64,000 bases of DNA from Trichoplax sp. H2 (lineage: Eukaryota). Positions within the stretch are counted from its first letter, which is position 1. Each line of letters opens with the position of its first letter. The notes below the pieces were generated by a model. That model did no database searches. It was given only the letters and a program-made list of their open reading frames with translations, and was not told where the DNA came from. Shown here piece after piece: positions 1 to 64,000 of this stretch. The stretch lies in contig NOWV01000109.1 of the NCBI GenBank assembly GCA_003344405.1, forward strand, positions 1 to 64,000, in the 5' to 3' direction. A program made the translations under genes and the position numbers.

Positions 1-169
1 GGTTCACTTATGTCAATGAGACTAATGGAGTTACTATTCCTCTTGACGAAAAGAGATCGTCAGCATTTACAGTCATAAAGTAGGTAATATCAGGGAGGAT
101 AAAGGAGGATAAGCCTGTCAGTAGGCCGGTAGTAATGTCGTTCTCTGCAGTAAATTACTACGAAATTGA

Positions 170-2318
170 CTATGACGCAAGTAGAACTTGTTCGTGATAT
201 GAATTTTGTGTCAAAATGTCTTCAGATGTTGTCAGCTCGATATCGCATTGATCATTTAAGTTACCGAGAACAGAAATCTACATTAGCTACTGATGTTTGA
301 AGGCCATAGATGAGTGATAACATGCAAAATAAATAATCTGAGGTATCTACTAGGTGAAGGTATCAGGCGCAAATTTTCATGAAAATCTGTACCCATCATC
401 AAATCAATCAATTTAGGGTAATGGTAAAGGTAACTTGGTACCCACGGTATTTGTTTCCGATGAATAGAATGATGATGAATAAACGCTACGAATCGCAGTT
501 TATAGTATGCACAGTATTACAACTTTTATTGTTGAATTGCAGCTTATATCATAGAGTTCAAGATAGAGAAGAAAGACTTTTATCTTTAGGCTTATGTCGT
601 GAAGGCTGACGACGCTAATCAACCTGCACGCACAACATGTACGAACAATAACTCGAACACAATTTATTGTTTTAGAGGCGGACAGAATTGATGGCATTAA
701 TAGTCAAGTTGCCAGTATCGAATGAGTTTACATTTCTTCAATCGTAAATTAGATGTCCTTCAAGTGTGTTGTAGAATGCACAGGATCACGTAGATAACGA
801 TCGTTGAGAGCTTGAGATAGATCGCTCGCCATTGGAGTATAGCACTACGTGTAATCGTGTTGAAAAAATTGAGTTGTTTATGTAAACTGGGCCGGAGTTA
901 ACATGACACCGTTTAGTGTACTGTACAGTAGTGTATGTACACACCGTTGGAACATGTCGTATTATTAACCGTTTTGAAATGTAAACAAATTTCTTGGACA
1001 TCAGAATAAGAATGGAATAGTTTGCTGAATACATTATTTCTAATGACTAGAATGTTGTAATTTTCTAGTTTAACCAGTAAAATAGTGACGGATAAAAATG
1101 GGAGGATCCCTCACGTTCTATCGTTTTTGTTGATTTCAACAGTGCCGTTAGGGATTGTTTTGGAAATGCTTTTCATTTAATATTGATTAGTGGAAATAGT
1201 TTAGTAAAGTATTTAAATTGTAATTGTGTTGCGGCTTTGTTGCCTAAACAATACTAGTCTTAATTATTGACATGATGTTCGCTAAGGCTAAGTTGAACAA
1301 GCAACTCCATCATTCGACATGTTGATGATGTCTTTGAGAACTTGAACATTGTACTACAGTCCCACTGTATCTTGAACACGATAATATAAAATAGACGCTT
1401 GTCGAAGCACAGTATTAGTACAGTGCTTACTATCATTGGTGCATAATTGATATATAAGCAATTGCTTCAGCGTTTCAATGCTCGCATATTTATTGATTTT
1501 GTGACTTTACAAGTTTGGTTAATGATCGTAAATACGAATTGGAACTTCTTCCTGTACAAGTCCCAAGTCCGAAGGGCAGTTTACTGCGTGCTGTGCGTAC
1601 TGTACACAGTGCACAGTCTAGTACTGTACTGTACAGTACAGGTTCTCTACTTGTACACTGGTATTAGTACAGTCAGTACTACGCAGTACTGCTCAAAAAT
1701 ATCAAACTGTAGTCTTTTGTACTAGTTTCGTGTGCGCAGGCGTATTCTATTTTGGTATGAAGTAGTATTTTAGAAAGCTTTTGTTTCGTGTAGCCAATTG
1801 GATATTAGAACATGGATTGTTTCCTTCCTCAATACTGAATGGTCAAAAAAAAGAATTTGCGGCCCGGGGACCCCTCTTACTGTACAGTGTATAGCGTACA
1901 GTACTGTGTACTGTACGTTAACAGGTACTGTACAACTGTACTGTACACTGTACAGTACAGTACAGTACAGTACAGTACCACGGAAGTACAGTACAGTGTA
2001 TACGAACAGGATACAGTACTGTACTGTACAGTATAATAATAGTATCCAGTACAGTATAATAACTGTACAAGTTTAAGTATACTGTACTGTACGGTATAAC
2101 AATATTGTACAGTGTACAGTACGATGGACTGTACGCTTACAGTCTATGTATCGTAGAGGGTCTCTAGTGTAGTATACTGTTGTATACAGTACAGCATAAT
2201 GTACTACACGGTACAGTAATCGCAGACCTTGTACAGTACTGTATAGAATAGAGCGCCAGAAATGAATCGTTTTTCGCGGCATTAATTAAGGGGTTAAAGC
2301 ATTAATTAAGGGGTTAAA
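170..2318 (+). mobile_element. Probable decayed piggyBac-like DNA transposon (right end), transposase disrupted by stops and frameshifts
   Basis: Ends in GGGTTAA (piggyBac-type terminus plus TTAA), present twice as a 20-bp tandem copy gcattaattaaggggttaaa at 2279-2318. Fragments resembling piggyBac transposase motifs occur in the expected order on +: PTVFVSDE (~441-464), AYIIEFKI (~542), VGTCRIINR (~946-972, compare GTVRxNR) and IIGA*LIYK (~1432-1458, compare NAYILYK). Similarity is weak and the left boundary is undefined. Confidence 0.4.
1590..2245. repeat. Low-complexity TACAG/CTGTA (gtactgtac) simple-repeat field
   Basis: Dense tacag/ctgta pentamers on both strands, including a pure run tacagtacagtacagtacagtacagtac at ~1951-1978. 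This explains the YSTVQ/YCTVQ ORFs in the track. Confidence 0.9.
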
Positions 2319-3950
2319 GTGCCTTTTCACATCAGTTCGCCAAGCCTTGAAGCATCATGGAGACCAGCAAAAAATGCAAAACGATTAAGGTACAGTAGAA
2401 GCAAAATGATGTATGCAGTACAAATAAATACTGAACCCGCTGTTGTCTCTTGCTTTACTGTTTTCGATGATAACAAATGGCTTATATTGGATGATTATCT
2501 TTTATCTACTGGACTGGAGATAGCGTAGTCATCGAAATGGACTACATAGTGCAATGATAGGGCTTGATACCAACATTGATTGCAGGAAAAATGGATAATT
2601 TACCCTCGTGTAGTTTCCTTGCTCCATTTTTGCCTACGATCAATCTATCCTTTTTGGGGACTGTTGCATACGCTAGTGTATGAAGGTTGATAATGCATTT
2701 TATTTCTAAAATCATCTTACTTCAACTGCTATCGGAAGGATGATTCAAGACATATCCAGTAGCTAAATTGGACATCTACATCTGCATAAAATTGATCTAA
2801 TTTGTACAGTAAACTGGTGATAGTAGGATACCATAAACCATTGCTGCTTACGTAATGATGGACAGGTGGTAGCATTAGAATACTTTGCAATATCTTAGCT
2901 AGTGTTGTATAGGGCGTGCCTGAGCACCATTGATCAAGTAGATTTTTTCCTGTTGCTGTGACAAACTACAAATTGTTCAGTATAAATGGCCCTACCAATG
3001 CAGTGCTGCAATTACGATCGTAGTATGAAATACTTGCCCAAATTAAGCAGTATCACAGCTATGGCAAAATTGCTAATACAGTATCTGCCCTCAACACCAA
3101 GCGACTCCTACCACTCATAAACCAATGAAATATAGCAATTAGACCTGACTAGCAATACAGTCTATTTTCATCTATTCATTAAATAATTATTACCAAATGC
3201 TATACTGTAGTACGATACGGTACAGTACAGTAGTACAAGCACAGGCTATCAATAATATATTTCATTTAGGGAAAATGAACGATATGCCGCTATATTTGAA
3301 TTAGAAGCAGTAGTTTTCTCGTATTGGTCGAAAAAATGACATCTTTCATAATATGAAAGATGTAGGCCAATGATTATGCGAATATCCTTATCCAACCGAT
3401 CGAATTATATAATTATTTACAAGGAATGAGCTCGGTCGTAGCTTCGTAAACAGTATAAAATCAAATTCAGTCAGGTTTGCAATTTTCAAAAGTCCACAAA
3501 TATTGACGTACGTATATGCCAAACCAACCATCAATGAGGTACCATACCTGACAGTTCGTTGAATTTTGCTCAGTTTGCAGCAGGTATGAATCAGTATGAA
3601 AGCGACAGCATATAAAATGGCTGTATAACGTGCTTAATCATTATTATCTAGTTCAAGTTAGATTAATGATAAACCATCATTCCGTTTTATTCATCAAAAC
3701 ATTTTTTTGAATACGCTAGATGAGTCGAGCATTTCTTTGTTTACTGGGTTTATTATCTTGATTTGTAATATGAATGAAAAGTGTTAATTGCATTGGTATT
3801 GTATCATCGTAGAAAAGCGTTCATTCATATCGACATTTAACAGTAACCTATTATTTCGTACTCCTTCCGCTCCTCATCAACACATAGTCAGTTTTCATGA
3901 ACAATAATAGCACGCTTTGTTGCTCACTGACAGTTTTCTTGATGTTACAG

Positions 3951-5364
3951 ATCACAGACGATCAACAAGAATATCCATTGGACTTGTTTTGCATACCGCC
4001 TCACTATAATACCGCTTTGGAATCAGTTTTGATACCCAATGGCATGATCCTTGATAGGTACTAGTAGTTGTTGAGTATCGTTGGTCATGCTGGAAAACTT
4101 GTAAAGATCGAATGGAATTGTTTCCTATTTGTCTCTTTAGAGTTGCTCGCATGGCAAAGGATATCATTAACGATTTAGACGACAGATCTATGCATGTACT
4201 CTGTATGCTTAAAGGTGGATTCAAATTTTTTGGTGATTTAGTCGAGTGCATGGCTGGCAACAACAGAAATACAGGTTGAACTAAAATCTACGTGTTATTA
4301 TAACCGTCTGATAGTGAATATGTCTCACTGTAAATACATTAATAATTGATTGACAGCTAAATCAGTTCGGATTGGGGTTGATTTTATCCGCTTAAAGAGT
4401 TACGTGGATGATAAGTCTACCGGACAAGTGCAAGTTATTGGTATAGACGACTTGTCTTCACTTACTGGCAAGGTAATATGATCTTGCTAGATTGAAAAGT
4501 TAATTGTACAGGAAGTGTATTGAGCATACGATCTCTTTGTTTTCGATCTTTTAGAATGTGCTCGTGGTTGAGGTTTGTTCTAAAGCTACTGACTTATAAT
4601 AATCAATGTTACAGTAGGCGATTATTAACTAAAGTATTTATTGCGATCGGATATATTAAACGATATTCCGTGGTAGGATATTGTTGATACTGGTAGGACT
4701 ATGAAGAAACTGCTAGGATTACTCTCAGATGTTAAGCCTAAATCGATTAAAGTCGCCAGGTAAGATATTTGCAATTTTATTTCTCTTCCTATTCTGCCGT
4801 ATAAAGATTGCTTATGGCTTTACTCTTTGGATTACGTTTAAATTAGCTTGCTTGTGAAGCGTCGAGAAGGATGCCTATACGTGCCAGATTGTAAGCTGCG
4901 ACATATATTATTATCGCTCTTACAAGAAAATATCCTATTATAAATATTGTACATTTTAGGATCGGATTATAGCTGATGTAGAGTTTATATTTCTTTTAAT
5001 ACGCTTTGATAATGATGTCTTTGTAATAGATGCTGGATTTGAAGTACCTGACAAATTTGTGGTTGGCTATGCTCTGGTTTGTGAAGATTGATTTGACACT
5101 ATCTTAGTTAGAGTAGTATAGTTTTAGCAACGCTGACATTAAATTAATTCACTTTCATTTTTAGGATTACAACGAATACTTCCGTGATTTAGATGTAAGT
5201 CTAGTGATTGTAACTATTTTTCTATAAATTCGTTAAAATTAGTTTTTTCAATTACCATTTGAGTGATAAGTTTTGATCTAATGTTATTCGTTTTATTTTA
5301 TTATTATAAGCATCTCTGTGTAATGAGTGAGTCTGGGATAAAGGAGTATGCTGTTCAGCAGTGA
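3951..5364 (+). CDS. HPRT: Hypoxanthine-guanine phosphoribosyltransferase (short first coding exon not located)
   Basis: GT-AG exons: 3951-4057 ([19 protein letters not shown]...GMILDR), 4141-4273 ([15 protein letters not shown]), 4357-4472 (VDFIRLKSY...LTGK), 4555-4572 (NVLVVE), 4677-4759 (DIVDTGRTM), 4847-4890 (LLVKR), 5030-5076 ([14 protein letters not shown]), 5165-5194 ([10 protein letters not shown]), 5311-5364 (HLCVMSESG...stop). The PRPP-binding motif VLVVEDIVDTG is intact. Confidence 0.96.
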
Positions 5365-7002
5365 CCTGCATCTGAGCCGTACTTGGATCTAGTTCATTTA
5401 GCCATTCTAGATAGTCTTTAAAAAGACATTGCTTTAACCATCTCCAAAATTACCTTTGTAATTTCGGTTGAAACTTATGTGCTCGAGATGTTAGTGATTA
5501 AAATACTTTTAACATGGTTTGCGATAATTGCTGCTCAAATCGACTGTTTTACTGATGCTAACAAGTACAGCATGTTAACTGATACTGTAGGAGTACTATG
5601 TTTATTAAAGTGACATCGTGACCTTTATGATCAATTTTAATGGTGTGATTGTTCTTTTAAGAAAATATTATTTATAACGATGCGTTCCTTTGTACTAGCG
5701 TTAACAAGTTCAATGCACCCAATAAATAGAGAAAGTTGAAGTTTCGTTGATGCTCCTATTTTGTAGTATTTATGTGCAAACAGTTGGCAATTTCTAATAG
5801 ACGAAAATTCGCGTGCTGACTTTAATTTCCCCATAAGTAGTTTATAAATTCAATTGCTTGTATGAAAACATTTTTATAATATTGTATTAGTTAGTATGTC
5901 TTACAAAAATATTTGTTATGCTGTACTAAACATCATCTTATCAGTACTTCATGGTTGTTAGTACAAAAGTCACCGTTATGGTATTTCCTCTATAGTATTA
6001 CATTAATGTCCAGTCAAATGTTTGAAAGCGCATGGTTGAATTAGTAAGCATAAACGTTAATAAGTTTTACTGTAGCGTAAATCTCTTAATCAAATTGCCC
6101 ATTTTTATTATATAAAATACACACAGCGTTTTAGTATATTTATAAGTACGCTAATCAGTTGACTTCGATTCTGGAGGATCGAAATACTAAACAATTTCAA
6201 ATTCGTATTTGATAATGCAAAAAGAAAATCACAACAAAATGATAAACAGACATCATATATCTATTGTACTTTTAAATGGCCACTATCAAAAAGTTTATTG
6301 TTTTCAATTTTGTATTAAATAGAGTATAAATTAAAGATGGTATTAACCAACCGAGATGATGCATTCTCACGAAGGATAATTTTGTATTAACCGTAGTTAG
6401 TTAAAAAGGACATCACGATAGCGGGACGTTATGATGTGAGCATGCCATGGATAAATGTCCTATACCAACAACATTATATTATTTTAAAGTATCTGTTATC
6501 ACTATTTATGAAGCCCTTAATTCAATTTAATGAGTTCAGAACAGATTTAGAAGTAATTCATTGACACTCAGAAAAACTTCAAATAATTTTGATGATATAA
6601 TTAATGATGCAATACAGCAACAGTAACCATTGGCAATCCACTATATTAGGCGATATCTCAAAATTGTTGTTTTTCTTTTATATAAATGAGTAGAACTCCA
6701 TTTATCATTGCTGGATATTTTCGCAGATATTAAACAATGTAAATTTAGCCATAATTTTAGTACACTACGCGTTGACAATGATATATGTCTAGACCAGAAA
6801 AAAAGAACGAAGCAACGGCCAACAAGAGAGAATAATGAATTTTGTAGATTCAGGGCCGAAATAAAATTCCAATTTCTAGTTTTAAAGTCATAGATCCAAA
6901 CAAGTTCTTATTTTTATACGTATATGTCATAATAATGTTTGTTACTCCATATGTCTAATTATAATCAACAAGGAATAGAATATCATTCCGGTATACATGA
7001 TC

Positions 7003-7729
7003 TTAAAGTCTTTTATCTCTGTTGGCCTTTGGTAGCGGTCTATATTGAGATTTGGCTTCAATTGATTCATATCTATTAGGCTCTATTGAATGCCTAGGAG
7101 AATGAGGCCGAAATTCCATTTGCTCCATTTGCTGTTGTTCATATTGAGACATACGAGATTGAGGATATTGCAAGTGTGGTGGAGATTGATGTGAAGGATA
7201 TTGCCTTAATTGTACTTCAACCTGGCGAGGATCGTGATAAGGTGGTTGTGGATAGTTTGGCCTGGGAAGATATTGTGGTGGTGATCTGGTTGCTGGATGA
7301 TCTCTTTCATCTCTTAAACCTGGTCGTAAATGACGCTTTTCTTGTAAACGTTTTAAGCGGGTAGCTTGTGATTCAGGAATACGACATCTTACAAAACAGC
7401 TAATGACAATGACTAGAATTAAAAGAAATGATCAAAAGTAAGTAGTGAAATTTTGATTAAGTCTAATAATTATCCACTATTTTTATAGGGTGAAATTTTT
7501 GTAGAGAAAACATGCCACTTATGCGAAGAATTGGCTCTAATGTAATAACGGATATTGATTGATCATTAATGAATCGTTTGTCTTCGAATATACCTAGAAT
7601 GATAAGTCCTCCCAATGACATTGCCATAATTTGCCATACTCTTAAGACTCCAACTTTACGATCAAGGAAGCCATCTGTAGTTGTTTGAGTAGTTGTAATA
7701 GCTCTCTTCGGTCGAATATTGCATTCTCC
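7003..7729 (-). CDS. TMIE-like single-pass membrane protein (last two exons; 5' signal exon not located)
   Basis: Exon 7729-7594 reads GECNIRPKRAITTTQTTTDGFLDRKVGVLRVWQIMAMSLGGLIIL. After a phase-1 intron, exon 7412-7003 reads VIVISCFVRCRIPESQATRLKRLQEK, then a Pro/Gln/Tyr-rich tail ending RDKRL*. The TM region resembles TMIE ([30 protein letters not shown], recalled). The ORF track misses this gene. Confidence 0.72.
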
Positions 7730-10700
7730 CTAGAGTAGCAATAATGAATAGGATATCAGTAATACAATATTACAGAAGTTCAGAACAACGACGATTGCTT
7801 AACGTGATAGAAAAACATACTGATTATCCTAGGAGACATAACATCATTAACTACTGCATTTTAAAATATAAAATAACATTACCTTAATTAAACTAGTTTA
7901 TTCTGTAACTAATGTAGTTAAAAATAGTTGAAAATAATGGCTACAGACAATTTAATCTAGCTTAGCTTAATCAAGATTATGATCGCCAACTGTATTTGAA
8001 GCGTTATTAAAATTATTAAATATTGTAAAATATATTTATGACCTAGGATGTTGCGACTGATGAGGTAGAATTTATTATACTGAAAAACGGATCGTTATTT
8101 CATTAAATGTAGTACATGAATTAATTGTGTGCTATTCTTTTAAAAAAATAGTATATTAAATAAGTTGTAAATGGTATGCATGATATATATAATCTTTAAT
8201 TTAATAAGTTGTTAAAGTGGGGTCCGACATAGTTTAGAAGTTGATTGCTATTCTACTTATTTGAATTCATAAGTTTCCGTTCACTTATGAATACTGTCTG
8301 ATAATATAATCTAAGATGCGTTAGTCTAAAGCTAACTATTATTATCGGTTTTATTTTAAGAAGGATTCCAGAACTACCATAATTTCTAATCTACTGCATA
8401 GTATGGCTATTAAGTTTTTATAACTGTAAAAGACGAGATTCAAGAGTCTGATTCATTTTGGATGAGAATAGGCTATTATTTTATCAATTTCTGCACAAGG
8501 GTGTAAGGTTACATTTAATTTAAGATCAGGTTGCCTTAGGCTAGATTGTGATTATATCAACTTAAAAGTTTAACAATTGAGGTTGTATTTGAATAGCAAC
8601 GAATTTTACGTTTGTATAGCTTTAATCAAATTATCTAAACAGTGGTAAGAAACTTTGAAACAACAATTAATACTATAATTTATGTAGTATAGTTATCACG
8701 ATTGGTAAGTTAACGGGTACTAAGAAGGCGATCTATTGCAATAAGATAGGCAGGGTGAAATGATGTCGATTTTTATGCATTAATTTATCGTCTTTTTCTC
8801 TCAAATTTCAAGAGGTTAGTTTATAAAAAAATATCTTTAGACTTGGATTACTTGTATAAGAAACGATAAGATTTCTTAATCATTAAAAAGCGTTTCGGAA
8901 TCTTGGTTAAATTTTTTGATTGCACAGCGCAAGAACTAAGTAAATGTAGCAATTATTATCCTGAAATGTAACGGCATTACGTGTCCCACTAAGCTATAAC
9001 AGAAAACTTTAGAATTTAAAACTGTAAAAGATTTCGTAGACAATCTCTATTAATTTTAGAATTCTTAATTAACTTATGATCTTGTCTGATTATGATACCA
9101 GAGACTATCAACTAAGTACTGAAATGTCTAGGAAACTATTTGTTAATACCGCATATACCCCATAGATTTATTTTGATGTACAGTATAGCCATTCGACAAG
9201 TGCTTTTAATCTAATGGTCTTTGTCCCAAATAAGAATAAATCCTCTTGGTTATTTTAGATTTTCTTACGCTATGTCTATCCATCCTTAAGCATTCAGTAG
9301 AAGCTGATAAGTATCTACTGTTCGTATCAGAGATTTATGTGGTTTTATTGCTACTTCATCATTTTAATGTAACTACGTTGGGCCTTTCTAATTTATGGAG
9401 ACATTGAAGACGATATGAACTAAAAAATGTATTTGCAGTTAACAAGCATGAAGGCTTATCTACTCTTTTCGAGAAAAAATAGATATATAGTAAGAAATCA
9501 TAGACTGATTTGTGAATTAGACTAACAAAATTTATGCAACTGTAATAATTCAGTTAATCAGTAAATATTCCTGCGTTAATCCACCGTGCAATAAAGAGTA
9601 AGGAAGTAAAAAGAAGAGGAGACTCAATTTTAACCCTTTAATCGATAAATGTACAGTACAGTAGAATAATCATTAGACGGGACAAGGCTAAAAACAAATG
9701 GAATATAAAATAATTTCATCAAAATTTCAAACATAAAGTTCGTTTAGAATGCTTAAAAGTGTGACTGAAAAGGCTATGATGATCGTTATTATTCAAAATG
9801 GCGAACATCGGATTGTCTAAAACGGATGTAAACTTTATCAATCATTTTTTAATCCTTATCTTATTCTTGTATCACTTACTTGTTGGGGATAAATTAGTAA
9901 TAACACGGCAACTAGGTAGAATAGATAACGGATTAAAATAAGTTGTTGCTTTGAATTCATTTCTTATCTAAAAGCGAAATGGAATGATTTAACTTCGATC
10001 CAGTGGAATAGCTGAAATAATTTTTCTACTTGACTGTAGTTTACTTTCTATCCGAAACAATATAATCTAATGAGGAAGCCTTCTATGAAGGAAGTAGAGC
10101 TGAAAGCCTTCAAATTAATATAGAAAAGAATCTATAATCAGTATTAAACAATAAATGATCATCTTTATTGACGGTAAGTGGCAATTACGACTAGTGGCAG
10201 AATTGATTGGCAGTACTGGGATGGGTGAGAAGATCAATGGCCCTTTGCATTGATAATAGACTTGATGATTATTTATGTCGGCATGGGGTTTGTTCTTGCA
10301 CAATCAGTAATTCATAAGAATAACTCGATGTCAATCAAATCAATAGATGCAATTTTCAATAGGATCCTTTGCTGTATAAGATACTATATTGAAACGCAGT
10401 CATTTTTTCAAATTAAATGGAAATAATGACGTCAAGAAATTTTTTCACGTCCGTAGCTATTGACGGCTATTACAACATTTACAAGGGTATGCTAATGATA
10501 TGAGCCAACCAATAAGGAGAATTTGCATTCATTTGTTGGAATAATGATTGCTTCAAAATTGATGGTAGAATTTAGTATTAGCTCTTGCTAGATTGAAATG
10601 GTTAAGAAAACGATAATGGATACTTTAAATGGATATGGTCATGATACTATCAACATTGTGATTCATTAGTCGAGAGAAATATCAATCGAGCGGTTTATAG

Positions 10701-12951
10701 AAGATTAGAATGAAAAAAATTTATTCACAAGGCATACTCGTACATATCTGCAAAAGGCTTGATCAATGCATAAATTTATTAGTAGGACTTGTGATTAAGA
10801 GAATCTTCTCGTAATACTCGAAATCTTCCTAGGAGGCCATCAATAAATAGGTGAATTTTAAAGATGTCAACTTAGTATAGCGTTCAAGAAATTTAGTCTA
10901 GGCCTAGCTAAAAGGTCTATCAACGTGTTCCTATTTATTTCAACTTATAGTTATACTAAGCTTTATTAGCTCAAGAAGAAAGAAATTTTGCATTAGGTAT
11001 TATTTTATTGATATAATACGGTAACTGAGAGAGCTTAAAAAAGCTCAATTTTGTAATATAGCTTCTCAAACAATCCAAAATAAGTAATGTATTCCTTTCT
11101 ATTTCTATCCGTAGTCCATCAGTGTTTCGCCGATTAAGCATTGTAAGGGAGAAAATTGGTTGAATAACTGTCTGTACCTGCCTGTATTGCAGTTCACAAA
11201 TGCAATCTAAATTAAGCAATAGGTCCGATTATCTGTTCCTTTCTATTTCTAATTACAACCTCTTTTAGCTATTAAAACCATGCGAAAAAAGGGAATCTTA
11301 AATTATTAACTTATTCTAAGTAAGCTTCTTAATAGTGTATTCGATAAGCAGGAAAATTTCAGGTACATTCATAATGTAGAGTAATAAAGCTAAAGTAATC
11401 ATTTACTTTTCATTTCTACGCGTAAAATGTAGGTTGATGTTTACTAAAAAGACCATACGTTTTATTAACATTGATAAAATATTTTACGCCAACTTAAAAG
11501 CTTGAGGGTATAAAAATAATCTAATTTAAACAAATTTTGATTATCAATGTCACAGTAAATCTATTTTGTTTCTAACGTCCGTTAAAAGCAAATAATTGAT
11601 TTCTGTGTAGCTCCTACTAACTTTGTGTATCATCGAAAAGACAATTACAGCTGACGAAGTAGTTCGGAATCTACCTTAAATGGCAGCTTAGTACTTATTT
11701 CATGCCTTATAGTTGTACCGAACAAATCAAGCTGAATATAAATAGTAGCTAAAGGAGGTGAAGGAACATGCAATAAGACCGATAGTGAACATATTTTAAT
11801 GATAATCAGATCATTATTAGTTAATATTTACCATTTTAAATTAAACCTAAACATTAGCCAGGAACTGGCAGCAAGTAAAAGTGAAATAAGCTTAGTATTA
11901 TTGTATTAAAGTATCGAAAGATCAAGTCCTTAATTCATAGTTAAGGCTCACACATCATGATTCAGATTAAACAAAAAATAGTTACGGCGTATAAAAATGA
12001 AAGGTGAAATCAAAACAATATGTTAATCATCATCTTATATCAACAATAGTGAGTAGTGAAAATGGATATGAAGAAGAAATCAGGTAACTCAACTTAAAGC
12101 AAGTAGGAAAAAATACCACGAATTTAAGTTGATTTTTATTTATGAAATAATGGATAAAATACTGCCTAAGATTTCATTGAAGGATTCTCTGAAATTACCA
12201 ATTGATTTAGATTAATAATTGTCTAAATATCAAGAATAAATTGTGTATATGCATTCATAAAATATTATGTTACCGGCTTGCCTAATGTTTACAATGATTT
12301 TAATGCGTATTCAGATATACATGTAAAAATTATATGCTTATTCCAATTTTTACGTAAAAAAATCTTGCTTTCAGTCTAAACTTTTACCAGTACCAATATT
12401 CAATATCCATAACCAAGTTATTAAGTAAAATTACGTTAAATAATAGAATTGCAACTATTAATGTCAGTCGAAGGAAAGCAAACTTACTTTAGTTTCTGAA
12501 GTATTCCTTTTCCATTATTAATTAAAAAATTCTCATGTCTATGTATGCATAGGATTAATTTAATAAACATAACTAATGTGGTGGTGACTTAGCATTCTAT
12601 TTAGCTTCTTCATCGCTCTAGCTTAATGAATCATAGGCTCTTGTATCAAGAACCATTCATTAATTTGGTTTTGATCCCATACTTGCTACTTGTGCAACAA
12701 TCAATTTTCTGTTTCATATCTGGACTGGTCTTTTTTACATTTTTCCGTAGGTTTATATATAAAAAATCGTCGAAAGAATGCTACCGATGAAAGACTAATC
12801 GTTAGTTTGTTCAATAAGTTATACATTTAGATAGCTAGGTACTAGCGACCTGTGATAATTACAAGATCGTTTTGCTGATTACAGTAGTCTTTTTGAATTC
12901 TAATAACGATTAATATACGAATCAAATATGTTTGGCATTACTTCCCAACCG

Positions 12952-15900
12952 TTAAACTGGAGACGGTCGGATGATGTTTGCCTTACGATGTTCGACACTG
13001 TCAATATCAGGTTTGTTTTTGTGATTGTGATTATCTTTCTTGGTTTTATATCTGCCTAGATCTAACATTAATTTTAATTTGTAAACACGAATAAGCTTCC
13101 TAGCTCTCCTTTTCATTGCCTCTAAAATCGATTTCGGTTTCTGGTTGATTATTAAAAAATGCGATATTAATAGAAAAATATCTCGATAAGATCATAAAAG
13201 TGTTATAAAAGAAAACTAGGCTATGCAACTCTATATTAAAAGGAAATTAATAGCATGAAATTAGAAGAAATAAAAGTTAGCTACGGAAAATTTACATGAA
13301 TTGACTTATTTTAGTTAAGAAGGATTAGAAGTAGAGCAATTTTATATATTATAACATATCGATATATTATAATGAAAGAGTGCTACTATCTATTTTTACC
13401 TTTGGATCGGAAAAATCAACTTCCTGACGTGCATCAATCAGCCATTCTACTACTAGAGTAAGGAATCCTGCACCAATACCTGCTAGCAATAAAATAAATA
13501 CACCATACGTGTTTTGAAAGCTCATCTGGACTTTATTACTTGTAGATCCAGTGGTACTTGAAGTCAAGCAGGAGCTATAACGGGCATACCTACCATACGC
13601 GTATATAGAGAAGATAACGAGAAATACGATTAGCTAGCCATCTTACTACACCTTCTTTCGGTCATTATGGATATCTATATAGGATTGAATATGCTTACAA
13701 GGAATCATATCTATAATAAGCGCAATAAAATTGGTTAATATTGAATAACTTTCTTACCATTTTTTTAATGTTGCAGCAATAAAATTATTCTGGCGCAATT
13801 GCAAGATCGCAGTATTAAATTCCGCTGCATATGGAGAGCTTTTACTAAAAGCTAGGCCGAAATTGTCTTTTAAAAATTCTCCACCTGTTGTTGTCAGGAT
13901 GCAATTTCGATTTTTAATAAAATTTAAAGTTGTTGAATCCCCTAAATATGCATATCTGCCACTCAGGACGCGACTAATAGCAATGCTGAGATTTTTCACA
14001 TTGTCCATTTTGCCACTCATTTCATAATAAGGAGTTGTTGCGCTATTGCGTATAAACGTATCTAAACTACTGCCTTCCAACGTTCCATAGCGTATTGCAT
14101 TTTGGCTAACTAATTTAGCCAAGGAATCAATGTCTAAATCAAATAGCAAAATGGCAGAAAATAAATGGTCATCGCATTAGATATGAAAATTTTATAAATT
14201 GGAGTTATTCTTAGTTAAGATTAGTAGTTCAAAATTTATAAAATTGTTCACAAGAACCTATGTAGTTCAAAGTGTAAATGCAATGTAAAGTATGCTTGTT
14301 AGTCCAAGAGAAAAGAAAACACTACGTAAGCTCTTAGAGAAATAGATCTAATTATAAGACAAAAAAAATGGGATATTTTTTTACGATATAAGGTGGCTTT
14401 CCATTCAAGTTGATGCCTGGCAGCTACTGTAACATGCAAATGTAGCTGGCCTTGCAAAAACTGTATTGAGCTCGATTGTACTAATCCATTTTGGTTATGT
14501 TTTATTAATATCTCAGATAGACTAGATTGTTTTAAATCAGACGGAAATTTATTCTATTTACCTGATTTTAATTGATCAACAGTTAAAAATGCTGCTAAGT
14601 TTGCCGTATAAGAAGCAATTAAGATGCAAGATGCGAACCACCATAAACCAGTAACCATACGACCTGATGTATTTCTAGGTGTTGCATCAGAGCCCTGCTG
14701 AAGGAAAGCAGTAATTGCATGCCAGAGTGAGTTTCGTAAGGTTATCATAAGGACACTTTTTTTATGTTGTTGTTTCCATTTTTTATATATATTGATAGCG
14801 TTTTCATCGCTGATGCTTTCTGGTAATTTCAGTTTACGTAGTGCCGATCCAAAAAATCCAAATGGGCTTAAACGTGTAATGATGTGAACGCAAACTGCTA
14901 TTAACAAGCAGAAACCAATAATTGCAATCCATAAGTCAAATGTAAATGGAGCAAAAAATTGAAATATGGAGCTAGATTTAATTTCTGGCTTTCGAATTAA
15001 AATTGTGGTGCCTTGATCGTGAAAAGGTATTGAAAATTTAACCGCGGTTGAGCGTTGTGGAGTGATTGTTAGTGTCGCTGCTGCTATATCAGCCGTCTAT
15101 GAACATCAAGATAAATTAAAATATCAACTTGTCTAATCTACTAAAAAGCTCCCTAGCGTCGGTGAGATTTAATGACACAGTTTCCGTTAACATGAGTTAA
15201 TCTTCTTGAATTAGTTAAGGGTTCATTACGTGCATATTAATTAAAATATACGATTTGTCAAAGCGAGTTAGAAATTAACTGCGTCGTTTGACTAAGTTAG
15301 TTGGTTAACTCTTAACGGTATGAATTTAATTCTAGTCTTATAGTAGGCTATCACTGACTATCAGTAGAATGCACTGTCTATGAGACTGTAATAGCCTCAC
15401 TGCTATTCAAATCATTTACAGAGACACTTTAATCATGTAAGATACGATGATTAGTCTTGAATGATTACCAGGTAGCTTTGCAAAGTTTGACTCAATTTTT
15501 CCGATTATCTATTAAATTAACTGAGGTATATAAATCCGTAAGTGGATTTGTTATGAATGATTAATCTTTTAAAACCTGAAAGAACTGTATGGTAAGCTAC
15601 TTATAAAATCAAATAAAGTGTTTTGATCACATTAATTAGCTAAGATTGAATCATTGGCCTAATGATATTATATGGTGTTGCTGCCTTCTATAAAACTCGT
15701 ATATTGGGTATTATTTATCTAAATTTAAGTTGTAAACTGATCTACTTTAAATAATTAGGTATGCATAAGTTGTATCTGTCTATCTATATTGCGTAAAGCG
15801 TTAGAAGAAGTTGCTAGGGTTTCTTGAAATTGATTGATCTTCCAACCATGAAATTTTCAGAGAATGGTATATATTAATTCCACCATTACAAGCTATATGT

Positions 15901-18900
15901 GCGTGTAAGATTAACTTGCAGTAAATCAACTTACATCATCTAACAGTTCTTTGATCATACCATCCCAAGAGCCATTTCTGTATGCGCCATACTGTCCATC
16001 AGGGACTAAATGGAGTTCATACTTGAATTTTAGATCCTGACTAAGCCTATTTAGTAAATCTACCATAAAACCTTCGTATCGGTCGTTGCCTACCAAGTTA
16101 TCACCAGTCTTCTCTACTGTGAATGGTGTTAGCTATCAATATTTATAAACAGGAAAAGTAGTGGTTACGAATCCGTTATTTATAGGACTAGATTGATTCT
16201 GGTAAGAAATCTTTTATTAGATTAGAAAGCTATATACACTATCCAATCATTAAATCTCAGCTGAGGTATAAAATGTTAATATCGGTTATAAAGATTTGTA
16301 AACTGACCAGAACGCTGGTTACATTGAAAAATCTTCCTTCTAGAGCGGAACTGAATCTGCTCAAATTTTGAGAATTATTCATCGAATTCTCTTTCCAAAC
16401 TAATCCATTATTATTCGTCCATGTTGCAATCTTATAAAAAGTAATTGATGGTCGCATATCGCTATCAGTTTGTACCACTTTAAAATTTATAAAATTATTT
16501 CGAATTCTTAGCATTGTCAAAATAATATGATATCTTACCGGGGACCAGGTATTGCCAATTAATTCTTTAATTTCATAGGATGTATGAGCAGGACCGTAAA
16601 GTGAATTAAAGGCAATTTTACCAGTGGCTCCTTCACCGGATGACTTAATTAAATGAGCCCGTCAGATTAAAAGAAAAAATAAATGTTTAAAGGATGCAAA
16701 GCGATTTCATGAAGATAAAATGGCAGTTAATATTCTATTTTGCTTTTATTCAAGTATTAAAGTGCCAATGACCGATATGGATATTGGAAACCATTTGGTG
16801 TTCTCTCGTAATTTTTATTTTGATAATAGCAAACCATACCTGTACTATGCTGGAGAATAAACTAGGACCTTCGTTCCAACTTGTTAGTGGCATTGATGAA
16901 CAAGATAAGTTACTGGGGGGTCTAAATTGTGATGTGGCTAAATATCTTTGCAACCCATAAGCGAAAGCCCAAACGGAATCGTAGTATTTCAATTCCATAG
17001 GCTAAGTATTAACAAAATTTTGTTAACGAAATCACGAATAGATAAAATTAACTCCAATAATTATTCTTTTCCTACGAAAACAATGCTGCATACTTAATAA
17101 TATATCATATTTTTGAACTATAGTTGCTTTTAGTAATAGCATTTTGTTTATTTGATTGGATTAAAGCCAAATTATCTCTCAGGTTGGCTGAGAAATTAAT
17201 TGAAATCATAGTATCAACTTCTGTCCTACCTCAAGATCTGTATGATATTTATTAGTCCAACTTTGCTGCAACTTTTGAAATCGGTTTCCATTCTTATAGG
17301 AACTTTGAATATTCATTGCGGATTTTAAGTGATCCAAAGGTTTGATTAATTCTTTCTAATGTTTTAATCAAAATTAAGTTTAATTATTGTCTGCAAAGAC
17401 ACCGGAGACAGATTAACTAATTTTTTTCATACCTGATCAGTTGTACCGCCTAATAATATCCAAAGATAGTTTACTGTGGTCATATTTAAATTATTCGCCT
17501 CTTCGAGAATAATCGCAGCTTGCTGAGATAAACAGCTTAGCAAGATAATTTTTGCACCTATATACGTAAACATTGCAATTTTTTTGATTTCAGCGATGTC
17601 AAACACTAAATAGTGATAGACAATTTTGAAAATAGCTTTCAATAGATTTTTCCTTGAGGTCTGTATAGGTTGAACGATTACTCGATTGTCAATATTTGGC
17701 AAGATTTCATTAATACTTGTGTATCTGCAATTTTACCTGTAGCCTTGATATTGCTCAGATAGGTTTGAATAATTTTAGGATTATTAATTTCAGAAGTAGC
17801 AAATTTTTCAAAAGATAGTATACGCCAACCTTTCGATGAAGCAATAACTTGAAATTGTGCTACCGAATTAATACCTATACAAGAAGGTAGCAGTGAATTA
17901 GGAATCCATCATAATAATCATTTGTCGAAAGAACTAATTTAAGACTTATGAAATTGCCTAGCATCGTTATGCTAACAAGCCATACGACTCTTACCGAAAT
18001 CTGTATTGGACACAAATATAGCTGCATAAGTCCAACGGAATCGCTCAAATACAGCGCCAACCATTTTACCTTGATAGTAATCGCTTGGTGACATGCGAAT
18101 AAGAAATGGGAAATTAGGCTTATTTTCAAGACCTGGATTCGTTGCTGAAGGCGATATTTGAGGAATATGTAATTCTGCACATAAATTTTGTACAGCTCGA
18201 ACATCACTTGACGTTAATGGTCCAATAATAGCCCAGACATCTTTTCGAATAATTTGGCACGCTGATGAACGATAACATCGAAAATTTAACAGGATGATAA
18301 GATTAATTAGTAGGCTTACTACTTATTATAGCTATCGACACTGCTAGTAAGGTAATTGACCTGCTTGAACGTTTTCATAAGGTCGATATAGGTTACTTTC
18401 ATAAATATCCGCGGAAAGATGAATATTATTAAGAATGAAGGCATTGCTATTGATTTCTGTAATCGCAAGTTCTATAGCTTGTCTATTGCGAAGATTGGTA
18501 GGAATAATAACACCTACATGAAATCAGGTACATGATTATGATCAATTAAAAAGGTAAGTATTGATGATACGGTTTTGTATCCGGCAGAAACTAATACAGA
18601 TTAATATGTATTAGATAACTACTCGGTAATCTACGTGCAATTTGTACGTGATTAGCCTTTCTTTTCATATAAAATTTTCGATGAAATCAAGTATATTACT
18701 ATAATTATAATTAAAATGCATAGAGTTGACAACATGGTTTTGTATACGGCAGAAAATATTATAGATTAACCTATATTAGGTAACTACTCTAATCTACGTC
18801 CAATTTATAGTGATTAGTGGCATTTTCTTTCCTATAAAATTATCAATGAAATCAGGTAGGCCTCCAGTATTATGATTATAATTGAAAAGGTTAGAGTTGA

Positions 18901-19927
18901 AGATAGGATTCTGTATACGATAGAAATATTATAGGCTAGTCTGTATCAGATAACTACCCAGTAATCCTATCTAATTCGTAATGATTAGTATTTCTTTTAT
19001 ATAAAATTATTAATACATAATTCTTAAATATCGTCAGTAGGATTTCCATACAGATAGTTAGATGCTAAGGTCATTGCAGGTTTACCTGCCACGCAAAATC
19101 AATTGATTCATTTTAAGTTATGAAAATCACTATCATTATTTTTATCCATAGTCGCTAAAACGCTATTCTTAACAGTAGTTAGTCAACAAGATTGGTTTGT
19201 AAATTGCGAATATAAAGACATTAAGAGGATAGACGAAAGCCGTTATAAAATATTATCTTTCTATTTATGGTTGCTCCATGCTATTCTTAATCACAATCAT
19301 GATAAATAATTTAAAGGTTGTCAGAGTACGGATGAGAGTCGTTACAGATAATCTGATCTAATAAAATGGTGGATTTAATTCTAATTTGTAGTGACTAAAT
19401 ATCGTGGAGGGAATTCTTTGATATACGTATACAATAATAATCGAAAATATCAATTTTGTATAAGTATCGGTAAGTAGTCAGTATGGATACAACGTTTACA
19501 TAAATAAGAAATTTGGCAACGATTGATCTCTCTATTCTGATAGTTGAGTTATTTCTTCGATAAGACTAATACTATATATTTGTATCCAATATAACTATCA
19601 AGTTTTCATGTGATCCTCATACTAAAAATGAAATCGACATGAATATCAATAGACGGCAGAACACCGGTAATAATGCAGATTAGTCACTACCCTTTTTCAG
19701 TGCAATTTATTGGATTATGAAGGTAAATTGGAGGAGTAGCTATGCTAACTTTATGATCATTCTTTATAGAAAGCGTGCTACTTTTATTGAACTTTAGTAC
19801 CCCATACATTTAGTGATAAGCGGCTATATTTACCGATGCGAACAGTCATTTTCCCATGAACTTCGGCATTGGATAGCACGAAATAGATCCATATACAATA
19901 TTTAATCAAGGAAATAATATTCATCAT
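12952..19927 (-). CDS. Ionotropic glutamate receptor family subunit (non-NMDA; AKDF or Epsilon type), complete
   Basis: Signal exon 19927-19834 (MMNIISLIKYCIWIYFVLSNAEVHGKMTVRIG). ATD exons 18513-18361, 18261-17995, 17874-17737, 17557-17433, 17355-17230, ~17001-16840, ~16663-16539, ~16430-16308. S1 exon ~16133-15935 (RYEGFMVDLL, DGQYGA, WDGMI). S1-M1-M2-M3 exon ~15096-14561 (LTITPQR, FLQQGSD, SYTANLAAFLT). S2 exon ~14133-13758. M4 exon ~13588-13400. Last exon 13140-12952 ends RPSPV*. Confidence 0.95.
18518..19012. repeat. About 3 diverged tandem copies of a ~165-bp unit in iGluR intron 1
   Basis: atgaaatca(g/a)gta...gg(t/a)tt(t/c)tgtat(c/a)cg...ag(a/g)taactac recurs starting near 18518, 18681 and 18846. 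Confidence 0.8.
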
Positions 19928-21743
19928 TCTAGCTATTCCCCAAGGAAAGATTATTGTAAACCAGAGCGTGGAATTGATTGAACGGTGTTACTTCTTGACC
20001 GAAATTGGACGGCAGGAAATTACTTTAAAGACCTGAGCTGTACTAATTTTATCAATCATATATTAAAGATAGTCTAATTAGTTCTATTGAGCATAAAGCA
20101 GGAATTAGAAATATATAAAATAAGTTTCAATGTGCTGCAGTTAACATTTTGGAATTATCAAGTTCAATTTAATATCAGCGTAGTTTCCATACTAGAGTAT
20201 TTCTTTTATTGAAATACTCAATTTTTTTATTTTATCATAGATGAAAAAGCAGTGACTCATACGTACTGTACTATTTATGTATTTTCCTAACACATAAATA
20301 CTGTAACTAGCTGAAATTATTACAAGCAGCCGTGATGTTAAAAGAATATTTTAAGCTATAGAAATTACGGAAACATCTTAAACTATCATTCACTATAATT
20401 TGAGACGTAAACTATCGGTACGGAATAGTCAGTAATTAGTCTACACGTATATGGCTAATGACGACAGTGATGGTGAGTAATTGGGCAAGTCATCATCGAA
20501 TACGGTTTCAAATGTTTAGACTAAGATATAGCATGCTCTGTACTTACATGCAGTATATTAATGGAGTTACATTAAGAAGTAGATAAAGCAATCATTCAAA
20601 AGGTATTTTAAACCTCTGATATGATATTAAAAATTCTATGTGCTTGTGTTATTCATGATGGTAGTGATGCTCAAGCAATTAAACAAACTGACTATTATAG
20701 GTTCATTTTAAATCGGATAGTGTGTTTGCTTGTACAAATATGCAACTTTAGAGAGCAATGATAATATGAAAGCTACAAATATAATCATTCTTACAACTTT
20801 AAATCTATAAGATAAAATTTATTAAAGATGAGTTAATAAGATAAACTTATAAAAAAAGGCGAGATTATTACTTTTTTATACTGTTATTACTCTGCTAGAT
20901 CAGAAAGATCCGTTGCTACTCCTAATTTATCAATAAAATATTAAAGAGGATTTGTTGCAGTACTGATAGTTACTATGTAAGCCCCGTTTACTTATAATCG
21001 AAAATGGTAATGGTTGGCATTAAGATACCAATGTCATATTAGTATTTATTACGTTATAACCTTAAACTGAATGCTTCTGATAATAGTTATCTAATAAATC
21101 GGAAATAAATTACTTAAAAATGCTTCATTGAAATCGACTAACCTAATCAATTCTGCTTTTCTCTTTACTCACTAATCCAAACTTGGTTAAATTTTCATGG
21201 ATATCCTACTCCATTTGAAAGGAACAAATACTAAGAGATATGATGCAGGGGTATAATAGTAAATTCTGCGGATTGTCTCTCTTCAATATCAAGTCGCGTC
21301 TATCGATCAATATTTTCTCCTTATTTTTGTTATAATGTGGGCGAATTGATAGCAAAGTGTTCTCAGGTTCTAATGCGATCAATACGTTCGTTCTATATAC
21401 ATACTCTTAACTTACGCATGCTTATTAATACATACTTTTATGTTGAAATAATTTTAATGAGCATATGGTACAATGTTGTCCTCATTCCCAGGTGCTTATT
21501 GCATTAGCCATAATTAAATTAAATACCATTTGAATTATATCTGTATGAAATTACTCAATACTCCTAGGGTTTTAGTATCGATATTTACAGTACTATTGAA
21601 TCTTTACTTGAATTATCTCAGCAACTAATATACAGTAATAGTAATTCTCCGATATTGCATACCTTCCCCTATTGATACTTACAATCATTAACAGTCTGTG
21701 GATTAAGAAATTAAAAAATTCTATCATTTTATAATGGAAAATT

Positions 21744-22001
21744 ATCAACGTGAAGCTTTGTCGATGTGACGTTAATACAAGATCCCCTACTGATGATTAT
21801 CATCGTCAGTCTATAAATTAGGAATTTAATTATTAATTATTTTTTAATAGAAAACGATCAACGTCAAATGTTGTCGATTTGACGTTAATAAAGGATCCCC
21901 CTACTGATGCTTATCACTGCCAGTCTGCAGATTATGTGATTATTAATCATTTTCTTATAGAATGATCAATGTTAAAGGTGGACATGACGTTAATACAAGA
22001 T
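21744..22001. repeat. About 2.3 tandem copies of a ~110-bp unit
   Basis: atcaa(c/t)gt...tgacgttaata recurs at 21744, 21857 and 21965. Copy 2 contains the inverted repeat aacgtcaaat/atttgacgtt. Confidence 0.75.
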
Positions 22002-25000
22002 TGAATTTAGTAGTTATTTTTCGTATTAATTTGAAAGCTTGTGTCGCTGGAGGTGAAATCGTGAAAATACCGGTGACAAAATTTTAGTTATTGATTAGCA
22101 TTCAGACTACCTTAATTTATTACTTTTATTTCATTGTAGTTCTTATTTATTAATCCAGTACTATTAGTTGCTACTATTTGATATAGGTAGTAAAAACAAT
22201 TAAACTTATTATTCTTATGACAATTTAATGATTACATCATTGTTGATTGGGTGATAAACATGGCATCGATATTTTATTGTGAGTCCAGTATTGAGATATT
22301 CAGATACTACTATCTATAAGCCAGGTAAAAATATCTCTTTCTTCATAGTTTGTTATTTCTCATCCCCTTCTGATCAGCATAATTAATTCAATGTAAATGT
22401 TGCAAGTCACTCGATTAGCTAGTGCTATAGAGCAAAAATTTTGATAGCTAGATCGTTGTGGATTACTGTAGACTATAAATGGAGTATTGATATCGCTTAC
22501 AGTCTCATCTTAGCCTTGTCCCAAGCTAAAATAAATGCATTATTTTTATTTTGTAGTCCATTTTAATGCTTTATCGTAAAACGGCGAGCATTTGTCCTGT
22601 TGCTTACTTACTTTCCTCGTAAGTGAAGGATGATTAGGTGAATTATTTATTATATATTTTTCAAGTAGACCTATTTATACCATTTTAGTCAGTTGTTAGA
22701 AGAATCCCAAGTTATTACCAGTAAGATGAGCTAACGCAGATTTCACGCCAGCAGTTTATGTAATTTGTATAGAATAGACTAGTGCAAGCGTACTTCTGTA
22801 TAACTGTATTTAGCAAACCACAAGTATTGCAAGATTTCATTTTTACTAGTTATTCAAGATCATAAATAAATGAGACCGACCAGTCTAAATTAATCACCTA
22901 CAAATTACAGTACATGATTTATTAGCAAGATATATTGGCATATCTTAAAGGCATATAAGTGCGTATTGCAACGAATGGATTGTATAATAGAGTCTTGCTG
23001 TATATTAATCTGAAAAAATCCGACAGTGTAGTTTTCTGTAATGAAATAATTGGCTAGTGAAACTAAGTAATATTTCATTTTCACATTAAGTGCGGTACTA
23101 TAAAGTTTTCAACGTATAGAAGCTGCTATCTGAACGAATCAAAGAATATTAAATATGGTAAGCTAATGTAAAGTCATCATTTAACCAGAGCTTTAACGAT
23201 CGTAGTAGCATTTGTAAAATTACATAATTTAAATTTCGCAAAGGTAAGTGTAAAATGAGCTAATTTTCGGTTAGAGGTTTTAATTTTTTTAAGTATTTTC
23301 GCAAAATTCCACTGTGATAATTACTTTAATGTAATAATTGAATCTGTTCGGGTGTAACAAAGATTAAAGTACTGATTGCGGTCTGTAGAAAGATACTAGT
23401 AACTGTCTGCTACTGATACAAATAGAAGAGTTTATGTGATAGAAATAACAGATTAGGAAATGACTGATTAGTCAATAAACTGTACAGATGAAAAAACTGC
23501 ATTTCTATGCACTTTATTAATTTTAATGCGACGATTAAGGTACTTATAGCAACAAATGGAAGTTATAATTTATTTTGAGTTAGCATGGGCAATAGGAGTG
23601 ATGTAATCCATAAAAAATTTAGCTTTTACCGTCAACTTGAACTGTTAAGTTCGATAAAGGTGGTTGTTATTCCATATATAGGTGTGCAATCAGCTACATG
23701 ATCTAAGTTCCATTTCTTTTTCATCACCAAAATTGATCAAAAAATTGGAAAAAAAGATTAAATCCTGAAACATTGCCGTTGATATTTATAATATCTATTC
23801 AGGACAGTATTGGTATATCTAAACTCTAGAAAGCTACTTATAATTATTTTAAATTTTTATTTAGCCAATCGTCATGTCCTAATGGATGAAAAGGAGGGCC
23901 TTATTTCCGTTGTGCTCATGTTGACTTTAGCAATCAAATGGACTATGGGAATTTACAGATATTACGAATATCTACCAATAGCAGGATAGTATAAATATTT
24001 ATGATGACTGTGATTTCAAGTTTTTCATCGACTTTATTACAGTGAAATGGACGTGGCTACAAGTATCAAGGGCGTTTTTAACGCTATTAACTATATCAAT
24101 ATGAAATAATGGCCATTTATTACATAAACCAGCTACGATTATCCAAATGAGTAATCGCTATAAATAAGGGGTCAACGAACGGAATATCCATGATAATCAA
24201 CATTTCCAGATTTTTATTGTTTACAATTGCCATGTCTCAAGCCTCGATCGAATAAGAATTGCTATAATTATTAATTTGGAGAGAGACTTTAACTACTGAG
24301 GGAATAAGAACATCTGCCATATGGATAAGAATAGTCATTAGATTATTCATAAGCAAATCAGTTAGGACTATCTTTCTTTTACTGATTGCTTGATTTTTCT
24401 TTCCTCGCTAAAGAATTTAAGATTAATTAACAATTCATCGTACAACCGTCTTCGTCAAATTTTTTTCAAAAGCAATCTAGACCAATTCTTGTAGAAACGT
24501 TGAATTTAAATAGAAAACATAAACTCTAGTCGTAACCGAAATAAAAAACGCGGATCAAGAGGTTGATTATCCGTCATTGTATAATCCAATCGACGTTAAG
24601 GTATTGCTAATGATGGAAAGTATGGTATTGATCTTAGGAAAAATGCTAAATTATTTCAGATAGAAGATAAATTACGGAAGTAATTATAAATCAGAAATGT
24701 TCATAAACTTATTGTAGCACCATTTCAATATACATTAATTTCACTATATCCTGAAATCTTTGACTAGGATCATTGATGTCATAGTTCAATTAATTCAATT
24801 ATACTTAAATGATACTTGGCTAATTAATAATTGAGTCTAACTTCTACCTCGATATCTATTCCTGATTACCATTATTTAATTTAATTTGAATGTAATGCTG
24901 AGATTAATTACGATAAGTGTTATTACGTTTAGTGGTTACAACGTGCAGATGGAGTATTATACTTAAAGTGGAATAGCTATCGCTAATCAAATAATGGCTA

Positions 25001-26360
25001 AGAAATATTATTTCTCTGATTTTTAAGAGTTGTCTACTGGCGATGCAATCAAGGTTGTGATACGCATGTTTGTGCCTTAAAATTTAAATAAAAGCCCGTT
25101 AACATTGGCAACTCGAAAATTCGGGTAGGGCAGCATTGCTTATTATTCCTCACTATAACAGACTTCTACATTTAATAGAACAATTTACCTGCAAAATGCC
25201 TGAAATAAATAAGATTGTTAGAGTATACAATGTACATATCTTAATAGAATTTTCAAGATCTCATGCTGGATAATCACGACCAATTACAAGTATCGTTCAG
25301 CTTTTAAGTTTGATTATAATATGCCTACTAGGATGGATATTTGAGTAGGATTTGCTCGTGCTTATGAAAACTTCTTTGGCATTCATCGCAAACAAATTTC
25401 TTACCAATTATAAATGTTCATGTCTCTACCTTAAAATTAACAAAAGATAGCGTTCTTAAGATAGCCATTGTAGTTGATTTGCGAGTACAAACTTACGAAA
25501 AGATCAGTTTTAAAGGTTAATCAGATTTAGAATTCTCCCCTATAATTGGAACTCGATAATACCACCTGGGCAGAATCTTGAACTATTTACTGCTTCCATA
25601 TAAATTTTAGTAAGATAAACGCATTCAATCGGGATATTGAGTTAAATAAACTGCATCAAGATTTTTTACGGGAGGATCTCTACCACATGTCTTTTAAAAA
25701 TGAAGTATGATTAACGTTGGACTGTTAACGCGTCCATCTAAATTGGATTACGATAATAAAATTGCTTATAATTATTTGCTAAGACGATCCTTCACCGATT
25801 AGATATACGTAGATTCTACTACTGTATTAAAATTTAACACTACCCTTAACGAAAAGAAAAAGGCAGAATTGGCTATAGTTTATAACTTAGAAGTTGAATG
25901 GAATAGTGTAGATAGCTTAACTATCTACATAGACTCAATTCCAGCAGAAGTATTATTAACCGAGTTACATATTAGATTTAGATATTCAATTTTGGTAACA
26001 CAGGATCGCGAATGTAAATGTCTGTGCGAAATTTAGAATTTTGTGCTAATAGATCTCTTCCGATTTGAATGCTAGATTTTATTATAAAAAAATTTAGCTG
26101 CAATGACATTATTAACAAAGAGATGTGATAGTGTTATTTATAATTCTTATGGAAGGATCATATATTGATGAAACACATAATAGTTTAAGCCATCACTGTC
26201 TGATCAAATTCTAAATTTGCTAAGGCAAGATGATACCTTCGTTTAAATTACGGTATATATTTAAGGATTATCATAAACTATCTATAGATATCCATGTGTG
26301 TTCCAGAATATCTTCATTTAAATTGCTATTCTTCTGTAAATACTAGAATTTTGAAACAGC

Positions 26361-29300
26361 ATGGGTTTGGTATGGCATCAATTACTCTTGATAGCTCTTG
26401 TGATGACATATAGCGATGTAAGTTATCTCCATTGCCCATAATGTTCGTAAAGTTATTGAAGTATTAATTTGGGATTATCATTCAATTGCTAGACTAGTGA
26501 AGCAGTGAGCATAATTAGTTAACGCCATTTCAGCACTGAAAGTAATAGCATTTACTGCGTTCAATTTATTGCTATAGTACGTAGAGCTTTTATCGATGTT
26601 TTATAGCAGCCGTTGTCTTATTTCCAATGCTAATAAATGAGCATAGAGATTTAGGACGTCTTAAATTATGTTTGGAGCGAATTAATGAGGTCTCTTCCAT
26701 TTAATGCAGTTTTTAAAGCTAGCTTCTACAGAGGTACCTCAGCCGCAACTTAAAAGCTCAACCGAGAAGTTGCCGATTAGAATCGCGTTGGAATTTGTAA
26801 CAGATTACATGGATTTATCCTCTGGAGATATGGAAAATTTAAAAACAAATTTAATTCCTAATGCTGTCAATCAAATTCAAAATACTGTTCGAGTTAATCC
26901 AGTTAGGGGAAATTTGACTTTTTCTCCCTGCATTACTGTCTATACCAAGGGAATCAATCGAGGAAAGTGTGCTCGTGTTCAGCTCCCATACGTTTGTGGC
27001 CCTACTGGTTCCGATTTCAATATTTCAGATAGCTATTTATCTGAGACAGTTTGTAAAGATGCGCAACGTGAAGACAGCTGTGTACGCTATCCAGATGGAG
27101 AAGGGCTTCTAAATACTGATCTGTTGCTATACATTTTTGTCCTGGAAGCAGGTTTGTGCTTCTTAGTAGCATTGGTTAGCAGATATATTCAGTAGTAATT
27201 CTACGATATAAGCGGGAATAGAACAGCTTCCACTACTTAAATGAAGCCGTTAACTATCTTTGTAGATGAATGCAGACAGCAAATTAGTCCTAGAGCATTT
27301 TCCAATATCTGTGCTCAATCGAGTGAAGGCAGGCCCACTGCAGCCTATGTCAATTTTTGTCCCCAGGTAATGATTGCTTTAATTTAATAAGAGGTCTGGC
27401 AGGTTCTATTGGTAAAAGATACTCTGATCTATATAAAGCTGAGCCAGTATTGACATTTGTATCTGATCAAACACTTGGTCTTGATATTTCAGACATTAAG
27501 CAAACCCTATTCGAATCAGTCAGTACAAAATCTTATCATCCACGAATTAATTCATATATTGGCGTTTTCCAAATCTCTTCTAGCACAGTAGGTTGAATAA
27601 TACACATTAAAATATCTTTCCTACTCGATCTATTAATATATATACAAAAATAATAAGATTCTTCGATTTACTGGTAATTAATCTTTTTGCTTCTAGATTT
27701 CGACGGGACGATGGCACAAAATATAATGCCATGCAGACATTTTTAGAAAATGGCAGTAATATGACGAAAATTACTTCACCTAAGGTATTTGTTGGTTCCA
27801 TTGCATATTTCAGCTTGGCTCATTTTTAGCTTGGAATAGAATTTATCTATGTAAAGATTGTTTAGTTTTGTAGCTTAGAAAATTGAATTCCGTAGGTGTT
27901 GGCTGCTGCTCGGTCTTATTTCAACTGTTCCACGTTAAATGGCATTCAGTTGGAGAATCAAAATGCTAGCAATTACCATCTACCAGACGCGTAAGCAATG
28001 TTCCAATTTAGTTACAAGAAATTATGTTTTAATTCCTGAATTTGATACGGTTTAGCCATCCTCAAATTGTACGCGAATTAACTTTTATATACATCTACTC
28101 GCAGACTTGCCTATTGGGAAATGAGAATTTTGCGTGGTGAGCTTATGACTGGAGCTATTGCATATGATTCAACTAGGTTAAAATACTCATTCCTTTTACT
28201 TCACTATAACAAACTTTAAACGTTTAAATATTTTAGCCAAATTTGATCATGTTAATAGGTTTCAAGTTTAGAATTTTCTTTATTATTTGCTAGCAGCTCG
28301 TCAACGGTTTTGAGCAATATCACCTTAGCATTGTTGGAAGATTCCGGCTGGTATTCCGTCAATGATGGGATTGCATCAGTTCTGACTTGGGGCAAAGGTA
28401 AGGGATGCTATCTGTTCTATTATGCAATTACGTACTTGTATCTTAGTTTAGGATTATTGAATAATTTGCACTAGTTTATGACGCCCAGATTGCCTAAATG
28501 GACAATCATGATTTTTTGAAATTAATCAAGCTGGACTTTATACTATTTTATAGCTCGATTAAGCATTAATAGCAGCCTTCATTAAATATTTAAAAATAGG
28601 ATTAGGTTGCGCCTTTGCTAGTGGATCTTGTGCAAACTTAAATGTATTTCCTTATCTTTGTGATGCTGGAAAGAAGTCTTGCTCTATCAATTATCAATCT
28701 ATGGTGAGCTAAGATCTGCTTATGAGGAAAGAAATCGTAATTGACTACATAATATTGTGTCAGAAATACAAGCAACATGGAATTTATTCAGTGATGAGAA
28801 AGATGATTTATAATCCTATCATAATTTCAATTTTTAATTGTTGTTTGTTATTGCTAGACTCAATGTGTACGTCCAATGTTTATGGATAATTGCCCAATAT
28901 TCACATCTGTGCCAGCCCAGTATTGCAATTCCAGTATATCTTCAGCAGGTTAGTTGACGAGGAATTTACTTAATCTAGTATGGTTTACGAATGCTTGAAA
29001 GATCTGAAAGATTTCCATAGTGCGCTTCCTCTTCCACTTAAAAAAGAGTTTCATGAATGCGGGAGGAATTTCATAATCAGTAATACTCTTGATGCTCAGC
29101 TAAACACTTTGTTTATTTTATATGCCGTGCAAATGAAAGGGACTTGCAAGTCTACGTTTGGTACTAGCTCAAAATGTTTGGAAGGCTATCTAGGGGATCC
29201 ATCTGATCCAGCGACAGTAAATCAATATGCCTCTTACTGTGTGGAAATGGATTGTTTCATGGACAATCGAACGCGAGCATTGGCTATACGAATTGCTAAA

Positions 29301-32300
29301 CCAGGTATAAAATCATTTGCTGATGTAATATGGCATAGCCTTACTAATTCGTGATATAGCCTAGCTGATTATTTACTTCATGAAATAAAACCTATTATTC
29401 TAGAAGTTAAATGGTGCTTGAAGTCCGGGCAAATTATAAGATTTTCAAACTGCAATGGAAATCTTACTTGCCCATCTATACAGGACTTTTGCTCCAAAAC
29501 AATCATTAAGGAGGTTGGAATTTCTACGTCAGGTAATTTAGCCTCATTATGCATCATTGATTGCTTTGCTAAAAAGTAATTTAGATCAACATCAATTATG
29601 ATGGTTTAATACCTTTTTAAAGAGGTTTTATGTCGTTGAGAGCCGAGAGAAATCAATTACTGCCATATTGAATATCTGCTATTTATTGTGCTATATACTG
29701 CAAAACTTTAATTTTATTGGATTAGCAGTGCATGTTTTGCAATGTAGTGATATCGGGATAAATTTTGTTATTTGCGCGTAGATGTAACTTGAAGTACTTT
29801 TAATCAATCAGCTCGGTTAGTATGAGTTAGAGACAGAAATCTATCAAGTTGATATTGCATGCTTTTGACGTTATGATCAGGACGAATTATAATATCAGTA
29901 ATAGAATTAATCTATGAATTGAAATAAGGGCTAACCAATTTGCTATTTTACATATGACCGCGTAGAGGATTCTGATAAGTTGGTATTATACAATTTCATA
30001 CTATAATATTAGAATCAATTTCGATATCATCAAATGAGACACAATACTGTATAACTTTAAGTAGAGGCCTAAATTATCTGCTTCATAAGTAAATATTACA
30101 GCTTCAAGACATGAGATCAACGTTTTCGTACAAGGATAATTTATAGTATCTGCTGCCGCTTGATATTTGAAAGCGAGAGTAAATTAGTCTGCTAATTTGG
30201 AAGATGTACTCCATCATAATTCTGCTCATCCTAATTAATCATTCCTTAAATTTTTTATTAAATTGATTGATTATAGAATGCAGTACAGACTGTCAGAGCT
30301 GCTTGGAAGCCAATAACGAGAATGCGTGCACATCCTGCAAGAACAATTTATACGTTAACGGGTCCATTGCTGGTAGCTGTATTCCATCATCCCAGTGTCC
30401 CAGTAATGCATACGCGGACAAAAATACGAGAAAATGTATTGGTAAATATTTAAAATTAGAGAAATTAAATTTTATCAAGGCTAGTTTAGCGTAAATTAAG
30501 CTACATCCCTGCTATAGTAAATAAGCTATTCTGTAGCTCGTAAAAGGACAAGTATAATCGTTCAGTTCTGATGGTGAAGATTTTAAGGATAAATTTAGAT
30601 TTTATGCAGATAGCGTATCCTTAAAGCAATGTCTATAAAATGAAATAATGTCTTATTCGAGATCTATCTTACGAATACGAAGAGAGAATGAACAAATAGA
30701 TGAGGATATAGAAATGGCATGAATACTGAATACTTAACTCTCATATTTCTTTTATTCAGATTGCCACCCTGATTGCCTAAGATGTAGTGGAAATTCTTGG
30801 AGCAGTTGTACTCTATGTGGTGGCAATACTTACTTGATCAAGAATGTTGCTTCTGGACAACCAGCTTGCGTAAAAGCATGCCCAATTGGTACGATAAACT
30901 TTCAAGATGGAATTAACAGAACTTGTGCAGGTATTACAATTTGATTCTTGTCATTTCTGTTCAATGAAAATGGATATGAGCTTACACCGGAATTAAAACT
31001 AGAATTTTCTGAAAGTACTATCAGCTTGAATAAATTGCTGCTTATACCTTCTAGATTGCCCAAGAACCTGTTACGAATGTGAGGAAATAGAAAATTGCAA
31101 GACATGCAATTCTAACGCGTTTATGTACAAGCAGCAATGCTATGTTACCTGCCCTAGTGGCTTATATGGCAAAATAGACACCAAAACTTGTGAAGGTGCG
31201 ACTATAGATTATTTTAGTCAAATTTGTAGACAAATAAGGAGCTTGGTGTGTAATAATTTGAGCCTATAAGTTTCCTGCGCAGTATTTCTTATCACGCTAG
31301 TAGTTTATGGTAATAGTAATTCATAGTTTGATTACAAGTAATATTTTGGGTTGATTATCACCGGTAGTAAATGCATTAGTTACATTAGGTTAATTTGCTG
31401 TTATATGTTGTAATAGCCTCACTGTTACTGCGTTAGGTTCGTTGTTTAATAATCTTATGGTCTTAGACCGATTTAACCGTTTCATCAGCAGCCACGGCCC
31501 AAAAATATACTTTATTCTATGCAAACCAATACCCATGTTGAACTATATACATAAATACTTTAAGAATGATTTTACTATACCAATACGGTTTCCGGTAGAG
31601 TGTGATAAAAGCAAAACATATAGAACATCAGCTCAGCTTGAAATTGCTAGCAATATCAGAGTTTATTATATATCGCTCTTCAGTATAAGCAAATGTATAT
31701 ATTACATTGGCTTCATTCAATATTGCTATACAGCATTAAATACTGGCCTATTAGTCAAGAACGACTTAGAATTTGGTAGAAAGGGAAGCATCGCTCAAAC
31801 GGCTTATTTATTAGGGATACGCGCTAGCTAGCCCATTACCTATGTTGCAAAATTTGCTACAGTGTTATGTGCGACCAATAATCCTGCTAAGACTACGGGC
31901 TATACTTTAAAATTAATTTATAATCTAGGTATAAATAGACTTTTGCTCATACAATTGATATGACCTTTTATTAGACTGTAATACCAGCAAATGCATCGGC
32001 TGTATCAATAATGAGAACTACTGCACATTTTGCATTGCTGGCTATACTGTTCAAGATGGTGAATGTTTAAGATCATGTCCACTAGGAAGACAAGCTATTA
32101 GTGGTGTATGCGTCGGTTAGCCTTATAATAAACTCTATTTTCTTCATTACTCAAAATACGATAGCCCATTTTACTTGCATACAGTGAATTATTTGACAAT
32201 TTTTCTAATTCCATTTTCCATCTGATTCTGTAATTTAGATCGAGGAATAATTAATTCCTTATATCAGGTGGTTCTGCAAGCTTACTATCACTCTATAGCT

Positions 32301-34748
32301 CATAGCATCCACAAATCTACTCTATTATAGCATTTCTTAATAATAATTTTTTATTCGCGAAATTAATTATGCTTTACATTAGGTAACATTTGATACCGAC
32401 ATTGCAAATTTGACAAACTCTGAATTAGCTGTGATGGCGTCATCTTTTAATGCTAGCCTAGGCATAGAGGTCGTAAAGATAGACGTGAAATATTTACTGC
32501 TTGCAAGCGTAGATTTTACATTAGTTTCCATTTCATTGTTTTTCAGTGATTGAAGTAAAACATTACTCAAGTTAAGAGAAAGAATAAATGAGGTAATCAA
32601 TGCTATTTTAATTTCAGGGCTCCTTAGTTGGCGAAATGATTCCAATTTCTACTGGACCGGATCATCAACTGACCGTGTATAGGGTATCTAGTTAGTTGTA
32701 GTCATTTAAATGATAATAGTGTGATTGTTATTTTATTTGCAACAGCATCATTGCCTTGACTTACTCTATCTGGTTCGGCAGTTTACTCTCATAGGATCTT
32801 ATAGTGTTGTTCGTAGCGCAGCTGAGACGATTCGAGGTAGACTTAGCCGAAATGAAGTAGTTATAGAGAGGAATGGGATGATGGTAAGATTAGAATAGTT
32901 ATAGATTACATTACTTTAGATCAATGTTGATTTATATCTCCGGTAGAATTTAATTTTTAATAGAATATGCATCGATAAAGGTTCATAGCTTATACAACTA
33001 AATCAGATTTCACCTGAAATAGATTAATAATATATAATTTAATCATAAATTTAGATTCCAGCAGAAAATGATTCTCTGCTGCTGGTAAGGACGTTGCTAG
33101 TTTTTAATAGCAGTATTCTTCCTACACAATCTACCGATTGGATGAACGATGTTGTCAACGGATTAAAAGTATGGCAGTGGATTGCCATTTTTACGATAAG
33201 TTCAACGTTAATCCTATGTAAGTCCGACTTGTTAATGACTACTCTATTATATTATCTTATACTATCATTTCATGATTTATGGACCTGCAGATATTTTGCA
33301 TATTTCCGTCATATTATCTCGCATTCGCTCTATTTTCCACCCCTTTTACTGCTGTTTGTAACGAATCATAGATTAAGAACAGTTGTCGAGACAAGCATCC
33401 CTGTTGGATAGATCTATCATTATTTTAAATGTAATACTGAAACATGCTGGACCCTTTTATGATTTAGATTAACTCGCACTTTAGCATGATTGAAAAATGA
33501 TAGAGTAAGAATGATGCTCAACATCAGCAATCCTGATAGTCAAGTTACAGCGTTAAAGTTAAAGCTATATAATAATTACTTCATTCTGACAGTTCTGTCG
33601 CTTAAATTAACTAAAAATTTATCATGACTGATAATATATAATCCTATTATAGTAACGTGATATTTTGTACAACGGGAATGGATACATATAGCTATTTACA
33701 CTATTTTAATTGCATAGTTGATAAATCAAGTTAGGCTACGAATTTGCATTGATATAGCTTCAATATCATTGATTGATGGATAATTGCAAAAGCAAGTATA
33801 ATTTATATTAGTGATAGAAGTTTTGCTAGCAATGACTAGAGGTGTACAAGATCAATTTCGTAATAGCTCCATCTTGACTATATCTAATTAGCTTGATGAT
33901 GTCTATATTTTATAGTATATTAATGCAAATGTTGCTCAATTTTAAAATAATCTACTTCAATACTTTCAATGATGTTAGTGATCATCGTGGGCTCTGTCAT
34001 GGTCTGTGTTGATCGGCGATATAAGGGAATGAATGGAGGTGCCAATACAACCAAGGTCACTGGCGATGAAAATAATTTGTATTACTCTAATCTAACGCTA
34101 AAAACGATTGTCGAATCGGAGCATAATCGAGAAAAAGAAGAAGCTGTTAGATATAACTATAGGCAAGAAACACAGTTTAGCAATGAAAATAATCCATATG
34201 TAACGATACAGAAAACAGGTGGAGGAGGTAGAAGAGACCAACCAGAGAGACAGCAAATTGGTCGAAAACAAACATGGACTGTAGACGATCGTAGCAGTAA
34301 TGCAAATAATCATAGGCAAAGAAATAGCCAACAACAACAGCAACAGGAACAAAATGTAGCTGGTTACGCTAGATCAAAACAACAGCAACAACAACCTCAA
34401 CAGCAGCAGCAGTTACCTCCGGAGGATTATGTTATATTGGATATGAGTGAGGATTCATCACCTGTTTCTACCGCGTCACCACGCCAAAAGTACACCATTT
34501 ATAATGATCAATATTCCAAGAAAAGGTAAATTTTTTATTTCACTTTCAGCTTTTACAGCATTTTGGTCGCTTCGTGAATTTCATGAGTTATCTAAAATAG
34601 TATAATAGTGGCATGATATACATTTTATTTTAACAGTAAGAAAGCGGTTGGTTCAAAGAAATCGAAATCACAACATCGAGGTCATCCTGAGTATAACGGA
34701 GGACACCACAATGCTAATTACGATTATGATGATCATCCATATATTTAA
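26361..34748 (+). CDS. Leishmanolysin/invadolysin-like M8 metalloprotease paralog 1: signal - M8 - 4 furin-like repeats - stalk - TM - Gln/Tyr-rich tail
   Basis: Exon 1 at 26361-26417 ([19 protein letters not shown]), then PIRI...NLIPNAV (from 26711), [17 protein letters not shown] at 27541-27555, [26 protein letters not shown] (from 28105), [11 protein letters not shown] and WGKGLGCAF. Cys-rich exons at 30277-30441, 30760-30930, 31055-31195 and 31975-32115. [32 protein letters not shown]. Last exon 34638-34748. Confidence 0.92.
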
Positions 34749-36658
34749 TTGTTATTGAAGACATATTTGGTTGCTTGTTTTTAATTTAATGTTGATTATG
34801 AAGTAATAGCATCCTGCCTATGATTGAGTTAATCTATCTGTGCTAGTTATTTATTATTTAATTTGCTGGTCTTATCCTTTGGGTAAACTGAAAAAAGGAT
34901 TAATTCATGGTATTTTAATGTCTTATATGCATAAGAATAATATTGAATAATGAAATTCTCTTCCTTTATTTATCACTAAACCTATGAAATGCAACTCAAC
35001 TACTTTTTAATTGTCAATTATATCCTTTAGATATATTCAGCTACTTAACTAGCTAATTGAATAATGAACCTATCTAGTGTAATCTCTTTAAAGCTTATCC
35101 AGCTCTATAGATGAACTAAAATTATTATTCATACCTAACCAATTTATAACTTATTGAGTAGCAATGAGAAGTAATATCTGACTATATTAATTTGCCCACG
35201 ACTGTATGAGTTCATTATGCTAGTATAGTTTTCTTGATAACCAATAGCGTTCTATTAATGGCTGAGACTGCAACTTATCCCTAGAGTAATTTAGTGTTTT
35301 ATCGAGGTTTTGCAGCAATTCTTGCTAAATTTACTTGTCACTTACGAATCTATCTGCACTACAGTTTCTGTATCATCATTAGTCCTATTGTATGGAGCTA
35401 TACTTGATTTATTGCTGTTTAAATCATGATACTATAGGCTATTGAGATTGGGCAGTTATATCTGGCTTATTCAAATATCATCACTAGATGAACTTATCTA
35501 TGTTTATGTAATTTCTTAATCATTCAATCCTATGGATTAGTAGAAACTACGACTAATTCTCGCTAGCTTCGTGTCGTGGCCTAGAAGCAATGACAAATAA
35601 GAATATTTAGTTTAATTGCCTATCACTCATCGTATTCTCTTATGAAAATTGACCTTCCTAGTTGTCTTATCCAATGGATACATTTTCTCTCTATTTAAAG
35701 TCTCCTAAAATTTGATTATCAATTTTCGATCACTCTTATCCTGATGTTTCTGCATAATATCACAATATGGGAGAGGACTATAGGAATCAGGACAAACGCT
35801 AAGAGGCTATTTCTATGTGTAGGAAGTCAGACAAAATTGGATTACCAACTTTTAATAACATTCATCGCTATGTTGCCAAATCATAGAGCAACAAAGGAAT
35901 TCTGTATTATAATTAAGCTAGAAATAAAGATGCTCTATTCCATGTATGAAAAGTCGCTTAGAATTCAATCACTAGTTTTTGGTTACTGTTATTCCAATCC
36001 TAGCAAACTATAAAACGTCATGGGAACTGTGCATGATAATCAATGCAAATCAGAGATGATATTTCAGTATACGAGATATCGCTTTAAATTTAATAGTCAG
36101 TTCTTGGTCATAGTTATCCCACATCACCAAAATCTTGTGCAACATAGGCGAATGCCCTAAATAAATTTATTTAAGGCCAGCAGGCAGGAGTTCTTTCTGT
36201 GTAGGCAAGTCAAAGATTTTATTATCGTCGGTCTACCGTATTATAACTTAAGGCATATTGAAATTGTTTTAACTGGCCGTTTAGCTTAGACAGTATTTTT
36301 GCCATTCGTTTTTGTTGAGTACGTGTACGATTGTTTTTTTAAAATTGAAGAAATTAATTTTTATATCTTCTATTGCTGTGGTAGAATGATTACATTGTAT
36401 CATCTTCATTACTTAAGTTTATACTCTATCGTACCCAACTGAAGTAAGTATAGCTATCAATGAATGCTTCGAAGATCCAAATATGATTTAAGGAGCGAAA
36501 TGTGAGTATCAGAATGTTATAGTTGGTAGAAATGCATCGTTGTTATCGATGTTAGTGTATGAATAGAACTACTTGTAATCCACCGTTCCATCACACCAGC
36601 CTTAATATATGATCACTTTAACAAGTGCAACAGAATTTCCTACAACGTGCAGTGCTTT

Positions 36659-36696
36659 ACTAGGGGTTTACTCGCATACAGCAGTAAACCCCTAGT
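36659..36696. repeat. Perfect 14-bp inverted repeat with 10-nt loop, bounded by ACTAG...CTAGT
   Basis: actaggggtttact-cgcatacagc-agtaaacccctagt. Confidence 0.9.
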
Positions 36697-37163
36697 TCTT
36701 AATCTACTCTCTTGTAAGGACTCATTGAAGAATTAGTTAGCTTTATTTCCTATATTAATCATTCAAGTGGATAGCATAAATATATATGTTATCTGTTTAT
36801 GTTGAGTACGTATACTCACTGTTTGGGCTAATAAAGTTTTAAGAAGAATTACTTGTACGCTTCTTCTTTTGCAAAACATTGGATGATTAGATTATCTTCA
36901 CTGCTTAATACACTTTATACACATATTTTACCAAAGTAAGCAAGCTTTTAACTATTACTTCCAAAACTCGAATAAAAATAGCGAGTATGCTATAATTTCT
37001 ATCGATCAGTTAACTTTGTAGATATGTTTTTATTAACATTAAACAATATACAGTAATAGCTTTAACGGAATCAAAGATCACAACCGGGGTTATTTTACAA
37101 ATGTAAGTCAATAAGGTGCCGTAAGTACAAGGGAAGAATTATCTTCGTAGTACTTAAAAAGGG

Positions 37164-37854
37164 CTACAATTTGCTGGTAGAGCAATCATAGGGTGGATAA
37201 TCGTAGCGAGGATCGCAGATTTGCCGATTATTGTTATGGTAGTTGTCAATTTCGTCATAAATGTGTTGAGTTTGATCATATTTATTCGTTGGAGGATCCA
37301 TATGACCAGCACATCCAGAATGATCTATTTGCTTATTAACTTGATCGTCCTTTTCAGTTATGTCAATCTTACAGTCATTTTGACCAATTCTTCGTCGATC
37401 ATCTTCATCGTAATTCGAAACGATTAGTTTAGGCATCATTTTGGCATTTAATTGATGATGCCAAAATTGCAATTGATCGTCGCTAGTGTTGCTAATAAAT
37501 TGTTGATAGTCAGAAGGTGGATGATGAATTGGCTTGCTTTGATCTTTATCAATGTCAGAATCGGAATTTAAATTTTTGATACTAAGGCAGATATTATGAT
37601 TACAACCATGGGATAGTTTACCAGGTATCGGTATTTTCCCTCGAGATGCCATTTCGATCAGTTCTATTTCTTGTGACGTTGGTGACTTAATAACATTTTT
37701 CAAGTTACCCTTTTGACGAAATGAGTGGCAGGTATTATCTGGAAAGACCTTATCAGATGTGGCTTCCGTGATGCTTTGTATTTGATGTTCGCCATCTCTA
37801 TCGTTCGATGTAAAAGTATTTCTATGACGTAGTAGAAAAAAACAGCGAATTGAT
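37164..37854 (-). CDS. Orphan terminal coding exon (~229 aa) resembling a disordered cytoplasmic tail; parent gene unclear
   Basis: The ORF 37164-37703 stays open upstream to a candidate acceptor gtatag|a at 37854 (SIRCFFLLRHRNTFTSNDRDGEHQ...). It contains HIYDEID and YDYPPY and ends TSKL*. Confidence 0.55.
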
Positions 37855-39233
37855 CTATACTTGCTCGTAAATGATTAAAAAGTAAAAATCTAAAGTAAAT
37901 CGAAAAATATGGCATAATTCAAAGTTTAATAGCAGCAAAACCGATACAAGATGATATCTATAACGTCGGTTGGATATCAAAATTATCTTCACTTTATAAA
38001 CCCAAAGAATGAAATTTATAAAATTTGATCAATTTTATATAGTGATGTTAGCTGAAGGATAATAATAATTCTTATAGCTTTGATAGTATACATTTGAAAA
38101 TCGTCGCATTGATAATAAAAGGACACTTTTGTATCATAGTTCACCTACTTTGATAATTCTGCTTTGATTATTTCATGTACTACGGGAAAAAAGGAAAGAA
38201 CGAAATGAATGAATCTATTGTACTTGCTAATAGAAAAGTAAAATTTCATGAATTTCCTTTGAAATATGCAAGACACTCACGAAATCGAATCATTTGCAAT
38301 TCTCGCGTAGCATCGACAGTAATAATGCTTATAATCCAAAAAAATGAAAGTGTCGCTAGAATATCAGCAATCATGGGCACAACATATACAGCAATCATAC
38401 CAATTACACTTGACTTCTACGAGAGTAATACACTTATGAGCTTCCTACATGCTTATTTCAAAACGAATTTTCATATGCTTCCTATTTATTCTTTATTATT
38501 TTATTTCTGCGTTCAATGACGACAGCAAATGTCACCAACAAATAAAATATCAGAAATTGATGACGATGGAATGATATTTGTACGTAACAATACTATATTT
38601 GTATCATGAAATGACATCAAGAAGACTGAAAGCAATGAACATATATAGTCATTACTGTAGCCAATGTAGGTTATCGCTAAGAATAAATCTACCATATGTT
38701 AATGTCCACACAAGATTTTAACGATAAATAAAGTATATAGTCTTTAGTAGTGAAGAAATAAAAATAACCATGACATAGTTATTATAATTATCAACATTTC
38801 TGTTCAAATTTAGCCTAGCATTCCCAATATAGCAATGAACTTAAAAGAATTTCGATGAAACATAGCTTCTAAAAAAAGTAAAACAATCTTGTTTAAAGCT
38901 CGTCAGTTTTATCGTCAAAATTTCATGATAAAAATATCTTGAAAAAGTATCGATTAAATATTTATTTGACAATCAAAGAGTGCTACATTTAAAAAAACAT
39001 CTTCCAAATGAAATTAACAAATAAAGTGTAAAGTCAATTAATTATTGCACGTATTGGACTAGTATGAGTATACGTACAGTACAATATTTAAAACTTTCGA
39101 GAAAAAAATGTCTTTATAAATATATCCAATATGAGGATAGAGAATATTTTTACACAATTCCAGTAGGAAGAAAAAATTACGTAGTACTGGCTAGAAGTAG
39201 GACCTAAGACACAGCATACGAGTGCATGAATAT

Positions 39234-42200
39234 CTAGACTTGTCTTCCATGTCGGTAATCTTCATAATGGAGAGGTGGATCATTTCGACGATCATAGTGT
39301 TGTGGTGCACCGCGAGGCACATAATATGGATTTCCGTGTCTGTACATATCTTCTGGGGGTGAATCACGTACATAATGGCTATGGCCACGACTACTACTCT
39401 GCACGCGCAACGGCATTTCAACATGTTCCGGAGGATAATCCGGATATTGTCTAACATGAGTTCGATAGGAAAAATGAAAATATCGAATGGTTACTAACTT
39501 ACCGTATATAATTATATAGTTTCAGAAAAAAGTTAGTAAAAACAGAATGACGTCGCATTCATGTAAATCTAACCCGCGATGATCGAGCCGGCTTGTTTCG
39601 GCATAATGATTATCAACATATTCACGATTAGACTGTTGAGCTAATTGTCTAATAGCCTTTTTCTTATTAGATTCCTTTCGTAAACAAACACAGCAACCAA
39701 TCACGGCGATAAGAACTGAAATTATAGCATTGAATTCAAATTAATTGGTAATTTTGCTGCAATCAACAATAACATTTTGCGTTTACAAGTACGCATATAC
39801 ATGTAGCTTACCGATTCCGCCAAGAGATCCGCCACCGATAGCTATCCACTGCCAAACTTTTAGTCCTGCAAAAGGTTTATCCCAAAAACTTACAGTTGGT
39901 GTAGCACTTGGAGTAGCACTACTGCTGGCTGCAGTTTTCGTAGTAGCAGCTTGTGTTGGAGGGATAACAGTAGCTTGTCCAACCTTATACGACATGGCTG
40001 TTACCTACATTTCAAATAATACTAAGCTATAAGGCGTATTTTTAACAAAGATACCATGCATAAAACATTTGGCATAATACTACTGCAGCAAAATGTAGAA
40101 CCATTCTTCATAAAGATAATACTAGCCCACGAATGGTAATAAAAGTAATTGTGGGTAATTTTATATCGTTAGGCACTACATAACTTACAGAATTTTGATT
40201 GATTGGAATCGATAAGGTTTGATCTTGTACTTTTTTGATTAGCGTCGCAGAGGTATTATTTATAGTTGAGTAACTGCCTTGGAATAATACCTAAAGATAA
40301 GAGAAGTAAATGAATGATATCGTCGTTCAGCTACTAAAGATTACGATAGTGACCTAATACTTACCGTAATCGATGTTGTGTTAGTAGCTCTATTAACTGA
40401 TACTGTTACATTCTTAATTGTGGAATCCTATTTGTGAATTATATTATAATTAGTGATATTATAAAATTAACAGGTAAGACTCACACGGTTGTTTGGAGAA
40501 ATCTAGTCAAAATTTACGAAATAATACCGATAGGCCTAGAGACTTTTTAAATTCTGCAATGATATTAGCTTGACTAGAGGCCAAATTATCCTCAGCTTCG
40601 GGGAATATCACCTTGATAAGCAAAAGCACGGACATTTACTGTTAATTTCTATTTCTTTCAATTTAGTGTTTATAATTTTCAATCATGTAGCTTATTAGTA
40701 CCAATACCTGATATGATTGCACAATGGTTGTACCATCGTCTATAATGTTATGAGAGCAGATTTATTAAATATATTGGACAAAACTTTATCACTGTAATTT
40801 TTTACCGTTTAAAACTTAGAACGTTGCAAACAGAATTGCAGTACAAACCTTTGCATTCCGTTCCCTGTAGAGTTTGACCTGTTGAACAAGAATTGACACA
40901 TCCACCTAAAGATGCTACCTTTCCACCACTGCATGCCGTACAATAGTCTGGACTGTTACGGCAACTTACACATTTGTTAGTATTGCAAGCTATGAGGTAG
41001 TATGAATATTTGACCATTAGAATTTCAAATAAAGTATCAATTCAGGTACTCGTTACAAGATAACAGCAACGTACCAAAGCAATGTGTTGAATTCCCAGTA
41101 ATTGTGTAAGTTCCAGACGGACATGACGCGTAGCACATTAAATTGTATAAGTAAAATCCGGTCTGACACGCAGTACATGCTGATGAACTTGTACATGACG
41201 AGCATGCACTACCACAAACTAAGGATTGACAATACATTGGTAATCTAGGTCGATTACTGTGTAGGATAGAATAAAAATAATAGTTTCTACTCACGAATGG
41301 GTAGCACTCCACCATTTTCTGCCATTGTACGAGCACAGGCAGCCGCTGCTGGAGGGCATGTCACGGAACCAGAGCATCCAGAAAATTGTAATTTTTGACC
41401 AGTCGTTGAGCACGTCATTTCCTGATCTATAAGAAATATAATTAGCACGTTCAATATTGGACCTCTTCCTGATCCAAAATATTAAATATAGTTGAAGGCA
41501 ATTCAATCTTGATAGCTAATGCATTTAAGTATGTCACATAGTTGTAGAGATCTATACAAGTACGAGTATACATATGAGTCCATTTTAAACAAGACATAGT
41601 GTTTCTGCAATGTCCTATTTCTTGTCTTACTATTTCCGGCTGTAGCTTTAATTACAGTCTGCCCTGATGTTGTATTCCTGTAGCAGCGATATTCAATACA
41701 TTGAGCTTTTTCAACATTTACAGATTGTCCTAGTGTTCCCATCGCACATTTGGAGTTGGCACCAAACTTATTCCCACAGTCTATGATTGTGAGTATTTTT
41801 AAAAGGGTGATATTACTTGCCAGTATGAAAACTATCTAGGGCTAGTGTGATTTAAAAATTAAAGTCATTGCATTGAAAGCTATATTTTAGCTTTCCGATC
41901 AAATGAAATAGATAGGCAGTAAAGCTTACTGTTACTGAGACCAGTAGAGGAGCAGACAGAAGCACTTGCTGGCATAAAAACAGTACAATTGTCCATGTAC
42001 AGATTAGTTTGACAGAGTCCCTACAGTTATTTTTATAGCAGTTTTATTGTTAATTGCATAAAAAAGTAAAAGGGTATGGAAATTTTTACTACACACATCG
42101 TCAGTATTTCTGTATTATATGCTACCTGTGCAAAATAATCGAAAGTGCAACCGGATGTCGCCTCTTTAGAGCACGCATATGGATAGCTAGCTTGATTTTT

Positions 42201-45200
42201 GCATGAACCTTGGACAAAATTGCATCCTAAGCCTATCCGGTTAAGTAAATAATAGATATCAGACATGGCCATTAGACGCTAAATACTGTACATAGCATGA
42301 AGGAAAAGCATAGCTAAGAATGTTGAAATTTAGCTCGATGGTGTTGAACGGTGTTACCTTTGCCCCACAGTAGTTGATGCTTTGACTCTGCCGTATAGTT
42401 TACCTGATACCAACCGCTATCTTCCATTAACGCTAAAGTAAATTTGCTGATACTGACAACGCTATTAATTCAGAGAAATTAAACAATTATGGCTTATTCA
42501 TATTTAAAACTATTACGATTTTTTCCTTACTCAGCAAGACCGACTACAATTGCAGCTGTCATTAGTTCGTCCCGCAGCGTTCTCATTTCCCAATGAGAGC
42601 TAGAAAGCAATTTGGTTTACTAAGAGTCGATACTTTTGACGCAAAAATTAATCAGCTAACGAACTAGCTCAATCAGCTTTGTTCAAATACTGGTATACAT
42701 CAGGTAGTATTATATTAGTAGTTTATTATTACCCTACACTTCCTTCACCGCCAGCATCTTCAAGTTCTACACCTTGAATGGTGCTACAGTTATAATATTG
42801 TCTCGCAACTTCTACTACCTGTTATTCAAACATTATATTACGCTTATTTTCTATTTCATCAAAAAAATTGCGATCATTTAACGTCGGTGTGCCTTACTAA
42901 CGATAAAACAATGCAAGACAATTTATTTTTTGTATTTGGATAAATTGTATTGATTTCTATAATCTTCAAAGGACCGATATTATGTTATAGTTGGCGTAGT
43001 GCTTAGTAATAATAAAGTATAACAAGTAATTGTTATTACCTTGGGAGAATTGATAACATTAACTTTCTTGCCATTGATTGTCATGACAGAGTTAGCAATA
43101 TATGTAGTTCCATTCGGTCGTTGGAAGCTAATGTATTGAATAATATAGATGAATTCATTGTATGCCATTTCTGATGATATACTATAGGTAATACGCGGAT
43201 ATAGTCTGCAGTATACTGCGTACAATTGCCGTCGTTACTCGATCCATGTTATTTGCATTAAGTAACAACTTTTTAATTACTGTAGGTAGTCCATTGCTAC
43301 TGTAGAATTACAGAGTATTTATTTCTTCGAAAGTATCTTATTCTTACTTGCTGAACAGAGATGATGAAAATCCAAGAGCATGAAAAAATTCATGTATAGC
43401 TGTGAAGCGCAGCGTCTCAAATTGGGTAGTGGAAACAAATTTCTGATAGAATAGGATACAAAAAGGAATAAGCAATATTAATCAAAGATTGTCCAGGGTA
43501 GGAAAATAGATTTATTGGATTTAATAACTAACTACATTAGTACTTCACCAACTATTGTTAATGTATAGATCAAAGATTAAAAGATAGTTTCATGCATGTT
43601 GAAGCAGCAGAATGCTAATGAAGAAACACACACTATATACTCTGTCACTACTCGATTTCATAAATCAATTGACATTAGTTCACACAATATGTGTACTTAC
43701 ATCAGGGCAAAAGTTAACAAAACCGAGGATCGGTCGCTTGGTCGCTATATCCACTTTACATGCAGAAGCATAAGCTACAGTTCCAGCCTGACATAAAGCT
43801 AGAAAAATCATGAGAGTTTGGTACATTATATTACTCGTATTTTAGCGTGCACGGTGATTATGTACAACAGTTTACATTCTGACATCATTACCTGTATACT
43901 GAGCATAAATGTACATAATATAGTCTGATTCGGAGATTCCGCCACCGCCATAACTTGTACAGCTAGCAGTCGATGAACCATTAGAGCATAGATCGACTGT
44001 TGTATAATGCTGTGGCGCAAGTACATCGGTAGTAATAGTATTAGGACCACAAGCAGATGATTGAACAGACGAACATTTACCATCATTGACACCACCATTA
44101 TAGTATATTGTGCATGGATTGAATGATAAATTACCAGTAACAGGTGTAACAGCTAAAGCAGCTGCAAAATATTGCAAGACATTGGGTATGATTGTATTTT
44201 TCAAGTAAGCTTGGTTCGATGAGCTCATGTTTAATTTGTTTGGTACGTAATAAGGAGTAATACGAATAGGTTGTTTGCTCTGAACGGATCGTTTGCTAAC
44301 ATCTTTGGTTGGTAGTTTTGCTTCTTGTATATGGATATTTTGTTTGATCTAAGCGTAAGAAGAATAAATTTGTAAATGAAGGATGAATATTCTGAAGAAT
44401 ACAATACAGTGTGTCTTCCGTAACGAGTTGAACGGTTTGCTCGTTAACATGATCGAAATTAGTGAATATTATGGCTAACTATAAGAGGAATCTATCATGA
44501 AGAATCGGTGAGGCTCGATCGTTACTTATGATACTGTAATACTGCAGTTGATTGACTATAAGAGTTCAAACGACATTGATTCATTGATATTCAAGTGAAC
44601 TGTAAGCTTATGCATCATTAATTTTGCTATATTCTATTCTAAATTTATCCATCATTTAGGGATAATTTCCTGTATGGTAGATAAGATAAAAAGTTGTAGA
44701 GGTGCTAATCCATTAACTGTAGCAGATGTATTGTTTCTTCTAGTAGGCAATGGTACAAGGTTTACCAATTTCAGGGTATGGATTATTGGATCAATCGATT
44801 CCATACGAATTGATAAGTATAATTTAGGTTCTATCCGTTGTAGATTAGTTGGTAACAGTTATCAAAAAAAGGGAGATTGTGGTCGAGGACCTAGTAGATG
44901 CATTACAGGATATTGCTAGTTGATTTATCCGAGATTGGAAGAATTTAATCTGTTAATCCTTCAATAGCATTTTTCAACGATATGGATTCAAAAGAAACTT
45001 TATATTATTCAAGATTAACCACAAGAATTTATAATAAAGTTAGGAGATGGAGCAGAGAAGACAATGGTTTTTCTGTGCCTTCTACGTATAGACTCCTTTA
45101 GTTGTGTAGTTTTTTTCTATTAACTATTGGATAGGGAGGGCATCTTTTACTCCAGTTATTGATTGATGATGGCTTATCCTAATCTTGATCACTTGGGTCT

Positions 45201-47152
45201 TAATTAACTCTCGATTCAAAGAAACTTGACTTGATTATGATACACTATTGAACTAACTACAGTAGTGGGTTGTAGAGCATGTACAGATAATAACAAAGTA
45301 TTCACAAGAGTGAGGAAATGAAGAGTTTGCCTGGAGGCGAGCAACTGTTCCGATAGGAAATTAAAAAAAATGGTGGAAAACGCCTATGGACACTGTACAG
45401 TAGTTATCATTTTGGCTAGTTGATGTCGACCTTGAAAGGCCGCAAAAATACCCACCGAAATCGATTTTACTAGCAGTATCACATAGACAACGAGCTTGAT
45501 TCGTTCTCGTCTGCTTCATACTGGACATTATGATGTTTACAGAAAGTGTGATTTAATGATAGAGAAGAGAAAGATTTGATTCCCTCACCAAAGGGTAGGG
45601 GGATTGTCTGGCTTAATTAATTTATTGTATTATTATTTCAAGTACTGTCAACGTCGAGAAAAGTGAATTAGCGGTGGATCATTTACAAACTAAGGCAAAT
45701 AAACAATCATATGAAAGACTGTGATTTTATGGATGATTGAATAGGTAAATGAACAGCCAATGGAAGGATTGAACGTTTTATGCCGATGGTTGATATTTCA
45801 ATTTTGACGTAAGGCATTGATGGCCGCCATTTTAGGCTATTCCGACTAGGCGTAACCATGGCCGTGCTCTCTAGTAAACTATCAACACTAAACGAAGGAT
45901 AGGCAAATCGACAGTCGATCGGTCAGTATCGATCAAAGTCATCCACAGTCAATGCATGCCTTGAGGAGCTTATTAAAAGTACCATGGATTACCCACTATT
46001 CAACTATGAAAAATTGACCATTTTTAAGGTTGATATAATTGAAATCAAGGCGGACGATTGGGTAGGCATCTAATTTTTGTTTTGAATCGTATTTTGATGA
46101 CTTTGCTGGTGGTACGATGACTGTTGATCGCAAAGTGGATCCACTACTGATAAGTCTATGGAGTCTAAGAATGAATGAGGATGCATCGCACTGGATAGAT
46201 CTTAGTCTAGATGATGAGAAGAAGTGAATTTTACCACTATAAGGGATCTAATTTGAGGGTGATTTAAGGCCCCAAGACGGAAGATTGGTTAGGCATTTCA
46301 TTTTACCTGGAATCGTATTTTGATGACTTTGCTTGTGTTACGATGGATGTTCATCGCCAAGCGGATCTACTACGGACAAGTCTATGGAGTCTAAGAATGA
46401 ATGAGGATGCATCATACTGGATAGATCTTAGTGTAGATGATGAGAAGAAGTGAATTTTACCACTATAAGGGATCTAATTTGAGGGTGATTTAAGGCCCCA
46501 AGACGCAAGATTGGTTAGGCATTTCATTTTACCTGGAATCGTATTTTGATGACTTTGCTTGTGTTACGATGAATGTTCATCGCCAAGCGGATCTACTACG
46601 GACAAGTCTATGGAGTCTAAGAATGAATGAGGATGCATCATACTGGATAGATCTTAGTGTAGATGATGAGAAGAAGTGAATTTTACCACTATAAGGGATC
46701 AAATTTGAGGGTGATTACCATGTTGAAATAGGAAATGCTCTTTCGCCATTGGCAACAGCGGAGCAAATTACAGTGTACCTACGCTAAATATACCTGGCAT
46801 TACAGTGTATCGTATCAAGTTGGCGCTAGTACACGGTAAGATATACGTTGTTGATAAGAAGGCAGATCAATGAATAGAAAGTAAACTACTGTTGATGAAG
46901 ATGGATAGTGAAGAGTGTTTCCTCTCGTTACCAATAGGATTTACTATATACTACAAGCGAATGGATGAGTAGTTGTTTTTATTCAATCTGCTGTAAAAGG
47001 ACGATAATTCAATTAACAACCCATTCAATTCTGCCATCTCTCATTGCATATTGCCAACTTACGCGGTCATAGACACAATTTTGTTGCTGGATGGGTGTCA
47101 GAGAGACTTGGTAGATGAGACAGGTACAAATTAAGATGGAAATCGATTTCAT
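39234..47152 (-). CDS. Leishmanolysin/invadolysin-like M8 metalloprotease paralog 2: signal - M8 - 2 furin-like repeats - stalk - TM - Tyr/Pro/Arg-rich tail
   Basis: Exon 1 at 47152-47063 (MKSISILICTCLIYQVSLTPIQQQNCVYDR) joins in phase 0 to 44348 (IKQN...KRSVQSKQPIRI). HEFFH at 43394-43380, SHWEMRTLRDELMT, TLALMEDSGWY, WGKGLGCNF. Furin-like exons at 41218-41075 and 40989-40849. [41 protein letters not shown]. Last exon 39450-39234. Confidence 0.93.
46045..46716. repeat. 3 tandem copies of a 226-bp unit inside intron 1 of M8 paralog 2
   Basis: gaatcgtattttgatgactttgct occurs at 46084, 46310 and 46536. Copies 2 and 3 are nearly identical and copy 1 is more diverged. Confidence 0.95.
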
Positions 47153-47406
47153 CTTTAACGTTTTCACATAGGAAAATGGAAAGGAAATGATCGTCCTAAT
47201 ATCATTGGCTTCTCCACCGCCAACGTTGTGGAGAAGAAGTTGAGCAAGGGCGGAGTTTCTCCCGTCGGTACTGCTGTCTGTCCATGGTCTAGTGTATCAG
47301 TCACGGCTTGTCCCATAGTCGATCAGACTAGATCGACGCTTTGTGTGTGGCATTCTCCAGGGGTACCGGTACGGTACGATTACGGTACCACTAGCAGTCA
47401 ACATCA

Positions 47407-47414
47407 TGACGTCA
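47407..47414. promoter_or_regulatory. Consensus CRE palindrome TGACGTCA ~255 bp upstream of the paralog 2 ATG
   Basis: Exact 8-mer within atgacgtcat, in a locally GC-richer segment (47220-47500) with CCAAT at ~47426. Function is not shown. Confidence 0.3.
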
Positions 47415-47769
47415 TAGTGGTTGTCCAATGGCGTCGTCATGGCGCCAAATGCACAGTCAAAACGCTGTGAGAACAGGGCCATAGCGACGGAGCAGATTGG
47501 AAAAGATTTTGGCCATCAGCAAGGCTAAATTCATCTTTTGCTGCAGCGCTAGAATTGTATTCTTACCCTGAGTCCACTGTCAAGGGACTTTATGATCAGA
47601 TATGTTGATGGATTGATTGTACGAGTTATTGTTTCTGTTTTCTTTCTAATCAGATGGGCAAGATTGAAATCATCATGGCAAGGACGTGTCGTGCTCCACT
47701 TGTGACTTCTCTTTACCTTCCAGGAGCTCTTTCAAGTTTCAAGAGGATTAGTGTCTATTTGGTTCAAAT

Positions 47770-48955
47770 TCCTTATGAGCAGATCCTTGCAAACTTGAGC
47801 AGTTGGCAATGAATGCTTATAGAGTGTTCACCACATCCACTATAAATATAGTTCCAATTTCTCATGAGCAGATCCTTGCAAACTTGAGCAGTTGGCAATG
47901 AATGCTTATAAAGCACATCCACTATAAATATAGCTCCAATTTCNNNNNNNNNNNNNNNNNNNNGTACGAGTTATTGTTTCTGTTTTCTTTCTAATCACAT
48001 GGGGCAAGATTGAAATCATCATGGCAGGGTCGTGTCGTGCTCCACTTGTGACTTCTCTTTACCTTCCAGGAGCTCTTTCATGTTGAGATCCTTGCAAACA
48101 TGAGCAGTTGGCAATGAATGCTTATAAAGTGTTCACCACATCCACTATAAATATAGTTCCAATTTCTCATGAGCAGATCCTTGCAAACTTGAGCAGTTGG
48201 CAATGAATGCTTATAAAGCACATCCACTATAAATATAGCTCCAATTTCTCATGAGCAGATCCTTGTAAACTTGAGCAGTCGGCAATGAATGCTTATAAAG
48301 TGTTCAACACATCCACTATAAATATAGTTCCAATTTCTCATGCGCAGATCCTTGCAAACTTGAGCAGTTGGCAATGAATGCTTATAAAGTGTTCATTGCA
48401 AACTTGAGCAGTTGGCAATGAATGCTTATAAAGTGTTCATTGCAAACTTGAGCAGTTGGCAATGAATGCTTATAAAGTGTTCAACACATCCACTATAAAT
48501 ATAGTTCCAATTTCTCATAAATAGATCCTTGCAAACTTAAACAGTTGGCAATGGATGCTTTTAAAGTGTTCAGCACAACTACTGTAAATATACCGTAGTT
48601 TAAATTTCTCGTGAGCAGATCCTTGCAAGCTTGAGCAGTTGGCAATGAATGCTTTTAAAGTGTTCAGCACAACTACTGTAAATATAATGTAGTTTAAATT
48701 CCTTATGAGCTGAATCTTGCAAACTTGAGCAGTTGGCAATGAATACTTTTAAAGTGTTCACCACAACTACTGTAAATATAGTTTAAATTTCTCATCAGCA
48801 GATCCTTGCAAACTTGTGTAGTTGGCAATGAATACTCTAAAGTATTCACCACAACTACTATAAATATAGTTCCAATTTCTCATAAACAGATCCTTGCAAA
48901 CTTGAGCAGTTGGCAATGAATACTTTTAAAGTGTTAAGCACAACTACTGTAAATT
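47770..48955. repeat. Minisatellite array with ~87-bp unit and 81-bp and 45-bp variants, spanning the assembly gap
   Basis: Core ttgcaaacttgagcagttggcaatgaatgc recurs about 13 times. Right-hand copies carry caactactgtaaat instead of catccactataaat. Confidence 0.95.
47944..47963. other. Assembly gap (20 N)
   Basis: Run of n characters. Confidence 1.
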
Positions 48956-50543
48956 AAACACAGTGTACAACAATTTCTATGCAAAACCAGGGACTAAGCC
49001 CTCCATATCCAAAAATGATACTAACCGCTAACTCACCTTAATACCACTGTCCTACTCTTATTCCATTTCACTGGCTCATTACCGTACGGACACTAGCGTT
49101 TAGGCTTCAGTAGTCTCGATAAAACAGGCAGCACGAAAACTGTCCTAAACTAGTAGAAATCTGGTCTACTTTCAGTCTCCTTTCGATGACTATTTAAAAT
49201 ACCCCATGGGTATTCATACTTTTCTTTCAATCGAATGTTGAACACAATCATATACTAATATAGCTATAGAAAAGAGTCTAACTTTGTTATTGTGGTATTT
49301 CGGTAATCTGCCACAGTCAAGACTCGAAAGGTTCATCGTGATCATTGATCCAGCGAGTACTACTTTTAGATTACAAAAAGGAAAAAATGGAATAAGCTGA
49401 TTAGCGCCACAGATTACTCACAAAATTCCATTTTTTTTTACTGTTAGTAGTCCCTAGTAGCACTAGACACACGCTCAAGCTGTAGTGATCGAAAACTGAC
49501 AAGAAATGACGCAATAATGAGGTAGTGATGTACCCCATATTTGATAGAGTTTGATTTCTAAGCATCAGTATTGTCGTCATGCTAATATTAGACGATCGCT
49601 AATGGCTATATTAGAAATTGTTGATGACTAATATTAGTCAGTTAGCCAAGTATGATCATAGATTTGTAGAATTTACCGGTTAAATTTAAAAGTCCATGGT
49701 ATGATACAAGATTGACGAGATTTGATATGGGATAATTATTATCGAGATGCCAGCAACTTATGATTAGTGGAAGAGTATTGATATTTTAAGCAGATTGATT
49801 CGTACTGTAAAGCATACGGATGATCTATCTATTTGAGGAAAAGTCTTCTATTTGATGATTTAGATCTGATTTTAGGCAACAAAAAATACATTAAACGAAA
49901 AGTATTTAAGAACTGCCAGGATGAGCTTGGAGCCGACTAGATTTCAATTCTGTTGAGCTCAGGACACATTCAATTAGATTCTTGTTGTACTTAATTATTG
50001 CTCTAAGATTCTTAACTTTGTAATAAAAGCCATTTTTTTATTTAATCTATCTGAAGCAATTATTCGGTGAGAATTGTAGGCAGATTAAATAGAATAGTTG
50101 TGAGATACTTTATGACAGCCACGCTTTGCTACAAGTCCACGATAGACTTAGCAGACTCACAATGGTATTGGAGATACTACCGTGAGCTAGTTATAATTCT
50201 ATCAAATAAGGCAGCTATTTTAACATAGTGGTACCTTGGCTGTATCTTACAAAAATGAGTCAGTCTATACATTTCCAATTTTCTTAGATCAAGGTGCACG
50301 ATTTTTTCAGCGAGCACTGCTGGTCAGGCCTCGTGTCGATAGTCGTTATTGACTTTGGGCTATTTCTTCAAGAATTACAATATACAATTTCTTCTGTCTA
50401 TGGACACATTATGATGTTACAGTCATGCCAAAATGCTGTAGAAACATACGATGCTGTAATACTTACTCATGGTAGAGAAATGTTTATGCATTCTATTCAA
50501 GACTAAGTTCAAACTCTACTTGCAATAAGCCATCTCAGCTGTA

Positions 50544-50933
50544 CTTAAATTACAGGATTGTAAGCTCACTATCTGTTGCTGGTTCAAAGTAGGAAAACCG
50601 ATTGTAATAGAACTAATCAGGAAATTTAAAAATTTAAACTTCATTTAACCTTAATAAGAAGAAAATCGGCACGCAGCTCTACTCTAGCCGAATATAATAT
50701 AGCAAATTAAATTACACTTAAATTTCAGGATTGTAAGCTCACTATCTGTTGCTAGTTCAAAGTAGGAAAACCGATTGTGATAGATCTAATCAGGAAAATT
50801 TTAAAATTTATAGAAAATTGGGAAAATTAACGATATGCCCCTATATTTTTAGAAAATTTAAACTTCATTTAACCTTAATAAGAAGAAAATCGGCACACAA
50901 CTCTACTCTAGCTGAATATAATATAGTAAATTA
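50544..50933. repeat. Direct duplication of ~170 bp, second copy with a ~50-bp insertion
   Basis: cttaaatt(a/t)caggattgtaagctcactatctgttgct...gaatataatatag occurs at 50544-50710 and 50717-50933. Confidence 0.9.
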
Positions 50934-52678
50934 ATAAAAAAAAGACTTCTCGATAGAACTACTGGATTATGGACGATCAAAAGATTAGCGATTTACTTCT
51001 AGTAGTTCATGGCTGAATAATTTAAAGCTGTCTGCCTATACAGTGCGAGTATAGGCGTTCTTTTCATAACGCTCGCAATCATCATCAGCATGGTAACATT
51101 CGTCTTTAATTTACACGTATTTAGATGATTACTAGTAACAAAATTTACAGCGGGCCATCAAGAGTCCAATAAGGTAACCACAACAGTATTTACGTAGACA
51201 TTATTTCCACCAGCCAAAGTACAGTTTATGAATCATGTATCTATTTTTACCTCTAACATCAATAGAGACTCAGTACCCTACTGTATATAATTATCTTGTA
51301 CTCTAACTTAGAACCTTCAATGATAGTCCACGGCTACGAGCTACTAAATATGTCTTTAGATAAATACAGAAAGCAAAGCTACCGTACATCATACTAAACA
51401 TGGCTAACAAATAATTCATGAACATAATCTATAATTATAATTAATCCAATACTAAGCTACACCGGTGTACCGTTCGATCAAGCAGATTCCAGAATATCCT
51501 GAGGTGAGAATAGGAGACGATAAGATTTATTTCTGATTGGATTTATTGCGTCAAAAAAACATGGACTTGGGTAATAGATACTTGTTATGACCTGCTGTGC
51601 TAGGGGAAATATTGTCCTAATTTTGTATAAATAAAAAAGACTACGATAAACAGGGAAGGATACCGATGGTAAGTTACAGCTCAAACTAGAGGAGTTGATA
51701 CAGAATTTAGGATAAAATATTAGTCTGAAAAACCATTTGACATTGATAACATAGTCTTTAAACATATATCTATTGCACGCCTGAGATTACACTCATAATG
51801 ATTAACCTTAACAAGGTTTGTATGACAGCTTAATTTTCCAATATATTTGTATTTAATTAATTAATACACTAATTTCGCTCGCAAGGCTGCATACTAGTTC
51901 GTAAATATGAGGAATGATTCTAAATGGATAGAAAACAGAATGCGAGTATCTGCGTCTATAATCGAAATACTATAAACTATTTGCACAAGATTAACTAACA
52001 AATAAGAACAATCATCATAGTTTTTGACAGAGATCTCGTCGACATCTCATCCTTAAATCCGTATGCCGAGCTTCAATACGTGCAAAATTGCAACAAAGAC
52101 GACATACCGAACTCAAAACGTTAGTACAAAAAAATATCACGTTCATTTTTTCTAGGCTTAGAATGGCAAGAATAATACTCGTATAAAATACAGCCAATAG
52201 TTGATTTCAAAACAGTCATTGAGCTTTTATAGCGTAGTGAAAGTCAGCACTGCAAATAGTATCTTTATCCCAAAATAATTTGTTCGGGTTGCGATTAAGG
52301 TTTAAAATTTAGTAATTTCCGTGTTCCTAAAGATAAAAAAATTAAAAAATTGATTTTAGTCAGCTTTTATAATCTTGGCTGATATCGATACATCACAATT
52401 TTGTAAATGATAGATATTGCCAGAGTATTGCATATATGATAATAATCTATATCGATGATTAAATAGTCGAAATACTTAAAGTGATTTGGATGTGGCATTA
52501 AGCTATGAATTACATATGTTCTATTCTATAGTATTGTAGATATTAACCATAGTAAGTAAAGTTGGCATTTATATTTCAATTGCACTCTCTACTAATTATA
52601 CTGTATATATTATCCAAGCCATCACCTAGTGTTGCAGTCACAATCTATTTTTAATTAAGATCATCACTATAAACTTAC

Positions 52679-55600
52679 GTCTCAGCGCTATATGCCGGTA
52701 GATTAGATGAACCAATCTTTGTATCTGTGCTAGATCTATAATTTGATTTGAAACCTGAACTTGGTCTCTGACTTCGACCACACAGGAAACATCCAATAGA
52801 GGCTAGCAGTACTAAATAGATTTGCATAATGACAATGTTTAGACTATATTAGCTATAGATGAACAATTTAACATTAACGAGTTAGCTCTAAATGTAATTT
52901 TAGCTTGATTAGTCAGAAACTAACTCAAAAATAATGCAACACCACCGCCAATTGCTGTCCAAGCCCATACTTTAAGTCCACCATAAACTTGCTCCCAGAT
53001 AATTGTATTCTGAGTTGAGGTCGTAGGGGATACAGTGGTATTAGATATGATTACAATTAAAGGTGGCGAATTTTGCATAACATTCATTGCAACTACCTAG
53101 TAAACAAGTAATAATGAACAATTAATTTGCACGACATGTAGCAGTAATGAAGATTAAATTTTTAAATACATGCAACAGATAATGAACTAAGTTAGATAAA
53201 GAAATAGATGGCTCACTTTTTGTCCATTTATCGTTGCTGTTAATTGCTTGTTCATGACATAACTACGAAGGATGGTCTGAGCATTATTTAGTTGCAATGG
53301 CTTACCTTGGAATACTACCTACAGATTAAGTGTTTTAGACAATATATTGTTTTATTCTTTAGAAATTTAAACTATGCATCTTTCAATTGAATCTCGTAGG
53401 AAGTGGATAGATGGCAATTAAAAAATTAAATAAAGTGTCGAACAAGTTAAAATATAGTAGTATTTGAAAATGCGTATCAGCGCTTGCAATTATTATAATG
53501 TATAGTTGTGTATATTTGAACTTTATCCAGACTGTAGTATCTAAAGATAAGCAGTAATATTATGTTCTTTTTCAATCGATACTTTTAGGCGTATGAAAAC
53601 CATACTCAGGAAATTAAAATTACAAAATCATATTAATCATAGACAGACAGCCTACAAGGCGATTTCTAATTATATATAATTCATCGATTTCACTTTAAAT
53701 ATACCGTTCAGTAGTTAGTTATAAATGCAGAAGTGTTAATTGAATTCTTGTTTAGATATAGAAATATTTATAAAATCTATTTCATGGGTTTATTCTCCTA
53801 ACAGTACTAACAACGATACTATAAAAAGGGTACTTATCAATATATACAAACGAGGATACCAATTTTAACAGAGACAAACTTATCGCGGAAAAGCGTGATA
53901 CATTATTATTGTAATTAGGAACGTTTTTAGATGTTAAGATAATATTGTCTTAATTTGTTACAGCATCTATATGCTGTTCTTATCTGTGTAAAAGATGTAT
54001 TAGAATTGCTAATCCTGTTATAAGCGACAATAATTTGATTTAGCACCTTTCATTTAAATATTTTTATAATATCGAGTTTTCTACCATTATACGAGTAAAT
54101 CCATTACGACTTACGAACCGTAAATATTGTTTGCTGCTTGACGGAATTTATAGAAACAGTTATACTTGCAAAGAAAGCAGCCTACATAAAAATAAATTGC
54201 ATTTAATCCCATCATGATTTAATACGTTGTATTTACTCTACGTACGATAAATTGCTATTATTTTCATGACTAATGAAGATTTTATTAACATCAGCGTATA
54301 TTATATAGGCTAGAAGATTATACACATATTTTATCCGCTAAAATAGAACTGCTATATCTAGATAACGAGATGGTATTTTTATAATTACGACAATATTTAT
54401 TTACATAAATCAAAATTGATACTTAATTATTTAATTTTCTCTGCAAGTATTGACTATCTCATTGCCTTACCAGTGATTGAAGTTGAGATTTAAAATTAGC
54501 TATTAGTTGCGTTGCCATTCCAGTAACATTTTTCTCAGCGAGTGGAAAGATAATCTACCATTGTAAAACGTCAATATAAGTTTGTTAAATGCGTAATTTA
54601 AATAGATTATAAATCAAAACAACTACTGGTACTGTACCCTTGATCAATTTTAAAATAATAGCGATAATATCATATTTTACCTCATTTTGAACCTGAAGAT
54701 TTGTACCTACATCTGATGCAATTAAGGAGAAAATAAATTGCTTTCTTAATTACAATAATTTCGCTCATTTTAATTCTGCTAAAACTGATTTACTAAAATG
54801 TACAGTACGCTAATGATTAAAATTAGATCATTTAAAGAAATCTGAAACATATTTTATTTACTGAAGCAAGTCGAACGATTAGGAAAATGAAAACTTCCAG
54901 TAGGGCAGGCTTCATAGCACGATCCGGCATAAATATAGAATTGATCTTGGCATACACTGCATATGGAAATGTTATGGCAGGAGCGGCAGTTTGCTGGACA
55001 TACTAAGGTCATAATTTGAATAATCACCATATGATGTGATCAACTTTCTAGTTTTAAAGCAATCGGATAACCGATATAATGACGCTATGACATTGAGAAT
55101 GTATTTGGAAAGTTATTTACACTGTGGGAACATTCCATTCAATTGTAAGTTAGCTCTAGCACAAGCTTTCTCAATCGGTGGACAAATCATCGTTCTGTTA
55201 CATTGGCTAAAGGTAATAGTAGATACACCAGGGCGACATATCTTCTGTTCTCCTAATTTTAGAAAAATCATGACAATGATCAGGCAGTTTTAAAACAGTT
55301 TTAATGCTACTTAAGACATGTACTGTATATAGGGTCTTGAGAAAGGTGTCATACCTAAAATATAAGATCTATATATTAGTTTGTTTCCCATGTTATAAAA
55401 ATTTCCTCAACGAGATTATAATCTACCTCCATAACTGATTTTTATTTGAACTTGTTTTGCTATAGGATTGTAAACGCAAGTATGCTGAATACAAAATCCT
55501 TGTTCTGTATTTGAGGAACCTTGTCTGCTAAGTATGCATTTAGCATTCTTACGTACGGGATCACAGGCATCGCCTACAGTTTTTATAATTTATTAGTAAT

Positions 55601-58600
55601 TGCGTATATTTCCTGGTCAAGCGTAATCAGGATTACTAGCTACGTAAAATATAATAAAGATTCTAGAAATGTAAATATGCCGGAAGCATTTCGTAACACA
55701 GTTTGGATAAGGTAGCTATATAATAATTTCTACTGCACGTGATAACAAAAATCAGCAAGATCTAGCTAATAATGAATAGAAAATAGTATTATATTAGAAA
55801 CTAAGTATCTGAATGTATCCCATAAATTACTGCTTTTAGTTCCACCGAAACAAACGCTATTTACAGCTGCTACCATCACTGTACAGCCGTTCATCCATGG
55901 GTTTGTTCCGCATATCCCCTACATAAATTAATCCAATGATAAGGGCATTGATTAATAATCGATTGGCAGCATAAGCCAATTCCATAATATATGATCTACG
56001 GTACATTGTTAATGCCTTACTTTTACATATTGTATGTTTAACATTAATTGCCTATTCGATGGAGGTAACAATGCGAAATATATTATTGAACGGTTTTAGT
56101 ATTTAATTTAAGCTAGAGAATTTAAGGGAAATTTATTGATATAGTATTTAATTCTATCTACTTTATACGGCAGATTAATTCATGCTTTATGATGAAATTC
56201 TAGAATGAGTGGATTTCTCCCCTTTGTCGCTATACTCTATAGTTAAAACTTGATGTAATTATTTTATACCAGCTATAAGACTTTCAGTATTTAAAATTAT
56301 GTTACGGGATCTATTAGCAAATCTAACCGCAGCATCGTAATCGTAGGTGCAACCATTAGAGCCAATATTGCAGACGTAAGGATAGTTAGTAGAGTTTTGA
56401 CAAGATCCAGTTATAAAGCGGCATCCTAGACCTAGCATTGAATATAAGGATAGTATTAAGCAATTAGTAATAAGAGTAAATTGTAACAGCTTTATTATTG
56501 CATTATGATATCTGATGTAGAAATAGAAGCATGAATATTCCATTAAGATAAAAAGGTGTATTACCTCTTCCCCATAATAATTTACGGTTAGAAATAGCGC
56601 TAAAATTAGCTTTATACCAGCCGGAATCTTCTAAAGCAGCAAGAGTGAATCGGGTTAAACTCTCAATCCTACAGAAAATAACGCTTATTAGACATGAAAG
56701 TAAATAATCTTCTAAGAAGTACCAGCTAAATTTTCTGTGAATACTTTCTTTGATAAATTTTTAATCATAGCCATTAAGAATAAAATGAAAACACCTTCTA
56801 ATGCCAGTAATCGTAGCAGCTGTCATAACTTCATCACGTAATATTTTCATTTCCCAATGAGACCTATTAGTCAGAGATTAATTTCTGTCCTTGTATCTAT
56901 TAGAGTAGTCACTAATATAATGAAGATTATTATTACCCAACACCATTAAATGCTCCGTAATCTTCTAATTCTACGCCTTCCAGAGTGCTACAATTAAAAA
57001 ATTCGCGGCCAATTTCTACCACCTTGACCGTATTAAATATATTGCCACAAGTTTCATTTAGTTATAGTAAATTACCGGTATCAGTAATAATATTATGAAA
57101 GTGCTATTACTTTAGGCGACGCTAGCAATGCAACTGATCTGCTATTAATATTCGTAAATTTGATGGCATCATAACTTGTACCATTAGGTCGTGAAAATCT
57201 GGAATGAAATCGGATAGATACTTAATATGCGATGAACCATATTCGATTCTATACCGGTACCTCTACAGATAAAATTATGTAAATCAACTAGCATACTTTC
57301 GGAAGTAGCTATTAGCAAATCCCAAAGCGTGAAAGACCTCATGGATACCTAAATGGCGCATAGTCTCATATTCCCCTTGAATATCGAAATACTGTTAGGC
57401 GAAAATTATAGCATATTTTCAGGAACTTGATGATGTTGTCTGGAACATTCACAGCATCACAGCCACGTAAAATGAAGAAATTATCTATTGACTAGTATTA
57501 GTGTAAAATAAATAGTATACATACATTCGGACAAAAGTTGATATAACCCGAAAATGGTTGGCCATTGCTGTATGAAACGCAAGCATTAGCGAAGCCTAAC
57601 GTTCCACCCTTGCATAAATCTAAATACATGCATGCAAGGTAGAAGGAACATGATTATAACGCCTTTATAGGCCTTAATCGATGCTAAAAATGGTATTGAA
57701 ATAATTAAAGGCTTCTTATAATAACACCCCTGATAGATTAACTTTCAAATGTGTGCTCGAATATTTAAAATTTAACCGGATTAAGCTAAATTTTATACTG
57801 TGATTAAATACCAGTACTTAGATAATATTAGCAGTAGATATATAAGTATAGCTGATTCTTGCTTATTCCAATTAATATTGAATTAATATTCCGTGACTAC
57901 AGTTATACCATCAATATAAACGATAGATGGGAATTGATTAATCGATTAACTACTTAGAGTTGAGTAAATCAATCACTGGTAGTATAAATGATAAAGTAAA
58001 TTAAAATTCAGGGGAAAAGGCAATCATAACCTAGTCGAAGTAATCTTATTGCAAAATATATTATTAGGCTATTGTATAAGAGTTTAATTGATGCAAACCT
58101 GTAAGCATTGAAAACACGTAGATGATAAAATCAGTATTGGGTATACCACCCCCACCATATTCATAGCAACTACTCGGTGATGAAGTTGGGCAATAAGTTA
58201 CTCTTTGAAAATGCTGTTCAATCACTTTTTCAGTTACAAAACTAGGTCCACAACCGAAATTGGTTAGAAAACGACATTTGCCAGCATTGGGTCCGGAAGT
58301 CCAAGTCGATGAACAGGTTAAAAATGATAAATTACCCTGAAGTGGTGTAACTGAGAGTGCACTAGTAAAGTAATTGACCACATCTGGCATTAAAACATTT
58401 TTTAAGAATTTCTTGGATGGCTTTGGAAGGTAGATTTTATCGTCAGCATAATAGGTATGGATGCGAATTGGCTTTTTCTCGTTGTCAGCTCGTAGATTTC
58501 GATTCTTATTCTGTATAGCAGCTCCACCGATAAAACCTTTTTGCTTTCGAGTTATCTACATGATAGTAATGATTATGTTAGAAAGAATACGGCAAATTGA

Positions 58601-60212
58601 ATTATAGATCATTAACAAAAACTGTTGCTTATTGCTCTTTGTATTTACGACGATAATCAGCAACATGAGTATGAATTCAATGGAGTATTGGCAATTGTGT
58701 CATATGTCTATACGAAAATTTTATGTAATTATAGCTATTAAATATGATATTGAGGATTCTAATGTGTCCCATGCTTTACCAGTACTGATCATTCTTCGCT
58801 AAATAGGTGTCATGAGAATTTTTGCAACATTAGTAATTTAACCTGCATTACGGAGATGATTAATTAGGAGCAATTTAGTGATAAAAGTTAAATTGTAGAC
58901 TTGAATCTGTTTTAACTATTCTCTATCTAAGTTTTGGTTAGATGATAGTAGCATCGACAGCAAGATTGTTAGAGTTTAGAAATTTCCGAAGATCCCTATG
59001 AATAAGTTTCTATCTTCCGTTATAGAAATAGTTATACGAAGCTGAGGGCGATAATATAACTTAAGTTTTAAGCTGTATTAAGCTATTACTGATTCTCTAT
59101 TGCTAGTGTGACAATCATAGTATCCATTATGAATTTGTTAAACTTAGGGGAATAACATCAGACCTTAAAACTAGTTAAAAGGTACAGGGAATTTATAAAG
59201 CTGTTGGGTAAATAGCTATGAGAAAACTTAAAATATTACATTATAGGCATTAGGCGGGTACTTTCAAAGGTCTCGAGCGAGTTTGGTTATAATTTTATTG
59301 ATGGTCTTACTGTGAATAGAATATTTTTGTAACTATTCATCTATACAAAATATGCACCTGTGATTTGGTATTTATGCTGGTGCCTGCAATAACAGCATTA
59401 CATTTATTGAATCTACTAAATTACTAAATTCCGAGCTTACTATCGTAAATCGTCTAATTTTCTTGAATCAGTTTGCGGATTAGAGCGTAATTTTTAGAAA
59501 ATTTGCTGCTATAAGTTACAAGAATCAAAACCATAATCTATAGTTAAATCAATGATGTATAACCATTAGTCAACAGATAATACTATTTTTCTCTACACAA
59601 AAAATTCCAGATACAAAATTGTCGCTGATATCAATATACTACCCAAATTAAAAACTATCAATTTTAAGTGTTACTATGATTCGATTATTCTTTCTGAGAC
59701 TTTTGTAATCAAGTTTTGTTTATCTTTATAAACTATTGCTACTCTGTTCGTTAATTAGTCTACAGTAATTACGATTTAAGATCGAGCTAGTTCTAAGAGA
59801 TCTATTCTATTTTCTCGTCATTATTTGGCTCTCATTTTTTGGTAAATAAGCTTAAAATTAGAAATATTTAGAATATAAAAATTATATTATTATGAAAGCT
59901 ATGATCTATTATCTGTAGATCATTTAATCATTTTTAGACAGCGAAAAGAGTAATAAGATTTCATGAGTGCTTAATTAGAATAGTTTATCATTAATTTTCA
60001 AGTTGTGTCTGATGAGCTTGAGAAAGAATTTAATTAATATATCCTACTTCATAACATTTAGTAACAATTATCTGTAATAACATTCGAATACTGTAAAATA
60101 ACAGTTTTCTTACCTTATGATGAGCACATAAGTGACAGTTGGCACAGGAGATAGCTGCCACTAATATAGTGCACGTCAACAAGAGTAGGGTACGAATAAG
60201 AGTTGGAGGCAT
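52679..60212 (-). CDS. Leishmanolysin/invadolysin-like M8 metalloprotease paralog 3: signal - M8 - 1 furin-like repeat - stalk - TM - tail (final exon unresolved, beyond 52679)
   Basis: Exon 1 at 60212-60114 (MPPTLIRTLLLLTCTILVAAISCANCHLCAHHK), exon 2 from 58555 (KPIRI). HEVFH at 57343-57329, SHWEMKILRDEVMT, TLAALEDSGWY, WGRGLGCRF. Furin-like exon 55002-54862. TM IWEQVYGGLKVWAWTAIGGGVALFL|ILLASIGCFLCGR. Confidence 0.92.
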
Positions 60213-63200
60213 CGTGATCGAAGCGATGTGGGCTGGATGTTTTGAAGGGAATATTGTATTTGGAGTAGAGACTTGAGTGACTAAACTAATTAGCTAGTCA
60301 ACCAAATAATGTGTGATAAGATATCATAAGTTAAGAAGATCCTAATCAAATAACAGGATCGAATTTGAATCTCGAATTAATTGTACGGTAGCTATAAAAT
60401 CTGATTCGTTTTTACTTATTGGATAGGACAACATTAATTGTTACCAAGCTCCTTGCGTGGAATTCTCTTAATTATTTATTCTACTTATGCTTGCAAGGTT
60501 AATTCAAACACGCCCAATTAGTTTAATAGTAATTACTTAAGCCCTAGAATTAATAATAAAATTAATTAATGAATTAATGAATATTTAATCGCAATAAATT
60601 GACACTAGGAAAAGAATCTTGCAAGGCTGATAATACGCATGCTTATTTCTAGTTTTTAGAATGATAATTATTCAAGTTTAAACTTATATATTATCAATTT
60701 ATCTTTACGATATGATAATTTTCTTTTATGCATTAATGTATGGCAGATCTTATTTTGCGCGTTTGAGATTATTTAAAGTAGTAGATAGTTATTTTTAATT
60801 AATTTTCTTATTACCATAATCTCAACTGTATTATCATATTCACGAAGAAAGCAACGCTATTGGTACTCGAATATTATGCCGTGTTAAATGTACAAGAGTA
60901 CTAAAATTTGTACCGAATATGACTTTATAGACAAGTAGGATAACTAGACAAATAGCTATTTATACAGAGGGAGGCAATAACTTATTTCGAACGATGGTGA
61001 ATCTCTGTAGCTGTTATAGCTGAGATTTTATTTGCTCTCAACGGATACTTAAAATACTTAAGTAATGGCGGAAAATTCATTTAAATCTCATCTTGTATCA
61101 TTAAAATATAATAGATTCTCGGATATTAATTAATATTACCGACGACATTACTATAGCAAAATTTCTTGTAAAACTCATTAATAATCTATTAGGGTTAGGA
61201 AATAAATATGGTACTAAGTTGTAGAGGATAATTCGCTTTTTGACAATTCTAAGAGCTTGCAGTTTAACTGATACCAATACGAGCAAAATAAATAAACATC
61301 TACTATAATCTACGTGTTGATTCTGATCTTACAATTAGAGAATAGCTACTAGAATTCCTCAAGACTAATAATTTAAATTCAATACATCGCACTTATAAAC
61401 TTATCTACAGCTACCTAAGTTTTAAAAAGTGCATAAGCAAATGGTCCTACTATGCAAAATACAAGAGATGAAAGGTTAAATCAATTAGTTATCAAGTCAA
61501 TAGTCCCTATTCGTAGACATTATTGATATGGATGGAAGTACACATTAAAGTAGAGTCAAGAAAATGTTAAAAATTGTATTCCAAACTAATAGGCGCCAAT
61601 AAAGTGGGATCAAACACGAGATAATGACAGCAAAGAAATAAAATCATGGCGTCTAAGTATACGTAAAATAATCAAATTAATGATTCTTTTTTGTAAATAT
61701 TTTTCAAATTTATGGAAAATGCTTTTGATATCTTAAACTTTAAGTAGTAAATATATCTAAATTTGGTATCGTAATTCCATTTAATAACTGAAAGTAAAAG
61801 ATAAAATGCATGATGATCGCAGTATACAAATGAAATCGGCTATCCTGGCAAAGGAGATCAAATTAATGAGGCTTTGGTCCAAAATAACTCTGTTTACAAA
61901 AATGTGCGTGATGTCTTAAATATAATAGCCAAGAAATGTATCAACAAAATTGTACTGAAAATCTTAATGGGAAAGGATAATATACAGAATAATCAAGCTA
62001 ATGAAATTACAGGATTTCTTTCAATTAGTGATTATGTTAAACCAATGAACTTACACATATTTTGCAAATATTAATTATGACTGTCAAAACGCAATTGATA
62101 ACATATCCTACACTGTTGAAGAGAAACAGATGAATAAAATTAAATTAAAATTTTATAGATAGGAAATTGACGATGTAAGGAAGATTGAATGTAAGTAAGC
62201 AAATTTAAGGAATTAAATCGATTTAGGATAAAGCCGATGAATTTGCATTTTCAAGAGATGAAATGTATGAGAATTAAAATAATGATAAAGTGCAGGATAT
62301 GAATAAATCGACGATAAAAGCTATCAACATCTGCAGATTTTAGATTTCAAGATCACACTAATTATTGAAAAGACCAATCATGGGCTGTCGTAAGAAATAA
62401 AATATTTATGCTAACTACTTAAATCCAAAATAATGAAAATAAGCCAAATAAACGATGAAGGAAATTCAAAATATGTTTACCAATATCAGCAAGATAAATC
62501 ACGTGTCTATGACTATGATGCTTCGGAAAGTGCAAGATACTGGTACCCAAAACGGGCACAGGAATGTTATCAACATCCCAATTTTTATACAATATTGGAT
62601 TATATGTTTACATACAATAAATTAATTTTGAAATTATAGAATGTATAAAATCATTTGATTACTTATTCAGGATAAAATATTTGTTTGTTTAGATGAATAA
62701 TTGCATGAACACATATTAATTTACAAAATAGTAAAATAGTTTGATCAGATTAGTATTAAAAATATTTGATATAAATTCAAATGTAATTTTATTATAATCT
62801 AGTGATAATACACAAGAAATGGTTATTTTGTTTTCTATATTTTACAATTCTTAATCTGCTACCGTATATATTTTTGTTTTAGGGTTTCCACTTTAACTTT
62901 TATGAGAACACTACGATGAAGTAATGAGTTATAAGATAGTGTTTAAGCTAGCAGTTATTTTGATTTTCTTGCGCTTGGTTTGTATTTTCAGCGGATTTTT
63001 TCTTTTGTTTCTCCATATAACGTAGGTAAAGCAATGAGAGTGTCGCCAATATTATTACTGGAAATAGAATCAACCATAGTAAACGTTATTTAGGCGATGT
63101 AAATATTAAAAGAAGAGTATTGGTGACTGTTCCTATATTGCATAAGATTTTTGATCAACCATTGTGAACTATTTAACTATGATCAATAATAACGAAATTA

Positions 63201-64000
63201 ATTGAATTCATTTATTGATGCATGTAACCTATCCTGCAGATAAACAAGAGCATTTGCAAGGACCATCCAGTATATATTTTATTATTTATGAAAATCTATT
63301 GCCAAATATTTGTTAATACTGAATATAGACTACAAAGATTCAACAGATTCAACTTTTGCACTGCTTGTTAACGCGTACATCAAATAATTACAAATCTTGA
63401 TTAGATTACTACGGTTGTGCTTTATGTTTATTTAGATTCCTTTTCAATTGTAGATGGATTTGCATATTAAAATCATAAGTGTAGTGTAATCTAAAGGAAT
63501 AAGATAGAAGATTACTATGAAGAAAGATCTATAAGTTTAACTCCGTTATAAATTTTAAGGATCTAAGAAAGATTATTGAACATCAATTTTAAGGGCCTAG
63601 AGAGAATTTTTGACATCCCATCAGATTATTAATGGAAAAGAAAAAGAATCAAGAGAGCATCTCATATCAATTGGGATGGTCTAGAGATTAAGCTTGGAAT
63701 ATCCAAATCAACTGTAGTGATTGAGAGATATACTAATATATGATCTACTCAATAAATTAAGATAATTATTAGTTAGTATTAAAAAAGACAGCTGAGAATC
63801 TTCAAGGCCGATCGTAGAGTCGTAATGAAATCTTTACACTTAATTCTATCCGTCAAATTATGAAAAAGATTCCGGAATGCTTATTTATTATTAAATAAAG
63901 CCTAGATTACTTGCTGTGTTTGTGTATTAAAATCTAACTGGATTATTAATTTTTGTGGAATTTTAACACAGCTAGGTCGAATCCCTTTGCTAATCATATG

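Follow-up and report, generated by a model that had tools for sequence, protein, structure and literature searches.

Three M8 protease genes of the placozoan Trichoplax sp. H2 (M1, M2 and M3) have probably received their last exons, which encode a transmembrane (TM) anchor, from exons 2 and 3 of a TMIE gene (gene A), by exon shuffling followed by tandem duplication. All four genes are contained in the window, that is, the whole stretch of 64,000 nucleotides that was analysed (Table 1), and on the contig a distance of 16 kb separates the TMIE gene from M1. TMC is the channel of touch and hearing; its small helper TMIE, without which TMC mechanotransduction fails, is to our knowledge known only as a small subunit that stands alone. 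A previous sequence-only reading of this DNA stated that it knew of no described M8-TMIE fusion; in the literature that we searched for TMIE together with leishmanolysin, CIROP or exon shuffling, we likewise found no description of such a fusion.

Table 1. Positions in the window of the TMIE gene, the three M8 protease genes and their TM-encoding parts
Feature	Position	Strand	Description
Gene A (predicted TMIE orthologue, P0001)	7003-9960	-	
Gene A exon 1	9880..9960	-	signal-peptide-like N-terminus; end in phase 0; tblastn 100%
Gene A exon 2	7594..7729	-	Thr-rich stretch, FLDRKVGVLRVW motif at 7622-7669, N-terminal half of TM helix; start in phase 0, end in phase 1
Gene A TM-splitting intron	7413..7593	-	181 nt, GT..AG, phase 1, 13 full codons past Trp59
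Gene A exon 3	7003..7412	-	C-terminal half of TM helix, SCFVRCRIPE exit and elbow, stop
M1, M8 (leishmanolysin/CIROP-like) protease gene (P0005)	26361..34748	+	1088 aa, 23 exons; exact spliced mapping
M1 TM exon	33055..33217	+	phase 0 to 1; motif peptide at 33139-33186
M1 TM-splitting intron	33218..33978	+	761 nt, GT..AG, phase 1, 14 full codons past Trp
M2, M8 protease gene as annotated (P0003)	39234..47482	-	978 aa, 22 exons; annotated exon 1 is possibly over-extended
M2 TM exon	39812..40004	-	phase 0 to 1; Thr/Ser/Ala stalk; motif peptide at 39840-39887
M2 TM-splitting intron	39716..39811	-	96 nt, GT..AG, phase 1, 13 full codons past Trp
M2 exon after the TM-splitting intron	39574..39715	-	C-terminal half of TM helix, GCCVCLRK exit, basic juxtamembrane stretch
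M2 last exon	39234..39450	-	His/Pro/Tyr/Arg-rich cytoplasmic tail
M3, M8 protease gene (P0004)	52302..60212	-	771 aa, 20 exons
M3 TM exon	52925..53096	-	phase 0 to 1; IWEQVYGGLKVWAWTA at 52953-53000
M3 TM-splitting intron	52812..52924	-	113 nt, GT..AG, phase 1, 13 full codons past Trp

Judged by its sequence, gene A is a true member of the TMIE family and the Trichoplax orthologue; the earlier reading had noticed a TMIE-like module in this stand-alone gene. Its protein, P0001, is the exact translation of the three exons, and residues 54-88 match Pfam TMIE (PF16038) with 38.2 bits (E 1.3e-9), for a gathering threshold of 27 bits. The sole match in the PDB is C. elegans TMIE, 7USW_D (E 4.6e-6), with which gene A aligns without gaps from the worm GLRLW, here in the variant VLRVW, through the RIP elbow. 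The likeness to TMIE (7USW chain D of the worm, human TMIE/DFNB6) comprises a signal peptide, a Trp motif of the GL[KR][LV]W type, a 23-residue helix, a cysteine (C78) aligned with the palmitoylated C44 of the worm protein, and the R-I-P elbow; moreover, the introns lie at the same two places and in the same phases as in human TMIE. Gene A differs, however, in having a Glu at the second Arg position of the elbow (worm R52, human R84), and a cytoplasmic tail, encoded by exon 3, in which Pro, Gln and His abound.

Pfam Peptidase_M8 (PF01457) is matched by M1 (7e-39), M2 (2.5e-51) and M3 (6e-43), with scores of 134 to 175 bits against a cut-off of 21, and M1 contains in addition a Furin-like_2 match. 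In the alignment of the three proteins the HExxH zinc motif reads HEVFH, HEFFH and HELIH, and downstream of it are found S-H-W-E-M in M2 and M3 and A-Y-W-E-M in M1; by analogy with GP63, the His of S-H-W-E-M may be the third zinc ligand. The M8 catalytic family (MEROPS M8), HExxH and, in M2 and M3, a candidate downstream His are shared with Leishmania GP63. GP63, however, is GPI-anchored, whereas the Trichoplax proteases are anchored by a TM helix, made of protein and continued by a cytoplasmic tail, and possess furin-like repeats and a stalk in addition. The products of M1 to M3 are membrane proteins of type I: a signal peptide is followed by an HExxH protease domain outside the cell, furin-like repeats and an anchor, and the TMIE-like anchor would serve to tether them to the membrane. 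The three proteins are 30 to 40% identical and their exon phases are equal; since they are paralogues, the independent comparison is between one M8 lineage and one TMIE gene, and does not count four events.

At its 3' end, each M8 gene encodes a stalk of Thr and Ser, then GLKVW, which is invariant, and a TM helix with cysteines at its exit. The four motif peptides lie where the earlier reading had put them, and in all four genes, as it had described, a Thr/Ser-rich stretch precedes the motif and a Cys stands at the cytoplasmic end of the helix. The shared module comprises only some 45 residues, and half of them belong to the hydrophobic helix. When the six-frame translation of the window (127,996 residues) was searched for G[LVIM][KR][LVIM]W, three occurrences were obtained, all of them the M8 sites. 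With TMIE, the M8 tails have in common the Trp motif, the type I orientation and the exit Cys: M2 and M3 have G-C at the column of worm C44, and the Cys of M1 comes a few residues later. These exit cysteines are probably S-acylated. GLKVW-W-AI is strictly conserved in the three paralogues, although their identity is otherwise 30-40%; this speaks for a specific contact that was retained where the helix enters the membrane on the outside, the place at which the equivalent Trp of TMIE touches TMC-1, and the partner may or may not still be TMC. Counted from the Trp to the exit Cys, the M8 helices are two residues longer than that of TMIE, and the R-x-P-R elbow was not found in the tails of M1, M2 and M3, where basic residues are present.

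The TM helix is split in all four genes by a canonical GT..AG intron of phase 1, and the motif-bearing exon that precedes it starts in phase 0 and ends in phase 1. The distances of 13, 14, 13 and 13 full codons past the Trp (gene A, M1, M2 and M3), first proposed from the DNA alone, are confirmed by the deposited Trichoplax sp. H2 proteins P0001, P0005, P0003 and P0004, which map to the window letter for letter and use exactly these junctions. In human TMIE, intron 2 lies between c.211 and c.212 (c.211+3 and c.212-2 are intronic) and W57 at c.170; its codon offset from W57 and its phase are those of gene A, M2 and M3, M1 being shifted by one codon. Human intron 1 would be of phase 0, to judge from c.92 in exon 1 and the IVS1-2_98 deletion. 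According to the text available for PMC9605866, worm W25 is equivalent to human W57 and worm R49 to human R81, so that the three TMIE helices are of equal length. Given that M8 genes have about one intron per 120-150 nt, we estimate that an exact coincidence of position would have a chance of about 1%. These positions support the view that the M8 genes have kept the ancient helix-splitting intron of TMIE, which human TMIE has as well; this would date the intron to before the placozoan-bilaterian split.

RNA had been suggested earlier as a check on splicing, and for M2 it places the TM exons and the protease exons on one transcript contig. This evidence comes from three runs of one study (X8, X10 and X11), and the joints are shown for M2. 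Contigs of all three runs carry the joint of 39715 to 39812, by which the TM intron is removed, and the DNA-like run X1 does not; the other listed M2 introns are likewise skipped in the RNA contigs of the three runs. Since a 3333-nt RNA contig spans 38496 to 44348, the TM exons of M2 are joined to M8 exons. For M1, the first nucleotide of the RNA pieces coincides in 3/3 RNA runs with the predicted acceptor, 33979.

It may be asked whether the M8 tails are just ordinary type I anchors that combine a Gly-rich helix with an interface Trp and an acylatable Cys, such that the likeness to TMIE and the shared intron would be coincidental. The segment is short and hydrophobic. M2 (P0003) matches Pfam TMIE at 13.7 bits (E 0.056), which is below the 27-bit cut-off and by itself at noise level, M1 and M3 have no match at E<=10, and the TM tails of other M8 proteins give comparably good sub-threshold matches to unrelated TM families (E 0.001-0.1). 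Of the four segments that had been described as TMIE-like, that of gene A is recognized by Pfam above its cut-off, and the three others are not; and because the M8 proteins, which are proteases of 771-1088 aa rather than small accessory subunits, fall below the threshold, they are filed as carriers of a TMIE-derived segment and not as TMIE family members. Compared singly with gene A, M1 and M3 are at decoy level by both phmmer (5.4 bits for M3, about 4 for M1) and Smith-Waterman (M3 scores 43, and one decoy, at 44, is higher). An Atlas feature search with the M2 tail returns generic single-pass proteins, all below 0.9.

We nevertheless consider such a coincidence unlikely. A profile of the M1-M3 tails alone, gene A being excluded, was searched against 177,635 PDB sequences: worm TMIE (7USW_D) ranks first (E 0.002, 21.5 bits), the remaining three matches (E 1.1-2) are about 9 bits lower, and the GLKVW of all three M8 proteins is aligned to worm GLRLW, like the VLRVW of gene A. 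A second profile, made of M1 and M3 after exclusion of M2, the most similar copy, gives gene A 19.4 bits versus 9.6 for the best non-placozoan M8 tail, a difference of 10 bits. M2 itself is similar to gene A by BLASTP (38.9 bits, E 1e-7, 35/109 identical) and phmmer (25.6 bits), and its Smith-Waterman score over the 44-aa juxtamembrane and TM segment (67) exceeds by 7 sd the scores of 71 decoys, which are natural TM tails taken from other M8 proteins (mean 26.6, sd 5.5, maximum 44). Coincidence would also have to account for an intron with the same offset and phase as in human and Trichoplax TMIE, a phase 0 start of the exon, and a TMIE gene as neighbour. The profiles built without gene A and without M2 support the view that the M8 tails are specifically TMIE-like. 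Further downstream, the cytoplasmic tail of M2 is weakly similar to that of P0002, a second placozoan TMIE (5/2000 shuffles reach the score, versus 1621/2000 for P0001); similarity of the cytoplasmic tails is not robust, as only the pair of P0002 and M2 stands out.

The tail profiles, the intron match and the M2 RNA joints make a shared origin of TMIE and the M8 tail by exon shuffling well supported, as the sequence-only reading had argued for a TMIE-type TM module and M8 ectodomains. Most likely, 3' exons copied from the TMIE gene close by came to stand behind a phase-0 exon of an M8 gene ancestral to those of placozoans. The M8 exons for the stalk, GLKVW, helix and exit Cys would then descend from TMIE exons 2-3, with the phase-1 intron kept. 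At least five tandem duplications of the fused gene on the contig would have followed (M1-M3, plus P0006 and P0007 elsewhere), the entry of TMIE sequence into M8 before the tandem duplications being the most likely order.

We infer the age and the direction of the event from the best 150 representatives among 6629 M8 relatives, for 20 of which a name was looked up (8/20 were without one). Among these 150, only other Trichoplax paralogues carry a degenerate module (P0006, 20.7 bits; P0007, 9.3), and the highest scores of non-placozoan tails against the tail profile are 13.5 and 12.2 bits. The nearest named non-placozoan relatives of the ectodomain are the CIROP-like proteins of Diadema and Patella and an LMLN-like protein of Acanthaster, whose TM tails differ from the TMIE-like module. 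CIROP/LMLN2 and LMLN (invadolysin) resemble the Trichoplax proteases in their M8 domain, HExxH, and C-terminal single-pass anchor with an exit Cys, but their TM tails, at 12.2 bits or less, are not above noise, and Pfam TMIE is matched by 0/10 of the other TM-anchored M8 proteins tested (0/5 for the CIROP/LMLN-like ones).

A different history can be proposed, in which CIROP-type M8 proteases had the module ancestrally and TMIE arose from the 3' end of such a gene, or in which the shuffle predates the placozoan-bilaterian split and was followed by decay of the motif in other phyla. A Cys stands at the TM exit of CIROP-like relatives too, which are likewise of type I; W-I-A-L-G and G-C-x-C are common to M2 and the tail of Acanthaster, which scores 12.2 bits; the GLKVW of the M8 proteins is nearer to worm GLRLW than is the VLRVW of gene A; and the three M8 paralogues, with 30-40% identity, are old. 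However, 12-13 bits is noise for TM tails in the same searches, none of the ten other anchored M8 proteins matches Pfam TMIE, gene A possesses canonical TMIE features that are absent from the M8 tails (the R-I-P elbow, a helix of equal length), and stand-alone TMIE exists from worm to human. We therefore find this history quite improbable.

Assuming that the anchor did come from TMIE, could it dock proteases onto TMC complexes, in place of TMIE or beside it, much as the earlier reading supposed for channel complexes? In the available text of PMC9605866, worm TMIE W25 touches the TM1-TM2 loop of TMC-1, and C44 is palmitoylated; the M8 tails have retained a Trp equivalent to worm W25/human W57 and a Cys aligned with C44. 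GLKVW-W-AI is invariant across M1-M3, whose identity is 30-40%. Placozoan sequences are moreover present in the TMC family tree, as far as the text available for PMC7003098 presents it. Yet the contact of TMIE with TMC-1 is described in the same portion of PMC9605866 as made primarily by Arg49 and Arg52 of the elbow (human R81 and R84). The docking idea is weakened because the M8 tails are devoid of this R-x-P-R elbow, and even gene A has a Glu at the second Arg; we regard it as distinctly doubtful. Bolder still, and highly improbable in our opinion, is the proposal that the TMIE segment is a portable TMC address tag, with which placozoans place a family of CIROP-like ectoproteases directly on their mechanosensory TMC complexes, or set them against TMIE there. 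If true, an M8 protease of the kind involved in left-right organizer flow sensing would be physically linked to a mechanosensitive channel.

CIROP is the ciliated left-right organizer metallopeptidase, and an M8 protease of this type is needed for flow sensing in vertebrates. The fusion raises the question of whether CIROP-type proteases act next to a channel in this process. If the anchor is merely an anchor, the locus is still a neat and well-documented instance of exon shuffling, in an animal whose lineage branched early. The presence of the TMIE boundary motif, helix and intron on surface proteases suggests that the segment is a transferable exon module. Its transfer amounts to a natural experiment on the features of TMIE, in which the Trp motif and the Cys were strongly constrained, and the elbow was lost.

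The sequence-only reading had proposed that a TMIE-like juxtamembrane and transmembrane segment is shared by a stand-alone gene (gene A, encoding P0001) and by three M8 protease genes, M1, M2 and M3 (encoding P0005, P0003 and P0004). The four motif strings were all found where it had placed them, and in each gene the motif follows a Thr/Ser-rich stretch and leads into a helix ending in Cys. A six-frame translation of the window contains the pattern G[LVIM][KR][LVIM]W three times, precisely at the three M8 sites. As had also been noticed, the helix is split in each gene by a phase-1 GT..AG intron, which lies 13 full codons past the Trp in gene A, M2 and M3, and 14 in M1. The junctions of the deposited gene models are identical to those of these introns, and the motif-bearing exon of each of the four genes begins in phase 0.

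Exon-sized queries gave 99 to 100% identity to deposited Trichoplax sp. H2 proteins, all encoded on one 254,021-bp contig, and the four deposited proteins map letter for letter onto the window, which is AT-rich (33% G+C) with short GT-AG introns.

Positions and strands of the genes and smaller features in the window, with the basis of each assignment
Feature	Positions	Strand	Basis
Gene A, P0001, 208 aa, 'hypothetical protein TrispH2_007118'	9880-9960, 7594-7729, 7003-7412	minus	exact exon mapping
M1, P0005, 1088 aa, 23 exons	26361-34748	plus	exact spliced mapping
M1 exon with A-Y-W-E-M, P0005 residues 293-316	28105-28176	plus	alignment
M2, P0003, 978 aa, 22 exons	39234-47482	minus	exact spliced mapping
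M2 N-terminus, first two annotated exons of P0003	47063-47482	minus	
Conserved domain of ~95 residues, P0003 residues about 702-795	40189-40739	minus	equivalent exons in M1, M3
M3, P0004, 771 aa, 20 exons	52302-60212	minus	exact spliced mapping
Ionotropic glutamate-receptor gene, between gene A and M1	13367-18322	minus	ANF_receptor 3.7e-26, Lig_chan 2.3e-27
Open frame of 236 aa, between M1 and M2	37164-37874	minus	
Phosphoribosyltransferase-like exon	4058-4279	plus	E 6.9e-4
Low-complexity stretch	1447-2285	both	
Assembly gap, 20 N	47944-47963		

Gene A belongs to the TMIE family as an ordinary member. With the Pfam TMIE model (cut-off 27), P0001 scored 38.2 bits (E 1.3e-9), and M1, M2 and M3 fell below the cut-off. 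Run on separate unspliced exon pieces, the same model matched those of gene A weakly, with 12.1 and 17.6 bits, and did not match those of M1 and M2. The sole PDB match of P0001 was C. elegans TMIE in the TMC-1 complex (7USW chain D, E 4.6e-6), in an alignment that has no gap from V-L-R-V-W / G-L-R-L-W, across the helix, to R-C-R-I-P / R-I-R-I-P. In the account of the worm complex in PMC9605866, W25 (human W57) is described as contacting the TM1-TM2 loop of TMC-1, C44 as palmitoylated, and the elbow residues R49 and R52 (human R81 and R84) as the main TMC-1 contact. Gene A retains the Trp (W59), the Cys (C78), the first Arg (R83) and the Pro, whereas the second elbow Arg is replaced by Glu. A search of the ESM Atlas with P0001 placed a TMIE cluster second (0.89), which serves as a lead only.

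The helix-splitting intron can be located in human TMIE from listed variants. Two of these, c.211+3G>C and c.212-2A>C, are intron-2 variants assigned to the transmembrane domain, and c.170G>A is p.Trp57Ter (PMC8256367, Table 1); human intron 2 therefore interrupts codon 71 behind its first base, in phase 1, and lies 13 full codons past W57. Given that the Trp-to-Arg spacing is equal in worm (25 to 49) and human (57 to 81), as numbered in the account of PMC9605866, and that the alignment between gene A and the worm protein is ungapped, the intron of gene A is at the identical position. It is older than the placozoan-bilaterian split. Human intron 1 also appears to be in phase 0, as inferred from the presence of c.92 in exon 1 and from the IVS1-2_98 deletion. 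Relative to TMIE, the offset of the intron is the same in M2 and M3 and one codon later in M1. With 19 to 22 introns per 2.3 to 3.3 kb of coding sequence in the M8 genes, the chance that an intron falls on one given bond is estimated at about 1%.

A profile built from the three M8 tails alone, gene A being left out, was searched against 177,635 distinct PDB sequences: worm TMIE came top (E 0.002, 21.5 bits), and the remaining three matches were all transmembrane helices with E between 1.1 and 2. Gene A and M2 align with 38.9 bits by BLASTP (E 1e-7, 35 identities out of 109) and with 25.6 bits by phmmer. Whole-segment shuffles of the transmembrane region were discarded, since they exaggerate significance, and natural transmembrane tails were used as decoys instead, the 44-residue juxtamembrane and transmembrane segment of gene A being aligned with the C-terminal 300 residues of 156 proteins. 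Smith-Waterman scores were 67 for M2, 47 for M1 and 43 for M3, versus 44 for the best decoy and a mean of 26.6 (sd 5.5) for 71 decoy transmembrane tails. When the profile was made from M1 and M3 only, gene A ranked under the Trichoplax paralogues with 19.4 bits, the best non-placozoan M8 tail being 10 bits lower (9.6), so that the TMIE-like signal does not stem from M2 alone.

Several observations weaken this likeness. The Pfam TMIE model gave 13.7 bits on M2 (E 0.056), no match on M1 or M3, and none on 10 other transmembrane-anchored M8 proteins (0/10). The M2 match was downgraded as support, because the tails of those 10 proteins match unrelated transmembrane families equally well below threshold (E 0.001 to 0.1), and a match of that strength is thus noise when taken alone. 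In single-sequence phmmer searches with gene A, M1 and M3 did no better than decoys. The M8 helix is two residues longer than that of TMIE, and the R-x-P-R elbow is missing from the M8 tails. In the ESM Atlas, the M2 tail retrieved generic single-pass clusters, all below 0.9, and one TMIE cluster in the structure list, which did not reach the level required of a helix this short and is a lead only. A suspected extension of the homology through the cytoplasmic tail did not prove robust for gene A and M2 (1621 of 2000 composition-keeping shuffles reached the score); among cytoplasmic tails, the pair formed by M2 and P0002, a second placozoan-like TMIE, alone stands out, weakly (5 of 2000). Being under the Pfam cut-off and devoid of the elbow, the M8 proteins are not members of the TMIE family. 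We class them in peptidase family M8, of the CIROP/LMLN type, with an anchor that we regard as TMIE-derived.

That the anchor exons are spliced as predicted was borne out for M2: RNA contigs from three runs of one study (X8, X10 and X11) skip the transmembrane intron (39715|39812), as well as 39450|39574 and the other M2 introns listed, as far as 42599|42733. These introns are read straight through in X1, a DNA-like run. One contig (X10 record 12, 3333 nt) spans 38496 to 44348, and its length is accounted for by 2595 nt of annotated spliced coding sequence, counted from 44348 as far as the stop, and 738 nt of 3' end; it follows that the transmembrane exons of M2 are joined to the M8 exons. In M1, RNA pieces start precisely at the predicted acceptor 33979 in all three RNA runs. 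M2 is the gene for which the mapping displays the transmembrane joints fully, the mapped 20-kb stretch excluding gene A and M3. At the other end of M2 the annotation appears over-extended, and a signal-peptide-like M-K-S-I-S-I-L-I-C-T-C-L begins within the second annotated exon. The RNA contigs that end at 44348 carry further letters, which match the end of exon 47063-47288, so this exon is joined as well. The short assembly gap listed in the table was also noted. The Thr/Ser/Ala stalk of M2 is longer in X1, where 12 nt are inserted in frame behind 39906, shortly before the motif. None of the three RNA runs has this insertion, and linker length therefore differs between strains.

With a profile built from full-length M1, M2 and M3, 6629 relatives were retrieved at E<=0.001 from 1.84 billion representatives. 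Among the best 150 of these 6629, which were inspected, the module was found only in P0006 and P0007, in decayed form; both are Trichoplax sp. H2 leishmanolysin-like peptidases encoded on the same contig, outside the window. P0006 (H-G-L-T-I-R-Q-W) scores 20.7 bits on the tail profile and P0007 9.3 bits; the best non-placozoan M8 tails of the 150 reach 13.5 and 12.2 bits, which is noise level. Twenty representatives were looked up and 12 had names; the nearest animal relatives among the named are CIROP-like proteins of Diadema and Patella and an LMLN-like protein of Acanthaster, whose transmembrane tails are ordinary and differ from those of the placozoan M8 proteins. A word-indexed search with the M2 transmembrane exon (384 candidates) returned M2 itself only; when the M8 exon alignment was the query, the three proteins of the window were all that came back. 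Among the representatives examined, the only other one with the motif beside a hydrophobic end is P0143, a metagenome M8 protein of 605 aa, in which residues 587-605 comprise G-I-R-V-W and a hydrophobic C-terminus lacking the exit Cys; it had no score on the tail profile.

Animals from worm to human have a stand-alone TMIE, and the M8 tails lack canonical features that gene A shows; parsimony therefore favours a transfer from TMIE to M8. In the placozoan lineage, and ahead of the tandem duplications, an M8 gene would have acquired TMIE exons 2-3, a direction read from a taxonomically incomplete survey and from the gene structures of this window. An M8 protease with a TMIE-type anchor represents a new domain architecture by exon shuffling, solidly documented at the level of gene structure. 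Literature searches, run without subscription journals and supplementary files, returned no work linking TMIE with CIROP or 'exon shuffling', nothing relevant for TMIE and leishmanolysin, and, for TMIE and Trichoplax, TMIE only within a reference list.

Each M8 protein has a signal peptide, an HExxH motif, furin-like repeats, a stalk and a C-terminal anchor, so the ectodomain faces outward, in the orientation of mature TMIE. The TMIE-like segment would tether the protease to the membrane, its exit Cys probably being S-acylated. The block G-L-K-V-W-x-W-x-A-I is invariant in M1-M3, paralogues that are only 30 to 40% identical otherwise, and this invariance speaks for a specific contact at the outer boundary of the membrane. 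For TMIE, PMC9605866 describes the equivalent contact as TMC-1, and the TMC family tree in PMC7003098 includes placozoan sequences. Docking of the proteases on TMC through this segment, as suggested by the sequence-only reading, nevertheless seems improbable to us, because the M8 tails lack the elbow through which TMIE mainly contacts TMC-1.

About 70 residues past HExxH, M1 has A-Y-W-E-M where M2 and M3 have S-H-W-E-M. If the His of the latter is the third zinc ligand, as in GP63, the protease activity of M1 may be altered or absent although the conserved anchor is retained. Between the furin-like repeats and the stalk, M1-M3 also share a conserved domain of ~95 residues (V-I-F-P...T-V-L-F-Q-G-S-Y). 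In each gene it is spread over four small exons, whose phases agree among the three. It has no match in Pfam, and might be a membrane-proximal SEA-like module.

Elsewhere in the window, Pfam gave no match for the 236-aa open frame that lies between M1 and M2, and a phosphoribosyltransferase-like exon occurs near 4.1 kb. The low-complexity stretch contains long open frames in several frames on both strands, with T-V-Q-Y / Y-C-T-V repeats, and is probably a short tandem DNA repeat rather than genes.

Follow-up and report, generated by a model that had tools for sequence, protein, structure and literature searches.

A three-exon gene on the minus strand

The window, a stretch of 64,000 nucleotides of the Trichoplax sp. 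H2 genome (contig NOWV01000109.1, positions 1 to 64,000), contains a complete, transcribed gene with three coding exons on its minus strand. The following features were assigned to the locus, listed in the direction of transcription.

9961 to 10068, minus strand: 5′ untranslated region; RNA contigs reach 10056-10068 and in-frame stops precede the ATG
9880 to 9960, minus strand: coding exon 1; ATG at 9960, residues 1-27 (MNSKQQ...IYPQQ), phase 0 end with a GTAAGT donor; encodes a hydrophobic N-terminal segment predicted to be a cleaved signal peptide (probable)
7730 to 9879, minus strand: intron 1; 2150 nt, GT..AG, phase 0
7594 to 7729, minus strand: coding exon 2; 136 nt, residues 28-72 and the first base of codon 73; short ectodomain (C30, RPKR 33-36, Thr-rich 39-45), W59 (7636-7634) and the outer half of the membrane helix
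7413 to 7593, minus strand: intron 2; 181 nt, GT..AG, phase 1, within the membrane helix at W+14
7003 to 7412, minus strand: coding exon 3; last two bases of codon 73, residues 74-208, TAA stop at 7005-7003; inner half of the membrane helix with C78 (7398-7396), elbow R83-I84-P85-E86 (7383-7372), basic cytosolic helix 88-101 and a Pro/Arg/Gln-rich tail predicted to lack regular structure
6900 to 7002, minus strand: start of the 3′ untranslated region; RNA contigs extend beyond 6900

Between 7003 and 7729 the minus strand carries two stretches that are open from stop to stop (7729-7463 and 7431-7003). The junction of exons 2 and 3 is marked by the donor GT (7593-7592) and the acceptor AG (7414-7413). 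Joining position 7594 to 7412 yields ...RVWQIMAMSLGGLIIL-V-IVISCFVRCRIPESQATRLKRLQEKR, in which the valine is specified by the split codon, and the longer spliced reading across this junction is ...RVWQIMAMSLGGLIILVIVISCFVRCRIPESQATRLKRLQEKR... Intron 2 interrupts the valine codon 73 after its first base (between G and TC) and is therefore a phase 1 intron at W+14. The initial annotation of this DNA had placed a phase 1 intron 13 whole residues past the tryptophan, and this is what the spliced sequence displays. The acceptor of exon 2 is situated at 7731-7730 in phase 0. The first exon, which had been considered missing, was located at 9960-9880 with the help of the first ten residues of a deposited protein model, and RNA contigs join it to the remainder of the gene.

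The joined coding sequence (9960-9880, 7729-7594 and 7412-7003) comprises 627 nt and encodes 208 amino acids. Its translation equals GenBank entry RDD40175.1 over all 208 residues, with GT..AG borders at both introns, and an in-frame stop lies two codons upstream of the ATG. RDD40175.1, annotated as 'hypothetical protein TrispH2_007118' [Trichoplax sp. H2], was found by a protein search with the exon 3 translation. The gene is not unknown, as it has been deposited in Trichoplax sp. H2 as a hypothetical protein, and a precomputed match to the Pfam TMIE family is already attached to the TrispH2_007118 model.

Transcription and splicing

Assembled contigs from the RNA-seq runs X5, X6 and X13, all of one study, were compared with the window. 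Both introns (181 nt, 7413-7593; 2150 nt, 7730-9879) were skipped exactly in contigs of all three runs. The skipped stretches carry CT..AC ends on the plus strand, which correspond to GT..AG on the gene strand. The DNA-like run X1 was unbroken across both introns. The 5′ ends of the RNA contigs clustered at 10056-10068, and on the 3′ side the contigs continued beyond 6900; judged from the length of one contig, the 3′ untranslated region may end near 6430. Apart from introns 1 and 2, no further splice joints were reported in the RNA contigs. These contigs show the existence of a spliced form, not its level or exact ends.

Some RNA contigs of all three RNA-seq runs mapped within intron 1, at 8001-9747. 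Their depth was below that of the exons in X5 and X6, while a contig of X13 at 8216-8518 reached an exon-like depth (22.8 versus 23.7). The loose contig ends at 8067 and 8216 have TTGTGTTTG in common. An Rfam search of 6300-10300 gave no match, and no ATG-initiated open reading frame of at least 30 amino acids is present in the intron 1 segment 7950-8700. The intronic contigs could derive from intron retention, from non-coding RNA or from DNA that was carried over. They showed several mismatches to the window, compared with hardly any in the exons. At position 7696 the window has T, but X6 and X13, two of the three RNA-seq runs, read C; in the gene's orientation ACA becomes GCA, which replaces Thr39 by Ala in the Thr-rich ectodomain. 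This variant is likely a strain or allele difference.

Genomic neighbourhood

The upstream neighbour, on the minus strand at 13000-18322, is an ionotropic glutamate-receptor gene, with an ANF_receptor match of 92 bits at 17975-18322 and Lig_chan (96 bits) and Lig_chan-Glu_bd matches at 14557-15096. This gene and the one described here are set apart by the start exon, by the stop in front of it and by the points at which the RNA contigs end. Neither tblastn nor blastn detected a second copy or a repeat of the gene in the 64-kb window, and none of the 64 other open reading frames of at least 75 amino acids in the window matched Peptidase_M8 at E≤0.001. Since the reading frame is intact, spliced, expressed and conserved, a pseudogene is unlikely.

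Elsewhere in the window, an open reading frame on the minus strand at 41040-41360 gave a weak match to the Cys-rich repeat Furin-like_2 (25.5 bits; cut-off 28) and is probably one exon of a gene for an extracellular Cys-rich protein. The assembly has a gap at 47944-47963, filled with 20 N.

The spliced protein matches the TMIE family

TMIE is a helper subunit of TMC, a channel of hearing and touch. Hair cells cannot transduce mechanical stimuli without it, and in the worm it forms part of the TMC-1 complex (PMC9605866, PMC8256367). Searched against Pfam, the spliced Trichoplax protein reached 38.2 bits with TMIE (PF16038; E 1.3e-9), above the gathering cut-off of 27 bits. Residues 54-88 align with positions 7-41 of the 85-position profile, that is, with 35 positions within its N-terminal 41%. 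The runner-up families had E-values of 0.027 and 0.044, both under their own cut-offs. TMIE was also the best match of each of the two exons when searched alone, in both cases under the cut-off: exon 2 gave 12.1 bits (E 0.17) on profile positions 7-27 and exon 3 gave 17.6 bits (E 0.0033) on positions 21-41. The two single-exon matches are colinear on the profile. Among solved structures the sole match was chain 7usw_D, C. elegans TMIE, with an E-value of 4.6e-6 and an ungapped alignment from V55 to Q88.

An exhaustive phmmer search of 1.84 billion representative proteins (E≤1e-3) returned eight matches: the protein itself, P0002, one repeat protein and five TMIE proteins. The five TMIE proteins cover residues 34-119, and each of them scores 63-103 bits on Pfam TMIE. 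E-values to bilaterian TMIE ranged from 4.4e-5 to 7.9e-4. P0002 is a placozoan-like fragment of 120 amino acids with 47-50% identity to the Trichoplax protein. The 956-amino-acid repeat protein (P0003) was rejected as a relative; it belongs to a different family and matches tail residues 100-126 only. A reciprocal search had been suggested for the locus, and all five non-placozoan matches on the membrane region turned out to be TMIE, with no other family among them.

In two word-limited profile searches PF16038 was carried by 102 of 104 and 70 of 71 matches, respectively. The named matches came from arthropods, Ciona and vertebrates; neither search returned a named cnidarian, sponge or ctenophore. 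Since the first of the two missed all vertebrates, these lists are no evidence of absence outside the named groups. In a protein atlas the TMIE cluster ranked second by features with 0.89 (bar 0.9), behind a cluster without a common Pfam family (0.90), and all structure rows had TM scores below 0.33. Foldseek found no match of the AlphaFold2 model in the PDB at E≤0.001 (best 8.3), as expected for one helix plus disorder. A metagenome scan for more placozoan-type copies matched 580 pattern stretches, none of which was confirmed.

A tree of 40 TMIE sequences (132 columns) was calculated with a quick method. It grouped the Trichoplax protein with P0002 (support 99) on a stem of 4.06 changes per column, and the composition of the pair was flagged as deviant. 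Owing to the long stem, the unresolved placement of the pair and the flagged composition, we derive no claim on orthology or rooting from this tree. Five marine or metagenomic proteins (P0005, P0108, P0109, P0110 and P0113) formed a clade with a support of 97; they are canonical TMIE proteins with CRIPRTRKEIEA. Should any of them originate from a non-bilaterian, this clade would bear on the date of TMIE origin.

By its sequence, the Trichoplax protein is very probably a true TMIE homolog. It is best classified as a divergent member of the TMIE family and is probably an ortholog. The central reading of the initial annotation, a TMIE-family gene in a placozoan, is borne out by the Pfam score, the PDB match, the phmmer search, the predicted architecture and the position of intron 2.

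Intron positions in Trichoplax and human TMIE

The position of human intron 2 stated in the initial annotation can be read from the names of disease variants. In Table 1 of PMC8256367, p.Trp57Ter is c.170G>A, and two variants, c.211+3G>C and c.212-2A>C, are assigned to intron 2. The latter two names imply that human intron 2 splits codon 71 (W57+14) behind its first base, in phase 1, in agreement with the position and phase given in the annotation. In Trichoplax, intron 2 interrupts codon 73, which is W59+14. Aligned position and phase are thus equal in the two genes.

For human intron 1, the variant IVS1-2_98delAGCCCAGinsC (PMC8256367) puts the start of exon 2 at c.94 and thereby suggests phase 0 after codon 31. 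Trichoplax intron 1 has phase 0 after codon 27. In both genes intron 1 directly follows the segment for the signal peptide, which is a predicted one in Trichoplax. The distance from intron 1 to the tryptophan is 26 residues in human and 32 in Trichoplax. As the ectodomain lengths differ, the agreement at intron 1 is one of phase and general place only.

Predicted architecture

The hydropathy profile contains two segments, centred at 13-17 and 62-78. AlphaFold2, supplied with the 40-sequence alignment, predicted helices at 3-23, 58-82 and 88-101, the last two separated by a break at 83-87 (mean pLDDT 63). The tail is rich in Pro, Arg and Gln and has a net charge of +8. Worm and mouse TMIE are described as having a cleaved signal peptide, a single transmembrane domain, a linker shaped like an elbow and a helix in the cytosol (PMC9605866). 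The layout predicted for the Trichoplax protein, namely signal peptide, short ectodomain, membrane helix, elbow, cytosolic helix and basic tail, fits TMIE.

Two short motifs had been pointed out in the initial annotation. The RPKR sequence proposed as a furin-type site is present at residues 33-36 and cleavage at 36/37 is possible; the protein has three R-x-[KR]-R sequences (RPKR 33, RLKR 91 and RDKR 204), the last two in the predicted cytosolic part, so that the 'furin site' may be a chance occurrence and was rejected as evidence. PQPPY is found at 126-130 as described and is not a PPxY motif; the canonical PPxY is PPQY at 117-120, which is absent from P0002. Little weight is attached to the RPKR site, to PQPPY and to the match at human R92 discussed below.

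Conserved and divergent residues

The residue spacing reported in the initial annotation from the tryptophan of the RVW motif was reproduced exactly in the spliced product. Counted from W59, the offsets are C+19 (C78), C+23 (C82), R+24 (R83), P+26 (P85) and R+35 (R94). They are consistent with C76, C80 and P83 of human TMIE, which we take to be the numbers of these residues. The numbering of human W57, R81, R84 and R92 and of c.211/c.212 agrees with PMC8256367.

In the worm complex, TMIE contacts TMC-1 through W25, the palmitoylated C44, R49 and R52 (PMC9605866). R49 and R52 correspond to human R81 and R84, and W25 to human W57 (PMC9605866). R52 hydrogen-bonds TM8 of TMC-1, and its position is hit by deafness mutations (PMC9605866, PMC8256367). 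In the ungapped alignment W59, C78, R83 and Glu86 of the Trichoplax protein stand opposite worm W25, C44, R49 and R52. With the tryptophan, the cysteine and the first arginine matching, three of the four contact residues described for the worm are kept.

The frequency of these residues was determined in 165 fetched proteins, not counting the repeat protein P0003. The ungapped pattern W-x23-R-x-P is present in 140 of them; the remaining 25, including P0002, are partial or gapped. A cysteine at +19 is found in all 140 members counted and a cysteine at +23 in 111. At +27, the position of human R84, 139 of the 140 proteins have arginine. The lone exception is Glu86 of the Trichoplax protein, and P0002 likewise has Glu at this position. 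The arginine at +35 that had been matched to human R92 is indeed there, but its value as evidence is low, since in this column 79 of the 140 proteins have D, 49 have R and 8 have N.

R84 and the RTRKEIEA motif had correctly been described as not conserved; the former is replaced by Glu and the latter reads E-S-Q-A-T-R-L-K. In the 40-sequence alignment the T, E, I and E columns of R-T-[RK]-x-E-I-E are at least 90% conserved and differ in the Trichoplax protein, as does the near-invariant C77 column. On account of Glu86 we file the protein as a divergent homolog rather than as a canonical TMIE with the full set of TMC contacts. In the comparison with P0002, 23 of 28 residues are identical in the core (71-98) as against 32 of 90 in the rest of the alignment, which points to constraint on the helix-elbow-helix core. 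The two proteins also have the tail blocks VE[VI].LRQ and PHSPRHS in common.

Proposed function and alternative explanations

Taking all observations together, a divergent TMIE homolog acting in a TMC-type role is the best explanation and a reasonably probable one. We infer a membrane protein of type I that crosses the bilayer once. The signal peptide, residues 1 to approximately 27, would be cleaved off, leaving about 30 outward-facing residues that include the Thr-rich stretch. The helix 58-82 would span the membrane, with W59 at the outer boundary and C78, the presumed counterpart of the palmitoylated worm C44, at the inner boundary; W59 and a palmitoylated C78 would thus bracket the membrane helix. 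R83-I84-P85 would form the 'elbow', from which R83 could hydrogen-bond the TMC backbone. The basic helix 88-101 and the net-positive, disordered tail would be cytosolic and might bind acidic lipids. If it resembles TMIE of C. elegans and vertebrates in this respect, the protein would be seated on the outside of a TMC channel protomer beside TM6 and TM8, where it might help the channel to reach the membrane and to gate. Glu86 would either need a compensating change in the partner or mark a changed function.

Whether the Trichoplax protein still works as a TMC partner, as this analogy suggests, we regard as evenly balanced. Glu86, the differing C77, T87 and E-I-E columns, the match to 35 of 85 profile positions and a tail without lysine clusters count against it. 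Placozoans have TMC genes according to PMC7003098, the available text of which leaves the presence of the TMC1/2/3 class unstated.

A true TMIE homolog might no longer act on TMC, or might never have done so. It could serve another partner or function as a general small membrane adaptor, and its Pro/Tyr-rich tail (e.g. PPQY 117-120) might be used for sorting or for docking of a ubiquitin ligase. Such a role is conceivable, though rather unlikely. Glutamate at a position that is otherwise arginine, the missing RTRKEIEA motif together with the partial Pfam match, and the very long stem branch in the tree would all agree with it, as would a tail unlike other TMIE tails, yet with blocks common to P0002. 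Roles of TMIE in nicotinic acetylcholine receptor regulation are covered in a review (PMC8256367). What speaks for the TMC-type role instead is that the tryptophan, the palmitoylated cysteine and the first arginine of the worm contact set are retained, that helix, elbow and helix form the part most conserved relative to P0002, and that TMC genes are present in placozoans (PMC7003098).

Chance likeness of an unrelated single-pass membrane protein, with a hydrophobic helix followed by a basic juxtamembrane stretch, is highly improbable. The matched stretch of 35 profile positions is short and consists mostly of membrane helix, where composition alone lifts scores; single exons stay under the Pfam cut-off, the phmmer E-values to bilaterian TMIE are modest, and the TMIE cluster of the protein atlas fell short of its bar and was outranked by a family-less cluster. 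Against this stand a score 11 bits over a curated cut-off, with the next families seven orders of magnitude weaker in E-value, and the finding that, among 1.84 billion proteins, phmmer gave five non-placozoan matches to the membrane region, all of them TMIE. Moreover, the W-x18-C-x3-C-R-I-P spacing is ungapped, position and phase of intron 2 are as in human TMIE according to the published variant names, signal peptide, ectodomain and membrane helix follow in the same order, and the ectodomain Cys and D-x-[FL]-[LE] align with arthropod sequences.

That the exons are not a gene of their own but the 3′ end of a longer upstream gene (e.g. the glutamate-receptor gene at ~13,000-18,300) or a decayed copy of a neighbouring family is extremely improbable: the upstream neighbour is on the same strand and the start exon was not visible to the earlier reader, but the ATG of exon 1 has an in-frame stop ahead of it, contigs of three runs stop at 10056-10068 with two joints only, the intact reading frame equals the deposited 208-residue model, and the window holds neither another copy (tblastn, blastn) nor a Peptidase_M8 match among the 64 open reading frames. 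The initial annotation had named best hits to another family, and a longer gene or a fourth M8 copy, as findings that would speak against TMIE. The TMIE matches, the start exon and the lack of a further copy dispose of both.

Implications of a placozoan TMIE

The locus is a real, expressed and divergent TMIE-family gene in Placozoa, for which we infer the function as a TMC partner. Trichoplax is an animal without neurons or hair cells. A placozoan TMIE would place the family in such an animal and move the origin of this auxiliary subunit back to at least the common ancestor of placozoans and bilaterians. As a natural variant at the deafness-linked R84 position, Glu86 may be useful for structure-function work.

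It is tentatively proposed that the TMC-TMIE module predates neurons and hair cells and works, with a rewired interface, in non-neuronal placozoan cells, for instance ciliated epithelial or secretory cells. If this holds true, the rewired interface, with Glu86 in place of an otherwise universal arginine, implies a compensating change in the placozoan TMC, and a small, divergent TMC-TMIE pair might open a new way to reconstitute TMC channels heterologously.

The find is modest in that a GenBank entry with an automatic Pfam TMIE match existed, placozoan TMC genes were already known and the TMC role is a proposal. A full-text literature search, which covered few subscription papers and main texts rather than supplements, found no paper discussing TMIE in a non-bilaterian. 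'Tmie' occurs in PMC7003098 in a reference title only, and in the available text of PMC10973136 and PMC9060560 TMIE is mentioned for vertebrate hair cells only. The supplements of placozoan single-cell atlases may already list the gene.

Comparison with known TMIE proteins

C. elegans TMIE is chain D of the TMC-1 complex (PDB 7USW/7USX/7USY/8TKP). From the R-x-W motif to the R-I-P elbow the Trichoplax protein aligns with it without gaps, and the predicted layout, with a cleaved signal, a single membrane helix, an elbow, a helix in the cytosol and a flexible basic tail, resembles that described for the worm protein. The two differ in that worm R52 is replaced by Glu86 and the post-elbow sequence 'RTK.QI' by 'ESQATRL'. 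In addition, the Trichoplax tail is longer (123 residues past P85) and rich in Pro, Arg and Gln.

With human and mouse TMIE, the product of the DFNB6 deafness gene, the Trichoplax protein shares the W57-R81 (+24) and W57-R92 (+35) offsets and the phase 1 intron 2 at W+14. In contrast, human TMIE is described with four exons, compared with three coding exons in Trichoplax; R84 is replaced by Glu, and the lysine clusters described for the human C-terminus (PMC8256367) are lacking in the Trichoplax tail.

The TMIE-like proteins of arthropods (Limulus, ticks and spiders) and LOC108950928 of Ciona were the best matches in the full-library phmmer search. They display 38-45% identity to the Trichoplax protein over approximately 38-77 residues, comprising the end of the ectodomain, the membrane helix and the elbow. 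Likeness to the arthropod proteins extends into the ectodomain, with an N-terminal Cys and D-x-[FL]-[LE]-x-x-V. Unlike the Trichoplax protein, the arthropod and Ciona proteins keep CC, R-I-P-R-T-[KR] and E-I-E, and they reach 63-103 bits on Pfam TMIE as compared with 38 bits in Trichoplax.
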